Positions 1 to 64,000 of a stretch of DNA of 64,000 nucleotides are shown in pieces. A program made the position numbers and the translations under genes. The stretch covers positions 45,450 through 109,449 of IMG/VR virus record IMGVR_UViG_3300031994_000043; one strand, given 5' to 3'. Numbering within the stretch: position 1 is the stretch's first letter; the number at the start of each line of letters is the position of its first letter. Origin of the DNA: a virus (taxonomy: Duplodnaviria > Caudoviricetes). The notes under the pieces were generated by a model that saw nothing but the letters and a program-made list of their open reading frames with translations, was not told the origin of the DNA and made no database searches.

Positions 1-133
1 ATTCAGTTTGTTGTTTAGCCAATACTGCACTACGAAGATTTGTTTTCGCAATCGTATCAGTAAGACCAGTCGCCTGAGCATATCGCTGAGCGGCTCTCTT
101 GGATAAAAATGTTCTGCGACTGATCCAACTCAT
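1..133 (-). CDS. Hypothetical protein, runs off the window edge (MSWISRRTFLSKRAAQRYAQ...)
   Basis: ATG at 133 preceded by AAAGGAAAG; open to the window edge; continues the minus-strand early operon; not in ORF track. Confidence 0.6.
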   Translation of the reverse strand, partial: MSWISRRTFLSKRAAQRYAQATGLTDTIAKTNLRSAVLAKQQTE

Positions 134-146
134 TTTCTTTCCTTTA

Positions 147-926
147 TTAGAAATCGTCATTGACCTTGTCAAGCTTGGTAATGCGAGCAATCTGCTGGAT
201 AATCATATCTTCGTAATTCTTACGAGCTTCTTTCCATTCCTTATCTCGCTTGTTGTACTGTTTCATTGTGGCCTTGAACGGTTTACCATTAGTCTTAATG
301 TAAGCCAACACATCAGCACACATCTTACCCTGAGCAACCACACGCGGCAGATATGCTTCAAACTTATCAAACCAGGCGTTAATTGCTTCAGGAGTGGTGA
401 GAATCCTGACATCATTGCTGGCGTAACGGTCTTCAAAATAGTTCAATTCGTTGTCTCGGAACAAACGATAGGACAGCGGAACCTTAATGTAGGTAGACGA
501 GGCCTTAATGTTGCCTTCGTACATAAATTCAGTTTCCACATTATCCAAATCGCAAGCAATCATACACGGACGCTTTGGGTCAAGTGATAGACCGAGAATA
601 AGTTCACCAGTGAACCAACCATCACGGGCATAACAGTACTGCTTTCGCATATTCGGAAGTGTTTCCATTCGCAAGCCCTGATAGGTGATGAAATTGCCAT
701 TCCAGTCCGGTTCTGTCTTTAGATTTTCAAGCGACAAATTGAGTTTAGACAAACGATCTGTGACTAGCTGCTCAACATCCTGAGCAGACATGTTGTATGT
801 AAAACCCTGCTTTTGCTTGTTGTGTAAATTGAGAGTAATCGGTCCATTACCCATATTACCAGCCATCTGTTGATAGAACTGTTGTGCCATTTGCATAATT
901 GAATTTGGAGTAGGTCCATTTGCCAT
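147..926 (-). CDS. Hypothetical early protein (259 aa)
   Basis: Long ORF with AAGGA SD, in the operon downstream of the early promoter at 1835-1863. Confidence 0.8.
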   Translation of the reverse strand: MANGPTPNSIMQMAQQFYQQMAGNMGNGPITLNLHNKQKQGFTYNMSAQDVEQLVTDRLSKLNLSLENLKTEPDWNGNFITYQGLRMETLPNMRKQYCYARDGWFTGELILGLSLDPKRPCMIACDLDNVETEFMYEGNIKASSTYIKVPLSYRLFRDNELNYFEDRYASNDVRILTTPEAINAWFDKFEAYLPRVVAQGKMCADVLAYIKTNGKPFKATMKQYNKRDKEWKEARKNYEDMIIQQIARITKLDKVNDDF

Positions 927-952
927 AGTTATTTTTTCCTTTTAGTTTATTG

Positions 953-1201
953 TTAATTTTTCTTCTCAGCTAACAGAAACACATTTATGACGTGTAGAAT
1001 TAGTGAGAGTGTCATAAGTAATGCGAAGAAAAACCAATTAACCCCGTCCATTTTGTCAAATCCACGGGCAATAGGATAGAACACAAGCATTACAATCATT
1101 ACAGTTGATGCTAAAGTTTCAATAATCAAATTAGGCTTGAAAATTCGCATACAAATTGAGATAGCTGCGCAAGCAATTAGAATAGCCAAATCCAAAGTCA
1201 T
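953..1201 (-). CDS. Small membrane protein (about 3 TM segments)
   Basis: 82 aa, three hydrophobic stretches, GGAGGG SD. Confidence 0.75.
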   Translation of the reverse strand: MTLDLAILIACAAISICMRIFKPNLIIETLASTVMIVMLVFYPIARGFDKMDGVNWFFFALLMTLSLILHVINVFLLAEKKN

Positions 1202-1202
1202 T

Positions 1203-1454
1203 TTAGCCCTCCCTCTTCACAACATCTTCAAATGTTTTGCACTGTTCAAGCGGAACAATCGGATCACCACAAACAGGGCAACGGGTAATCGGAAAGCTCA
1301 TTTCCGGTCGGCCTGAGTCATCCAAAATTTCCACAGTGCATTTAGTCAAATCACTGGTGATAGAGCAGGTGTGGTTATTATCAGCCCAATGACAAGTAAA
1401 TTGAATTGGGTGCTTTGTAGAAATAGTATTGAGTTTTTCACAGAATTTGCACAT
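1203..1454 (-). CDS. Small zinc-ribbon protein (CKFC...CPVCG)
   Basis: Likely true start MCKFCEK at 1454, just after the stop of the upstream gene; two CxxC pairs. Confidence 0.7.
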   Translation of the reverse strand: MCKFCEKLNTISTKHPIQFTCHWADNNHTCSITSDLTKCTVEILDDSGRPEMSFPITRCPVCGDPIVPLEQCKTFEDVVKREG

Positions 1455-1455
1455 A

Positions 1456-1803
1456 TTACTTACCTTCTTTTTCTGCGTTCTTAATTTCTTCGTCAATTTC
1501 GGATTCGTCTGCCCAACCCTTGAGAACACGAACCATAGAAGTTACAATGTTGTCAATTTCAATGAAACCCTTGGTTTCAGGTTCCCAACCTTCGCAAGAG
1601 AACGATGCAGTCTTCAATCCGTCAGTGTTTTCCGGGAACCATTCGCATTCGTTGAACTTGGAGCAGCGACCACAGGTTGATACACATTCACGCCAGCCAT
1701 CACGAAAATGACGTTTTCCCTTGTACTGGGTTGCGGTGAATGTAAGTTCTTCACCATTGATGGTAGCAGTGCGAGTGATAGATTTAATTGCCTTCATAGC
1801 CAT
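1456..1803 (-). CDS. Hypothetical Cys-rich early protein
   Basis: First gene after the early promoter, GAGGT SD, CxxxCxxC motif. Confidence 0.75.
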   Translation of the reverse strand: MAMKAIKSITRTATINGEELTFTATQYKGKRHFRDGWRECVSTCGRCSKFNECEWFPENTDGLKTASFSCEGWEPETKGFIEIDNIVTSMVRVLKGWADESEIDEEIKNAEKEGK

Positions 1804-1834
1804 AGTTGTACCTCTTGTTTTAGTTTCTAAGTAT

Positions 1835-1900
1835 AAAATAGAAAAAATTTAGCGGTTTGTCAATAAGAAAATCACCAAATTATGTAAAATTATGTTTACA
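1835..1900 (-). promoter_or_regulatory. Sigma70-type early promoter with upstream dyad
   Basis: TTGACA(1863-1858)-17 bp-TATTTT(1840-1835); TGTAAA-N6-TTTACA dyad at 1883-1900. Confidence 0.8.
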
Positions 1901-1911
1901 ATAAAAATTAA

Positions 1912-1937
1912 CGCAGTTTGTCAATAAACAAACTGCG
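1912..1937 (-). terminator. Stem-loop, probable terminator of the 5089-1964 operon
   Basis: CGCAGTTTGT-CAATAA-ACAAACTGCG followed by a T-rich run on the minus strand. Confidence 0.55.
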
Positions 1938-1963
1938 AAATTGTGTTAATTTTTGTTTACAAT

Positions 1964-2584
1964 CTATGCGAACACTGCGTCTTCATCTCCATTAGTGCTG
2001 TCTAATTCGCAATCGTGATTATTAGAGAACTTAACTCCGAGTGTAGTGTAAACCTGGTCGCCATAATCATACACGTCCGAACAAGCATATAATGTTGCGT
2101 TGTATTTTTTCAATAAATCGGAAAGTTCATTTTTAAATTCAGTTTCATATTTAGTTTGTCTATCTTTCTCAATTTTCTTTAGTCTATCATTGGTTACAGT
2201 TTCAAAAAATCTCTTAATTTCGTCATCAAAGTTAGTTTTACCTTCAAACGGACAAGAAGGTTTATTCAACCAAGTTTTAATTGCTGAAGGACTTCCTTTA
2301 TATTGTAAATGATATGGAATGTATTTTTTAGTTAAATCTGTATTTGTATCATAAAAGCTTGAATAATTTGATTTAGTACAAGCATCCAAAGATACTGAAT
2401 CTTTTACAAATTTATCTTTTTTGAGTGAACCCCATACAGACAATACAAGATAAACACTTTTATCTTCTTTTAAATGACCGATAAGGAATTGTTCATAAAC
2501 TCTATTTCCATCGTCAGTGTAACGCCATTCATTGAGAGTAAAGTTATGTTGTTTTAAAATTTCTTGTGCTTCATCTAATCTCAT
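1964..2584 (-). CDS. Leader-family protein (putative capsid-packaged), unknown cargo
   Basis: Starts MRLDEAQEILKQHNFTLNE, a variant of the shared leader; start trimmed from 2599. Confidence 0.75.
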   Translation of the reverse strand: MRLDEAQEILKQHNFTLNEWRYTDDGNRVYEQFLIGHLKEDKSVYLVLSVWGSLKKDKFVKDSVSLDACTKSNYSSFYDTNTDLTKKYIPYHLQYKGSPSAIKTWLNKPSCPFEGKTNFDDEIKRFFETVTNDRLKKIEKDRQTKYETEFKNELSDLLKKYNATLYACSDVYDYGDQVYTTLGVKFSNNHDCELDSTNGDEDAVFA

Positions 2585-2585
2585 T

Positions 2586-3305
2586 TTATTTGCTCTCATA
2601 ATCTAATGCTGCCATTTCTTCATAATCAGGTTTATCACTATGATGAAGGTAAGTTCTCTTGCTTCCCATGTAATTATCATAATCCCAATTTATGTCTTCA
2701 ATAAATGCAGCAACATTTTTGAATGTTCCACCGCCATCACCTTTAGGGGTTTGATATGATACTTGAAGTTTTTTAGATGGCTTTTCATCTTCATCTGGAT
2801 AATACAGCGACCATCCAATTACATAGTCCTTTTTGCCTTTTCCCGGCTTCTTAAACATAAAGAACTTTTCAGTAGCGAAATCACCAATTCCTTTATTGTC
2901 GCCCATCTTTGCACCAATATATTTCCAACCTGTTTTCTTTAGTCCTTCAAAGATAGCAGCAATAGTTTTATTATTTTCTGGTGAACCGGCGAAGCTCTTT
3001 GCTCTTGTAATCTTTTGCTGAAGATTGCGTCCTTCTTCACCCCAAAGTGTATGGTCATATTTTACTGGTTCTTCACCATAGTATCTTTTATAATCGTCTT
3101 TTGCATCATAATAGTCTTTACCGTGATTGCCTTTCTTCCAAAGCTTCTCAAAGTCTTTATCAAATGTTGAGTTGTGACGATGTGTCCACTTACGGCGCTG
3201 AGTTTGAGTCATGCCAGCAGGTAAATCAGCATCATCCCATTCATCTGTATCTTCAACAAGAAACCCTGCTTTTTTCAAAATTTCTTTTGCTTCTTTTAAT
3301 TCCAT
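2586..3305 (-). CDS. Leader-family protein (putative capsid-packaged), unknown cargo
   Basis: Starts MELKEAKEILKKAGFLVE; start trimmed from 3317. Confidence 0.75.
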   Translation of the reverse strand: MELKEAKEILKKAGFLVEDTDEWDDADLPAGMTQTQRRKWTHRHNSTFDKDFEKLWKKGNHGKDYYDAKDDYKRYYGEEPVKYDHTLWGEEGRNLQQKITRAKSFAGSPENNKTIAAIFEGLKKTGWKYIGAKMGDNKGIGDFATEKFFMFKKPGKGKKDYVIGWSLYYPDEDEKPSKKLQVSYQTPKGDGGGTFKNVAAFIEDINWDYDNYMGSKRTYLHHSDKPDYEEMAALDYESK

Positions 3306-3306
3306 T

Positions 3307-3699
3307 TTAATACCCAAAACAATCCTGCCATTCTTTATTTACATCTTCCGTAAATTTTTCCAATTCGGGAGTCATTTCTGCTTCTAGTTTATCTTCCCAC
3401 CAATCTTTGACTTTTTTGATTTTTACATTTTTCTCAAAGTCTTTAAACACTAATTGAGCATTACCAAAATTAAATGTAACAAGTAATGTATCAGTGTTAG
3501 GGTCCCATTTATAGTAAGTATCTATGTCATATTCTCGCATAGCAGTACCAATAAATTCGTTTTCTTTATCCCCAGGTTTAAATTCTTCATCTTGAAATAC
3601 TGCATTGATGATTTCACCAATTTCATATTTCCTTCTTGACTCTACAAGATACCCGTGTAATTGTAATTTAGCAATAGCTTCATCTATATTCATTATCAT
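3307..3699 (-). CDS. Leader-family protein (putative capsid-packaged), unknown cargo
   Basis: MIMNIDEAIAKLQLHGYLVE; AGGAG SD. Confidence 0.75.
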   Translation of the reverse strand: MIMNIDEAIAKLQLHGYLVESRRKYEIGEIINAVFQDEEFKPGDKENEFIGTAMREYDIDTYYKWDPNTDTLLVTFNFGNAQLVFKDFEKNVKIKKVKDWWEDKLEAEMTPELEKFTEDVNKEWQDCFGY

Positions 3700-3709
3700 A
3701 TTTTACTCC

Positions 3710-5089
3710 TTATGAAATGGAACAGACTTCGTCATCTGCTTCACCATTCAAAAGGTCTGCAATTTCTTCATCAGATAGTCCTAAGGCTTTAAGTTTATTG
3801 ACATCCCATTTCTTACTGGTTTTTTCATTTAGCCAAGTCTTGAAGTCTTGTTCCGTACTTTCTGTTTTTGTTTGTGTTTCTTCTTTTCTTATTGTTTTGA
3901 TTTCGCCCACTTTCTTTAGTGGTTTAAAAGCATGTGTATGAGTCATTTGTTTAAATTGTTGTTTACCCATAAGGTATGGTTCCTTATCTATATCGTTAAT
4001 AGGGAATAATGCTAATGCTTGTGGTGCATCAATTTTAGCTGCACTAATTTTATTTGTTGCTCCATTCAAGCAGTTAATACCGTGCTGTCTAGCTTCATAT
4101 TGTAATTTATAATCGTTACCGGCGTATTCAAATACACCTTCTTTACAAATACTCATTAGTTTTTCAAAGTCTGTTCTGTTCATTATACAATAAGTATAAT
4201 TCTTCTTTATATTACCAAAGATTCTGACATATTCATAATATGATTCAACAATGAAAGCATCTTTTAATTTGTTAATGAGAGCCATTTTATCTTGCTCAGC
4301 ATCTTTGCTTATATACTCATTTCTAGTAATGCCTAATTCTTTGAACTTCTTATTCAATTCTTTGGCTTTCTTTAACCAGATACCATTGTGACAAGTAGCA
4401 TCTGAACAGTCTAATATAGAAAGCCATTTTCTTCTTTTACCACGGCAAAAATACTGATATGCTTCATACCAAGCTTCTTCAGCTAATCCATTATCGTAAC
4501 AGTGAACATAATAGTGAAGCATTTCGTGAACAAGTGTATTTCTAAATTCGGCTAATGAAACATTACAGTTAGGGTTAATTAAAATTGCTGAAGGTTCAAA
4601 CTTTTGAGCACTGAAATTAACTGAGTAACTAAATTTACCCATACAATCTTTTAATGGTTCTATTCTGACAGGTAGTTTATCTAGTTTGTTATCAAAATAC
4701 TTAGCATTGAATTTGTCAAAAGCCTGATTAACGAATTCATTTGTTAATTCTATCTTTTGGTAATCGCTTGAATCTACTTCAACTTCGGCAGGCTTTTCAT
4801 TTTGCACAGGAGTTTCGTTTTTTGGTTCTCTATGTTTGATTACAGTAGTATCTTCACCTCTATCCATAAAGGCAGTTACAGTATCCATCAAAGAACTAAT
4901 TTTATTTCTGGCTCTATCGTCTAAAGGAAATTCCTTGTAGATTAAAGACAACTGAGAATAAACTCTTTCAGAGTTCTTTTTGGACTTCTTCCAGGAGTTA
5001 TATGCGTGTATTGCTTTCCAGTAGTAGTCCATCTGTTCAGGAGACAAATCATCTGCTAATTTTTCAAATAAAAAATGCTCAAATTCCAT
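3710..5089 (-). CDS. SprT-like zinc metalloprotease with T4-CTS-like N-terminus
   Basis: FDKFNAKYFDNKL...NTLVHEMLHYY (HExxH)...HNGIW; N-terminus MEFEHFLFE. Confidence 0.75.
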   Translation of the reverse strand: MEFEHFLFEKLADDLSPEQMDYYWKAIHAYNSWKKSKKNSERVYSQLSLIYKEFPLDDRARNKISSLMDTVTAFMDRGEDTTVIKHREPKNETPVQNEKPAEVEVDSSDYQKIELTNEFVNQAFDKFNAKYFDNKLDKLPVRIEPLKDCMGKFSYSVNFSAQKFEPSAILINPNCNVSLAEFRNTLVHEMLHYYVHCYDNGLAEEAWYEAYQYFCRGKRRKWLSILDCSDATCHNGIWLKKAKELNKKFKELGITRNEYISKDAEQDKMALINKLKDAFIVESYYEYVRIFGNIKKNYTYCIMNRTDFEKLMSICKEGVFEYAGNDYKLQYEARQHGINCLNGATNKISAAKIDAPQALALFPINDIDKEPYLMGKQQFKQMTHTHAFKPLKKVGEIKTIRKEETQTKTESTEQDFKTWLNEKTSKKWDVNKLKALGLSDEEIADLLNGEADDEVCSIS

Positions 5090-5105
5090 TGGAAACCTCT
5101 TAATC

Positions 5106-5117
5106 TATTTATAAATA
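5106..5117. promoter_or_regulatory. Overlapping divergent T4-type late promoters
   Basis: Palindrome TATTTATAAATA gives TATAAATA on both strands between divergent genes 5089(-) and 5122(+). Confidence 0.8.
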
Positions 5118-5121
5118 TAGT

Positions 5122-5730
5122 ATGAATTTATACGAAGCCGCAGATATATTACATAAAAATGGATTTTTAATGGAATCATCCATTAAAGGTGATTTCGCAA
5201 AAGGTGAAAAAGGCGGTGAACCCTATTTTGATTTACCTAATGATTATACTTATGATGATGCTAAAAGATACTTTATGGAAGCAATTTATGGTAAATTAGA
5301 TGATGAAGATATACAAATTTATTGGGATAATTATTTGAGAAAATCCCGAATAAAACAATTTGAAACAACATATAATCAGTTTGAAGATTACAAAAATAAC
5401 ACTAAACAAATTAAACTATATCGTGGATTGGTTCTAAATCGTGATAAAGAAGTAGATTTAGATAAAGCTGGTGAATGTTGGTCTTTTAATAAAAATGTTG
5501 CTGTAAAATGGGTAGATGGTATTTGGGATAATATGGTATTTAATCATATTGTAAATAGAGCTGAACTTGAAGACTGTAAGAAGGTTATTTTAACTGCTAC
5601 AACAACATTAGATAATTGCCGTTTACCATATTCTATATGGCTTGCAGGACGATTTGAAAGACCAGAATGGGAAGTTCGTGTAAAAGACGAATCAAAAGTT
5701 AAGATTATTAATTCAAAAGAAATAGAATAA
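5122..5730 (+). CDS. Leader-family protein with ADP-ribosyltransferase-like domain
   Basis: Leader MNLYEAADILHKNGFLME; R-S-E-type motifs LYRG, CWS, EWEV. Confidence 0.6.
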   Translation: MNLYEAADILHKNGFLMESSIKGDFAKGEKGGEPYFDLPNDYTYDDAKRYFMEAIYGKLDDEDIQIYWDNYLRKSRIKQFETTYNQFEDYKNNTKQIKLYRGLVLNRDKEVDLDKAGECWSFNKNVAVKWVDGIWDNMVFNHIVNRAELEDCKKVILTATTTLDNCRLPYSIWLAGRFERPEWEVRVKDESKVKIINSKEIE

Positions 5731-6614
5731 TGACTGATTTCGCTAGTGAATTTAAAAAGATTTTCAGTAATAGTTGCCCACCACAGACAGACTGGAACCA
5801 ACCTAGATACTTTGATTCCTTAAACAATGACTGTTATGGCAGTGAGGCAGCTTTAATGGCAAGTTTAACGAGCGAAGCTTATAACAAATATGGTTTATCT
5901 GTTTATTACTTTGTCAAAGAACACGATACAAAGTTTGACCCATTACTTGGAGAAGACCAATTAGAAAACATTAAAAGAAGATTTGCTTTACAAGTTTATG
6001 CTGAGAATGTTCCACAATTACAGAAACAGTACCAATTACAAGGAATGATTTATACCGAAATTGTGGAAGTTCAATGTACAATTCAACATTTCGCTGAAGC
6101 TTCTCGTTACGATTGGAAAACAGAAAACCCAACCGCATACGATTCTATTGTTCCAAAGATAGGCGACTTAATGTATTTCAAATACTCTGATTTGTATTAT
6201 GAAGTATTGAATGTAAAACAATTTGCAGAAGGCACAACATTCTTAAGTACACCAATTACATACAAATTTAGTTTGAGAGTTTGGAGAAATTCTCACGAAA
6301 ATGTGGATGAGTTGAATGTAAACGATGATAATATGGAACATTTGAGAAGTTATGTTGAACTTGGCGAAACTTTCAATGTTGAACACGATATGGAAGAACA
6401 TACTGCGGCAAATAAGTTAAATCCTAATGCCGGTATGCAGGAGATACATAAGGACTACGTTCCTGACCAGACTAGCGTTGTTAAGGCCAAGGGAGACATA
6501 CTGGCTATAAACGATAATCTCCAGGAAAAGGAGCAAGCACAGGCCGTTTATGACCCAAATACTGACGAGTCTAAAAAAGATTTGCCACGAATTGACCCCT
6601 TTGACGGATGGTAA
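5730..6614 (+). CDS. gp14: Neck/head-completion protein, T4 gp14-like
   Basis: DPLLGED and PKIGDLMYF...YYEV motifs typical of gp14. Confidence 0.75.
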   Translation: MTDFASEFKKIFSNSCPPQTDWNQPRYFDSLNNDCYGSEAALMASLTSEAYNKYGLSVYYFVKEHDTKFDPLLGEDQLENIKRRFALQVYAENVPQLQKQYQLQGMIYTEIVEVQCTIQHFAEASRYDWKTENPTAYDSIVPKIGDLMYFKYSDLYYEVLNVKQFAEGTTFLSTPITYKFSLRVWRNSHENVDELNVNDDNMEHLRSYVELGETFNVEHDMEEHTAANKLNPNAGMQEIHKDYVPDQTSVVKAKGDILAINDNLQEKEQAQAVYDPNTDESKKDLPRIDPFDGW

Positions 6615-6615
6615 T

Positions 6616-6623
6616 TATAAATA
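6616..6623 (+). promoter_or_regulatory. T4-type late promoter
   Basis: TATAAATA upstream of the 6652 gene and terminase fragment. Confidence 0.7.
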
Positions 6624-6651
6624 ATAGACAAAATAAATGTGAGGTGAAATT

Positions 6652-7071
6652 ATGATAGAGAAAAAATGTAAAATCTGCGGTAACTTCTTTCATTCAAGAA
6701 AGATAGCAATGCATTATTGGAATATCCACCATAAGAAATATGGCGAATATAAAGATAATGAAGAAACGAGAGAAGTTCCTGACCCAGTTGGAGAAGAAGA
6801 TGAGAAGAAAACCAGTAAGAAAACCAAAACCAGTTCCATCACAGGAACCACAGAAGTAGAAATACAAACAACCCCGATAGAAACAGAAACAGTTCAAGAA
6901 GGTATTGTAAAAGTACCTGAAACAGAGCAAATCCCTTCGCCTGAATTATGGAAAGAAACAGCCCACTTGTTTGATGGGCCTGTTACTAATGAAGCAAGTA
7001 ATGTTTTAAGAAAAACAGAAAAAGCAAATCCATTTGATAATGGCGAAACTATAAACGAATGGTGTAATTAA
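6652..7071 (+). CDS. Hypothetical protein with N-terminal C2H2-like zinc finger
   Basis: CKIC...HYWNIH; GAGGTG SD. Confidence 0.7.
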   Translation: MIEKKCKICGNFFHSRKIAMHYWNIHHKKYGEYKDNEETREVPDPVGEEDEKKTSKKTKTSSITGTTEVEIQTTPIETETVQEGIVKVPETEQIPSPELWKETAHLFDGPVTNEASNVLRKTEKANPFDNGETINEWCN

Positions 7072-7073
7072 AT

Positions 7074-7358
7074 ATGAAAATTTTAACTCCCACAGGTTAT
7101 CAAAATTATCAAAAGATTATTAAGAAGAAAGCTGAATGTATTAAGCTTGTTTTTGACGATACAAGCATAAATTGTAGTTTAGACCACCGATTTGACAATG
7201 ACGGTGTAGAAATTCCCGCAAACAAACTAAAAGTAGGTGATACTTTGTGCGGAAAGGTAATCAAAAAGATAGTTCCTTTGGGTGTTAAAGATGTTTATTC
7301 ACCACTTATGGTAGAAGGTGGACACAAATACTTATCAAATGGTTTAATAAACTATAAC
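7074..7358 (+). mobile_element. Atypically split intein, C-terminal fragment (95 aa)
   Basis: KILTPTG start, block B CSLDH, LKVGD, block F VYSP, block G NGLINYN followed by Cys+1; block A absent. Confidence 0.8.
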
Positions 7359-8108
7359 TGTTCATTTGAAGGTTCTTCACCTACACTTATTGAAGGTGAT
7401 ATAATAAAGACTTGGATTGGTATTGAACCAAAACGCACAGATTATGGTTATCACATGAAAGTATTTGAAGATCCAATGCCAGGTGTTACTTATGTAATGG
7501 GTGTGGATAGTTCAACTGGTGTAGGACAAGACGATTGTGCGTTCCAAGTACTTAAAATTGTGAATAAAGAATTATATGAACAGGTTGCAGTGTATAAAAA
7601 CAACAAAATTAAACCATACGAATATGCCGCAGTGGTTGCCGAAGCAAGTGAACGATACAATAACTGTCTAATGGTTGTTGAAAACAATGACTGTGGACGT
7701 TTCGTTACTGAAGAACTTTGGTATAACATTGGATGTGGTAACATATTGAATACAGACGGCAAAGGTATTGGTACAAGAGCAACACCTGCATCTAAACTTG
7801 AGGCCTGTATAATGCTTCGTGACGTAGCAAACGCAAAGAAACTTATTATTCACGATTCAGAAACGATTTATCAGTTGAGTAGATTTGAACAAATCTCTCC
7901 AAACCACTTTAGAGGTGCTAAAGGTTGTCACGATGACCTTGTATCTAGTTTGTATTGGGCAATTTATTGTTTGAAACAACCTCAATTTGATTTAGATGCT
8001 GTACAGAACGCAGCAGTTGCTAAAAATGTTCAAGACGATTACGCTCCTCCACCTTGTTTATTTGATGAGTCATCAGACAATAGTGATTTTTGGAAGAGTT
8101 TTAATTAA
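7074..8108 (+). CDS. gp17: Terminase large subunit C-terminal (nuclease) fragment preceded by a split-intein C-fragment
   Basis: After intein end NGLINYN/C: CSFEGSSPTLI, YVMGVDSSTGVGQD, VVENN, HDDLV (gp17 RNase H-fold motifs); no ATPase domain. Confidence 0.85.
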   Translation: MKILTPTGYQNYQKIIKKKAECIKLVFDDTSINCSLDHRFDNDGVEIPANKLKVGDTLCGKVIKKIVPLGVKDVYSPLMVEGGHKYLSNGLINYNCSFEGSSPTLIEGDIIKTWIGIEPKRTDYGYHMKVFEDPMPGVTYVMGVDSSTGVGQDDCAFQVLKIVNKELYEQVAVYKNNKIKPYEYAAVVAEASERYNNCLMVVENNDCGRFVTEELWYNIGCGNILNTDGKGIGTRATPASKLEACIMLRDVANAKKLIIHDSETIYQLSRFEQISPNHFRGAKGCHDDLVSSLYWAIYCLKQPQFDLDAVQNAAVAKNVQDDYAPPPCLFDESSDNSDFWKSFN

Positions 8109-8726
8109 ATGAGCTTTGCTAATAAAATAATACCTAGATTAGGACAACCGGCTGATGATAGTGAATGGTATGTCAAGGCGATGTATCAGTCTTTAAACGA
8201 ATATATGACTGATATTGAAATTGCTATGGCAAGACCACAATTCACTGTAGCCGGTATTACTACAGTTCCTGGTTCTCCACCTATTCCAACACCTGTAACG
8301 GCTCCTGTCGGTCAGGTTTCAAACAAGCATATACAATTAACATATCCTGAAGTAAAAGCAGCTATGTTTTGTGGAAATGGAGCATTGACTTTTCCTAATT
8401 TGTTTAAACTATTTGCTTCCAAACTAATGCTTAATTTCACAAATGCTTATTCTTCTGCGATAGTTAGTGGAATAACCGCATTTACATTTGATGCTATAAC
8501 ACCTTTCACAACAATGGGAACTGCATTTATGACAGAAATTACTGGCATTGGTGCAGCAGGTGGAATGACACCTGAAATCTTCCATAATTCATTGAGTAAA
8601 TACTTGGATTTAGCATTTAAATCTATCATTCCAGTAACAATGCCCTTTGTAGGTATGGGTTTAGTTCCATCTGGTCCGTTTACTGGTACGATTGTAATAG
8701 CATTTCAACAGGTAGCATTAGTATGA
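8109..8726 (+). CDS. Hypothetical virion-associated protein
   Basis: 205-aa ORF tightly packed within the late operon. Confidence 0.7.
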   Translation: MSFANKIIPRLGQPADDSEWYVKAMYQSLNEYMTDIEIAMARPQFTVAGITTVPGSPPIPTPVTAPVGQVSNKHIQLTYPEVKAAMFCGNGALTFPNLFKLFASKLMLNFTNAYSSAIVSGITAFTFDAITPFTTMGTAFMTEITGIGAAGGMTPEIFHNSLSKYLDLAFKSIIPVTMPFVGMGLVPSGPFTGTIVIAFQQVALV

Positions 8727-18072: not shown

Positions 18073-20502
18073 TTATTCCACTATTGTTATACCATCCAAA
18101 GTATTATCTGTCAATACCTGTGAATACTTAATAAATTGTTTAGATTCGTAAGGTTTAATTGTGATTTTAGCACTTGTGTCTGTACTAGCAGTATGGTTCT
18201 TTCTACGAAGCCAATAGATTACATTTAATGGTAATGAATCATTTTTAACGGGGACATAAGTCAAAGTGAATACAGTATTATTAGTATAGGAATTTGTAGT
18301 TGTATTCAAAATCGTTTTATTTTCTGTTTCAGAGTATGTTGAGATGACATCGTTAGGTACATTCAAATAAGCAGAGAATTGAACATTATCAGTAGAGTTT
18401 TTCTTATTAGAAACATTCAAGAATTGTGTAGGCGTTATGTTATCTATAAGTCCTTGAATTTCTGTAATCTTTGAGTTCAATTCTTCTTTACCCATATTAT
18501 ATGCTTGGTCTGAATTTAGTACATCATACATTGTGTTAAATGGCAATTCATAAGTAACAGTAGAATTATTACCATTAGCACTGTAAGCAGTAATACCACT
18601 AAATCCATATCTAGCGGAATTATGAGTGTCATAATCGGAAATAGTAATATAACCATCTTTATTGACCGTGAAAATGTTGTGTCTATAAAAGTTAGAGTCT
18701 TTAGCTGTAGAACCAGTACCACTAATTGTTTTCATTAACTTTTCAAATGCGGTTAAATTAGTGTTCCAATCTGGTATAGCAGAAACTTGACCTTTAAGCC
18801 ATTTCTTATTCATTCTACCATCACCGACTACAAGGATTTCATTTGGGTCGGTTGTATTTTGGTTGTAATAACCTAAAAGAATTTTATCGCTTTCACCACC
18901 ATTTTGAATTAAACCTTCACCAATACCGATAATGTTACCAGTAGGAGCATTAACCCAACCGAATGTATTACCAATCATTGTAAGACTGTCACCACTTTCT
19001 GTTAAGTTGTATAAACCACTGAATGAGTTAATAAAGGTTGAATTTGGTTTATGGTAGTTGTCTACGTCATCTGGACAATAACATTTACCTTTCAAATAGT
19101 TTCCATTTGAATTAACAAAAGTACAATTTTTAAGAACACCCTTTTTATATGCTGTCACTGTCTTATTATTGGCATTAACATAAGAATATGGTGAGCACTG
19201 AGCAAGAACTGTGTTATTGTTAGAGTTATAGAAAGAAATTTGAGAAGCAGACGATTCAACCTTATTAATGAATTGTGTGTTAATTGAGTTGAAATTAGAG
19301 TTAATAAAGTTTAATTGGTTTATTTTATCGTCATTAATTTCATTATAGTCGGAATGGATGAAACTGTTGTTGTAACAATCATCAGCAATTTTGTTACCAC
19401 GGGAATAAATGAAACTATTACCAAATGTTCCAGTAACGGCTGTGTGATAAATGTTATGGTCGCCAAATAATTCAAAGTTTATTTTCTGTCTACTTGCTCC
19501 TGTAACTTCGGAGATAGTGAAATAACCTGCAGATACACCAGATGTGTATTTTATATTTAAGCGGTCACCATTCCAAGTTTTGTTAGTGCCTGTAGTAGTT
19601 TGAGCAAGTGTTATTTGTGGAACAGTAGCACTTACTTCATCATTCGTTTCTGACATTATATTTAATTTAGCGAATGAGTCATAAGATGCAGGCATTTCTA
19701 AATTAGAAATAACCAAATCGTTTATTGTTCCAGCTGCGCTTCTATTATTATCTACATTAGTTTGTCCATCATTAACCTTTGTTAGCCCAAAAGTATTTCT
19801 CATTTGAACATTTTTGTCTTCAATAGGTCTGTTCAATGAATCTACATAGGTTGTGTCAAAAGTTGACAAATCAATTTGGTCTTTTAAAGTAATGTTTATT
19901 GCTGTATTAAATTCAACTGTAGAAGGTTGGTTATGAACAATCTGTAATTTTTCTGTATCACTCTTAAAATAAACTATTGCTAATACAACATTGGTTTGTT
20001 CTTCAATAATTCCGCCTATACTAGATTCAACTAACTCTGGTTTATATGGAACACCAATAAGGGCGATACCATCAAAATTCAAATCATCAGAACTGTTGTT
20101 ATCAATGTTCAATGAATTTGTTTTTAATGAAATGTTATAAGAGAAGGAGTTTTCACCTTCTTCACCTTCATACGAAATACCAACATCAAGCAAATAGTTA
20201 TGAGTAACTAAAGCATTATTATATTGATTATAATTCTTAGGTGTATAAATGCCAGCTTCGTAAGTATAACCAATACCAGTAAAGATTAATTGTGTATAAC
20301 TTTCTAATTGTTTGAAAGTCAAATTATTTAAAATTGTTTCATTTTCCAATCTCAAAGCATTTAACAAAGATTTATTTTTGTCGGAAAATAAAACAGCACC
20401 TACTTTTGCAAATTGAATACCATTAGCTTGTTTAACAAAGGTTGTTCTACCTTCATTAGTAAAGAAACATTCTACGTCGTTATAATATACACCATTTGTC
20501 AT
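18073..20502 (-). CDS. Tail fibre/baseplate appendage (809 aa), paralogue of the previous gene
   Basis: Asn-rich repeats (SFIxSxxN); LGYYN...VVGDG...NIFTVNKDG motif. Confidence 0.55.
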   Translation of the reverse strand: MTNGVYYNDVECFFTNEGRTTFVKQANGIQFAKVGAVLFSDKNKSLLNALRLENETILNNLTFKQLESYTQLIFTGIGYTYEAGIYTPKNYNQYNNALVTHNYLLDVGISYEGEEGENSFSYNISLKTNSLNIDNNSSDDLNFDGIALIGVPYKPELVESSIGGIIEEQTNVVLAIVYFKSDTEKLQIVHNQPSTVEFNTAINITLKDQIDLSTFDTTYVDSLNRPIEDKNVQMRNTFGLTKVNDGQTNVDNNRSAAGTINDLVISNLEMPASYDSFAKLNIMSETNDEVSATVPQITLAQTTTGTNKTWNGDRLNIKYTSGVSAGYFTISEVTGASRQKINFELFGDHNIYHTAVTGTFGNSFIYSRGNKIADDCYNNSFIHSDYNEINDDKINQLNFINSNFNSINTQFINKVESSASQISFYNSNNNTVLAQCSPYSYVNANNKTVTAYKKGVLKNCTFVNSNGNYLKGKCYCPDDVDNYHKPNSTFINSFSGLYNLTESGDSLTMIGNTFGWVNAPTGNIIGIGEGLIQNGGESDKILLGYYNQNTTDPNEILVVGDGRMNKKWLKGQVSAIPDWNTNLTAFEKLMKTISGTGSTAKDSNFYRHNIFTVNKDGYITISDYDTHNSARYGFSGITAYSANGNNSTVTYELPFNTMYDVLNSDQAYNMGKEELNSKITEIQGLIDNITPTQFLNVSNKKNSTDNVQFSAYLNVPNDVISTYSETENKTILNTTTNSYTNNTVFTLTYVPVKNDSLPLNVIYWLRRKNHTASTDTSAKITIKPYESKQFIKYSQVLTDNTLDGITIVE

Positions 20503-20509
20503 ATTCTAT

Positions 20510-23029
20510 TTATATCTCGCATTTAGCATACTCGGTACCAGGTATCAAAGTAAAACTTGTTGTAATTGTAGCCGATTTACCTTCAGGTTCTGTTTTAGAA
20601 GCATCGGCAATAATTTCATCCAAATTAAGAAAATCAATTAATGTTTTAGCAACTGTTCGGTCACTCTTCTTCAAACTCAAATAGAAGCCACCAGCACTTA
20701 ACATTGACTCAAATTGAGTAAATGTAAATTCTTGTTCTATTTCATCTTTGGTTACTTTAAATGTTACACCATTGTTTGTGTATTTTAAGAACTCACCGAT
20801 TTCGTTAAAGATTTCTGTTGGAGCAGGAAGAGCTTCATTTCCACTGGTTACAGTACATTCAGGTGTGTAATTCAAACCAAATATATTAACATAACCTGTT
20901 TTTGGATTGACATCACAAAGATGTTTCATTACATAAGTATCTTCCAAGTGGTCTTTGTCTAGTGTCCAAGTTAAATTATATGTAACAACTTTATCGTCAC
21001 TTACTTCATCAAGTTTGTAAACCAAATTAATATCTTTTGGAAGTGTAATTGTATACTTGATAGAATTTAAAATCTTTGTAATTGGTTTGATACTCTTAAT
21101 CAAATCAATAAACATTTCAATGTTATCACAGAATGTTTTGAATGTATTATTTGTACCTTCCAAATTTAAGTTGAAACGAGAAGTCATAAAATAATCATTT
21201 GTAGTGTACATACCAGTTTCTTCAATAAAGTCAGGGTTTGTTTCAATTTCATTTACACGTCTTACCCAAATGTTAATTACTCTACAAGAGAAACCAAACA
21301 TCTTAATTGCCATTTCAATACCAGTGTTAGTTCCTTTATATCTGTTATATGCTGGTAATTGTTCAAGAACATACTTGATTATTTCAAATGTTTCTTTAGT
21401 ATCTCTTGTGGTGAAACCTTCACCATTCTGTATTAAGTTAACTTCTTGTAATGACTGAACGTCAAAATCAAATTCATTACCGAATTCTTTAGCATAATGA
21501 TAAACTAATGTATCTTCAATTCTTGATATATCATTGAAATTAGCAATTCTAGCAATCTTTTCAAGACCAGATATATTTCTATTGCTATCCAATCCCTTAT
21601 ACATTGTGTTAATGTATAGTTGGAAGAATTCCATAAAGTCCGCAAATTCTGTTCCGTGTAGATACTTAGGAACATAAGGAGTGATATGGTATTTTCTACC
21701 TTCGTCACCATACACCCAAGGACCACATATAGCTGTGTTATATGTTCGTTCTTTAATGAGTTCGTCAATTTCAGGGAATCCTGTTTCTACCCATGCTTCA
21801 ACTTCAACATTACCACTTTCTGTTAAACTTGATATTATGAATTTAGACAAACCATCAAGTGGGTTGTGTTCCAAATTACTTTCAATAGCATTTTTATCTA
21901 TGGCGCCGATAGACTCTTCAGTCAAACCAAACACATTTTCGTATTCCCAAAGAACTTCATTTGGGTCTTGAACAGTAGTAATAATTTTACCTTCAACACC
22001 ATCTTCAAGGAAATAATTGTTTGGTTCAATATCTACGAACTTAATAATGACAGGAACTAATTTGTTCAAATCGTCAATCGCAAGTGTCTTAAATGCTCTT
22101 TTGAATTTGTATACTGAATAGTTACCTGCAATATCCCAAACAATCAAAGATATATCAGAGTTATCACCATTGTTCAATATATCAAGGATATTACCTTTTT
22201 CGTGATAACCTGTATTATCTTTAGTTGCCCATTTTTCGTGGAGAGTAAATTTGACTTGATACTGTCCTGACTTTGTAGCATTAAACTTAATGTTATCTAC
22301 ATATTCTTGTTTAGCTGGTTTGGCTAATTTTCTATCAAAATAATAGATTATATCAGGGTCAGTTGGAATAAAATCTTCATTATAAGCACTAAAATTACCC
22401 CAATCAGGAATATCATCCCCTTTAACAAGTGCAATTTGTCTGCAATCCAAACCAATTTCGTCTTTAAATTCTACAACAATATCTCTTAATGAATTAGTAT
22501 AGTATAAGTCGCCCTTCTTTACACTATCTTCAAAATTACATTCCAATGCCAAGTATTCAGTACCATAATCACTAACAAATGCAGGTGGAATAGGGTCAAT
22601 AGTTACATTCTGTACTGTATTAGTGATACGAATAAAATTATTATCACCTGGTCTTAAATATCTTGTTTTGTTGTATGGGTGACCTTCATCCCAAGTATCA
22701 GTAACACCATTTGGTCCTTGCCCTGTTTTACCTTCAGGATCCTTTTCATCTTCAGTTTTATCAGTAGCGATATCTGGTTCAGGTTCAACTGCTTGATACT
22801 CAAATACAGGATGATTAGGGTCCCAGGTGTATTCGTCATATCTTCTTAACTCATTAGCGTCGCCATTAAAATACCAAGTAGTATTGTTCCCATCACCACC
22901 ACCCGGCATTTCAGGACGTAGAAAGATAGTGTTTGGGTCATCTTGATTATGAAAATCCCAGCGATAGTCCCAGGTGGCATCTTGTCTTCGTACAGATGAA
23001 TTTATTATGGTTTCGCTATGTTTTAACAT
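20510..23029 (-). CDS. Baseplate wedge protein, gp7/P2 gpI-like C-terminal half
   Basis: PKYL...FADFMEFF...YNRYKGTNTGIEMAIKMFG; start trimmed to ATG 23029 after GGAGG. Confidence 0.55.
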   Translation of the reverse strand: MLKHSETIINSSVRRQDATWDYRWDFHNQDDPNTIFLRPEMPGGGDGNNTTWYFNGDANELRRYDEYTWDPNHPVFEYQAVEPEPDIATDKTEDEKDPEGKTGQGPNGVTDTWDEGHPYNKTRYLRPGDNNFIRITNTVQNVTIDPIPPAFVSDYGTEYLALECNFEDSVKKGDLYYTNSLRDIVVEFKDEIGLDCRQIALVKGDDIPDWGNFSAYNEDFIPTDPDIIYYFDRKLAKPAKQEYVDNIKFNATKSGQYQVKFTLHEKWATKDNTGYHEKGNILDILNNGDNSDISLIVWDIAGNYSVYKFKRAFKTLAIDDLNKLVPVIIKFVDIEPNNYFLEDGVEGKIITTVQDPNEVLWEYENVFGLTEESIGAIDKNAIESNLEHNPLDGLSKFIISSLTESGNVEVEAWVETGFPEIDELIKERTYNTAICGPWVYGDEGRKYHITPYVPKYLHGTEFADFMEFFQLYINTMYKGLDSNRNISGLEKIARIANFNDISRIEDTLVYHYAKEFGNEFDFDVQSLQEVNLIQNGEGFTTRDTKETFEIIKYVLEQLPAYNRYKGTNTGIEMAIKMFGFSCRVINIWVRRVNEIETNPDFIEETGMYTTNDYFMTSRFNLNLEGTNNTFKTFCDNIEMFIDLIKSIKPITKILNSIKYTITLPKDINLVYKLDEVSDDKVVTYNLTWTLDKDHLEDTYVMKHLCDVNPKTGYVNIFGLNYTPECTVTSGNEALPAPTEIFNEIGEFLKYTNNGVTFKVTKDEIEQEFTFTQFESMLSAGGFYLSLKKSDRTVAKTLIDFLNLDEIIADASKTEPEGKSATITTSFTLIPGTEYAKCEI

Positions 23030-23823
23030 TATCCCTCCCACATACTGAGAGAATCAAAAGTTCTCTTATCCAATGTGGTGAACTTAATTACAGGCCATTC
23101 TTTTTCGCACTGTCTAGCATAATTTGAAATTATGAATATACGCTTGATTATAGGATTCTTTACTGTAATGACTTCTTCTCGCTTACTATTGTTAATGATA
23201 TGATGCATAAGTTCTGGTTTGTATTTTACCAATTTAGTACAAAGGTTCTTACTCAATGCTTTCGTAGCATTTTGTAAGTCGGCTTCACCACAAGAATCAA
23301 TGAAACCATACAAGTCACTTGTCATTAAGACTTTCTTCTTAAATGTTTCCCAATCAGTCGCAATAGCTTCTTTCGCATCACCTAACAAGGAGACCGATTT
23401 TTCTTCAAACCAGTTATTCAAGTTCATTCTATTCCAAAGATACTTAGAAATGATTTGACATTTCAAAACACGAAGTTCGTCCTTGAATGTTTCGGAATAA
23501 GTAACGAAATCAGTCCATTCTTTAGAATCTTCGTTTGCGATGACTCGGTTGATAAATTCTTCGTAATAACGAGTTCCTTCAACTTGAATGATACATTCTG
23601 CTTTTGTGAATGGGTTGTTGCTATTGTTGTACATTGTTTCAGGATTTATTGTAACAGCATAAGAATTGGCTGTGGAAATTTCCTTCAATGTTTGAACTAA
23701 CACATTGTAAGGACATTGAACATATCCTGTAAATATACTTTTAGATAGCACATTTTCTAATTCTTTTTTAGATAATGGCAAAGTTGTTTTCTGTATGTTA
23801 AAAATTTCACTATAACTGAGCAT
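23029..23823 (-). CDS. Hypothetical late protein
   Basis: 264 aa; TATAAATA at 23843-23850 and AAGGA SD. Confidence 0.75.
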   Translation of the reverse strand: MLSYSEIFNIQKTTLPLSKKELENVLSKSIFTGYVQCPYNVLVQTLKEISTANSYAVTINPETMYNNSNNPFTKAECIIQVEGTRYYEEFINRVIANEDSKEWTDFVTYSETFKDELRVLKCQIISKYLWNRMNLNNWFEEKSVSLLGDAKEAIATDWETFKKKVLMTSDLYGFIDSCGEADLQNATKALSKNLCTKLVKYKPELMHHIINNSKREEVITVKNPIIKRIFIISNYARQCEKEWPVIKFTTLDKRTFDSLSMWEG

Positions 23824-23856
23824 ATACTATCCTTTATTACTATATTTATATACACG

Positions 23857-23884
23857 AAAAAGGACCCTAAACTGGGTCCTTTTT
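23857..23884. terminator. Intrinsic terminator
   Basis: AAAAAGGACCC-TAAACT-GGGTCCTTTTT. Confidence 0.8.
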
Positions 23885-23907
23885 ATTACTAAATGTAGTA
23901 TGATATA

Positions 23908-24231
23908 TTAGATACCAAATTTTTCGGCAAATTCTTCTGGTGAGTAAATGCCACCTTTTTTAGGTTCAATCTCAGTAATTTCACCATTTTTAATAGTAAT
24001 TTTTACTTCACCAACATCGTCAAATACAGTATAAAATTCATAAATGTTACGATATATAAGTTTGTAACCATCGCCTCTACGCCAATCAGAGTGCCATTTA
24101 ATACCATTTTCCTGTGTATATTCATATACTACTTGACCAAGCCAATCAAGTGTATCATCTTCAGCATGGGTTTCTTTGATAAGATAATAACCTTGGTTAT
24201 CCAAAAATTCTATTGCTTCTTGTAAATTCAT
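23908..24231 (-). CDS. Leader-family protein, unknown cargo
   Basis: MNLQEAIEFLDNQGYYLIKE. Confidence 0.75.
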   Translation of the reverse strand: MNLQEAIEFLDNQGYYLIKETHAEDDTLDWLGQVVYEYTQENGIKWHSDWRRGDGYKLIYRNIYEFYTVFDDVGEVKITIKNGEITEIEPKKGGIYSPEEFAEKFGI

Positions 24232-24638
24232 TATGCTTCCTCCAAATTTTTAACATTGAACTTCTTGATTAATTGCCAGTTATGTTTTTCTTTATGTGGC
24301 AAAACAAAAATTCTTACATTATGTTCTTCTATTTGTGTTGGGTCAATAATTTCAATCATATTCCATTTTTGAAGGCAAAACGCAATAGAATTTCTGCGTT
24401 CTATATCTTCCATACTAACATTACCGAAACCTGGAAAACCATCTTTTCCGCGGCCTAAAACGAATAATTGTTTAAAATGACCGATATAATATGTACCGAA
24501 ATGTTTTAGCAAGTGGCAGGACTGGTATAAAATCTTATTTTTGTTATCGGGTATTCCCATTCTTGTTAGAGTTTCTTCAATGATAGATGGTTCTACCAGC
24601 AATTTTACCTCTAACAATTTATTTGTCATTGTATTCAT
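24231..24638 (-). CDS. regA: Translational repressor RegA
   Basis: ETLTRMGI, LYQSCHLL, YYIGHFKQLF, RRNSIA..LQKW. Confidence 0.9.
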   Translation of the reverse strand: MNTMTNKLLEVKLLVEPSIIEETLTRMGIPDNKNKILYQSCHLLKHFGTYYIGHFKQLFVLGRGKDGFPGFGNVSMEDIERRNSIAFCLQKWNMIEIIDPTQIEEHNVRIFVLPHKEKHNWQLIKKFNVKNLEEA

Positions 24639-24646
24639 TGTATCAC

Positions 24647-25120
24647 CTATTTAAGAATTAGAGGTTGTGGTTGCCATTCAAAGTCTTTCAATTCATTATT
24701 GAAAATTGTTTGGGCAACTTGGGCTGGATTTAATTCGGTCTCATTGGTATCGTTATTAAACTCTTTGGCGATTATATCACGAACTGTTGTATAACGAATT
24801 AAATCACTTTCATCTAATTTAGAGAAACCGTAATTATTATACCCTTTATTGGTGTACAATGTTTTTAATTCAGTGGCTAATGCAGATATATCAAGATAAT
24901 GTTCATTATAGAAAAGATACTTTTTGTTCTGGACAATTCTAGCAGTCCAAGTCTTTGGGTTAATTTCTTTTAGATAATCAAAAACATCTTTTTCTTTCAC
25001 CGGTGCTGGTGCTACTGGTGCGACAATTTTCTTGACTTTAACTTGCGGAACCTCAACCTTTTGGTGGTTATAGGCTTTATCCATATTCAACTTCACATAT
25101 TCTCTAAACGATAGATTCAT
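24647..25120 (-). CDS. Hypothetical late protein
   Basis: CATAAATA-4nt-ATG; N-terminus MNLSFREYVK. Confidence 0.7.
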   Translation of the reverse strand: MNLSFREYVKLNMDKAYNHQKVEVPQVKVKKIVAPVAPAPVKEKDVFDYLKEINPKTWTARIVQNKKYLFYNEHYLDISALATELKTLYTNKGYNNYGFSKLDESDLIRYTTVRDIIAKEFNNDTNETELNPAQVAQTIFNNELKDFEWQPQPLILK

Positions 25121-25140
25121 ATTGTATTTATGAATTTTCG

Positions 25141-25551
25141 CTATTTACTAATGATTCTATTGAATATATGGACTATCTTTCCATCTAATGAAACATAAGG
25201 AATTTTGAAACTAACTGAATGTTCACTTGGAATGGTTTTAACTTCAGCTTCACTACGATAAATTGAAACAGGAACCCAGTATTCTATCTGGTCAAAAACC
25301 ATATTTATTAGACCATCAATCTGTGTATGGTTTTCAAACAGAACTTTATATAGGGGAGAACTAAAACTCAAATTGAAAATTCTCTCATAAGGTTCAGTAC
25401 ACAATACGGCTTCAATGGCTTGGTCAAGTGCGTCCGAGCCATAAATCTCTACGTGTTCTGATAATTTATCCCCGTTCAAATCATAATAAGGGTTTGGTGT
25501 TCGTAATTCACCTAAATTCTTAAAATCCGGGTTGGCACTTAATGGCAGCAT
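25141..25551 (-). CDS. gp25: Baseplate wedge subunit gp25-like
   Basis: ALDQAIEAVLCTEPYERIFNLSFSS.LYKVLFE, IEYWVP. Confidence 0.75.
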   Translation of the reverse strand: MLPLSANPDFKNLGELRTPNPYYDLNGDKLSEHVEIYGSDALDQAIEAVLCTEPYERIFNLSFSSPLYKVLFENHTQIDGLINMVFDQIEYWVPVSIYRSEAEVKTIPSEHSVSFKIPYVSLDGKIVHIFNRIISK

Positions 25552-25554
25552 TTG

Positions 25555-25923
25555 TTATTTCCTCGTCATATATGTTTCAGGAATGTTAAAAAAAGTTTGC
25601 CCGATAGTGTGATTTTTGCTATTTTGGATAACCTGGACGTCAAAAAGTCTAATACCATCTACAGGTATGGCTTCCTTGACCAGCTTTGCCACGCAGGATT
25701 GCCCGTTATTGTTTATGACTACCACATTACCTATCTCTAAAGGAACGTCTTCCTGGTGCGTTTCCTGGTCAGTACTGAGCGATGGGAAATCTTCCTTAAT
25801 CTGTTTGGCTCTCATTACCTCAGTACGGAGAATATCTGCTATCCATTTTGGGCAATTTGGGGCAGTTGCCACCTTTTTACATGCTTCAAATAAAATATCT
25901 CTTTGTTGTTCGTATATGTTCAT
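25555..25923 (-). CDS. Hypothetical protein
   Basis: Coupled to upstream gene (TAATG). Confidence 0.7.
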   Translation of the reverse strand: MNIYEQQRDILFEACKKVATAPNCPKWIADILRTEVMRAKQIKEDFPSLSTDQETHQEDVPLEIGNVVVINNNGQSCVAKLVKEAIPVDGIRLFDVQVIQNSKNHTIGQTFFNIPETYMTRK

Positions 25924-27278
25924 TAAACACCACCTGTCATCAATTCACGTTCACTTGTATAACCCTTAATACCACTGACTTTCATAACCTTGTCTTTTAG
26001 TTTATCATTTCCGTTAACCGCAATTTCTACAGCACCTCGCATAGAAGAAATTATATTATCGTTTTCATCTACCAATGCTAGTGTGGTCTGTAATTTGTCA
26101 TTAGTTTGTTTGATAGAGTATTCTTCGTTAGCTGGTATCAAGGACATTCCATCTAACATATTAGTGCTATCATATCTATATGTTTCAAATCCATCACCAT
26201 TATTCATAGTAATTTCAACATAACCTTGAGAATCGTTAATAGTCATATTTCCCAAGATAGAATCCGAGCCAGCAGAATTATATTTTGGATTTTGTTCCTT
26301 AAATGCGTTAATAAATGCTCTGCGTTCCATTTTGAAGTATTGATAACATTTGTTCTTTTTCCAAAAGTCGCCATTCTTGATGTCATTCCAAGAAGCACCA
26401 CCTGGGAATATGTTAGCTGCTATATTGAAAGCATTATTAGCTGCATTGACCTGTGAAGGTGTGAGCATACTATCAATTAATTTTTTCAAATCATTTTTAG
26501 CATTATTCAAGTTGTTAATGCGACTATCAAATGTATTCATATATTCGGCAGACATTGTGGAATCAAGTCTATAACCATCACCACTTTCTTCAATACACAT
26601 CTTTCTTAAACAAGTATTGTAATATGAATTAGCAGTTCTAATGTTAGAACAAATTTCGGTGTCAATAAGTACGCAATCAAAGAACTTCTTTAATCTATCA
26701 AGCATATCAAAAGCACCAATGTTAATCAAAGTATCTAATAGATTTTGAAGGAATCTTCTTACACGTTCTTTGTTTCGTTCCAACATATCAAGAAATTCAG
26801 TACACATAGCATAATACTGGTTGAGCATTTCTTTAACAGCACTCAAACCAAAATTAAATGTTAAACCAAATGAACAAATTTGATTTTTAAATTCTTTGAA
26901 ATCACCGACAACCTTATACATTTCTTCCTGTGGTCTAGGGTTGTAGTTAGTGTATTTTCTAATTGTTCTACACAACAAAGAATTTGGGTCTAATACTTGT
27001 TCAAGGAACTCTGTACATCTGAACAAGCCTTGACATATCGCATCAAAGTCAAAATTCAGTAGCTTGTCCACCAGCCACTTTTGGAACACTCGGATAGCAT
27101 TCAGTATTGTGTCAATTCCTACATCAATTACGAATCTGACAATAGACATTAGAGTATTGAATAAAGTATCTAATGCCTTCAATAATGCCTTAGCTGTTTT
27201 CTGTGCGACTTCCAACGCAGCTTTCACTAATAGAAAACTACCATAAATGTATTCACATAGTATATCACCTATTCCCAT
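25923..27278 (-). CDS. Hypothetical helical virion protein (451 aa)
   Basis: Long ORF in tail operon, coupled at both ends. Confidence 0.75.
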   Translation of the reverse strand: MGIGDILCEYIYGSFLLVKAALEVAQKTAKALLKALDTLFNTLMSIVRFVIDVGIDTILNAIRVFQKWLVDKLLNFDFDAICQGLFRCTEFLEQVLDPNSLLCRTIRKYTNYNPRPQEEMYKVVGDFKEFKNQICSFGLTFNFGLSAVKEMLNQYYAMCTEFLDMLERNKERVRRFLQNLLDTLINIGAFDMLDRLKKFFDCVLIDTEICSNIRTANSYYNTCLRKMCIEESGDGYRLDSTMSAEYMNTFDSRINNLNNAKNDLKKLIDSMLTPSQVNAANNAFNIAANIFPGGASWNDIKNGDFWKKNKCYQYFKMERRAFINAFKEQNPKYNSAGSDSILGNMTINDSQGYVEITMNNGDGFETYRYDSTNMLDGMSLIPANEEYSIKQTNDKLQTTLALVDENDNIISSMRGAVEIAVNGNDKLKDKVMKVSGIKGYTSERELMTGGV

Positions 27279-27883
27279 TATCTAGTTCCTTTACCTGTTT
27301 GTTCGTTTTCCATAACATCTTGTTCAGCAATAGTCCAATCGTCATAGTGTACTGTCATAGAGTATTTTAATGCTTCTTGTCCTTCATAGGTCAAACTACC
27401 GGTATCTATTTTGGTAACAATACAGTTTCTCAAATGATACCTATATGTTTCGTTTCCGCCTGCTCTATCACCAACAACAATTTCTATTCTGTTAAAAATT
27501 GTAGTAAATTCTTTATGGATATAATTTGAATTTGAAGGTGTAGCATTTTTAAATTGTTTGAAAAAGTTGTAAACAACAAAATTGTTTTCGTGTGGGTCTG
27601 TATGAGTATAAAATTCTAATGTTGTATCTCCACTGTGTTTTCTAAGTACTGGAAAAGATTTTTCACTACCTAGAAAATGTTTTTGAATAATAGAAGTATC
27701 AAATGATGGCAAATCGGCTTTAATAGCAATCATACTTCTATCAGTATCATTATTTAATGAATAACCTAAACTTTTGTCCTTATAAATTGAGTCCAAGTGA
27801 AAATTAACTCTGAAGATATAGTTATTTAATGGAGCAGAAGGTGGTTTCTTTAACATTTCTTTATGTAATTCTAATAATGCCAT
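27278..27883 (-). CDS. Tail tube-fold (gp19-like) paralogue
   Basis: ADLPSF, FLGSEKSFP, TLEFY, LRNCIVTKID.GSLTYE, MTVHYDDW. Confidence 0.65.
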   Translation of the reverse strand: MALLELHKEMLKKPPSAPLNNYIFRVNFHLDSIYKDKSLGYSLNNDTDRSMIAIKADLPSFDTSIIQKHFLGSEKSFPVLRKHSGDTTLEFYTHTDPHENNFVVYNFFKQFKNATPSNSNYIHKEFTTIFNRIEIVVGDRAGGNETYRYHLRNCIVTKIDTGSLTYEGQEALKYSMTVHYDDWTIAEQDVMENEQTGKGTR

Positions 27884-28528
27884 TTAATTATCTCCTGCGC
27901 AAGTATCATTTATTTGTGATTCACCATTACCCAATACTTTAAAATAGTCATAAGAAAATGTTGCGGACTTCGTAATTACTTCGTTATCATTGTCATAAGA
28001 CATTTCAGTAGAACCAATTTTAGTAACAAAACAGTTATGAAATTCAATAATTACAGGATGTTTCTTTTGTAATCTATCTTCTCTAGGATTTAAATAATAT
28101 ATTGTATCTGGGTTAATGATAATCATTCTAATTGTTCTATGACCTTTATCATCTACCTTTGTAAAATTTTGGTTGAATGAATAACCACCCTTACCTTCAA
28201 AATAAGCATCACATGCTGACTCAGCATGGAAAAGTTCTTCCAAAATTTTTGTTACTCTAAATGAAGTATTTTCATTGAACTTAATTTCCAATTCACCAGA
28301 GTTTTGAGCACGTCCTGGTAGTTTACCTTCAACACCAGCAAAATAAACAGGAATAGTGTTAATGTTTCTATCAGGCCAAGTACACGAAACTACTGCTTTT
28401 GCTAAGGTACGAGCATAATCGTCTGTTTTTTGGTTTACAAATAGCTGGGTAAAGTCCATTTCAAAAGACCACAATGGAACTGGGGCTTTATCGTAAAAAT
28501 CATTATCCCAAATTGAATGAATAGACAT
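27884..28528 (-). CDS. Tail tube-fold (gp19-like) paralogue
   Basis: CTWPDR, FAGVEGKLPGR, IKFNEN, FHNCFVTKIG..EMSYD, ATFSYDYF. Confidence 0.7.
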   Translation of the reverse strand: MSIHSIWDNDFYDKAPVPLWSFEMDFTQLFVNQKTDDYARTLAKAVVSCTWPDRNINTIPVYFAGVEGKLPGRAQNSGELEIKFNENTSFRVTKILEELFHAESACDAYFEGKGGYSFNQNFTKVDDKGHRTIRMIIINPDTIYYLNPREDRLQKKHPVIIEFHNCFVTKIGSTEMSYDNDNEVITKSATFSYDYFKVLGNGESQINDTCAGDN

Positions 28529-28548
28529 TTTATACCTCTAACTATTTA

Positions 28549-29844
28549 TTACATACTTGCCTTGTATGCATTTTCAAATTCATTTCTATCACTAGCATTT
28601 AAGCCCATAGCATTTAGACCTGCCGTATAATATGTTCCTGTCTTGCCTTTCTTTACCCCTGCTTTTTTATCAAAGTCTGCTGCTCTTTGTGCCATTTCTT
28701 TAATTTCGGACTTACTAAACTCTGATTTTTCTTCTTTCTTTTGTTGTGGTTTAGAAGCTAGTTCTGGTTTAGGTTCTGTATTTTCTTTTGTTTTCACATT
28801 GTCAATTTTAGTTGGGTTAGGATTTGAAGTTGGTCCTTGTGGTCCTTTATCACCACCGGTTTGTTGTCCGATATGTTCGTTACTAGCAACTTGTGTTTCT
28901 TGAACAGGTGGGTTACTTACTGGTGATGAATCGTCCAAATCCAAATCTTCCAATTCAGCAAGTTCAGGATTTCGTATCATATCCAAATCACTTTCATTTG
29001 CGGACTGTTTCCACATTTCTGTTTGTAGTTCTGGCTCAACTTCATCACTATCCAAATCCAATCCCATTAGTTCGTTATAAGCAGGGTCATAGAGTTGTTC
29101 TTCCTTAATCATATCCAAATCAGACTGATTAGTGCTTTGTCTCCAGTCGTTTTCTATATCTTCTTTGTGTGCTTTAGGGTCACCTTCCACAAAGATAGTA
29201 TCAGCATTAGCCTTTCCGTTTGGGTCATAAATTGGGTCTTGCGGAGTAATTTTCTTTGTTTCAGTTGTTTCACCATAATCAACTGGTTCGTCAATAGTTT
29301 GTCTATAATAAGTTTCAAATGATAATGTTACTGTGACTTTACAAGGGCTTTCATTTTGATAGTCATAATTATATACTGTATAATTTACAATTTTCAAATT
29401 CTCAAAATGATATAAGAACTTGTATCTCCATAAATTGTTATTCAAAACTTTAATTTGGATGATAGGTATTACTTTGTCTATGTTATAAACACCATAGTTA
29501 GTCATTAAACCATTACTGAATTTTTGGTTTAATTTATAACCCATATAATCAAATACTTTCTTTAGTGTACAAGAATAGTTATTGTTTTTATCATCCATAT
29601 ATTCGTAGAAATCCAAAGTCAATTCTTTACAAGAATCGTATTTTGGAGTAACGAAAACTTGTGCGACATTACCATATTCAATAGTTTCTTCTTCGTATTC
29701 AAATTTAGGAATAGTAAGCCCTGTACAATTAACCAGAGGCTCTTCTTTATTGTTCAATGTGATAAGAACTTCAAAAGCATCAGATAGTTTAATTGACTTC
29801 TTATGCCAAAAATCTGTTATGTTTACAAATTGTCCTAATGCCAT
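28549..29844 (-). CDS. Tube-fold N-terminal domain plus acidic low-complexity extension
   Basis: LTIPKFEY, LTLDFYE, FENLKIVNY...YDY, VTVTLSFE. Confidence 0.55.
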   Translation of the reverse strand: MALGQFVNITDFWHKKSIKLSDAFEVLITLNNKEEPLVNCTGLTIPKFEYEEETIEYGNVAQVFVTPKYDSCKELTLDFYEYMDDKNNNYSCTLKKVFDYMGYKLNQKFSNGLMTNYGVYNIDKVIPIIQIKVLNNNLWRYKFLYHFENLKIVNYTVYNYDYQNESPCKVTVTLSFETYYRQTIDEPVDYGETTETKKITPQDPIYDPNGKANADTIFVEGDPKAHKEDIENDWRQSTNQSDLDMIKEEQLYDPAYNELMGLDLDSDEVEPELQTEMWKQSANESDLDMIRNPELAELEDLDLDDSSPVSNPPVQETQVASNEHIGQQTGGDKGPQGPTSNPNPTKIDNVKTKENTEPKPELASKPQQKKEEKSEFSKSEIKEMAQRAADFDKKAGVKKGKTGTYYTAGLNAMGLNASDRNEFENAYKASM

Positions 29845-29847
29845 AAG

Positions 29848-31026
29848 TTATCCCCTTCTTTGAACATAGAATGAACCAACTCTAGCTTCATTAGCTTGTC
29901 CACTTGCGTTCTTTTGTTTGAAATCAGATGCGAAACCAAGTGTACCATCTGGTTTTTCAATAACAGTAACTGCGTGTCCGTATTTTGAACCATCAGCATA
30001 AGTAATGTTAATTACATCACCAACTTTTAAATCACCATTCTTAACCATCTTATTCAAATCGGCAGCACCATTACCAGATAGACCTTGAACTCTCTTATAT
30101 CCATATCTACTCAAATCTTGATTTTCACCATTACCAGCAACAGCACCCAAATCTTTCTGTCCAGTAGTAATAGCAGCTACAAGATATGTAGAAGTAGCAC
30201 ACAAACCATTTATACCCTTTTGATATGAATCTGTGATATAACCTTCTTTCTGTAAGTATTGAACAACCTGTGTAGTGTCATTTGTGTTAATGCCAGCAGT
30301 ACGCATTCTGTCAAGTAACGCATCATAATTGGCTTCTCTGTTTTTATTGTTACTTGTGAATTGTGTTAGTTTGTTATTAGAGTTAGGAATGATACTGTAA
30401 TCTACACCGAAATTTACATTACCATAAGTAAATTCTGTATTCTGTACATTTTGTTCCATAGTATCAAGATTTGGATTGAAATTTGATGTTTGTGCTACAT
30501 TTCTTTGCCCAGTAATCGTTCCCATTGATTCAGACCAATTTTCTACAATACTATCCACAATAAATGAAGTGCTCATTGTGACTTGGCCAGCTGCACCATC
30601 ACGCTTAAATTGTGGTTCATCATAAGAAACCAAATGACAAATGTATGCTGTGGATTTAGACTTGTCATAACGATTATGTTCTTCAAATTCTGTAATGACA
30701 ACAGTAATTCTCCACGGTACTTTTCCGTAAGAATTAGAATTTAGTTTATCTACAAATTGTGTAATTTCCATAGTATCTGTTTCTTCAAATGATATATCAA
30801 GTTTTCGTGAAGCTATATTCCATACTGGTATAGTGAAGATTGTATTACCCAAATACATTGAGCCTTCACTTGCTTGCCCTTCCATTTTTGGAACACTTAC
30901 ATTTGTAACGCAATATGTTAATTTATCATCATCAACACCAGGAAGTCCAGTAAAGAACTTTGCCACAAATCTAAATGGCAATTTAGGTCGCATATTCCAA
31001 AACTTATTTATAGAAAGTCCACGCAT
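29848..31026 (-). CDS. Tube-fold domain fused to CHAP/NlpC-like cell-wall peptidase
   Basis: N: VSVPK, LDISFEET. C: GLCAT (Cys), GDVI, YGHA (His), ASDFKQ. Confidence 0.6.
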   Translation of the reverse strand: MRGLSINKFWNMRPKLPFRFVAKFFTGLPGVDDDKLTYCVTNVSVPKMEGQASEGSMYLGNTIFTIPVWNIASRKLDISFEETDTMEITQFVDKLNSNSYGKVPWRITVVITEFEEHNRYDKSKSTAYICHLVSYDEPQFKRDGAAGQVTMSTSFIVDSIVENWSESMGTITGQRNVAQTSNFNPNLDTMEQNVQNTEFTYGNVNFGVDYSIIPNSNNKLTQFTSNNKNREANYDALLDRMRTAGINTNDTTQVVQYLQKEGYITDSYQKGINGLCATSTYLVAAITTGQKDLGAVAGNGENQDLSRYGYKRVQGLSGNGAADLNKMVKNGDLKVGDVINITYADGSKYGHAVTVIEKPDGTLGFASDFKQKNASGQANEARVGSFYVQRRG

Positions 31027-31033
31027 TGTAATA

Positions 31034-31051
31034 TATTTATACTAATAAATA
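31034..31051. promoter_or_regulatory. Back-to-back late promoters
   Basis: TATAAATA (minus, 31034-31041) and AATAAATA (plus, 31044-31051). Confidence 0.7.
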
Positions 31052-31055
31052 CATT

Positions 31056-32420
31056 ATGGTAACGGATGAAGAAAGAAAATTAGCCAGAGAGTACGTCAAT
31101 AAAAAGTACGAAAAGAAAAGTTCAGCATATATGAACGCTTCTAATGACAAGCAGAGAATGCGTATGATTGCTGACGGATCTGTGCTTGGAAAAGAAGATT
31201 TGGACTATAAGATTTTGGATGGTACGGCTGACGAATCTGCCATTAAGCAGTATGCTATGTATCGTCAAAACCAAATAATTAAAACTGATACTGAAATCAA
31301 AGCTAAAAATGAGCGAAATTCCGTAGAAGCATTGCGTAGAGGTGATGCTAAAGTTATTGCAGTAATGGGTGATACTTATAATGAAGTTGACCCAGCATAT
31401 ATGGGTGGTGTACAGGAAAATCTACCTGAAAAACTTGAACCAGATACTACAGCACCAAATATAATAAATGTATCAAATGATAGTACAGAAAATAGTTTAT
31501 ATGAAGAATATGGAAACAACTATTTTGAACTAATTACTTATGATAACATATTTAAAAGCAAAAATAACTCTTCAGGAACATTAACATTAGCCGGCGTATT
31601 GAAAGACATTCCTTCATTTGGTTTAACAACAGAATGGGATAAAGGTCCTGCTGCGTCAATTTCTGACACTGTTAAGAATTTTATGTGTTCACCTGGTGTG
31701 GAAATGGTTACAACATTAGGTGGACATGACCGTGCTTGGATGAATCTGGATGAAGGTACTGACCGAACATATAAAACAACAAGTAGACCTTCTTTTGATT
31801 TGACATTCAAATTATATACAAATGAAAACATTGGTTCTAAATCATTGACAACATATCAAACTTGGTTGAAAGCATTATCATTGTATGCTATGCCAAGTGT
31901 GGATGCTAAGGTGTCAATAAATGCTATGGCAAACAATGCTTTGAATGGTATTTATGGTTGTGTAGATTTAGCTGACCAAATCGTAGATGCGGCAAAGAAA
32001 ACATTTAATACTTCAATGAACGATACAGATAAAGACTTTCTTGACACGATGGCAGATGTAGCGACAAATGTTGTTAATACAGCAGCTGGTGCTATTGAAA
32101 GCAGAAATGGTGAATGGAGAGTTTCGTCAAACAATAACTTGAAAAATTATTATGGTGCTAAATTGTGGTATTTGAAAATCTTACCAGGTATCTTTAGAAA
32201 GCCTTTGGTAGTTTATATTTCTAATTGGGGTATAACATATTCTAAAGAAATAAACCCAAATACAGGAAAACCTATTTGGGTTGAATTTAAGATAAATTGT
32301 CAAATGGACCAGATAGCAAGTGCACCTATTTGGATGAAGTATTTAAGAAATACTACAAAACCAAACGCATATAAATTAGATTATGAAGAAACGATTACGG
32401 ACTTAGAACAGTCTCGTTAA
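31056..32420 (+). CDS. Baseplate/tube-initiator-like virion protein (gp48/gp54-like, tentative)
   Basis: RPSFDLTFKL, VYISNWGITYS, PIWVEFKINCQ. Confidence 0.45.
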   Translation: MVTDEERKLAREYVNKKYEKKSSAYMNASNDKQRMRMIADGSVLGKEDLDYKILDGTADESAIKQYAMYRQNQIIKTDTEIKAKNERNSVEALRRGDAKVIAVMGDTYNEVDPAYMGGVQENLPEKLEPDTTAPNIINVSNDSTENSLYEEYGNNYFELITYDNIFKSKNNSSGTLTLAGVLKDIPSFGLTTEWDKGPAASISDTVKNFMCSPGVEMVTTLGGHDRAWMNLDEGTDRTYKTTSRPSFDLTFKLYTNENIGSKSLTTYQTWLKALSLYAMPSVDAKVSINAMANNALNGIYGCVDLADQIVDAAKKTFNTSMNDTDKDFLDTMADVATNVVNTAAGAIESRNGEWRVSSNNNLKNYYGAKLWYLKILPGIFRKPLVVYISNWGITYSKEINPNTGKPIWVEFKINCQMDQIASAPIWMKYLRNTTKPNAYKLDYEETITDLEQSR

Positions 32421-33447
32421 TCTTAATTGCTTGTGGAACTAATATATTGTAAATATATCTGTTAGACAATGACAATCTAGTTTCCAAAGATACATCAAAA
32501 TTTATCCATAAGGGCTTAGGTACACTAATGCCCTGTTCTTTTACCATCTGGAATTGTCTACTTGGTGTGAATGAAAAACTCTTTACAATCCAGTCTATAT
32601 TTAATTGACTTGTAACTGTATTTCCACTTGTGTCTTTAGAATTTACATATAAATCTCTTTTGTTGATTTTATCTCCCAAAAGAAAATTTACCGTAAAATT
32701 ACCATTGTTCTTACCATTACCAGTAGTAGATACAATTTGATTATAAGTAGAATCTGCAGTTTCTACTAAACTCTTTGCCGCTGAAGCAAATTTATTTTTT
32801 CTTGCTTCTTTTTCACCTGGTTTATCATTTGGGTTATCTCTGTCGGAAAATCCAGCTACGAATGTTTTACCAGCATCTATAACAGTACCAATTATATTTG
32901 AAGTTCCTGCCATTGTGTTATTTAATGTATCTGCTATATCATCACCAAGTCCACGTCCGTCAGGATTGTTTGCTGCAGATGAAGATTTTACAGGAGAACA
33001 TATATGAGTTAAAAACAAAATTACATCGTTATAATTTGTACATTCCATTCTATTATTGTTATATGCTCTGAATTTTAATTGGACTTGAATTGGTTGAGCA
33101 TCACCACTCATTTTTTGTTGTGTCCAAGCGTCAGAACAAATAAATGGTTGGAAACCTGCTTCGGATTGTCCAGCAAGAAATTTAACAAATTTACTGTTTA
33201 CGAAACTTTCTATCTTTTTACCAATGACAGCACCACCAGCATCGCCCCAGTTAGTTTGAAAATTCAAAGACAAATTCTCTAGCATAATACCAGTAAATCC
33301 ATCTAAAGTTAATCTCCAATAATTACTGTTATAAGTATAAAAATCATTATGAAATAGACTTATACTGAAACCATTTCCTACACCTAGATAGGAAGATGTT
33401 TTAGCTGTTTGAATATGTGATTGTTTATATACTTCAAATAAACTCAT
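32395..33447 (-). CDS. Baseplate/tube-initiator-like virion protein, probable paralogue of the 31056 gene
   Basis: IQVQLKFRA, WIVKSFSFTPS, PLWINFDVSLET; start trimmed to ATG 33447. Confidence 0.45.
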   Translation of the reverse strand: MSLFEVYKQSHIQTAKTSSYLGVGNGFSISLFHNDFYTYNSNYWRLTLDGFTGIMLENLSLNFQTNWGDAGGAVIGKKIESFVNSKFVKFLAGQSEAGFQPFICSDAWTQQKMSGDAQPIQVQLKFRAYNNNRMECTNYNDVILFLTHICSPVKSSSAANNPDGRGLGDDIADTLNNTMAGTSNIIGTVIDAGKTFVAGFSDRDNPNDKPGEKEARKNKFASAAKSLVETADSTYNQIVSTTGNGKNNGNFTVNFLLGDKINKRDLYVNSKDTSGNTVTSQLNIDWIVKSFSFTPSRQFQMVKEQGISVPKPLWINFDVSLETRLSLSNRYIYNILVPQAIKINETVLSP

Positions 33448-35288
33448 TAGATACTCCAAACAGCACTGGCTTTCTGTTCACCTTTATCAGTAATAGCAGT
33501 GTTAGTCAAAATACCCTGTAGAATTTCGTTAGTTCTATCTATCTTTTCTGTAACTTGGTTTATATCAACCTGATAGTTCATTGTAATGTTTTGTAGATTA
33601 TTGGTCTTCTTTCCATCAGATGCTTGAGCATTGTTTTGTGCTAATGAATTACCAATTTCAATCTTGTTTTTCTCAATGCTTACTACAGCCAATTTGATGT
33701 CAGTTAACAAAGCAATAGTATCTAAACGCATTTGTTCAAATCCTTTAATGAATTCATTGAATGGGTTACTCTGTTTAGCTTCTTCCTTTGTATCAGAAGA
33801 GAATAGTCCAGCTAATTTATTCTTAATACCAGTAGCAACATCAGCAACACCACCAAAGATAGTCTTTGCTATATTACCAGCACCATCAAAAATTGAACCA
33901 ATCTTATTAACTACATCACCAACGAAATCTTTAACAGCACGAATAATACCAAGCATTTCATCATAGAATTGGAATACTCTTACAAAAGCTTCTTCCATAA
34001 ATTTAAAAACTTTTGAAGAATAAAGTTTATCTAACAAATAGTTAAATGTAGATTTTAGATTTTCTCTAAATGTATCTCCGAGCAGATAGTCTTTAACTTC
34101 AATTAAAGTATCTTTAACTGATGTAAACAAATTCTCTAAAATACTTTCACCTTCTGCTTCGTCTCTGGTATCAGAACCAAAGAAACCACCAACAAGACTC
34201 TTAAATCCACTGACTACACTCTTACCAACTTCAACGGCAGTTCCAATAGGATTTTTTATAAAATCTCGTAAAAGATTAACCATACCTTCAAATACAGGTT
34301 GTAATGCTAATACAACATCTCTAATTGGAGTAAGTAAAGTAATTAGAACACCACTTATCATATTGAAGGTTTTATTTACTGTTTCAATAACATTCTGTGT
34401 GAAAGTAAATATACCAGCTAAAGTATTAGCAATACCACCTAAAATTCCACTGATAACAGTATTGATGACAGCATACAAATTAGAGAAGATGTTAATCAAG
34501 TTGGTAAACATTGTACCTAAAGGACCTTTAATCATATCAAGTATATCGGCAGCAATACCCAATACTCTACTAAAGATTGGTATTATCTTTTTGATTTCGT
34601 CTTTAAATAACAAAGTAAATAAAACGATAGCACCAATAATTAAGAACACATAAGGACCAATAGCAGAGTGTAATGCAGCTACACCTTTCACTAACAATTT
34701 CGTAATGAATTTATCTGCCATAGTGAAAAATTTAGAAACAACACCAAGTAATGCTCCGCCAATACCTGATATATCTGCTTTGGCTTTTACACCTGCAGTT
34801 GACATATTCTTATTGACATTGGCTTCTTTATTCCAAATCTTTGCTACCTTCTTTGGGTTAGACCATAAGCTAAAGAACTTACGCTTTAGTTGTTCGTCAT
34901 TTTTTCCGAACAGTGTTTTAACGGCAGCAACCGGTTTCTTTGTTATATTTCTTAATTTCTCTTTAACGGCAGCTATTGGATTTAGATTAGCAATCTTTGT
35001 CTTCAATCCACTAAAAGCAGCAGAAATGTTACTGCCTAATGCTTTGAATGGCGCAGTAAAATTCTTAAATCCTTTATTGAAAGTATCTCCAATCTTATTT
35101 CCAAGTGAACTCAATGAGAACGATTTAGATAATGATGAGCCTAAATGGGATAAAGCACTAGCAGTTCTATCCAATTTTGCAGGAATAGTTTCCTTCATAG
35201 CGGCAACATCGTTCATTGTTAAACGAGTATTATCTGCTATTTTAGAAAGCAATTTTGTATTTGTGTTTATTGCGGCTGCATTATCCAT
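33447..35288 (-). CDS. Tape-measure/gp29-like protein (613 aa)
   Basis: Amphipathic helical repeats and central hydrophobic segment; late promoter 35305-35312. Confidence 0.6.
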   Translation of the reverse strand: MDNAAAINTNTKLLSKIADNTRLTMNDVAAMKETIPAKLDRTASALSHLGSSLSKSFSLSSLGNKIGDTFNKGFKNFTAPFKALGSNISAAFSGLKTKIANLNPIAAVKEKLRNITKKPVAAVKTLFGKNDEQLKRKFFSLWSNPKKVAKIWNKEANVNKNMSTAGVKAKADISGIGGALLGVVSKFFTMADKFITKLLVKGVAALHSAIGPYVFLIIGAIVLFTLLFKDEIKKIIPIFSRVLGIAADILDMIKGPLGTMFTNLINIFSNLYAVINTVISGILGGIANTLAGIFTFTQNVIETVNKTFNMISGVLITLLTPIRDVVLALQPVFEGMVNLLRDFIKNPIGTAVEVGKSVVSGFKSLVGGFFGSDTRDEAEGESILENLFTSVKDTLIEVKDYLLGDTFRENLKSTFNYLLDKLYSSKVFKFMEEAFVRVFQFYDEMLGIIRAVKDFVGDVVNKIGSIFDGAGNIAKTIFGGVADVATGIKNKLAGLFSSDTKEEAKQSNPFNEFIKGFEQMRLDTIALLTDIKLAVVSIEKNKIEIGNSLAQNNAQASDGKKTNNLQNITMNYQVDINQVTEKIDRTNEILQGILTNTAITDKGEQKASAVWSI

Positions 35289-35307
35289 CTATTATACCTC
35301 ATAGTAT

Positions 35308-36114
35308 TTATAGCCAAAATACATCATTGAAGGACTGATTATCACTTTCGTCAATTCCGTTATCAACACTATCAAAACTTTGACCGTCAATGAATGATAC
35401 AGAATTGTCAGTCAACAAATTATTTCCACTACCATAACTTTGGTTTTTAGGGCCACCCATCCAGGAGTTTCGTTCACCTTCCCAATCGTATTTGTGTGCT
35501 TCAGCTTTGAGAGCTTGTATGTAATCTTTCATAGCTTCTTCACGGGTCTTTACGATTTCTCTTTGTTCTTCCTGGAACTCTTTTTCTACTTTATCTAATC
35601 GTGCTTTCTCTTGGTTAGCAGCAATAGAAACACAAGCAGGACTACAATACTTTCTGTAACCTTCCGATATACTAATAAAATTGGTTGGTTTGCCACACAT
35701 AGGACAAATACCATCTCCAGGTTTCTTATCGTATCGGTCGTAATAGTCCTTAACACTTATGTTGTGTGTATTAAGATGGTAGAAAAATCTACGCATCATA
35801 ATCTGCTTTGTAGAACCAGCTATGCTGAAACCACAAATTTTACATTCTTTTGTACAAGTTTCATTGTTCGGGTCATTGGCTTTGTTTGTGTTCGCCATTC
35901 TACAATTTTCACATTTCTTTTTATATCCTTTAGACATAGAAATGAATGTAGTAGGCCCGCCACATACTTCACACTTTCCATCTGTAGGTCCAGCTACATA
36001 CTTATCATAGTATTCTTTTATTTGTAACTGATGACTAGAACGAAGGTGTTCGGATAATGCCTTCTCAGTCACAAATGGATGTCCACATTCACGGCACTTA
36101 TAAACGAGTTTCAT
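35308..36114 (-). CDS. Multi-zinc-finger protein
   Basis: Two repeats of CxxC...HLxxxH...YYDxY...CxxCG.PT.FIS.S.GY.K.C. Confidence 0.75.
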   Translation of the reverse strand: MKLVYKCRECGHPFVTEKALSEHLRSSHQLQIKEYYDKYVAGPTDGKCEVCGGPTTFISMSKGYKKKCENCRMANTNKANDPNNETCTKECKICGFSIAGSTKQIMMRRFFYHLNTHNISVKDYYDRYDKKPGDGICPMCGKPTNFISISEGYRKYCSPACVSIAANQEKARLDKVEKEFQEEQREIVKTREEAMKDYIQALKAEAHKYDWEGERNSWMGGPKNQSYGSGNNLLTDNSVSFIDGQSFDSVDNGIDESDNQSFNDVFWL

Positions 36115-36711
36115 TTATTCCTCGTCGGTCAACAAATCTAAATCTAATGTTTCTACTTCAAATGTTACTGTGAACTTACTCAATTCGGATGTTTGACAGG
36201 TAAATTCGGCACTACTGATGTTACTCAAAATACAATGTCCGAATTTCAATTTTGAAATGACTTCATTGTTGTTAGACAAATTTATAACTTCAATCGTGTC
36301 AATACAGTCAAATCTCAAAAGTTCTTCACCAATTAAACTCTTTTTACCACAAGGATAACCATAACGCATATACATCGCCCAAGCATAAAATGCGTACCAG
36401 TTCTTTCTTGCTTCGTCTACTTGGAAGGTCATAGTGATAGTTTGTAATTCTCTAGCACCTATTGGGCTTGGGTGCTTTTGGTCTTCGTGTAAGTAAACAG
36501 AATGAAGAATTGGAACAGAAACATCTGGAACAGTAACGCTTTCAAGATACTGGTTCAAGTTGTTCATATTCAACTTCTTTCCTGTGAAATTTGGAAAATT
36601 ACTGAAACGCACAATAAACTTGTTGTTATTGCTGTTGTTAATATCTTCAACGAAATCTTGACCAGTTTCGTTTACAAATCCTATTGTATCTACGTTTTCT
36701 ATTTCTTCCAT
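36115..36711 (-). CDS. gp3: Tail tube terminator, gp3-like
   Basis: NKFIVRFSNFP, SVTVPDVS, TMTFQVDE..NWYAFYAW, FTVTF. Confidence 0.6.
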   Translation of the reverse strand: MEEIENVDTIGFVNETGQDFVEDINNSNNNKFIVRFSNFPNFTGKKLNMNNLNQYLESVTVPDVSVPILHSVYLHEDQKHPSPIGARELQTITMTFQVDEARKNWYAFYAWAMYMRYGYPCGKKSLIGEELLRFDCIDTIEVINLSNNNEVISKLKFGHCILSNISSAEFTCQTSELSKFTVTFEVETLDLDLLTDEE

Positions 36712-36712
36712 A

Positions 36713-38038
36713 TTAAATCTCTAATTCTAACTTGACTTGGTTCTTTCGTATTTTACCTGGATGGTCAGCAGAGTTTGTGATTGTTTGTATAATTTCGTGC
36801 CAATATATTGTACCTGATACAAATGCATTTCCAGCACTAAAATAATTTATATCTTTAGATTGTATATCTTTGTTTTTATCAAATTCAAATGGTAATTCAA
36901 TATACTTATCTGTGTATTCATCATATAAAGTAGATTTAACATTATCTTTAATGAAATCAAATCCTCTTGCTGACTGACCACCATTTATCAAATCGTATGT
37001 TATACCACTCAACAAATAATCATTTGTGAAAGCAGAAGATTTAACAGTATACAATGGTGTTGCTGAACTTTTTAATTCTTCAGGTCCATCTGTATACCAT
37101 TTGTGTGTATTGTTATTGTATACTTGTTTATATCCATAAGCAGAAGAATCAAACGAACTTGTATTGTTTACATACAAATTATTAAGACCATTACCATCAC
37201 CATTCCAGTCAAAATCAACTCTATCATATCCGTCAGGAACTACGTGTGGTTTGAAAACTGTGGTTTCTGTTACAGGGTCATCTGTATCTACTCTAGGCAT
37301 TAAAGCACAATCAAACAATAGATTTTCACTATCATTTAATGTTATATTAAAATTTGCGATACAGAAACCAACAAAACCTGTTGGGTCTAATTTGTGTGTA
37401 ATTGGGTTATAGATGTTATAACCAGCATCAGGAATTGAACTTTTACCTTTAGTAACAACACGAATAATCAAAGTTTTGTTATCATCTAGCCAAAATTGAA
37501 TACCATTTCTAATAAGTGAATAATCATTGGAGTTATAATAAGTTGGAATTGAATTAGTGAATACCTGATCATACAATAGTTCATCACCACATATTGTATG
37601 TGCTTTTCCTGTGCCTTCACAAGTAGGACATTCAATTACACCATCACCAGGAACAAAAGTACTTGGGTTATCACTTCGACCATGACCACCACATCTATCG
37701 CATCCTGCGGCAGGAAGTCTTGGTGGATAAAGAATACCTGTACCACCACACTTTGTACAAGTTATTTTACCTGCGCCATCACAGCTCAAACATTTTTTAA
37801 TTGTGTATTCTCTAGCATTTTTACAAATTTCAATAGTTGGTTCAGTATCTTTTTTGTATAATTCTTCAATAGCAAAAGTATCACCACCAGTAAGATAATC
37901 ATTGATAAAGTATTCAAATTGTTCTTTAACTGTAATGTTAAAGGATTCTGAATTAATGTTGATAGGGTTATCACTGTGAATAGTAATAACCTTCACCCAT
38001 TTAGATTTTGGATCTTCTGTAATACTATAGGTTGCCAT
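36713..38038 (-). CDS. Virion-associated protein with DnaJ-type CxxCxGxG zinc finger
   Basis: CLSCDGAG, CTKCGGTG, CDRCGGHG, CPTCEGTG. Confidence 0.7.
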   Translation of the reverse strand: MATYSITEDPKSKWVKVITIHSDNPININSESFNITVKEQFEYFINDYLTGGDTFAIEELYKKDTEPTIEICKNAREYTIKKCLSCDGAGKITCTKCGGTGILYPPRLPAAGCDRCGGHGRSDNPSTFVPGDGVIECPTCEGTGKAHTICGDELLYDQVFTNSIPTYYNSNDYSLIRNGIQFWLDDNKTLIIRVVTKGKSSIPDAGYNIYNPITHKLDPTGFVGFCIANFNITLNDSENLLFDCALMPRVDTDDPVTETTVFKPHVVPDGYDRVDFDWNGDGNGLNNLYVNNTSSFDSSAYGYKQVYNNNTHKWYTDGPEELKSSATPLYTVKSSAFTNDYLLSGITYDLINGGQSARGFDFIKDNVKSTLYDEYTDKYIELPFEFDKNKDIQSKDINYFSAGNAFVSGTIYWHEIIQTITNSADHPGKIRKNQVKLELEI

Positions 38039-40788
38039 TATACACCATACTTATATGTTATCTTTAATCTAACAACAGGTATTTCATTATCCATACTGAA
38101 ATTGACAATGTTGTTATTATCGTCTAATATGCTATCACAAAATGTTGCTTTGAATTGAGTGTACAAATCACGAACAAGTGTGTCAATCTGAGACCATCTA
38201 TCACCATTAACATCTTCTTCGGAAAGGTCCACATTGTCATAGTAATTTTCAATAATCTTTGGAACAAGATACATCCAGAATGCTTTTTCTGTTAATTGTG
38301 TTTCGTAAGTATTTTGTAGAATACCCTTACGCATAATAGTTTCGGAGCGTGTATTAGTACCTAATGCTTGTACGAAATATGGGAGTGGAATAGCACGATT
38401 AGCTTCATTAACTTGTGTAGCATTATTTACCCAATCCTGAATGAATCTCTGTGCTTCTTTTGCTTTATTAAGTGACAAACCATACTGATAATAGTTATAT
38501 GTAGAATAGTTAGAAGTAGAATAGAAGTCATTACCATAAGATACAATAATCTTCAATTTAGAATTTGTACCCAATTTAATAGACTTTGGTATATCTTCTT
38601 TACCACTGAAATTAATGAAAATGTTGCTTTCTGTATTGTAAACATTTGAAGCATAAATATCTGCTTCATAGACATCTTTATAAACATTAGTGTTACTTTC
38701 ATCAATAGAGTTCAATACAATACGAATACTCTTATTTGCGAGAGCATCAACTTTCACTTCAGCACCAGTACTATCTACCAAAGGAATTTTAATTACATTG
38801 TATTCATAATTCTTTGAATTAGACAAAGTACCTTTTTCTTTATTGTTCTTTGTTACGTCATTGTTAATGTTATAGTAGAATATATCAGATATATTTGTTG
38901 TTTTTATATTGTAGTTGTATGTAACATCTTGTGCCTTGATAATATCAGATACACGAATATCCAAATCCACAAAAGAAGTTTCTGGGCGACTGTTGAAGAA
39001 TTTTACAATATCTGATTTGTAAATCTTTGTGCCGAAATTACAGTTATTGTCTAACCATTTGTAAATTTCGTTTTCCACATCACGCTTGTATTCTTGTAAT
39101 TTAGACAAAGAATTGACTGTAACAGTACCTACAACATCGTAGTACTGAACGATAGGTGGGAACGAATACATTTTACTATTCATAATCATTCTTGGCAAAG
39201 CATTATCACGAATAGTCTTAATGTTCTTTATCCATTGTTCAGATGGGTTATTCATATACTGAACTGAATGGAATGAATCGTAACTCAAAAGATACTTAAT
39301 GAAATCTGTCAAATGACTTAAATAACTATTTGAAGTTCCATAAACAGAGAACACGCCAGATTGGTTTGTAGAACTATCTGTAAGCACATTTATTGGTGAA
39401 TATACTGTAGATTTTGTATTGTACAAACTAGCTGCAATACAATAACAAATACAGTTCTGTATGTACTTGTATGTAGTATCGCCACCGTGTTCAAAGTCTT
39501 CAATTTCGTCCTGACCCCAGGCTATTGCGTTCTTAACACGAATAGGTGAACTTAGTCCTTTAAAATAAGAAATAAAATCTTGCTTTGTAACGAGTTTATT
39601 GTTACTAGCAAAATACAAAGGAGCATTATTCTTAATAGACTGTTGGTCTTCAAAATCAACACCATTAGCAATATCACTATTGAAAATGAGTTTAATGTTA
39701 GAACTCATGTCAATAGGTGTAGAGCCAGCGAATGTTGCCCAAATTTTATTATTGACCTTTAGCTCGGAATTGGTTGTACCAACCTTATTTGCGTCGGCGC
39801 CATCACATTCAATATACTGAATATAAATGTTTTGGTCTTCTTTGTTCAAACCATTAGAAGCAACCACACCATCACCAAATCTCAAACGAATAGTCTTGTC
39901 ACTGTTTGTAGTCAATGAACAAACATTAAGTGTATCATCTCTAGTCTTGTTTACTTTTTCTTTTTGAACTTCTTTATTCAAATAGATAGAAACATCTTCA
40001 ATATCATACAAGTTAACATCGGCAAATGCTTCGTCTTGTGTTTTACCGATACCAACTTTACACCAGGAATTCTTCTTAAAGAATTGGTCTTTATACCATC
40101 CATTAGGGTCACGCTGACCATACCAGTTACTAAATTTTAAATTATCAATATCGTAGAACTGGTAAGATTTACCCAACTTACTTGTATTAGAAACGCCATA
40201 AATTGTTTCTACTTTAACTTCGCCCTGGAAAACTTTAATTGGAATTAAGGTCGCATCATTGTATAACTTTTCACCAGACAATTCAATATAGTTTACAGAA
40301 TCGGCTGGTTTAGAGAAATACAATGTTTTAGACCAAGTTGAACTCTGACCATCCTCAATATCTTTTCTTGTGAGAGTATAAGAATAGTCAGTATTCAAAA
40401 TATATTTCTTACCATTATAAGTTAATTCCATTTCTTCTTGAGGGAAGTAAATGGTAGCCATATTAGTAGCCATAAGAGACTGTGGCAAAGGCCCACGCAA
40501 AACCACAGCAATTTCTGCTTCAGCAGGAGTATTACGAATAGGATTATACCCAAGGTTTTTGCCGTGTTTAATCACACTACTATCCAATTTAGCAGTGTCA
40601 ATAAATGCTTCTTCAGCAGTTCGTTCCATATAATAGTTAGTCATATCAGCAGTTGCTACTAGCATTTCCATAAACAAGTTATAAATGCTAGCTGATGACA
40701 TATTCTTGAAGCGTGGGTCATTCTTCAAGCGAGCGGTAAAATCTTCCAGCATCTGCTGGTATGTAATACGGGTATAATTCTTGTTCAT
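38038..40788 (-). CDS. gp6: Baseplate wedge subunit gp6
   Basis: EAFIDTAKLDSSV...LGYNP, LRFGDG, IKNNAP...NKLVTKQDF, AWG. Confidence 0.85.
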   Translation of the reverse strand: MNKNYTRITYQQMLEDFTARLKNDPRFKNMSSASIYNLFMEMLVATADMTNYYMERTAEEAFIDTAKLDSSVIKHGKNLGYNPIRNTPAEAEIAVVLRGPLPQSLMATNMATIYFPQEEMELTYNGKKYILNTDYSYTLTRKDIEDGQSSTWSKTLYFSKPADSVNYIELSGEKLYNDATLIPIKVFQGEVKVETIYGVSNTSKLGKSYQFYDIDNLKFSNWYGQRDPNGWYKDQFFKKNSWCKVGIGKTQDEAFADVNLYDIEDVSIYLNKEVQKEKVNKTRDDTLNVCSLTTNSDKTIRLRFGDGVVASNGLNKEDQNIYIQYIECDGADANKVGTTNSELKVNNKIWATFAGSTPIDMSSNIKLIFNSDIANGVDFEDQQSIKNNAPLYFASNNKLVTKQDFISYFKGLSSPIRVKNAIAWGQDEIEDFEHGGDTTYKYIQNCICYCIAASLYNTKSTVYSPINVLTDSSTNQSGVFSVYGTSNSYLSHLTDFIKYLLSYDSFHSVQYMNNPSEQWIKNIKTIRDNALPRMIMNSKMYSFPPIVQYYDVVGTVTVNSLSKLQEYKRDVENEIYKWLDNNCNFGTKIYKSDIVKFFNSRPETSFVDLDIRVSDIIKAQDVTYNYNIKTTNISDIFYYNINNDVTKNNKEKGTLSNSKNYEYNVIKIPLVDSTGAEVKVDALANKSIRIVLNSIDESNTNVYKDVYEADIYASNVYNTESNIFINFSGKEDIPKSIKLGTNSKLKIIVSYGNDFYSTSNYSTYNYYQYGLSLNKAKEAQRFIQDWVNNATQVNEANRAIPLPYFVQALGTNTRSETIMRKGILQNTYETQLTEKAFWMYLVPKIIENYYDNVDLSEEDVNGDRWSQIDTLVRDLYTQFKATFCDSILDDNNNIVNFSMDNEIPVVRLKITYKYGV

Positions 40789-40791
40789 ATA

Positions 40792-41598
40792 TTATTTATT
40801 TGTAATCTTTGGCATAAAGTATTCTGGAGATAATGACAATGGAACTATTACCTTATTAGTACAGTCACAAGGAATTTCAAAATAAGGTTTTACACCAAAA
40901 TCTATATCAGCCATATAATTGCCGAAATTTGTAAAAGATAACGCATCAAGCTCACAAATGTAATTATAAGCCTTCATAATGGAAATCTTACTTCCGTTAA
41001 TGGACTTAATGTAGCAAGCTATATTGAGTATCTGTTCATCAATTTCACCATCTACAGTATACTTCTCAGGTTCACGCAAAATTTGGTTTTTAGAAATTTC
41101 GTTACCGATTGTTGGGAACCCGATTTCTATTGTATCACCATTATTCATTGTGTATGTTGGGTTGAAATCGTCCTGAATGTAATTGACGATAATATCCTTC
41201 ATTTGTGTCTTGTACATAGCAGTCTTGCCACATTCTTTACAATTATACTTGACATAGAAAGGATAATCATTATAAGTTAAATTTCTTAAATAGAAAATCA
41301 ACCAAAATTTATCACCTACAAGAATATCGTTTACATTTATACCTTGTACACAATGGGCAATAATACTATTCATTACACCATCAATAGTATCAGCAGTCAA
41401 TGTAGACAAGTTCTTGATGTCAATGGTAGATAACTTCTTAACATACAAATCAGTAGCATAATACTTACCCTTAGATGGCAACAAGTCCTTATTCAAAGTT
41501 ATCATATTCTTTTGTTGTTGAGCTGCAACCGCCATAGCGATTTGAGCCATATCACCACCTTGTGGGATTTGAGTTTCGTCAATTTTTCTTGATTGCAT
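40792..41598 (-). CDS. Second gp26-like baseplate hub assembly protein
   Basis: LPSKGKYY, GDKFWLIFYLR, CKECG, GFPTI. Confidence 0.6.
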   Translation of the reverse strand: MQSRKIDETQIPQGGDMAQIAMAVAAQQQKNMITLNKDLLPSKGKYYATDLYVKKLSTIDIKNLSTLTADTIDGVMNSIIAHCVQGINVNDILVGDKFWLIFYLRNLTYNDYPFYVKYNCKECGKTAMYKTQMKDIIVNYIQDDFNPTYTMNNGDTIEIGFPTIGNEISKNQILREPEKYTVDGEIDEQILNIACYIKSINGSKISIMKAYNYICELDALSFTNFGNYMADIDFGVKPYFEIPCDCTNKVIVPLSLSPEYFMPKITNK

Positions 41599-41644
41599 TT
41601 TTTCACCTCACAATATAATTTTAATTTATAGTATTTATAAACGC

Positions 41645-41673
41645 AAAAAATAAACGGTCCCAAACGGGACCGT
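41645..41673 (-). terminator. Terminator after the capsid operon
   Basis: ACGGTCCC-AAAC-GGGACCGT with T-tract on the minus strand. Confidence 0.75.
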
Positions 41674-41702
41674 CTATCTAAATCAAAGATTTATACCACC
41701 AA

Positions 41703-42059
41703 TTATGCTTCTGGGAATGCTTTCAATTCAGCAGTTGCATAATCGTCAGAGAAGAACAATTCTCCGGATACTGCAGATACAGCACCTTCAACAGCGTCTT
41801 CAGTGACAGGGGCCCAACCAGATTGTGGAAGAACATTGAGAACTCTCTTATTCAATCCAGATGGTGTCTTGAGATTGAAGAAGGAATTATCAAAGCCATC
41901 AACACTTTCTTTATCAACAAATTCTGCTGCGGCAGATGCCAATTCAGTGTAGATACCATCCTTATAAGATGAAGCTACAAAGTAAGCAGAAATTGGGGCC
42001 TGTGGGTAATCGTTACCAATTTGGTACAAATCATTACCGTTAGATGTAGGATTCTTCAT
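41703..42059 (-). CDS. Small protein co-transcribed with gp23 (candidate capsid decoration protein)
   Basis: AAGGAG SD, directly downstream of gp23, before the terminator. Confidence 0.6.
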   Translation of the reverse strand: MKNPTSNGNDLYQIGNDYPQAPISAYFVASSYKDGIYTELASAAAEFVDKESVDGFDNSFFNLKTPSGLNKRVLNVLPQSGWAPVTEDAVEGAVSAVSGELFFSDDYATAELKAFPEA

Positions 42060-42105
42060 TATTATTTCTCCTTAAATTTAAATTGTTTGACTATTCCAGT
42101 TTAAA

Positions 42106-43440
42106 TTAGAATGTGAAACCTTCACCAGCTTTAGCCCAAATAGCACCAGTGTCGAACTTGAGCAAGCGGTAATAGTTGTCAGCACCCAACATATTGTTAG
42201 CGAAAGCATAACGGCTCATAACACCAACACGTGGAGAGAAGTCGTTAGGGTCAATAGCCTGATTTACTACACCAGTGACGTATGGGCAGAATACTACACC
42301 ACAGTCGGATACGCCGGTACCCTTATAGGCGAGCAATACTTCACCATTATCAACACCAGTGAAAGCGTTTACAGCATAGTTATCACGGTAGACCTTGATA
42401 GAACCATTCAATGTACCAATTTCAGGTGTAGCGGTAGAGCCATTAACTTCACCGGTAACCTTATTGAAGAATGGAGCAGCTTGCTGAAGAACAGAAGCCA
42501 TATCTGGAGATACTACAGCGATATTAGCAGCAGCTCTACGAGTAGCAGTAGCAATATCGTTAGCAGTCTTAACAATGATACCTACGATACGAGAATATCT
42601 TTCCTGAGACCAACGGCCAACCCAACCATCTTGAACAGCATCGGCCTTGCCAGCGGTACAAACGATTGGCTTACAGATTGACTTACAACGAGCGATGGTT
42701 TCACGGTCAATTTCAGCAGTCATTTCGTACTGAAGAACATTAACCATTTCCTGCATCATTTCAACACCCTGCATTCTCTTAATATCTTCAGCAGATTCAA
42801 GAGAGAAGGAAGCAGCAAGTTTACGAGTCTTGGCAACGATGGACTGACGAGAGAACATCAAACCAAGTTCAGGAATCTTACCACGGAGACCTGTTGAGAA
42901 ATCGTTGTGGGTCTGGATTTCGTCATACTTACCAGTAATCTTCCAAGCTTCAGCAGATTGTGTATCAACACCAGTACCTGCGTCAGGTTCACCACTTGTG
43001 TTAGCGGTAGAGCCAGAGAAACCAGAATATTCTGGAACAGCCTTCCAAGCAGCTTCAACCAATTTTTCAGGATTTGCTGCATCTTTATAAACATAACGAA
43101 GAGCGAATGCCAAACCAACTGGGCCAGAGAGTGGCTGGACACCAACTAGAACGTTAGCAAACAACTGTGGGAATACACGGCGGACAAGAGCCAAAGAAAT
43201 TGGAGCAAAGACAGCCTTACTGTCACCACCGTGAGGGATACCCTGGTCAGCACCAAGTGGAGCACCTACACCCATTGTGAAGTCTTCGTTCAAAGCGGAG
43301 CCAACATCCTGACGGATTTGGTTTTCCATAAGCTTCTTCATGTTTTCACGAATATACTTATCTTTAATACCATTGATTGATAGCTTTTCTTGACCCTGAG
43401 TAGCCAAGTTTTCTACCAATGTGTTTTTAATTGTATTCAT
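42106..43440 (-). CDS. gp23: Major capsid protein
   Basis: LVRRVFP.L.A...GVQPLSGPVGLAFALR, TRKL, AEIDRE, FCPY, PRVGVMSRY; predicted cleavage LNE52. Confidence 0.95.
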   Translation of the reverse strand: MNTIKNTLVENLATQGQEKLSINGIKDKYIRENMKKLMENQIRQDVGSALNEDFTMGVGAPLGADQGIPHGGDSKAVFAPISLALVRRVFPQLFANVLVGVQPLSGPVGLAFALRYVYKDAANPEKLVEAAWKAVPEYSGFSGSTANTSGEPDAGTGVDTQSAEAWKITGKYDEIQTHNDFSTGLRGKIPELGLMFSRQSIVAKTRKLAASFSLESAEDIKRMQGVEMMQEMVNVLQYEMTAEIDRETIARCKSICKPIVCTAGKADAVQDGWVGRWSQERYSRIVGIIVKTANDIATATRRAAANIAVVSPDMASVLQQAAPFFNKVTGEVNGSTATPEIGTLNGSIKVYRDNYAVNAFTGVDNGEVLLAYKGTGVSDCGVVFCPYVTGVVNQAIDPNDFSPRVGVMSRYAFANNMLGADNYYRLLKFDTGAIWAKAGEGFTF

Positions 43441-43482
43441 TTTTGATTCTCCTATATAAATGAGTTTTTGTTTTATATATTG

Positions 43483-43490
43483 TATTTATA
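43483..43490 (-). promoter_or_regulatory. Late promoter for gp23
   Basis: TATAAATA. Confidence 0.75.
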
Positions 43491-43515
43491 ATTTTTTTAT
43501 TTGAAAATTTGTATG

Positions 43516-44481
43516 TTAATCTTCTTCCATATATCTAGCGGCTTCGTCAAGGAAACGATTAGATGATGGAGTCTGCTTTCTGTATTTTTCAGTTATTAAA
43601 TCATCACGTTCAATAGCCTGTTCTGTTTTAGCAGCACGGGATACTGGGCGAGACTTCTTTTCAAACAAATTAGCACGATTGTTACGCATATTGATAGATT
43701 GTTCAGTAATCATTTCAACATAGTCATCAATGTCTTTCTTTGTTTCGGAAAGTGATTTGCTTTCAAAGAACTTTTGAACGCGGGCCTTTTGGGTAGCATC
43801 CAATCCATAGGTCTTTTCAGCGATAGTAGCCTTCTTGGTTGAATCTTCTACAAGATCAATCAAACGCATATTTTCAGCAAGCTGCTTTTTCAATGACTTT
43901 TCCAATTCAGCATTTTCAGCTTTAGCTTCACGCAATTTCTTGGAACCAGTCAAATCCATTGGAACATACTGTTCTTCAAATAGGTGTTGAATACCTTCAA
44001 TGATAGGTGCGTATGTTTCTGTCATAGCAGTCTTGTTAATAAGCTTTTCACTAATCTTTTCGGAGATGTTATATTCAAGGTACTTGTCTAAACCAGTAAT
44101 AACTTTTTCTTCAAGTGCTTCAAGTTCCTTACCATACTTTTCTGTGAACTTTTCGTCAAAATATTCATAGATGTACTGTTCAGCAGCTTCTTCCAACTTC
44201 TTACATTGGGTATCAAGCTTTTCTTGTGCCTTTTCAGTGATTTTGGCACAGCGTTCTTCACAATACTGGTTGGCGAGATTTTCCAATTCAACGGTTTTCT
44301 TTTCAACCTCTTCTTTGATTTTTTGATTACAAAATTCATCAGCTTTCTTGGCAATGGCTTGTTTTTCTTCTTCTAATTTTGCCTGAAGTCTTTCTTCTAC
44401 TGCAGATTCAAAGGATTCTTTAATTTCCTGCAAATCTTCAGCAGTTAAAACACCAGCAAGTTTTTCAAGAATTTTATCCAT
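43516..44481 (-). CDS. gp22: Prohead scaffolding protein
   Basis: Coiled-coil, FESAV, LDKYLEY, IEGIQHLFEEQY; upstream of gp23; ATG 44481 after GGAGG. Confidence 0.8.
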   Translation of the reverse strand: MDKILEKLAGVLTAEDLQEIKESFESAVEERLQAKLEEEKQAIAKKADEFCNQKIKEEVEKKTVELENLANQYCEERCAKITEKAQEKLDTQCKKLEEAAEQYIYEYFDEKFTEKYGKELEALEEKVITGLDKYLEYNISEKISEKLINKTAMTETYAPIIEGIQHLFEEQYVPMDLTGSKKLREAKAENAELEKSLKKQLAENMRLIDLVEDSTKKATIAEKTYGLDATQKARVQKFFESKSLSETKKDIDDYVEMITEQSINMRNNRANLFEKKSRPVSRAAKTEQAIERDDLITEKYRKQTPSSNRFLDEAARYMEED

Positions 44482-44566
44482 TAGATTTTCCTCCAATTTA
44501 CTGTGAACATTTTTGTGTTATACACAATGTATTTATGAAAAATTTTACGCAATTTTTTGTTGCTTT

Positions 44567-44593
44567 AAAAAGGGACTAACAAGTAGTCCCTTT
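44567..44593. terminator. Intrinsic terminator
   Basis: AAAGGGACTA-ACAAG-TAGTCCCTTT. Confidence 0.75.
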
Positions 44594-44617
44594 ATTTATA
44601 TTTGAATTTGTATGTAA

Positions 44618-45208
44618 TTATTCGCCTGTAGCAACCATTTCAAATGTACTATAACGGAATGTGCAAGTTCTTTGAACCTTTTCTGCACTTTCCATACCCA
44701 AACCAGTCTGTTGAACTGTCTTCGGCCATACATAGTAGAACTTGAACTCAACAGGAAGTTTTTGTTTCAAAGCAGAATCATAAAGAACTACTCTAGCTGT
44801 AGCACAGTAGTCTTTAAGATAGTTAGAACTAGCACCACCTGTAATACCACCGACATCTATATCATTTTGGAATCCACCATTGAATAGTAAGTTCTGCCAG
44901 CGATGTAGTGCCTTAGAAATATACATATCCTGGAATTCGTCAAATGCGACGTCAAATGTACCATCCATAGTAGACTTACCAGGATAGACTAATTTTGTTC
45001 CCATATATTCGGTGATGAGTTCACCAAAATCTTTCTGTGGCATAGATGCGGTTTTAGCACGAAGCATAAAATCGTCTGTTCCAATAACATTTGACAATAC
45101 AGAACCACTTTCATATTCAAAGATAATCTGGTAAAGATAATTCTTTGCAAGGTCTGGCAAATTCTTAATGGAAGTAGTAAATACAGACATATTGTTAGAC
45201 ATTGACAT
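44618..45208 (-). CDS. gp19: Tail tube protein
   Basis: DLAKNYLY, AKTASMP, YMGTKLVYPG, WQN, FYYVWP, TFRYS; own late promoter and terminator. Confidence 0.8.
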   Translation of the reverse strand: MSMSNNMSVFTTSIKNLPDLAKNYLYQIIFEYESGSVLSNVIGTDDFMLRAKTASMPQKDFGELITEYMGTKLVYPGKSTMDGTFDVAFDEFQDMYISKALHRWQNLLFNGGFQNDIDVGGITGGASSNYLKDYCATARVVLYDSALKQKLPVEFKFYYVWPKTVQQTGLGMESAEKVQRTCTFRYSTFEMVATGE

Positions 45209-45253
45209 ATTTAATTTCTCCTAAACTTCTCTAATGTATTTATGACTTTCCAA

Positions 45254-45637
45254 TTATTGTCCACCGTGCTGTGGTGGTAATGTTTTCAAGAAAGCTTCTC
45301 TAGGTACACTACCAATATCAGTATCAACGGCGACCTGTTCTGGTTTCAATAGTTTGTGTGTGTGCATATCACCAAGTGGGATAACTTCCCAATTCATAAT
45401 CAAGTGGATATGGTCGCAACAAGGAGCCAAACCTTCTTTATGGTCTGGGTTATCCAACAACACATCACCAGTATATCCGTAACCAGTTTGATTATCCCAA
45501 ATTACATACTTGTGGTGGTGAGGTCCCATCCATTGAGAACCTTCAAATCCGTCTGTATCACCTGCTTCAGCCATATTTTCGTTGATAACAGGTTTTACCT
45601 TACGGAATTCTTGAACAATGTAATCATCTAATTTCAT
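45254..45637 (-). CDS. His-rich putative metal-binding protein
   Basis: HHH, HIH, HTH motifs. Confidence 0.65.
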   Translation of the reverse strand: MKLDDYIVQEFRKVKPVINENMAEAGDTDGFEGSQWMGPHHHKYVIWDNQTGYGYTGDVLLDNPDHKEGLAPCCDHIHLIMNWEVIPLGDMHTHKLLKPEQVAVDTDIGSVPREAFLKTLPPQHGGQ

Positions 45638-45646
45638 ATAAACTCC

Positions 45647-46093
45647 TTACTTAAAGTTCTTGATAAGACCAATAATCTTGTCTATTTCTTCAATGGTATC
45701 ACTGAAGATGTTTTCAAGACTAATTTTTGTACTATATGCTCTTTTAAGATTTTCTAGTTCATCACGATATGCTTCAATTTTTACAAGCGCATTTCCCAAA
45801 TCAAAGATTTCGTCATTCATATTGTAAGTTTTAGAATTTAATTTGAATGGCACACCCATAGAAAGGACTGTTTCAACTAGCTTGTCAGCAAAATCACGAA
45901 TGCAGTCATACAAATTTTCAAATTGTGTATGCTGGAAACCGGATTGACAAGACCAGTGATAAGTGTGAATTTTGTCTGCAAAGACCAAACTGTCCATAGC
46001 AAAGGTGTAGAGTTTTTCTACTTCATTTGTTTGTGAACTAGCCAAAAAGGTCAAAAAATCTTGTGGAGCTTCTTTAACAACTTCTATTTCCAT
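45647..46093 (-). CDS. Dps/ferritin-like four-helix protein
   Basis: KIHTYHW...QH..FENLYD...FADKLVE; start trimmed to ATG 46093 after GGAG; TATAAATA 46116-46123. Confidence 0.7.
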   Translation of the reverse strand: MEIEVVKEAPQDFLTFLASSQTNEVEKLYTFAMDSLVFADKIHTYHWSCQSGFQHTQFENLYDCIRDFADKLVETVLSMGVPFKLNSKTYNMNDEIFDLGNALVKIEAYRDELENLKRAYSTKISLENIFSDTIEEIDKIIGLIKNFK

Positions 46094-46122
46094 TTTATTT
46101 TCTCCCATTATAATGTATTTAT

Positions 46123-46152
46123 AAAAAATGGTGGCTCTATACAGAGCCACCA
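46123..46152 (-). terminator. Terminator after portal gene
   Basis: TGGTGGCTCT-ATAC-AGAGCCACCA plus T-tract on the minus strand. Confidence 0.7.
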
Positions 46153-46194
46153 GGGTGAAACGTGTCCGAGTTTTTCGGCTGTGAGTAAAACTTG

Positions 46195-47796
46195 TTAGAA
46201 ACCTAAATCGTCTCCTTCTTCGTCATTTTCATCACCGCCTTCTTCCTTAGCTGCATCAGCTTTAGCAAGAATTTCTTGTGTTTCTTCTGCAATAAGTCTA
46301 TCGTTTCTAATTCTCTGTTCGGAAGTTAAACCAAGTATATCTTCCATAAAGAATTGACGAGAGAACAAAGGACCAAGGTTTTCGGAACCAGGTTTGACAT
46401 TATCCAATGTAGGAAGGAATTGAGATAGAGAACCAACAACACCACTTCTCTTTTCACACATAGACAAAGAACGCATAAGTTCAAAGTCAGTAGCTGGAAT
46501 CAAGTCAATGTGATAAATGGTTTTGTCAAGATACTTACTATCATATCCACGAACCTGCAAATGAACGAGGAATACCTGATAAATGATGTCGCAGAACTTT
46601 CTACGAAGTCTCTTATTCAATTTTTGGAAAGATGCTTCTTCCAATGTAAGGCTTTCAACGCCCTGGGTATAAGGAGTGCCACCACCTTCACCAGATTGCC
46701 ATCTACTAGAAGGAACCTGAAGAGCATCAGCAACTTGTTCACGGAACATTTTAACGTCATCCAACTGTCCGTTAAATTCTGTTGAACCCTTGAAATTTTC
46801 TACAGTAGAACCCTGACCATCAGAGTCAATAGAGAGCCAGAAATCTTCTACGAAAGCCTGAACATTGTTATTGGACTGAATCATACCAGTAACAGGGTCA
46901 ATAGTCAACTGCTTACGATACTTTGAACGAATTTCCTGCATATACTCAGGAACCTTAGATGTAGGAAGTTTACCTGTGTAAATCTTGAAAATTCTCTTTT
47001 CAGGAGCACGTGTAATTCTGTAAACTGTCAAAGCATCTTCAATGGCACGAAGTTGGTTAATTGGGCGAATAGCGGGTTCCAAGTGACCGCGTATATCGTT
47101 CTTATTGTTACCCCAGAATCCATAGTTAATATAAGCAACTTGGTTTGTAGTAAATGATTTTGGTTCTGTGTCTAAATCAGGGTTCAACAATTTTATATCT
47201 TCAATGAAACCTTGAAGAATACCATCATCATAAACACACATTGTGCAGTATGGTGGCAAACATTTAAGGCCAGCAACTTTATCACCTTTTGTGTTCAAAC
47301 AAATTTCAAAGAACAATTCAGCATCAACCAACCACTTATAGTAGTAATACCACAACTGGTCTTTTCCGAAAACTTCGTTAATGATATAATTGAATTCATC
47401 ACGCAAAGTCATTAACTCAGTTTCTGTAAATTTTGATTTGAAAGCTCTGTCTATATCAAATGTGGCAACTTCACCCAAAGCATTTTCACAAACGGCTTCG
47501 TCAGCCATCATAGTCAAACACTTACGAACGAAAGGATATAATGCCAAATTACGATAGGTACTAATTCTTTGTCTTTTGTTTGCGAAGACTTGTTCAAACA
47601 TAATGCCAGATGCATCATATACATCTGAGCCTTCTACATAACCATTCAAATAGCCATGAGTTAATCTTTTCCAGTCAACAGCATCTTCACTTCTACCATA
47701 AGAATTTAATGCTGCTTCAGCAGAACGAACCATCTGGTGTTCTGGCTCTGGTTGTAAGAATTTATCACTGAATGGATTTAAAAAACTTAAATTCAT
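46195..47796 (-). CDS. gp20: Portal protein
   Basis: YRNLALYP, KWLVD, NQLRAIEDALTVYRITRAPEKRIFKI, EDFWL, ALQVPSSR. Confidence 0.95.
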   Translation of the reverse strand: MNLSFLNPFSDKFLQPEPEHQMVRSAEAALNSYGRSEDAVDWKRLTHGYLNGYVEGSDVYDASGIMFEQVFANKRQRISTYRNLALYPFVRKCLTMMADEAVCENALGEVATFDIDRAFKSKFTETELMTLRDEFNYIINEVFGKDQLWYYYYKWLVDAELFFEICLNTKGDKVAGLKCLPPYCTMCVYDDGILQGFIEDIKLLNPDLDTEPKSFTTNQVAYINYGFWGNNKNDIRGHLEPAIRPINQLRAIEDALTVYRITRAPEKRIFKIYTGKLPTSKVPEYMQEIRSKYRKQLTIDPVTGMIQSNNNVQAFVEDFWLSIDSDGQGSTVENFKGSTEFNGQLDDVKMFREQVADALQVPSSRWQSGEGGGTPYTQGVESLTLEEASFQKLNKRLRRKFCDIIYQVFLVHLQVRGYDSKYLDKTIYHIDLIPATDFELMRSLSMCEKRSGVVGSLSQFLPTLDNVKPGSENLGPLFSRQFFMEDILGLTSEQRIRNDRLIAEETQEILAKADAAKEEGGDENDEEGDDLGF

Positions 47797-47816
47797 AATA
47801 ACCTCAAATTATATCA

Positions 47817-48605
47817 CTATTTATAATTAACTATTTTGTTCCATAGTCTTTCAGGCACATAAGTTTCCAAATCTTTTTTCAATTTTTCGTCTTTGATTAA
47901 CTTCAAATCGTGATTAGCCATTGACAAGAACCAACTATCAACCATTAAGTTATCTGCTATATCTTCAAGTTGTGGTTTATCAAAATAAAGATATGGCTGA
48001 GTAATGAAACCATCATCATTTCCCAAGTTATTTCTGTCTTGTCTTAAAGTTCTCAATGCTCCATATCTAAACAACATAACTAATTGAGAGAGCCATTCAC
48101 CATCTTCTGGTGTTGCTTCACTACACCAGTCCCAAGCAACTTCAATACCTTTTGTGGAATCAGACCAAATTACTCCTTCAGGCCATTCACACAATAATTG
48201 TTCATTTATGTATTCTTGGAAGTTTTCATTGAACTGTGGTGCTAAAAATTTATCTTTTACTTTATTGAAATCTTTTTTGACTGGTTCATAAGGTTTTCTG
48301 TTGTAGTTTATATCTGGGTTCTTTTTGTTGTATGCCATACCCATATTTTTACGTGCAACAAATGACTTTTTTTGTTTGAGTTTAATTAAGTTCATTTTAG
48401 CATTACGCTTAATTTTACCTTTTCTCTGACCAAGTCTACGATTTCTTTTTTCTTTGGCAGTTATACGAACTTCTCTAGGTTTGCCGTTGGCATCGTATTC
48501 AACACGATAACCTTTACGGTTGGTCTTCCATTTCTTTACTTTCTTGTTCTTACGAACAACATATTTGACCTTGAGTGCTTCGTTTAAATAATCATCAAAA
48601 TTCAT
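47817..48605 (-). CDS. Prohead core protein, gp68-like (basic N-terminal half)
   Basis: MNFDDYLNE then very basic KGYRV...RRLGQRKG; adjacent to portal. Confidence 0.5.
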   Translation of the reverse strand: MNFDDYLNEALKVKYVVRKNKKVKKWKTNRKGYRVEYDANGKPREVRITAKEKRNRRLGQRKGKIKRNAKMNLIKLKQKKSFVARKNMGMAYNKKNPDINYNRKPYEPVKKDFNKVKDKFLAPQFNENFQEYINEQLLCEWPEGVIWSDSTKGIEVAWDWCSEATPEDGEWLSQLVMLFRYGALRTLRQDRNNLGNDDGFITQPYLYFDKPQLEDIADNLMVDSWFLSMANHDLKLIKDEKLKKDLETYVPERLWNKIVNYK

Positions 48606-48622
48606 ACTATATTTATAGAAAT

Positions 48623-48649
48623 AAAAAGAGGTAGAACTTTTCTACCTCT
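48623..48649 (-). terminator. Intrinsic terminator
   Basis: AGAGGTAGAA-CTT-TTCTACCTCT. Confidence 0.7.
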
Positions 48650-48694
48650 AAATTAAATGTTACCTAGTAGTCTATCTTCGTAATAGTCATCAAT

Positions 48695-49123
48695 TTATTC
48701 TTCTCCGTATAATCTTTCTTGTTCTGCATCCATTTCGTCTGCAAAATCACCTTCTTTAATTTTCTTATTAATATCAGCTAAAACATATTTCATACAAGTT
48801 TTACCAATATCAGTTGCCATAAATTTATCAGTATTTCCATCATCAAATACTGTAGTATCATAATGATTTTTATTGAAATCTTTTTGAACCAATATAATTG
48901 TTGGCTCACCATTTAATGAAAATTTGTAATTTTCACCAACGCCTACATCTCGTTCAGCACCATATACTTCATAGTTAATTTCAGCAGAATATAAGATATA
49001 ATAATCTGAGCCGTCTATTGTTGGTTCAATTTCATATTCGTGTTCAAAGGAACCACTAATAATGTTTTCAACCAACATATATCCTTTGCCATTCAAAAAT
49101 TTTTTAGCTTCTCTTAAATCCAT
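48695..49123 (-). CDS. Leader-family protein, unknown cargo
   Basis: MDLREAKKFLNGKGYMLVE. Confidence 0.75.
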   Translation of the reverse strand: MDLREAKKFLNGKGYMLVENIISGSFEHEYEIEPTIDGSDYYILYSAEINYEVYGAERDVGVGENYKFSLNGEPTIILVQKDFNKNHYDTTVFDDGNTDKFMATDIGKTCMKYVLADINKKIKEGDFADEMDAEQERLYGEE

Positions 49124-49133
49124 TTTAATTACC

Positions 49134-50003
49134 TCATTTTAATTTAATAATCAATCTGTCAAACACGGTTTCGCCATTTAGTTTAAGTTTTCCATCTACG
49201 CCTAGAATTTCAAACGGCAAGTTATCCGGGTCCACATTTTGTAAAATACTTACTGGCACACCAAGTACTTCGTCTGTGTCAGGTATTGCTCTCTGTGACT
49301 TTACAGAAATAATATCTGCGTTGTCAAATTTAGGGAATTTTTCCTCATCATATTCAACCAAATTCAAAGGTTTATATGATTTATTGACTGGAAGATTTGT
49401 GTACCAAGCACAATAGACGTGTTTATCCTTAGCACCTTCAGGTCTATAAAAATTACCAACTGTTGTATAACCATATCTCAATCTGTGGTTCATATACAAA
49501 TTCAAGCAAGTTGGTTTAGACATTTTAATCGGTGTACACAACATAATAAAAGGTTTACTCTTATATGTTTCAACAATTTTATTGAACAAACTAAAAGGTG
49601 GATTTGTTACGATTACATCGGCTTTCTTTGCTAATGCTTGACATTCAGGACTTGTACAGTCACCGTTACCCTTTAAAGGATGGTCAATGCGTTTATCTCC
49701 ATAGTATTCAGTCCAATAGGTATCTCCGCTGGTTTCATAATGAGAAGAAATCAAACCTTTCAAACCGAGAGAATCAAAATTTTCTTCAAAATACTTGTAG
49801 AAATTAGACCATTCAGGGTTGTCGCAGCAACAATAAACGATTTTTCCACCGAAATTGTAATGTTTAAGTTCTTTTACAATATCCTTCATATAAGTGTAAA
49901 ATTCGTCATCTTTGCTTTTTGCGGCTTGGTTCAAAACGTGTTTCTGTTTTTCCACTAAATAGCCTTTAGAACGCAAAAATTGTGTAGCTTCGGATAATTT
50001 CAT
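49134..50003 (-). CDS. EcoRI-family adenine DNA methyltransferase fused to the leader
   Basis: DEFYT, VYCCCD, SNFYKYF, GNGD, DVIVTNPPFSLF, GVPVS; leader MKLSEATQFLRSKGYLVE. Confidence 0.85.
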   Translation of the reverse strand: MKLSEATQFLRSKGYLVEKQKHVLNQAAKSKDDEFYTYMKDIVKELKHYNFGGKIVYCCCDNPEWSNFYKYFEENFDSLGLKGLISSHYETSGDTYWTEYYGDKRIDHPLKGNGDCTSPECQALAKKADVIVTNPPFSLFNKIVETYKSKPFIMLCTPIKMSKPTCLNLYMNHRLRYGYTTVGNFYRPEGAKDKHVYCAWYTNLPVNKSYKPLNLVEYDEEKFPKFDNADIISVKSQRAIPDTDEVLGVPVSILQNVDPDNLPFEILGVDGKLKLNGETVFDRLIIKLK

Positions 50004-50013
50004 ACTATATTTA

Positions 50014-50079
50014 TGTAAATTTTATTTTACAAGTTTTTACAGAAAATCCATTGACAAACTGCCACAAATTATCTATATT
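50014..50079 (+). promoter_or_regulatory. Sigma70-type early promoter with upstream dyad
   Basis: TGTAAA-N6-TTTACA (50014-50031), TTGACA (50051-50056)-17 bp-TATATT (50074-50079). Confidence 0.85.
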
Positions 50080-50111
50080 TACTATGTAAACAAGAAAACA
50101 AGAGGTTCCAA

Positions 50112-50537
50112 ATGAAAGTTAATCAACTCGCCACTATTATGAAACTCACCCCGCTCCAGCACTTTGGTTACATTTTCAAGATTAGCCAGCACGGTCTTGG
50201 TGTGGTTGAAGAAACAAAGAAAATTGCGTCAGACATTTGGAAGCAGAAGTTCGTCTATATCAATATGGCTCAGTCGGATATGTACGATGTTCATCTCCTG
50301 CTTGTTGAACACGCAAAAGAAATGGAGCCGACCACTTTCTTCTTTGACGAAATGGAAAAGATTACCGAAGAAATGAGAAACTTTATTTTTAATCGTTTCT
50401 CTATCAACCGAGAAGATTACATCCACCCGGATTGCCACGTCATTTACGGTTCCAACGAAAATACTGAGTATTACCAGGCAGATGATTGGAACGATTATAT
50501 TTTGTGCCACGGTATGGTTTTGAACATTGAAAAGTAA
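50112..50537 (+). CDS. Degenerate MoxR-type AAA+ domain protein
   Basis: SQHGLGVVE (Walker A without Lys), FFFDEM (Walker B), HVIYGSN (sensor 1). Confidence 0.55.
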   Translation: MKVNQLATIMKLTPLQHFGYIFKISQHGLGVVEETKKIASDIWKQKFVYINMAQSDMYDVHLLLVEHAKEMEPTTFFFDEMEKITEEMRNFIFNRFSINREDYIHPDCHVIYGSNENTEYYQADDWNDYILCHGMVLNIEK

Positions 50538-50560
50538 AATTTTTGTTGTTACCTCGTAAT

Positions 50561-50590
50561 AAAGCGGGAGTGTTTTTCACTCCCGCTTTT
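50561..50590. terminator. Bidirectional terminator (repeat family with 63603-63631)
   Basis: AAAGCGGGAGTG-TTTTT-CACTCCCGCTTT. Confidence 0.85.
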
Positions 50591-50593
50591 CCA

Positions 50594-51778
50594 TTAAATG
50601 AAATTGTTATTTCCTCCATCTATCATACACAGCCATTCTTGTGCGTGTTTGTTACTCTCCATCCAATAACCATTTTCATTTATAAAATTGTACTGCCAGT
50701 TTAATACTTCATTGTAGTTTTCTTTCTTACACAAATTAAAGAATATGTTATCTATATCTTCAACTGTGGCAGTATCAAGAACCTTACATTTTGGGTTAAT
50801 TTCTTCGTAAGGAGACCATTTGTCATCACTGAAGACTGTTCCCAAAAGAATAGTTCCAGCAGCACAACTTTCTGTGTGTCGCAATGCTGATTTACATTTG
50901 TTAAACACATTAGAAACAAGCGGAGCAATCTGGAAATCGGCACCCAAGCTCATTACCAATCGTGGATAACTTTGAGAATCTACCCATTGAACGAAACGAA
51001 TCTTATCTTTAATTGGTTCCCAGAACCAAGGCAAAGCACCCATACAGATAAAATCTATTTTGTTCTCATTGACGTTCTTAATCACCCAGTCGCACCAAGC
51101 ATTATTCATATCACCTTTCAAAGGAGTAATGCCAGGAAATCCATTTGGCTCTTGTGGACTTGGTTTTCTAGCTGGAACAGGGTTTCTGTAATGACAAGGA
51201 GAACCACTATACAAAACCTTTGGCTTTACCAAGTCTTCAGTCTTATTTGCTTTTCGTGGATAATTCCATAAGAAACGAGGGACAACATTACGAATAACGT
51301 GTATCTTCTGTTCTGGAATTTGGAATCTCTCAATGATTTTCAACTTCAAAAATTCTGTTGAAACAACCATTTCGTCAAACAAAGGAAAAGTCTGTTCAGC
51401 AACGGCAGTTGTTCCCTTTATATCAAAATGTAGAGAAGCCGTATTATAGTCAGGAATACCTTGTCCGTCAATCTCCCAGACTTGGTCATCAAATTCCGAA
51501 ACAAGTTTATAACCAAACTTTGGCTGTAGAGCTTTGTATCGTCTAACCATTTCCAAATGAACAGGAGTTACAGGTCTTTGAATGACAATAGCCTTAGTTC
51601 TAGCAAGATACATCGGATCAAAAATAGGAATTGGAGTAATCACTGGTGTAAATCCAAAGTGTTCGTGACCGCAATACCAAAGAGCATTGTGGCGAAGACG
51701 GATGTGAGAACAACCCGAACTGTCACCAACAATAAGTATCACCAATGATTTACCATCATTCATATTAGCATTTAACAT
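50594..51778 (-). CDS. Glycosyltransferase (GT-B-like)
   Basis: SGCSHIR, IVIQR, EFDD, VSTEFL, IAPLVSNVFNKCKS. Confidence 0.75.
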   Translation of the reverse strand: MLNANMNDGKSLVILIVGDSSGCSHIRLRHNALWYCGHEHFGFTPVITPIPIFDPMYLARTKAIVIQRPVTPVHLEMVRRYKALQPKFGYKLVSEFDDQVWEIDGQGIPDYNTASLHFDIKGTTAVAEQTFPLFDEMVVSTEFLKLKIIERFQIPEQKIHVIRNVVPRFLWNYPRKANKTEDLVKPKVLYSGSPCHYRNPVPARKPSPQEPNGFPGITPLKGDMNNAWCDWVIKNVNENKIDFICMGALPWFWEPIKDKIRFVQWVDSQSYPRLVMSLGADFQIAPLVSNVFNKCKSALRHTESCAAGTILLGTVFSDDKWSPYEEINPKCKVLDTATVEDIDNIFFNLCKKENYNEVLNWQYNFINENGYWMESNKHAQEWLCMIDGGNNNFI

Positions 51779-51858
51779 TAAATTCACCTCAAATTATTTA
51801 ATTATAAAAATATAGTAATTTATTAGTTATCAGTTCAATTTTTTCTATTTATATGAAC

Positions 51859-52887
51859 TTATTTATCCAAGTCCTGTAATGTATCTCTAGCAACATTGAC
51901 GTCTTTCTTCAATGCAGCAATATCAAGTTTCTGCTGGTCACGCTGTTTAATCAAAGGTTGTTTAATTTTGAGAATTAAATAATTCTTGGTCTTTTCATCC
52001 AAATTAGCAGCAATCTTTTTAATCAAGAAACTAGCATTTTCAGGGTTAGTGAATGTAACATCTTCAGGTTTCAAAATCTTACCATTGAAAATAAGTTCTA
52101 CTGCTTTCTTAACCATTTCAATTTCAGCAAGGTCGGAATCACTCAAACTCTGGATAACAGAAGCGAGAGACTGCATAGCACCTTCAACGTCGTAGATACA
52201 TTCACCACTTGGGGTATCACTCAATGTAACGTCATCAGGATTTGCAGCACCCTTTGTGAAGTCAGGGTCATCTTCCCAATCGTCAAGGTTCAATTCGCCA
52301 TTATCGGAATCGTCTCCTTCACCAGTGCCACCTTCGGTGTCACCACCATCGGAATCACCGCTATCGGAATCTCCACCACCTGCGTCATCACCGAATGGGT
52401 CTCCACCAGCGTCATCTCCACCGAAATCGTCATCACCACCACCGGCATCGTCACCGCCAGCATCGTCAGCAAATGGGTCATCGTCGGCTTCAGTCAATTT
52501 AATTTTATCTTGTTCCAAATCCGAAGACATATCAATCTTTTCTAGTTTTTCGGCTAGAAATGCTTTGAAATCTATCATTGTGTTCTCCTTTGTATATACT
52601 TCTTTAATACGATTAACTATATCGCATTTCTTTTTGTTTTTAATGTTGGATATAGTTAAGTAGTCAAAAAACATTCTTGCTACTTTAGCATTCGGTTTAG
52701 TTAATAGAACTGTCATACTATGAGCATCTTCGTCAATTAAATACTTGACGATTAGTTCTAATAAATCTTCATATTTGCTTTGAGCCTCTTCCATTAGTTC
52801 AGGAGAGAACTTTTTAGAAATCTGGCTAAAGAACCTTCTAAAATAACCATCTCTTTGTTGTATTCTATAATAAACCGAAAACTTCAT
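51859..52887 (-). CDS. Acidic Gly/Asp-rich probable head protein; strong internal start at 52578
   Basis: AAGGAG SD before MIDFKAFLAE; DDAGG repeats. Confidence 0.6.
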   Translation of the reverse strand: MKFSVYYRIQQRDGYFRRFFSQISKKFSPELMEEAQSKYEDLLELIVKYLIDEDAHSMTVLLTKPNAKVARMFFDYLTISNIKNKKKCDIVNRIKEVYTKENTMIDFKAFLAEKLEKIDMSSDLEQDKIKLTEADDDPFADDAGGDDAGGGDDDFGGDDAGGDPFGDDAGGGDSDSGDSDGGDTEGGTGEGDDSDNGELNLDDWEDDPDFTKGAANPDDVTLSDTPSGECIYDVEGAMQSLASVIQSLSDSDLAEIEMVKKAVELIFNGKILKPEDVTFTNPENASFLIKKIAANLDEKTKNYLILKIKQPLIKQRDQQKLDIAALKKDVNVARDTLQDLDK

Positions 52888-52892
52888 ATCAC

Positions 52893-53450
52893 TTAATCAA
52901 AATTAAACTTAGGTAAATCCTTAACATCTGTTATTACATCACCAGTTTCGCCCATTTCGTCAATAACCTTGTCTAACAGGTCTTTGGAAGTCATATTATA
53001 TGTATTGTTGTTAATCTGGGTAACATTTTGTGGAACATTACCTCTAGCACCAGCTTCAATTCGTTTCAAAGCATTTTGCTGCTTAAGTTCAATTTCTTGT
53101 CTTCTCATATCTTCTTTGGATTCAACAATCTGATAGTCAGTAATTTGTCTATTCAAGTCTGCCAAGTGCATAATGTCTTCTGATATAGTCATAGACAATT
53201 TCGCATAGACTTCAAACATTCTAGGTGGAGCACCGACCTTACAACAGTTCTTTAATTCTTCACAAACTATTCTGTTTGACTCAATTCTATCTTGAAGTTC
53301 AGTTTTCATATATTCTAAATCTTCAAGCGAATACTTTTGAGTTTTGGCTGATTTTTTAGGAACAACCTTTTCTTCTTTATCTTCCATATCTTCAATATCG
53401 TTATCTATATTGAATGTATCGTTTAATGTATCAAAGCTTTTATAGTCCAT
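52893..53450 (-). CDS. gp16: Terminase small subunit
   Basis: PRMFEVYAKL, NNNTY..TSKDLL. Confidence 0.7.
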   Translation of the reverse strand: MDYKSFDTLNDTFNIDNDIEDMEDKEEKVVPKKSAKTQKYSLEDLEYMKTELQDRIESNRIVCEELKNCCKVGAPPRMFEVYAKLSMTISEDIMHLADLNRQITDYQIVESKEDMRRQEIELKQQNALKRIEAGARGNVPQNVTQINNNTYNMTSKDLLDKVIDEMGETGDVITDVKDLPKFNFD

Positions 53451-53661
53451 CTTTCATATCCTCAATCATTTCATTAAAGTTATTTATCTCATTTTCAAGG
53501 TTAGTTTTATTTTCTTCTAATACAGATTTAATATCTTCGTCATCGCATTGTGCGATTGCTTCTTCAAGCTCATTTATAGATTCTTGACATTTTTTAATGA
53601 GTTCGTTACATTCATTTGTCATATATCTATATGCTTTTTGTTGTTTTGTTAATTTTGTCAT
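53440..53661 (-). CDS. Small coiled-coil protein
   Basis: 73 aa, overlaps gp16 start. Confidence 0.65.
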   Translation of the reverse strand: MTKLTKQQKAYRYMTNECNELIKKCQESINELEEAIAQCDDEDIKSVLEENKTNLENEINNFNEMIEDMKDGL

Positions 53662-53678
53662 AATTTATGTATAATAGC

Positions 53679-53703
53679 AAAAAGTGCTCTTTTGGAGCAC
53701 TTT
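53679..53703 (-). terminator. Intrinsic terminator
   Basis: AAAGTGCTC-TTTTG-GAGCACTTT. Confidence 0.75.
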
Positions 53704-53728
53704 CGCCATAATAGAAATTTTGAGTAAA

Positions 53729-54517
53729 TTACTTTCCGAATTTCTTATTGAATGCTTCGGTCTTTAATTTAGTTTTGGCAGCATCAATGCGTTGTCTAAT
53801 TTTAGCATTGACTACAGCCATTATCTTATCTTCAAGTTTGTCATAGCGACCTTCATTTAGATAGGAAATCAAATAACCACTATTTTCAGCGAGTATTCCA
53901 CCCTTCTTACAATACTTGTTATAAGCTTCACTCTTTGTTTCATCTGCGGGAGCTTCTTCGGAAGTTTCTTCTGATGTTTCCTCTCCACCTTCTTCCGATG
54001 TTTCTTCACCACCCTCGGAGGTTTCTTCACCACCTTCTTCAGTGGTTTCTTCCGTTCCTTCTTCTGGTTCGGCAGTTTCTTCAGTGGTTTCACTTTCGCC
54101 TTCACCTTCAGCTGGAGTTTCTTCACCACCAACATCTTCACCATTTGTCTTTTTCAACTGGTCTGTCAATGTTTGGAGCTGAGCTGTCAATGTTGCGATA
54201 GCATCCTTCAATTCGTTCATTTGGCCTTCGTCACCTTCTTCAACTCCGGTTTCTTCCTTAGTTTCGCCTTCAAAATCGTCATCCAAACCGTCATCTTCTG
54301 TGGTTTCTTCTTCACCACCTTCTTCGGAAACATCGGTGTCTTCAGGAGCTTTTTCTTCAGCAGGGGCTTCTTCTGTTGTTTCTTCGGATGTTTCTTCGGA
54401 TTCAGCAGCAGGAGCTTCGTCCTCTGCAGCTACTGGCTTTTCTTCTTCGCCATCAAGAAAGCCTTCGTCAAGCTTTCTTTTCTTCCACTGTTCAAATTTT
54501 AAATCAAGATTTTTCAT
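53729..54517 (-). CDS. Highly acidic prohead-core-like protein (EEGGEETS repeats)
   Basis: Glu-rich repeats, several [LI]xE sites, late promoter 54547-54554. Confidence 0.65.
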   Translation of the reverse strand: MKNLDLKFEQWKKRKLDEGFLDGEEEKPVAAEDEAPAAESEETSEETTEEAPAEEKAPEDTDVSEEGGEEETTEDDGLDDDFEGETKEETGVEEGDEGQMNELKDAIATLTAQLQTLTDQLKKTNGEDVGGEETPAEGEGESETTEETAEPEEGTEETTEEGGEETSEGGEETSEEGGEETSEETSEEAPADETKSEAYNKYCKKGGILAENSGYLISYLNEGRYDKLEDKIMAVVNAKIRQRIDAAKTKLKTEAFNKKFGK

Positions 54518-54567
54518 AAATTTCTCCAAAATTTTCTATTATACTATATTTATAATACTTCCTACTT

Positions 54568-54966
54568 TTATAGATTTTTGGTGTAAACCTTGAAAACATC
54601 ACTCTTTTTAATCAAATCAAATACCTTATGAACATTATAACTAGCCATAAAGTCTTTTTCTTCCATAGCAAGATCCGTTTCAAAATTCTGTAAGTATTCA
54701 TTTATATATTCTATTGCGTTCTTTTTAACAGTATCTGTCGCAAACAAATTCATAAATGTAATTGGGCTATATTTCTTTTCAAGAACTTTTATATTGAGAG
54801 ACTTGGTATTTTCTTCAATGAAATTTATCAAATTCATCAATTCTTGGTCTTGTTTGACAGTTTCGGGCTCAGCCTTAACTAACTTAGGAATGATAAAAAG
54901 ATAGAATAATGGGTTATCTTCTTTCTTATAAAATTCTGTGGATTCTTTCAAATAATTTCTTAACAT
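54568..54966 (-). CDS. Hypothetical protein
   Basis: N-terminus MLRNYLKE; AGGA SD. Confidence 0.7.
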   Translation of the reverse strand: MLRNYLKESTEFYKKEDNPLFYLFIIPKLVKAEPETVKQDQELMNLINFIEENTKSLNIKVLEKKYSPITFMNLFATDTVKKNAIEYINEYLQNFETDLAMEEKDFMASYNVHKVFDLIKKSDVFKVYTKNL

Positions 54967-54974
54967 AATTTATC

Positions 54975-55298
54975 CTATTTATCATCGTATTTGGCTGCTA
55001 TTCTTTCCAAAGCAAGTGCCATACTATTTAGAGTATTCTTCATTTCCTTAATATCTTCTTTAATGCCAGTAGTTTCTGACATTAAATACTTGACATCCTT
55101 TTCTAAAAGCTGTTTAGATGTCTTTTCTTCTTGAAGTTGGTTTGTCAAATCATCTATTTGCTTTTGTAATTGAGCAGTATCGTCATTTCGTTTTTCCGAA
55201 GTCTGCTTACGCTGAAAATAGATTACCAGATAAACAATACCTGCTGCAATCACGCCTAAAGGACCACTAGCTGCTAATTGTTGTATGATTTCTTCCAT
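54975..55298 (-). CDS. Single-TM coiled-coil protein (holin-like candidate)
   Basis: N-terminal TM GPLGVIAAGIVYLVIYF followed by coiled coil. Confidence 0.5.
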   Translation of the reverse strand: MEEIIQQLAASGPLGVIAAGIVYLVIYFQRKQTSEKRNDDTAQLQKQIDDLTNQLQEEKTSKQLLEKDVKYLMSETTGIKEDIKEMKNTLNSMALALERIAAKYDDK

Positions 55299-55302
55299 TA
55301 TA

Positions 55303-56223
55303 CTATCCTATATATTTTTCATTAACGGAATAATACATTCGGTTTGGCTCTTTATAATTAGTTAATTGCCCTGATGTAGTTGGGGTGTTTATCTTTACCC
55401 ATGTCAAATCTGTTCCGCTAATAGGTGGAGGTGGGTTTAAATTCTTCAAAATCCATTGAATTAAGTCGCCGTGGTTATTCAAAGTTATATCCTGGTCATT
55501 GTCTTTTTTGTTAATAGCATTGAATAAGGTCTTTAAGTATGGGTTTGTGCCATCACTATCTGTTGTTGCTGACAAACTCATCCAGTTCTGTTTTCCGTCT
55601 TCTGTATATAGTTTTTTATAACCACTATAAGTCTTATTCAATAAGGCAATAAAATCTTCGTAATTTTTGACAGTATATGGGGCACCAGTGGTTCCATCAC
55701 CCTTAATGGTGTTTGGGTCAAAATAAATTTTGACTTGTTTTGCGAATGCAGCACTCAAAGCAGAAATGGCACTTGTATTCGCATTTATATTACCACTGTA
55801 ATTTACAGCACTATTCCAATTAGCACTATTTGACGAAACTGTCTTATATGTGCTATCCCAATTAGCACTATTGGAACTCAAAAGATTAGTAAGGTCATTC
55901 AATCCACTTACTTTGTTCCAATTAGCGGAATTAGCGCTGGTAGTAAGATAATCATCATTCCATAAATCAGCACTAGCAGCAATAGCTGAATAAGAAGATA
56001 TATTTTCCCAATCTATTGCCGTTAGACCTGAAAGGCTAGAAATAGAGTTCCATACTTCTACATCGTCAGGTGTTACACAAACACAATCATCGTCTTGGTC
56101 GCAACAACCTTCCCAAGGAGCCACAGAGTAAGCTGGCTCTGTGTCATTCCACCAACGGTCGTGTGGATGACGTGGATAATATGGATATGGATGTGGTCCT
56201 GGTGGAAATCTATTATCTGGCAT
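55303..56223 (-). CDS. Fibre/collar-like virion protein with NSANW repeats
   Basis: TSANSANW, SSNSANW x2, GDGT..AP; CATAAATA promoter 56244-56251. Confidence 0.6.
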   Translation of the reverse strand: MPDNRFPPGPHPYPYYPRHPHDRWWNDTEPAYSVAPWEGCCDQDDDCVCVTPDDVEVWNSISSLSGLTAIDWENISSYSAIAASADLWNDDYLTTSANSANWNKVSGLNDLTNLLSSNSANWDSTYKTVSSNSANWNSAVNYSGNINANTSAISALSAAFAKQVKIYFDPNTIKGDGTTGAPYTVKNYEDFIALLNKTYSGYKKLYTEDGKQNWMSLSATTDSDGTNPYLKTLFNAINKKDNDQDITLNNHGDLIQWILKNLNPPPPISGTDLTWVKINTPTTSGQLTNYKEPNRMYYSVNEKYIG

Positions 56224-56246
56224 ATTCAAATCTCTCTATAATGTAT

Positions 56247-58592
56247 TTATGATTTTTGAGTTTCAGCAGATTTCTCAGATTCTTCAGATTTCGCACCTTC
56301 TTCAGCTGGTTGTGGGTTTTCTTCTGTCTTTTCTTCAGGATTTGGCTTATTAGTTATGGCACTAATAGCATATAACAATTTTAGTCCGTCATCTTTATAA
56401 TTTTCTAACTTCTTTTTAGTTTCGTCATCTAAAGCATTATAGATTTTTTCTACTTTTTCATTGAAATCTTTAACAATAGTTTCTACTTTATTCAAATCTA
56501 TTGTATTTGAAACAACATTTACTAATGTTTTTTTGAGTGTGTTAAGTTCTTCAGCATTTACATCTTCGTTCAAAATGTTCATAATAGTATTTAATGTAGT
56601 ACATTCATTTAGTTTAAAGTAAGTCATAATTGCTTTAATTGCAACAATTTTATCTACTGATTTTTTCTTTAAATAAGTTTCAATGAAAGCAATAAATTTC
56701 TTCTTAAGGTCATCTTCAATGTTATCCATATTAGAAACCATATCTTTTAGTTGTTTTAATGTAGTATCGGATTTATCATTTATATCTGTAATTTTATCGT
56801 TAATTACTTCTAATTTATTATTAGTAGTTAATTCGTCTAAAACGCTTTCTATTGCTTTATATTCTTTATTGAATTGTTCTTTATCTACACCGCTATCTTT
56901 TTCTTCTTCATTCTTTTCTTCTTTTAGTGGAACAATACCAGTTACTTTAGAAGATAAATCATCAGTTTTGAATTTGATTTTAAATTCTGTAACAACTGGA
57001 ATTTCTTTGATTACATTTAATGCTTGCAAAGATTTACTCAATTTATCTTTATACTGAGCAAATGTTTCACTATTCAAAGACATAGAAGGTAACATTATAT
57101 CTTTAGTATAAATGTTAGCAATTCGTTTTAAAGCATCTACTTTTTCAACATCAGTTTCTTCTGTGTTAATTTTATCAAACCAATCAAGTATAGGTTGCTG
57201 GTATTCATTTGGAGTATTCTTTTCAACAGAACCCAAGAATAATTCCATTTTACTGTCTTTAAATTCATCATATAGATTTAATGATTTGAAGAATTTATCG
57301 CACTTGTCAATATGGTTTTTTAACAACAAAACAGCATTCCATAGTTCAGTATATTTTCCATTTTCTGTTTGTTTGGTCTGCCAACCATCTTTAGTTTGTT
57401 TCAAAATATACTTATCATTTTGATTTAGATAACATTCACTGAATACCTGTGTTTGTTTGTAGTACATTGGTATTAGTTCATCATACATCAAAGACTGGAA
57501 AACATGTTTAAATTGTTCGCATTTCTTTTTATCTTCTTCAGTAGATTCTTTCTTTATTTGAGAAGGTAAATAATTACCTTTTTTAGCTTCTTCGTATTTG
57601 GGCTTAAATTCATTTATCTTTTTATCAACAGTTTTTGAAGTTACATATTTGTAAATTTTGCCTTTTGGACTAATGAATTTTCTCAACAAGTTACCCAAAC
57701 CGTGAACACCGACTGCAATCATTTTAACACCAATTACAGCCGCTCTTGCTATATCATTCTCTAAATTATGAGGAGAATTTTTAACTTTGTCTGCAAACTT
57801 GCTACCTAGTTCAGCTAATTTAGCTGCGCCCTGACCAGCAATTTTAGTAAATTTTTGACTGAAACCTTTTGGAGGTAAACCCGTAGCAGGATCTACCCAT
57901 TTATAATCTTTTTCTGTCATTTTCTTTTGCTGTTCTTTCATACCATTATCAAACGCATTAGAAAATGTATCGTGATACTTTATGAAATCTTTTTGAATTT
58001 CTTTTTTAACTTTTTCAATACCTTGAAATCGTGTTTCAGGTTTATTTAATAGTTCTTTACATTGTGTAGCAAGTTTAGCAGATTCACTATCTTTTTCTTC
58101 TTTATTCAATTTATGGGAAACTGTAGTACAAGCAGCAGCAAAATCAAAATATGCTTGCAAATCATTTATTTGTAATAGAACATTGTCTGGGTCATTTTCA
58201 AAGACATCGTTAGTCATATCTTTAAAATCACTCTGACTCATTATAGTAAAACATACAGTTGCTCTATAAGCATAGGTTTCACCCAATTTTTCAAAGGTAT
58301 CTTTACTATATGATTTTACAACACCTTTTTCAAATGAAGATTTTTTAATTTCTTTGTATATAGAAGTCAAATCTATTTTATCATTATTAGTAGATAAATC
58401 TATTTCTTTTCCATCATCATTTGTATAAATCAGGTGATTGCTTTTATCTACTGCTAATGCTCCTTTTCTTTTTTCAAGCCAATTTTCTATTTCATCAGTA
58501 TCGGTTGTATTAAACTTACCTTTACTATAAACTGACTGCTTTTCTGATTCATTCAATGATTGTTTTAAAAATGTGCTAAAATCGTACTTCAT
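56247..58592 (-). CDS. Large helical probable internal head protein (781 aa)
   Basis: N-terminus MKYDFSTFLKQSLNE; internal LNE sites; late promoter 4 nt before ATG. Confidence 0.6.
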   Translation of the reverse strand: MKYDFSTFLKQSLNESEKQSVYSKGKFNTTDTDEIENWLEKRKGALAVDKSNHLIYTNDDGKEIDLSTNNDKIDLTSIYKEIKKSSFEKGVVKSYSKDTFEKLGETYAYRATVCFTIMSQSDFKDMTNDVFENDPDNVLLQINDLQAYFDFAAACTTVSHKLNKEEKDSESAKLATQCKELLNKPETRFQGIEKVKKEIQKDFIKYHDTFSNAFDNGMKEQQKKMTEKDYKWVDPATGLPPKGFSQKFTKIAGQGAAKLAELGSKFADKVKNSPHNLENDIARAAVIGVKMIAVGVHGLGNLLRKFISPKGKIYKYVTSKTVDKKINEFKPKYEEAKKGNYLPSQIKKESTEEDKKKCEQFKHVFQSLMYDELIPMYYKQTQVFSECYLNQNDKYILKQTKDGWQTKQTENGKYTELWNAVLLLKNHIDKCDKFFKSLNLYDEFKDSKMELFLGSVEKNTPNEYQQPILDWFDKINTEETDVEKVDALKRIANIYTKDIMLPSMSLNSETFAQYKDKLSKSLQALNVIKEIPVVTEFKIKFKTDDLSSKVTGIVPLKEEKNEEEKDSGVDKEQFNKEYKAIESVLDELTTNNKLEVINDKITDINDKSDTTLKQLKDMVSNMDNIEDDLKKKFIAFIETYLKKKSVDKIVAIKAIMTYFKLNECTTLNTIMNILNEDVNAEELNTLKKTLVNVVSNTIDLNKVETIVKDFNEKVEKIYNALDDETKKKLENYKDDGLKLLYAISAITNKPNPEEKTEENPQPAEEGAKSEESEKSAETQKS

Positions 58593-58613
58593 ACTATATT
58601 TATTACTATAAAC

Positions 58614-58641
58614 AAAAACAGTGCCATTTTTCAGGCACTGT
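58614..58641 (-). terminator. Intrinsic terminator
   Basis: ACAGTGCC-N8-GGCACTGT with T-tract on the minus strand. Confidence 0.7.
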
Positions 58642-58672
58642 CAAGGAGTTTTTTAGTTGTATTGAAAATAAA

Positions 58673-59122
58673 TTATTCTTCGTCTTCGTTTTCTTCGTCA
58701 TCCAAATCTTCTTCGTCACCGAAGTCTTCGTCATCGGAACCGGCGAAATCATCGTCTACAGCGTCTTCGTCAGCAACTGGCTTGTAGATAACATAACCAA
58801 GGCCCTGGAGCAAGTCAATGGCATCTGCTTCATCATCGTCATAAAGTGGGTTGCCATCTTCATCTTCTTCTGTTGTGTCAATTTCACCAACAGGAATCAA
58901 AGTAGCACCGCATTCAGGACAGACAGGGTTTGCCATATCCAATTCTACAGGTTCTTCAGCACCATCTTCTTCGCCGGCATCAGTATCATCGGCAACATCG
59001 TCAATGTCGGTATCTTCTTCAGTATCAACATCGGTGAGTTCCAAATCTTCTTCGTCTTCAACGAGATATTTCTTTGCTCTATTTAAATAATTTTCGTATA
59101 AATCCATTTTTGTGTTCTCCAT
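58673..59122 (-). CDS. Very acidic protein with CPECG motif
   Basis: Asp/Glu-rich; late promoter 59138-59145. Confidence 0.7.
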   Translation of the reverse strand: MENTKMDLYENYLNRAKKYLVEDEEDLELTDVDTEEDTDIDDVADDTDAGEEDGAEEPVELDMANPVCPECGATLIPVGEIDTTEEDEDGNPLYDDDEADAIDLLQGLGYVIYKPVADEDAVDDDFAGSDDEDFGDEEDLDDEENEDEE

Positions 59123-59151
59123 TAAAATTGTTTATAGTATTTATAATAATT

Positions 59152-59502
59152 TTATTTACTAAAGTATCTTAATTTGTCGTATATTTCCATTTCACAATAC
59201 CAAGGATTTATATTGATGCCCTGGTCTTTTAAGTCATTTGCTAATTTAGTTGCAGCTCTTTTAGTTGCTCTTCTCAATTCAGGTGAAGTATATTCAAATC
59301 GTTTCAAATAGTCAGGTGATATATTGCCGTATTCGTCAACTTGTGGTGGAATATCAGCTAGTTCTTCGTCATAGAGTTGGTCAGCTACATCTTGAATAAC
59401 ACTTTGTATGTATGCCCTTTCCCAAGTCTCATTTAAAACTTGATTATCTTCAAGTACAAAACCATTTTCTGCAAGTATCTGTTTAGCTTCGTTTAATTCC
59501 AT
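59152..59502 (-). CDS. Leader-family protein, unknown cargo
   Basis: MELNEAKQILAENGFVLE; start trimmed from 59526. Confidence 0.75.
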   Translation of the reverse strand: MELNEAKQILAENGFVLEDNQVLNETWERAYIQSVIQDVADQLYDEELADIPPQVDEYGNISPDYLKRFEYTSPELRRATKRAATKLANDLKDQGININPWYCEMEIYDKLRYFSK

Positions 59503-59503
59503 A

Positions 59504-60091
59504 TTATACCTTAACATAACCAGCATTTATCATATAGTTTAATATATCAGGTTTAAAATTACCATATTGGACAGTATCGCCATAACCGAGACTAAAACTT
59601 TTTATCTCTTTAATATCATCTATGCTTGATATACCATATTTTGTATATTCTTGTTTTTTAACATTATCAATGAATACTTGCATACCATATTTTAGATAAT
59701 CGTTTTTAGTACAATACTTATGCGGGTGCATAGAATAATCTCGTTTTTCACCATTAGAATTTACAACTGTAAGTTGATAATAATTATATCTATGTTTTGG
59801 TTTTTGTGGTACTGTTATTGTTCCAGTTCTTTTATATTCTTCTAATCTTTTTTCAACTTCTTCACCATATTCGTATTGGTCTAAAAGTTTAAAAGCAATA
59901 TCTTTAGCACTCATACTACTATTGAATAGTTTATCTAAATCTATATCGTGCTGCAAGTCACCCATTAAATCCCAGGCAGTATTTACAGATACACCATAAA
60001 TTTTAGCAAAAATTTCAATAGCATCATCTTGCTTTGATTCTAACAAAAAACCATTTGTATTTAAAATATGTTTAGCTTCGTCTAATCTCAT
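59504..60091 (-). CDS. Leader-family protein, unknown cargo
   Basis: MRLDEAKHILNTNGFLLE; start trimmed from 60103. Confidence 0.75.
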   Translation of the reverse strand: MRLDEAKHILNTNGFLLESKQDDAIEIFAKIYGVSVNTAWDLMGDLQHDIDLDKLFNSSMSAKDIAFKLLDQYEYGEEVEKRLEEYKRTGTITVPQKPKHRYNYYQLTVVNSNGEKRDYSMHPHKYCTKNDYLKYGMQVFIDNVKKQEYTKYGISSIDDIKEIKSFSLGYGDTVQYGNFKPDILNYMINAGYVKV

Positions 60092-60819
60092 TAACGACTC
60101 CATTTTTTAATTTCTTTTGCAGCTATTTTATTTAAGTCTGCCTTTCTAATTGCTTCAATAGTATCATTTAATGACATTTTAGCAAGTTGCATTATAGCAC
60201 CATTACAATGGTCGGAAGGCCATCTTTGAACATTATTAACATTATCTTCCCAAAGTTTATCTTCAATTTTTCTTTGTACATCTATGAAATAAATGTTAAT
60301 TTCTTGTACAACATTATAAGTATCATCACCAAATATGGTTTCTACATAATCATATATCTTATCATGTCTTCTTTGTGCTTTTGGATTACTAGATAAACCA
60401 CTTTTACCTACATCAACTGCGCCACAATAGAAAGGCCAGAAATCTATTAACATTTCTTTTAGCTTCAATTCCTGTAATTTATCCATTTTTGTACTGTTTT
60501 TTGATTCTACAAGAATGTAACCTTTAGAATTTAAATACTGTTTGGCTTCATAAAATGTACAATCATCAGGAAAACCATTATCTACAAACTCAACAGGTTT
60601 ATCTATATCGTATTCGTTGTTATCTTGTTTGTATTTAATCTGGTATTCAATGAATTTTACACCTTTCAATATATCAGGTTCATAATCGTGCGACATTTCC
60701 TTAACCAAATCATCGGCAAGAACTGTCATAGCATCCTGTATATCGTCAATTTCGTAGCCATCATTATAACAGATTTCTTCAATTTCGTTCAAATCGTCTT
60801 GGGTTACTTCTCTTTCCAT
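60091..60819 (-). CDS. Protein with internal copy of the leader after an acidic N-terminal domain
   Basis: TFYEAKQYLNSKGYILVE at about residues 88-105; TATAAATA 60845-60852. Confidence 0.75.
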   Translation of the reverse strand: MEREVTQDDLNEIEEICYNDGYEIDDIQDAMTVLADDLVKEMSHDYEPDILKGVKFIEYQIKYKQDNNEYDIDKPVEFVDNGFPDDCTFYEAKQYLNSKGYILVESKNSTKMDKLQELKLKEMLIDFWPFYCGAVDVGKSGLSSNPKAQRRHDKIYDYVETIFGDDTYNVVQEINIYFIDVQRKIEDKLWEDNVNNVQRWPSDHCNGAIMQLAKMSLNDTIEAIRKADLNKIAAKEIKKWSR

Positions 60820-60885
60820 AAAAACTCCAAATTCTTTTATAGTATATTTATAACTTTATGTAAATTTTTATAAACCTAACAGTAC

Positions 60886-60973
60886 TGCCCCAGTACGTCG
60901 TTTTCCTGGGGCAATAGTAGGGTTTTATGTATTGAACAAAATCTGGGCAGTGAACGTCGTTTCCTGGGCAGTA
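60886..60973. repeat. GC-rich intergenic direct/inverted repeat cluster
   Basis: ACGTCGTTT(T)CCTGGG(G)CA twice; TGCCCCAG/CTGGGGCA inverted repeat 60886-60913. Confidence 0.6.
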
Positions 60974-60977
60974 ATCA

Positions 60978-61649
60978 TTACTTGGTAATGAATGGTGCTA
61001 CTAATAAGCCCTGTGGATGCTCTTTACTGACTACATTATATACTTCTATCTGCGATTTTGGTAGTTCGTGTAGCTGAATTACTCCAGCTCTCAGTTTCAA
61101 TTCCATACGCAAACATTCGCATAATGCGTAAGCGTCTATTAAATCCGAAGTAGGGCTTACACCTTTTCCGTTATCAACCTCAGGCAAAGTGCTCAAATCC
61201 GGTTTTGTTTCAGTCCACTTATCAAATCCATCTCGCATACCGATTTTATCACTCAAACCATAACCAGAGAAAAACTTCTTATTGGAGTTTACAGAATACA
61301 AACGCATTTTCTGCCCGCGTTCTACTTCAGCAAGTTTAATGTTACCTTCAAATTCAGCAAGTGAGAAAATTTGACCCAAGGCGCCGCTCTTACCATACGC
61401 ATAATCTTCTGTTGCCAGATACTCACAATTTTTAGTCCATTCCAAAATTTTATCTTTCATCCAGTTATATTTGGCATAATCACTGTTGAAATCTTTATTG
61501 TTGTAATAAAGGATATGGTCCTGTTCTAATTTCTTTTTACTAGTAAAACCATAATACTGGACATCCAATATATCCAATGTTTTATCGTCTAATGTTTCTA
61601 CAATAATTCCAGACGATGAAATAGAAAGGTCCTGACCTGCAATTTTCAA
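60978..61649 (-). CDS. RuvC-like Holliday junction resolvase
   Basis: IAGQDLSISSSG, ATEDYAYG, LAEFEG, KKFFSGYG.SDK, SDLIDAYA; TTG start after GAGGTG. Confidence 0.75.
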   Translation of the reverse strand: MKIAGQDLSISSSGIIVETLDDKTLDILDVQYYGFTSKKKLEQDHILYYNNKDFNSDYAKYNWMKDKILEWTKNCEYLATEDYAYGKSGALGQIFSLAEFEGNIKLAEVERGQKMRLYSVNSNKKFFSGYGLSDKIGMRDGFDKWTETKPDLSTLPEVDNGKGVSPTSDLIDAYALCECLRMELKLRAGVIQLHELPKSQIEVYNVVSKEHPQGLLVAPFITK

Positions 61650-61673
61650 AATTCACCTCACAAAATGTTTAAA

Positions 61674-61922
61674 CTATTTACAACCCAAAATCATAGTATA
61701 GTGTCTGTTTTGACACAAGTATTCAATCTTCAAATCGTGTTCAAAGAATTGTATATCTTCCAAAACGAGTGACTGTGGTGCAGCAAATTTTTCTACATCT
61801 TTAAAGACTTTCTCAATTTCTTTATCGGTATTTTCGGAATAGCCTTTAAACATCAATTTGCCTAACTGTGATTTTAATTGTTCGTTAATTTCTTCTACTG
61901 TATTAAATTTGACTTCAAGCAT
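61674..61922 (-). CDS. Hypothetical protein
   Basis: GAGGT SD. Confidence 0.7.
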   Translation of the reverse strand: MLEVKFNTVEEINEQLKSQLGKLMFKGYSENTDKEIEKVFKDVEKFAAPQSLVLEDIQFFEHDLKIEYLCQNRHYTMILGCK

Positions 61923-61951
61923 AAAACTACCTCAAAATTTATGTATAAAAG

Positions 61952-61978
61952 AAAAAACCAGGAATTTGCTTCCTGGTT
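61952..61978 (-). terminator. Intrinsic terminator
   Basis: AACCAGGAA-TTTGC-TTCCTGGTT plus T-tract on the minus strand. Confidence 0.7.
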
Positions 61979-62000
61979 ATAATTTATACGAAAATGAAAC

Positions 62001-62267
62001 TTAATTGTCTTCGGGTCTACCCCATTTATCGCAAAGTTCTTCATAACTCATATCAATAGCTTGTTCTGGTTCAGAGCAATGTCTTCTCCAATCTTCATCA
62101 CATTCATCTGCTAATTCTTTAATCATATCCTGAATGTCAAAGAATTTACAACCTGGATGAGAATCTTCGTATTCGTCAAACCATTTACGCCAGTCACCCA
62201 TATCACTAGCACGTTCTGTGATAAATCCATTATTTGATAAAATTTGTCTTGCTTCGTTTAAATCCAT
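62001..62267 (-). CDS. Leader-family protein, unknown cargo
   Basis: MDLNEARQILSNNGFITE. Confidence 0.75.
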   Translation of the reverse strand: MDLNEARQILSNNGFITERASDMGDWRKWFDEYEDSHPGCKFFDIQDMIKELADECDEDWRRHCSEPEQAIDMSYEELCDKWGRPEDN

Positions 62268-62268
62268 A

Positions 62269-62457
62269 TTAAACTCCTTTTTCTATTGTTTCTATATTTA
62301 TAACTTTAACTCCTTTGCCACCTAGATTATGGTGTCTATCTTCAAACCATTCTTTGATTTTTTCGTTAGTCCATTCATCTGGTACAAAGACTTCGCCAGC
62401 AACATCAGGATACTTCTTTTCTCGTCCAATTACTACATATTCAATAGAAACTTTCAT
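62269..62457 (-). CDS. Hypothetical protein
   Basis: ATGA overlap with HNH gene. Confidence 0.65.
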   Translation of the reverse strand: MKVSIEYVVIGREKKYPDVAGEVFVPDEWTNEKIKEWFEDRHHNLGGKGVKVINIETIEKGV

Positions 62458-62795
62458 TCTTGTTCACCTTCATATCTGTATTCGTTTATTTCGTCCACAG
62501 TATCTACTTCATCAGGTATCAACAAATGCTTCTTTTTCTTTTCTAGCATTTTGGCTTCGTAGTATTCCTTAATAGTAAAGTTGTAATAACAATACTTCAA
62601 GCAATACCCCAACTTAATTAAACACAAGTGGGCTAAGTGGTGGGCACGGGGTGGCAATTCAACCAAGTTTTCTTTCTTGTTTGAACCTCCTTCGCTACGT
62701 GGGATAATGTGGTGCTTTTCAAAATACTTTTCGTTATTCCAATAGTTATCTTGTCCAAGTTTGATTAACTTGTTATAGATTTTTTGGTAGTCCAA
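62454..62795 (-). CDS. HNH endonuclease (T4 Mob-like, short)
   Basis: YQKIYNKLI, EKHHIIPRSEGGSN..NLVEL..RAH.LAH. Confidence 0.8.
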   Translation of the reverse strand: MDYQKIYNKLIKLGQDNYWNNEKYFEKHHIIPRSEGGSNKKENLVELPPRAHHLAHLCLIKLGYCLKYCYYNFTIKEYYEAKMLEKKKKHLLIPDEVDTVDEINEYRYEGEQE

Positions 62796-62799
62796 AAGG

Positions 62800-63267
62800 T
62801 TACTCCTTATTATTTTTTCCTAAATCTAATAAGTATTTGTTCATTACAGTGCCTGGATTTTTCATCATTATATCACCATCATATTCAAGATACAACGGGA
62901 CGGATTTATTGTAAATTCTGTATGGGTTCAAAATATTTTTCTTGTTATAGAAACGAATAGCATTTTGAATACCTATACCAGGTCCGAAATATGATAAAAT
63001 TTCTTCTCTTGTAAAAACCTTTCTTGTGTCAGCATCTCTAAAATTTGTCAATTTATCAAATCTAACCATAAACTCAATGCGTGCACTGAGTGGTAAATGG
63101 TGTAAATTTAATGCTTCAAAAACATTCAAATTCTTTGTAGAAGGTCCGATACAATAAATCATCGGAAATCTATCATAGCCAGGAACTGTTTCTTTAGCAT
63201 TGTGATACTCAAATGTGTACCAATAACCATTTACTATTCTGGTTGTTTTCTCAAAATTTTCATCCAT
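62800..63267 (-). CDS. gp2: DNA end protector protein
   Basis: YTFEY, YDRFPMI, ALNLHHLP..AR. Confidence 0.7.
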   Translation of the reverse strand: MDENFEKTTRIVNGYWYTFEYHNAKETVPGYDRFPMIYCIGPSTKNLNVFEALNLHHLPLSARIEFMVRFDKLTNFRDADTRKVFTREEILSYFGPGIGIQNAIRFYNKKNILNPYRIYNKSVPLYLEYDGDIMMKNPGTVMNKYLLDLGKNNKE

Positions 63268-63288
63268 ATTTTATTTATGAAAAACCTA

Positions 63289-63354
63289 TGTTAATAATAA
63301 TTTACATTATTTTTCAATAAAACCATTGACAACTGTGAAAATTTTATCTATATT
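63289..63354 (+). promoter_or_regulatory. Sigma70-type early promoter with upstream dyad
   Basis: TGTTAA-N6-TTTACA (63289-63306), TTGACA (63326-63331)-17 bp-TATATT (63349-63354). Confidence 0.85.
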
Positions 63355-63384
63355 TATACTGTAAGAATAACAAAAGAGGTTCAA

Positions 63385-63564
63385 ATGTTTTTACTCGGCT
63401 TACTTGGATTTATTGCTGGTATACTTTGGTGTTATATTGGTGCCGGTGAAATGAGTAATCACAAATCCAAAAGATATATTATTTGCTTGTTTATGGCAAT
63501 CGCTTGGATGTGCTTAGGTATGGTCTTTTGGTGCGAACAAATAACTATCAACTATGGATTTTAA
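63385..63564 (+). CDS. 59-aa two-TM membrane protein (absent from ORF track)
   Basis: GAGGT SD; MFLLGLLGFIAGILWCYIGAGEMSNHKSKRYIICLFMAIAWMCLGMVFWCEQITINYGF; own promoter and terminator. Confidence 0.75.
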   Translation: MFLLGLLGFIAGILWCYIGAGEMSNHKSKRYIICLFMAIAWMCLGMVFWCEQITINYGF

Positions 63565-63602
63565 AAATGAACTTTAAAGATTAAGATTTTTGTTGTTACC
63601 TC

Positions 63603-63631
63603 AAAAAAGCGGGAGTTTAACTCCCGCTTTT
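63603..63631. terminator. Bidirectional terminator (repeat family with 50561-50590)
   Basis: AAAAGCGGGAGT-TTA-ACTCCCGCTTTT. Confidence 0.85.
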
Positions 63632-63634
63632 CCG

Positions 63635-64000: not shown

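Follow-up and report, generated by a model that had tools for sequence, protein, structure and literature searches.

The DNA analysed here, a window of 64,000 nucleotides (64 kb), is part of a 109,449-bp contig (32% complete) from an uncultured giant T4-like rumen phage, and almost all of the window is late-gene territory. We found one and the same peptide of 18-20 residues at the start of at least 13 unrelated proteins, among them a DNA methylase and an Alt-like ADP-ribosyltransferase (Table 1). This leader measures 18-20 residues to the closing Glu, and its consensus, M-N-L-N-E-A-K-Q-I-L-K-K-N-G-Y-I-[LIV]-E, carries two [LIV]-x-E motifs, at residues 3-5 and 16-18. When a 16-column HMM built from the leader copies was run over the whole contig, 13 sites scored 22-31 bits and the next best scored 6 bits; the initiator Met is the start of 12 of the 13 copies. 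An earlier sequence-only reading had reported 11 copies, and its ten N-terminal copies and one internal copy were all recovered at the positions it gave. This count proved too low, as two further copies lie outside the window (contig 141 and contig 4467) and a divergent fourteenth, MKYETAKELLLSEGYRIVSE, starts at contig 5364, so that the contig holds at least 13-14. All 13 copies (13/13) close in [LIV]-x-E, and the tripeptides in the window are those originally read: LVE five times, and LME, IKE, VLE, LLE, ITE and LNE.

Table 1. Leader genes and associated features in the window (positions count from the first letter of the 64-kb stretch)
Feature	Position	Strand	Product length	Leader or unit	Remarks
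Leader gene	1964..2584	-	206 aa	MRLDEAQEILKQHNFTLNE, 2528-2584	
Leader gene	2586..3305	-	239 aa	MELKEAKEILKKAGFLVE, 3252-3305	
Leader gene	3307..3699	-	128-130 aa	MNIDEAIAKLQLHGYLVE, from ATG 3693	Other ATG at 3699
SprT-like zinc metalloprotease	3710..5089	-			HEMLHY; PF10263, 28 bits; first gene of late unit; no leader of this type
Leader gene, ART-like cargo	5122..5730	+	202 aa	MNLYEAADILHKNGFLME, 5122-5175	
Leader gene	23908..24231	-	107 aa	MNLQEAIEFLDNQGYYLIKE, 24172-24231	
Major capsid protein, gp23-type	42106..43440	-			phrog_138, 1.5e-68; 34% identity to cyanophage gp23
Scaffolding protein, gp22-like	43516..44496	-			phrog_237; rich in [LIV]-x-E motifs
Portal protein, gp20-type	46195..47796	-			phrog_213, 2.3e-78
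Leader gene	48695..49123	-	142 aa	MDLREAKKFLNGKGYMLVE, 49067-49123	
Leader gene, EcoRI-type adenine DNA methyltransferase	49134..50003	-	289 aa	MKLSEATQFLRSKGYLVE, 49950-50003	
Leader gene	59152..59502	-	116 aa	MELNEAKQILAENGFVLE, 59449-59502	
Leader gene	59504..60091	-	195 aa	MRLDEAKHILNTNGFLLE, 60038-60091	
Gene with internal unit copy	60091..60819	-	242 aa	CTFYEAKQYLNSKGYILVE, residues 88-106, 60505-60561	
Leader gene	62001..62267	-	88 aa	MDLNEARQILSNNGFITE, 62214-62267	Cargo very acidic

The proteins that follow the leader are mostly acidic (cargo pI 4.2-5.8 for most of them). The gene at 1964..2584 matched no Pfam or PHROG family, while the cargo family of its neighbour at 2586..3305 (EDTD[ED]WD.AD...) is among the commonest in related contigs. 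The gene at 23908..24231 is the last of a long late operon, and that at 48695..49123 lies directly upstream of the head module. In 60091..60819, which has a late promoter and a Shine-Dalgarno site upstream, the unit separates an N-terminal part that is acidic from a C-terminal part, and the same internal copy is kept in a relative (L134). The late-promoter motif TATAAATA stands in perfect form directly before three leader copies (starting 35 nt upstream of 62001..62267) and with one mismatch, CATAAATA, before 50003; the other copies lie downstream in operons. The suggestion that every copy lies in or downstream of a late-promoter unit is motif-based, and it carries little weight because nearly the whole window is late. 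We also examined 125 distinct leader genes from related loci: TATAAATA precedes 35% of them at no more than 80 nt and the rest lie in operons, but ORFs of at least 150 aa in those loci, among which real genes are most enriched, give an equal share (35%). As most of the regions sampled are late, the late-promoter evidence does not discriminate.

At invariant leader residues the synonymous sites vary (GCT, GCA and GCC for Ala; GGT, GGA, GGG and GGC for Gly; TTA, TTG and CTT for Leu), identical residues share a codon in only 62% of cases, and the 30-nt stretches before the leader genes are only 33% identical, the random level. Since the codons vary and the upstream DNA is unlike, the conservation is at the protein level, where selection on the leader acts, and does not reflect a recent DNA copy. 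This largely refutes the idea that the common start arises at the level of DNA or RNA, as a recombination cassette, a translation-initiation signal or the product of recent gene conversion, and we give that idea, including its variant in which the start is the conserved N-terminus of one diverged paralogue family and has no targeting role, hardly any credence. It would have suited the very A/T-rich codons, which favour open initiation regions, and the frequent tandem placement of leader genes; in 1994, Repoila et al. are said to have found that T-even internal-protein loci shuffle around the DNA coding for their capsid-targeting sequence (CTS).

Two of the cargoes could be characterized further. 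The methylase matches PF13651 at 189.9 bits (cut-off 26.4, E 1e-55), has 874 homologues and contains the conserved DEFYT and NPPF motifs. Its cellular EcoRI-methylase homologues lack the leader and start MS.NKNL.KAKK.KNDEFYT, whereas most orthologues in the phage clade (down to 53% identity) bear the leader and a linker of variable length, with the Glu invariant. The occurrence of methylase homologues with and without the leader indicates that it was grafted on as a module, as the sequence-only reading had supposed for a tag on diverse cargoes, and with unrelated cargoes and leaderless cellular methylases a single paralogue family is ruled out. The parts downstream of the leader had also been read as mutually dissimilar, and cargo-versus-cargo BLASTP agrees, with no significant pair (the best, methylase against ART-like protein, has E 3.5e-4 over 87 residues; all others are above 0.05).

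The cargo at 5122..5730 gave nothing in a Pfam search. It looks like an Alt-type, R-S-ExE ADP-ribosyltransferase-like domain (the class of Alt, ModA, ModB and cholera toxin) on the strength of its residue pattern: all of 24 orthologues keep R101, C119-W120 and E182-x-E184, and S121 is kept in 21 of the 24 and is Thr in the other three. In the model, the motif (R101, C119-W-S-F122, E182-W-E184) occupies strands 97-105 and 119-121 and the residues immediately ahead of strand 184-187. The fold comparisons are less clear: the listed Foldseek matches are all PARP/tankyrase catalytic domains, but at E 0.06-0.2, the VIA-align matches, for the most part ART toxins and PARPs, have Z 4-6.2, and the Atlas lead is DRAT (0.93). 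Among its orthologues E18-S19 is invariant even where the leader is swapped for MIVELT..DL..IRTILES. In the AF2 model of the methylase (pLDDT 91) the leader is a detached helix (residues 2-11) with pLDDT below 50 at residues 23-29, and in that of the ART-like protein (pLDDT 82.6) helix 3-12 is accompanied by pLDDT below 50 at residues 14-28, so that an exposed, disordered linker is predicted at the proposed cut in both cargoes; the strand of the leader is not formed in isolation in either. Together, the sequence comparisons and models support the leader being a separable N-terminal add-on to unrelated cargoes.

In the head module, the propeptide of the major capsid protein is predicted to end at ALNE|DF, after residue 52, and the corresponding junction is [LI]-x-E|DF throughout the clade. 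The sequence-only reading had likened the leader ending to the predicted LNE site of gp23, and in leaders library-wide the residue after the Glu is most commonly D, with S second. We found no S77 protease gene in the 109-kb contig, where a 196-aa ORF matching a tail-tube PHROG occupies the place before the scaffold gene. This absence counts against capsid targeting, though with a contig only 32% complete it does not decide the matter. The five related contigs that were searched all encode Peptidase_S77, with scores of 96-115 bits; CheckV puts three of them at 98% completeness or more (two complete genomes of 415-424 kb and one 98%-complete contig of 411 kb). A further 59 loci have the gene as well.

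The best explanation of these observations, on circumstantial evidence, is that the leader is a portable capsid-targeting propeptide, a reading that we hold to be probable by a modest measure. We infer a route in which the amphipathic helix (residues 2-12), Gly turn and short hydrophobic strand would dock onto a prohead-core component, a gp21-type (S77) prohead protease would cut just behind the closing [LI]-x-E, and the packaged cargo, set free inside the head, would be injected with the DNA. The delivered proteins would include the EcoRI-type DNA methylase, the Alt-like ADP-ribosyltransferase and many small acidic proteins. Capsid targeting is favoured by the clean, position-specific motif (13 sites, 12 at Met1), by the S77 protease of the relatives together with the matching [LI]-x-E|D capsid junction, and by the precedent of the T4 CTS with its packaged and clipped Alt. 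Against it count the acidic cargoes, unlike the basic internal proteins of T4, the dissimilarity of the leader to the T4 CTS MKTYQEFIAE, and a related 83-kb contig (G005) in which S77 adjoins the capsid gene yet leader copies number zero. A literature search returned no virion proteomics for leader-bearing proteins of this uncultured phage. In a few proteins of the contig the N-terminus is shorter and closer to that of T4 (MNFDDYLNE, MKTLEDYIRE), and peptides of this type could be the real CTS.

We scanned related genomes and a library of 1.84 billion proteins for the leader. Complete relatives of 415-424 kb hold 18-23 copies each, and the library contains 550 clusters with the leader; the leader consensus had no tblastn match among GenBank phages. 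Among the best 150 of the 550 clusters, 134 match from residue 1, and 132 of these 134 have [LI]-x-E with its Glu at residue 18, 19 or 20. The distance from Gly14 to the Glu varies (G+4 to G+6) while the tripeptide is kept, which suits a linear recognition site more than a position fixed by the structure. The unit also occurs at internal and C-terminal positions and in tandem arrays (three units in P0168, four with a 21-residue period in P0187, and others in P0212 and the L127 protein), and five complete phages of 36-80 kb without S77 have one helix-strand unit each. Apart from the internal copy in 60091..60819, these arrangements were not part of the sequence-only reading, nor were the small-phage copies and the likeness to PASTA described below.

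Such copies suggest that the leader may be a general docking or oligomerization unit. On this account it is half of a small alpha/beta unit (helix, Gly, strand) resembling the core of a PASTA domain, and its fold would be completed by pairing with a like or complementary unit on another protein. The leader would then be a tag unrelated to the capsid, gathering effectors or attaching them to a hub in the cytoplasm, and the Glu would be structural or serve binding. We regard this as unlikely, though it is a serious rival with several points in its favour. The ..L.EAK.LL...G[FL].V pattern of the leader corresponds to the alpha1-beta2 part of PASTA (PF03793), sub-threshold matches cover profile positions 9-37 and 10-31 of 64, and the lowest-ranking hits of the library scan include PASTA repeats from bacteria (P0177, P0186, P0204). 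Since PASTA is not a protease substrate, this E-A...L...G-[FY] core counts against capsid targeting. The unformed strand in the AF2 models is also as expected if a partner is needed, and small phages use the unit without having S77. The best PASTA scores, however, are 11.2 bits (protein 2586-3305) and 20.1 bits (P0166), below the Pfam gathering cut-off of 23.2, and a PASTA domain has about 64 residues whereas the leader has 18-20, lacks beta1 and beta3 and passes directly into unrelated sequence, making it at most a structural look-alike or half-unit. The docking account leaves unexplained the flexible linker past the Glu and the contrast between jumbo-phage leaders, in which [LI]-x-E is kept in varying register in nearly all, and the S77-less phages, in which none of the five copies (0/5) ends in [LIV]-x-E. 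The latter form a natural control that favours capsid targeting. No hub bearing the unit is found in the 109-kb contig, where HMM scores fall straight to the next best of 6 bits, and docking is itself compatible with capsid targeting, as the partner could be a core protein.

Another possibility, which we think very improbable, is that the leader is the recognition sequence of an enzyme encoded nearby, either a SprT-like zinc metalloprotease cutting or regulating the cargo or a radical-SAM maturase modifying it. In 6 of 10 whole-genome hits a SprT-like gene and a leader gene are no more than about 1 kb apart, where about 1.7 such cases would be expected; the six represent roughly three conserved linkages. 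Two such linkages occur in the contig, as the SprT-like gene at window 3710-5089 heads an operon of three leader genes and another at contig 3419-4201 abuts a further leader gene, but at six of the eight places in the contig leader genes have no SprT-like neighbour. Accessory or anti-defence islands would explain the linkage equally well, and we know of no connection between [LI]-x-E sites and SprT-like enzymes. The contig has no radical-SAM genes, and those in relatives are NrdG-type or on the opposite strand.

If the leader is indeed a capsid-targeting propeptide, it can be set beside several known systems. In the giant phages phiKZ, 201phi2-1 and SPN3US, dozens of head-loaded proteins, among them ejection and inner-body proteins, are clipped after Glu by a gp21-related protease. 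The propeptides have redundant cleavage sites, and the paralogues gp53 and gp54, whose N-termini are identical, hint at a role in targeting (PMC5694885, PMC10052503). Propeptides of the phiKZ type are mostly longer than 100 residues, protein-specific and cut at A/S/G-x-E, whereas the leader is one short tag common to unrelated proteins. Phage P1 packages the methyltransferase/helicase DarB of its Dar system in the head and injects it (PMC9024508, PMC12810830), a precedent for a capsid-carried DNA-modifying enzyme that protects against restriction. The DarB methylase family is unrelated to that of the leader-bearing methylase, and Dar loading follows an ordered hierarchy of protein-protein interactions (Hdf, DarA) with no common short cleavable leader.

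The closest counterparts are the CTS and propeptides of T4 (IPI, IPII, IPIII, Alt and gp24; Mullaney & Black 1996), which, like the leader, are short N-terminal peptides on unrelated proteins, close in (L/I)-x-E, the motif of the S77 prohead protease, and belong to genes placed behind T4-type late-promoter motifs; T4 Alt is an ADP-ribosyltransferase, and the leader cargoes include an ART-like enzyme too. In T4, the CTS sits on varied cargoes until gp21 removes it, and Alt too enters the head and is clipped (PMC9026906, PMC5694885, PMC3012670). The leader had been described at first as a different, longer tag. It is indeed different, as MKTYQEFIAE and MNLNEAKQILKKNGYIVE have no alignable similarity and the leader is built as helix-Gly-strand and contains two [LIV]-x-E motifs, but its length is within the 10-20 residues of T4 propeptides (PMC5694885). 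The principle of a shared targeting peptide on varied cargo is likewise already known from T-even internal proteins, in which only the CTS is conserved (PMC3012670, PMC9026906). The leader unit differs from the T4 CTS in occurring also internally, C-terminally and in tandem, and its cargoes are acidic where T4 internal proteins are basic. The leader is also used on a far larger scale: one third of a genome yields at least 13 leader genes, complete relatives carry 18-23 and the clusters total 550, whereas T-even phages have between three and a handful. If this reading is true, the leader would represent an enlarged, differently spelled version of the capsid-targeting signal of T4.

Translation of the eleven genes named in the sequence-only reading returned the shared leader it had described, a mostly N-terminal peptide of 18-20 residues, and the observation can now be extended: the pattern is M-x-L-x-E-A-x-x-[IFVK]-L-x-x-x-[GN]-[FY], with [LIV]-x-E coming within the next 3-5 residues. 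When a 16-column HMM built from the copies was run on every ORF in six-frame translation of the 109,449-bp contig, whose positions 45450-109449 are the window, 13 sites scored 22-31 bits, with the runner-up anywhere at 6 bits. The leader starts at the initiator Met in 12 of these 13 sites, and the single internal copy occupies residues 88-106 of gene 60091-60819. Copies beyond the window lie at contig 141 and contig 4467, and a 14th, more divergent copy (MKYETAKELLLSEGYRIVSE) starts at contig 5364. The cargoes, i.e. the protein parts after the leader, had been called dissimilar, and we found no significant mutual similarity among them. Codons of the leader's invariant Ala, Leu and Gly are freely variable and the DNA upstream is at random identity, indicating that leader conservation is selected at the protein level; on the synonymous variation, a DNA-level element, a cassette or recent gene conversion was rejected as its origin. 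A HicA or dsRBD-like N-terminus was also rejected, having no supporting Pfam match and lacking the GSH continuation.

The leader recurs widely in related phages. Among the 71 related IMG/VR loci retrieved with the capsid protein are two complete genomes with direct terminal repeats, 415,750 and 424,163 bp long, and one 98%-complete 411-kb contig; by the leader profile these three carry 23, 18 and 11 copies, respectively. Orthologues from the lineage of the present contig lie on contigs of 375-409 kb. A degenerate DNA pattern identified 94 stretches in viral contigs, and of those retrieved as loci all except one (L171) reached a leader HMM score of at least 10 bits. Among 1.84 billion representative proteins, 550 clusters matched the leader profile at E <= 0.001. 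In the best 150 of these 550, M..xEA begins at residue 1 in 134, and in 132 of the 134 an [LI]-x-E follows, its Glu falling at residue 18 (85), 19 (27), 20 (17) or beyond (3); the residue after the Glu is most commonly D or S. Pfam and PHROGs searches of ten window cargoes and 99 library members recognized almost none, the methylase excepted. No match to GenBank phages was obtained by megablast with 22.5 kb or by tblastn with the leader consensus, and a full-text search found no paper containing the spelled-out motif.

Two cargoes allow the leader to be compared with what follows it. Cellular homologues of the EcoRI-type methylase begin MS.NKNL.KAKK.KNDEFYT, and in the phage clade the majority of orthologues, at identities as low as 53%, carry the leader ahead of the core via a 2-14-residue linker, with the Glu of [LIV]-x-E invariant wherever the leader is present; three orthologues at 53-61% identity do not have it. 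In an AlphaFold2 model from a 51-sequence alignment (pLDDT 91), the leader forms a helix at residues 2-11, followed by residues 23-29 with pLDDT below 50 and then the well-folded core. The leader is a separable add-on.

Across 24 orthologues of the cargo of gene 5122-5730, R101-G, G-x-C-W and E182-W-E184 do not vary, and position 121 is Ser (Thr in three of the 24). The model of this cargo (pLDDT 82.6) places a helix at residues 3-12, with residues 14-28 below 50. The Foldseek matches listed are all to PARP or tankyrase catalytic domains, weakly (E about 0.06); VIA-align gave mostly ADP-ribosylating toxins and PARPs at Z 4-6.2, and the protein Atlas supplied DRAT as a lead. On these motifs and model matches, we read this cargo as a putative R-S-ExE ADP-ribosyltransferase, the class to which T4 Alt belongs; gp21 clips Alt, and the T4 head carries it (PMC9026906). 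Six orthologues have MIVELT..DL..IRTILES in place of the leader, with E18-S19 still invariant; a second tag class of this kind (MIVEL...LES), common to other proteins, was not found among the fetched related loci. An orthologue 85% identical to this cargo (P0137, 202 aa) has the JGI name 'sulfatase maturation enzyme AslB (radical SAM superfamily)', which looks like an annotation error because the protein has no radical-SAM motif.

Features of the window and contig discussed here, all on the minus strand
Feature	Location	Match	Remark
SprT-like zinc metalloproteases, HEMLHY / HEMCHY motifs	window 3710-5089; contig 3419-4201		each beside leader genes
gp23-type capsid protein	window 42106-43440	34% identity to cyanophage gp23	
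Scaffold protein	window 43516-44496		
196-aa ORF, slot immediately before scaffold and capsid genes	window 44618-45208		PHROG 45 'tail tube', E 5.6e-17
167-aa ORF between portal and scaffold genes	window 45647-46150		DUF5856, 30 bits, below cut-off; phrog_858, E 1.8e-08
Portal protein	window 46195-47796		
262-aa ORF directly upstream of portal gene	window 47817-48605		starts MNFDDYLNE/A (slash, end of the 9-residue peptide)
EcoRI-type adenine methylase	window 49134-50003	PF13651, E 1e-55	

Capsid targeting is the best-supported reading of the tag; the case is circumstantial, and we regard it as somewhat probable. Peptidase_S77 (PF03420), the gp21-type prohead protease family, is encoded in all five related contigs searched (96-115 bits), with the gene at G003:89821-90297 and G004:186997-187491 in two complete relatives, and a protease-profile search returned 59 loci. 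In the capsid protein, [LI]-x-E/DF is conserved just where conservation starts, which is also where gp23 of T4 is cut. A natural control, although small, is given by five complete 36-80 kb phages without S77, which have one helix-strand unit each: none of these five units ends in [LIV]-x-E, versus 132 of 134 leaders from the jumbo clade. The units of these S77-less phages (loci L126, L127, L130, L141 and L153) form the N-terminus of a coiled-coil-rich protein.

The main rival, a docking tag that works independently of the capsid, we consider somewhat unlikely. Several observations count against capsid targeting. The cargoes are mostly acidic, unlike the basic internal proteins of T4, and one related contig (G005) with S77 beside its capsid gene has no leader copy in 83 kb. 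Another concerns the late-promoter units in or downstream of which all copies had been said to lie. The head module of the window is of T4 type (gp23-type capsid protein, scaffold and portal), and TATAAATA late-promoter motifs strongly favour the coding strand (25 versus 5). Three leader genes directly follow a perfect TATAAATA and one (50003) a one-mismatch variant, with the others downstream in operons. This motif-based placement does not set the leader genes apart: they are no more promoter-proximal (35%) than ORFs of 150 aa or longer (33.5%) in the same, mostly late loci.

In three genes (5122, 50003 and 48605; window 5110-5124, 49999-50015 and 48602-48617) the late-promoter motif touches the start codon, as (T/C)ATAAATATAGT and then ATG, leaving no space for a Shine-Dalgarno site. 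This suggests that their late mRNAs would be leaderless or near-leaderless; the identical 4-nt spacing occurs in 5 of 125 leader genes of relatives. Two further ORFs of the head module were noted. One, the 167-aa ORF, is unusual for a head module of T4 type; its PHROG is annotated 'starvation-inducible transcriptional regulator', and our guess is a Dps/ferritin-like protein. The 262-aa ORF has a 9-residue start shaped like the T4 capsid targeting sequence (CTS), closing in LNE and followed by an extremely basic stretch (KVKYVVRKNKKVKKWKTNRKGYR...), and from its sequence looks closer than the leader-tagged proteins do to the classical internal proteins of T4. Similar short starts were seen in the SprT-like protein 3710-5089 (MEFEHFLFE) and, beyond the window, at contig 43500 (MKTLEDYIRE).

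No S77 gene was found in the 109-kb contig, which is 32% complete by CheckV, using a PF03420 scan and tblastn with the relatives' proteases, and two protease scans for this sub-clade both yielded more distant lineages only. The 196-aa ORF showed no protease similarity, including in a PDB sequence search; the same pre-scaffold slot holds the S77 gene in G005. The clade shows no conserved gene order. In relatives, the S77 gene lies ~400 nt upstream of a gene matching contig 1435-1949, which by motif looks like the N-terminus of the terminase large subunit. The neighbouring slot in this contig is taken by a CCA-adding-enzyme-like gene, indicating that head-gene order has been rearranged in this lineage; the region concerned, contig 1269-2168 and 155-1312, is beyond the window.

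A further point against capsid targeting is that, among whole-genome matches, 6 of 10 SprT-like genes adjoin leader genes, compared with about 1.7 expected; three groups of SprT-like paralogues show this adjacency again in two relatives (G001 and G003). We read this as reflecting accessory-gene islands; the SprT-like protein could conceivably be another processing enzyme for tagged proteins. A radical-SAM linkage was rejected, as there is none in the contig and the relatives' copies are NrdG-type or on the opposite strand.

Judged by sequence likeness, PASTA-type units (PF03793) have as their helix-strand part the leader's conserved core, L-x-E-A-K-x-x-L-x-x-x-G-[FY]-x-V. Pfam PASTA matches to leader proteins are sub-threshold, at profile positions 9-37 and 10-31, and bacterial PASTA repeats turn up at the low-scoring end of the library scan. 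Tandem units occur in P0168 (three copies ~40 residues apart), P0187 (four, repeating every 21 residues), and P0212 and the L127 protein (two copies each), and the scan also found the unit at internal or C-terminal positions. Given this likeness and these arrangements, E5-A6, L10 and G14 may be purely structural. The unit may also need a partner strand, i.e. be a docking half-domain. A more specific proposal, which we think unlikely, is that the tag docks by fold complementation, as a PASTA-like half-unit whose matching receptor sits in the prohead core throughout this rumen and gut jumbo T4-like phage clade. Hundreds of injected effector families built on the tag would then form the clade's swappable arsenal, the S77 site would serve as a release switch, and the head protease would cut apart the fused and tandem forms, which would thus act as polyproteins. 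If true, the tag would be a structurally new capsid address, unlike the T4 CTS, and possibly a programmable protein-loading tag.

The T4 CTS comprises residues 1-10 of IPIII, with positions 4 and 7 for targeting and 8 and 10 for processing; T4 propeptides are 10-20 residues long, the T-even internal proteins are described as varied defence proteins in which the CTS alone is conserved, and the CTS has been seen as a possible evolutionary device for varied protein loading (PMC9026906, PMC5694885, PMC3012670). If the present tag loads the head, dozens of proteins, a DNA methylase and an ADP-ribosyltransferase among them, would be delivered with the DNA, compared with a handful in T4, and the at least 550 tagged clusters would be a candidate catalogue of first-strike effectors and anti-defence proteins of uncultured gut and rumen phages. 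Being short and modular, with a natural release site after it, the tag could be tried for loading foreign proteins. On sequence-testable features it resembles the CTS, but it is non-homologous in sequence, of helix-Gly-strand build, carried on acidic cargo and used on a far larger scale. Since the loading principle is already established in T-even phages, the gain would lie in breadth and in a new tag architecture, not in a new concept.
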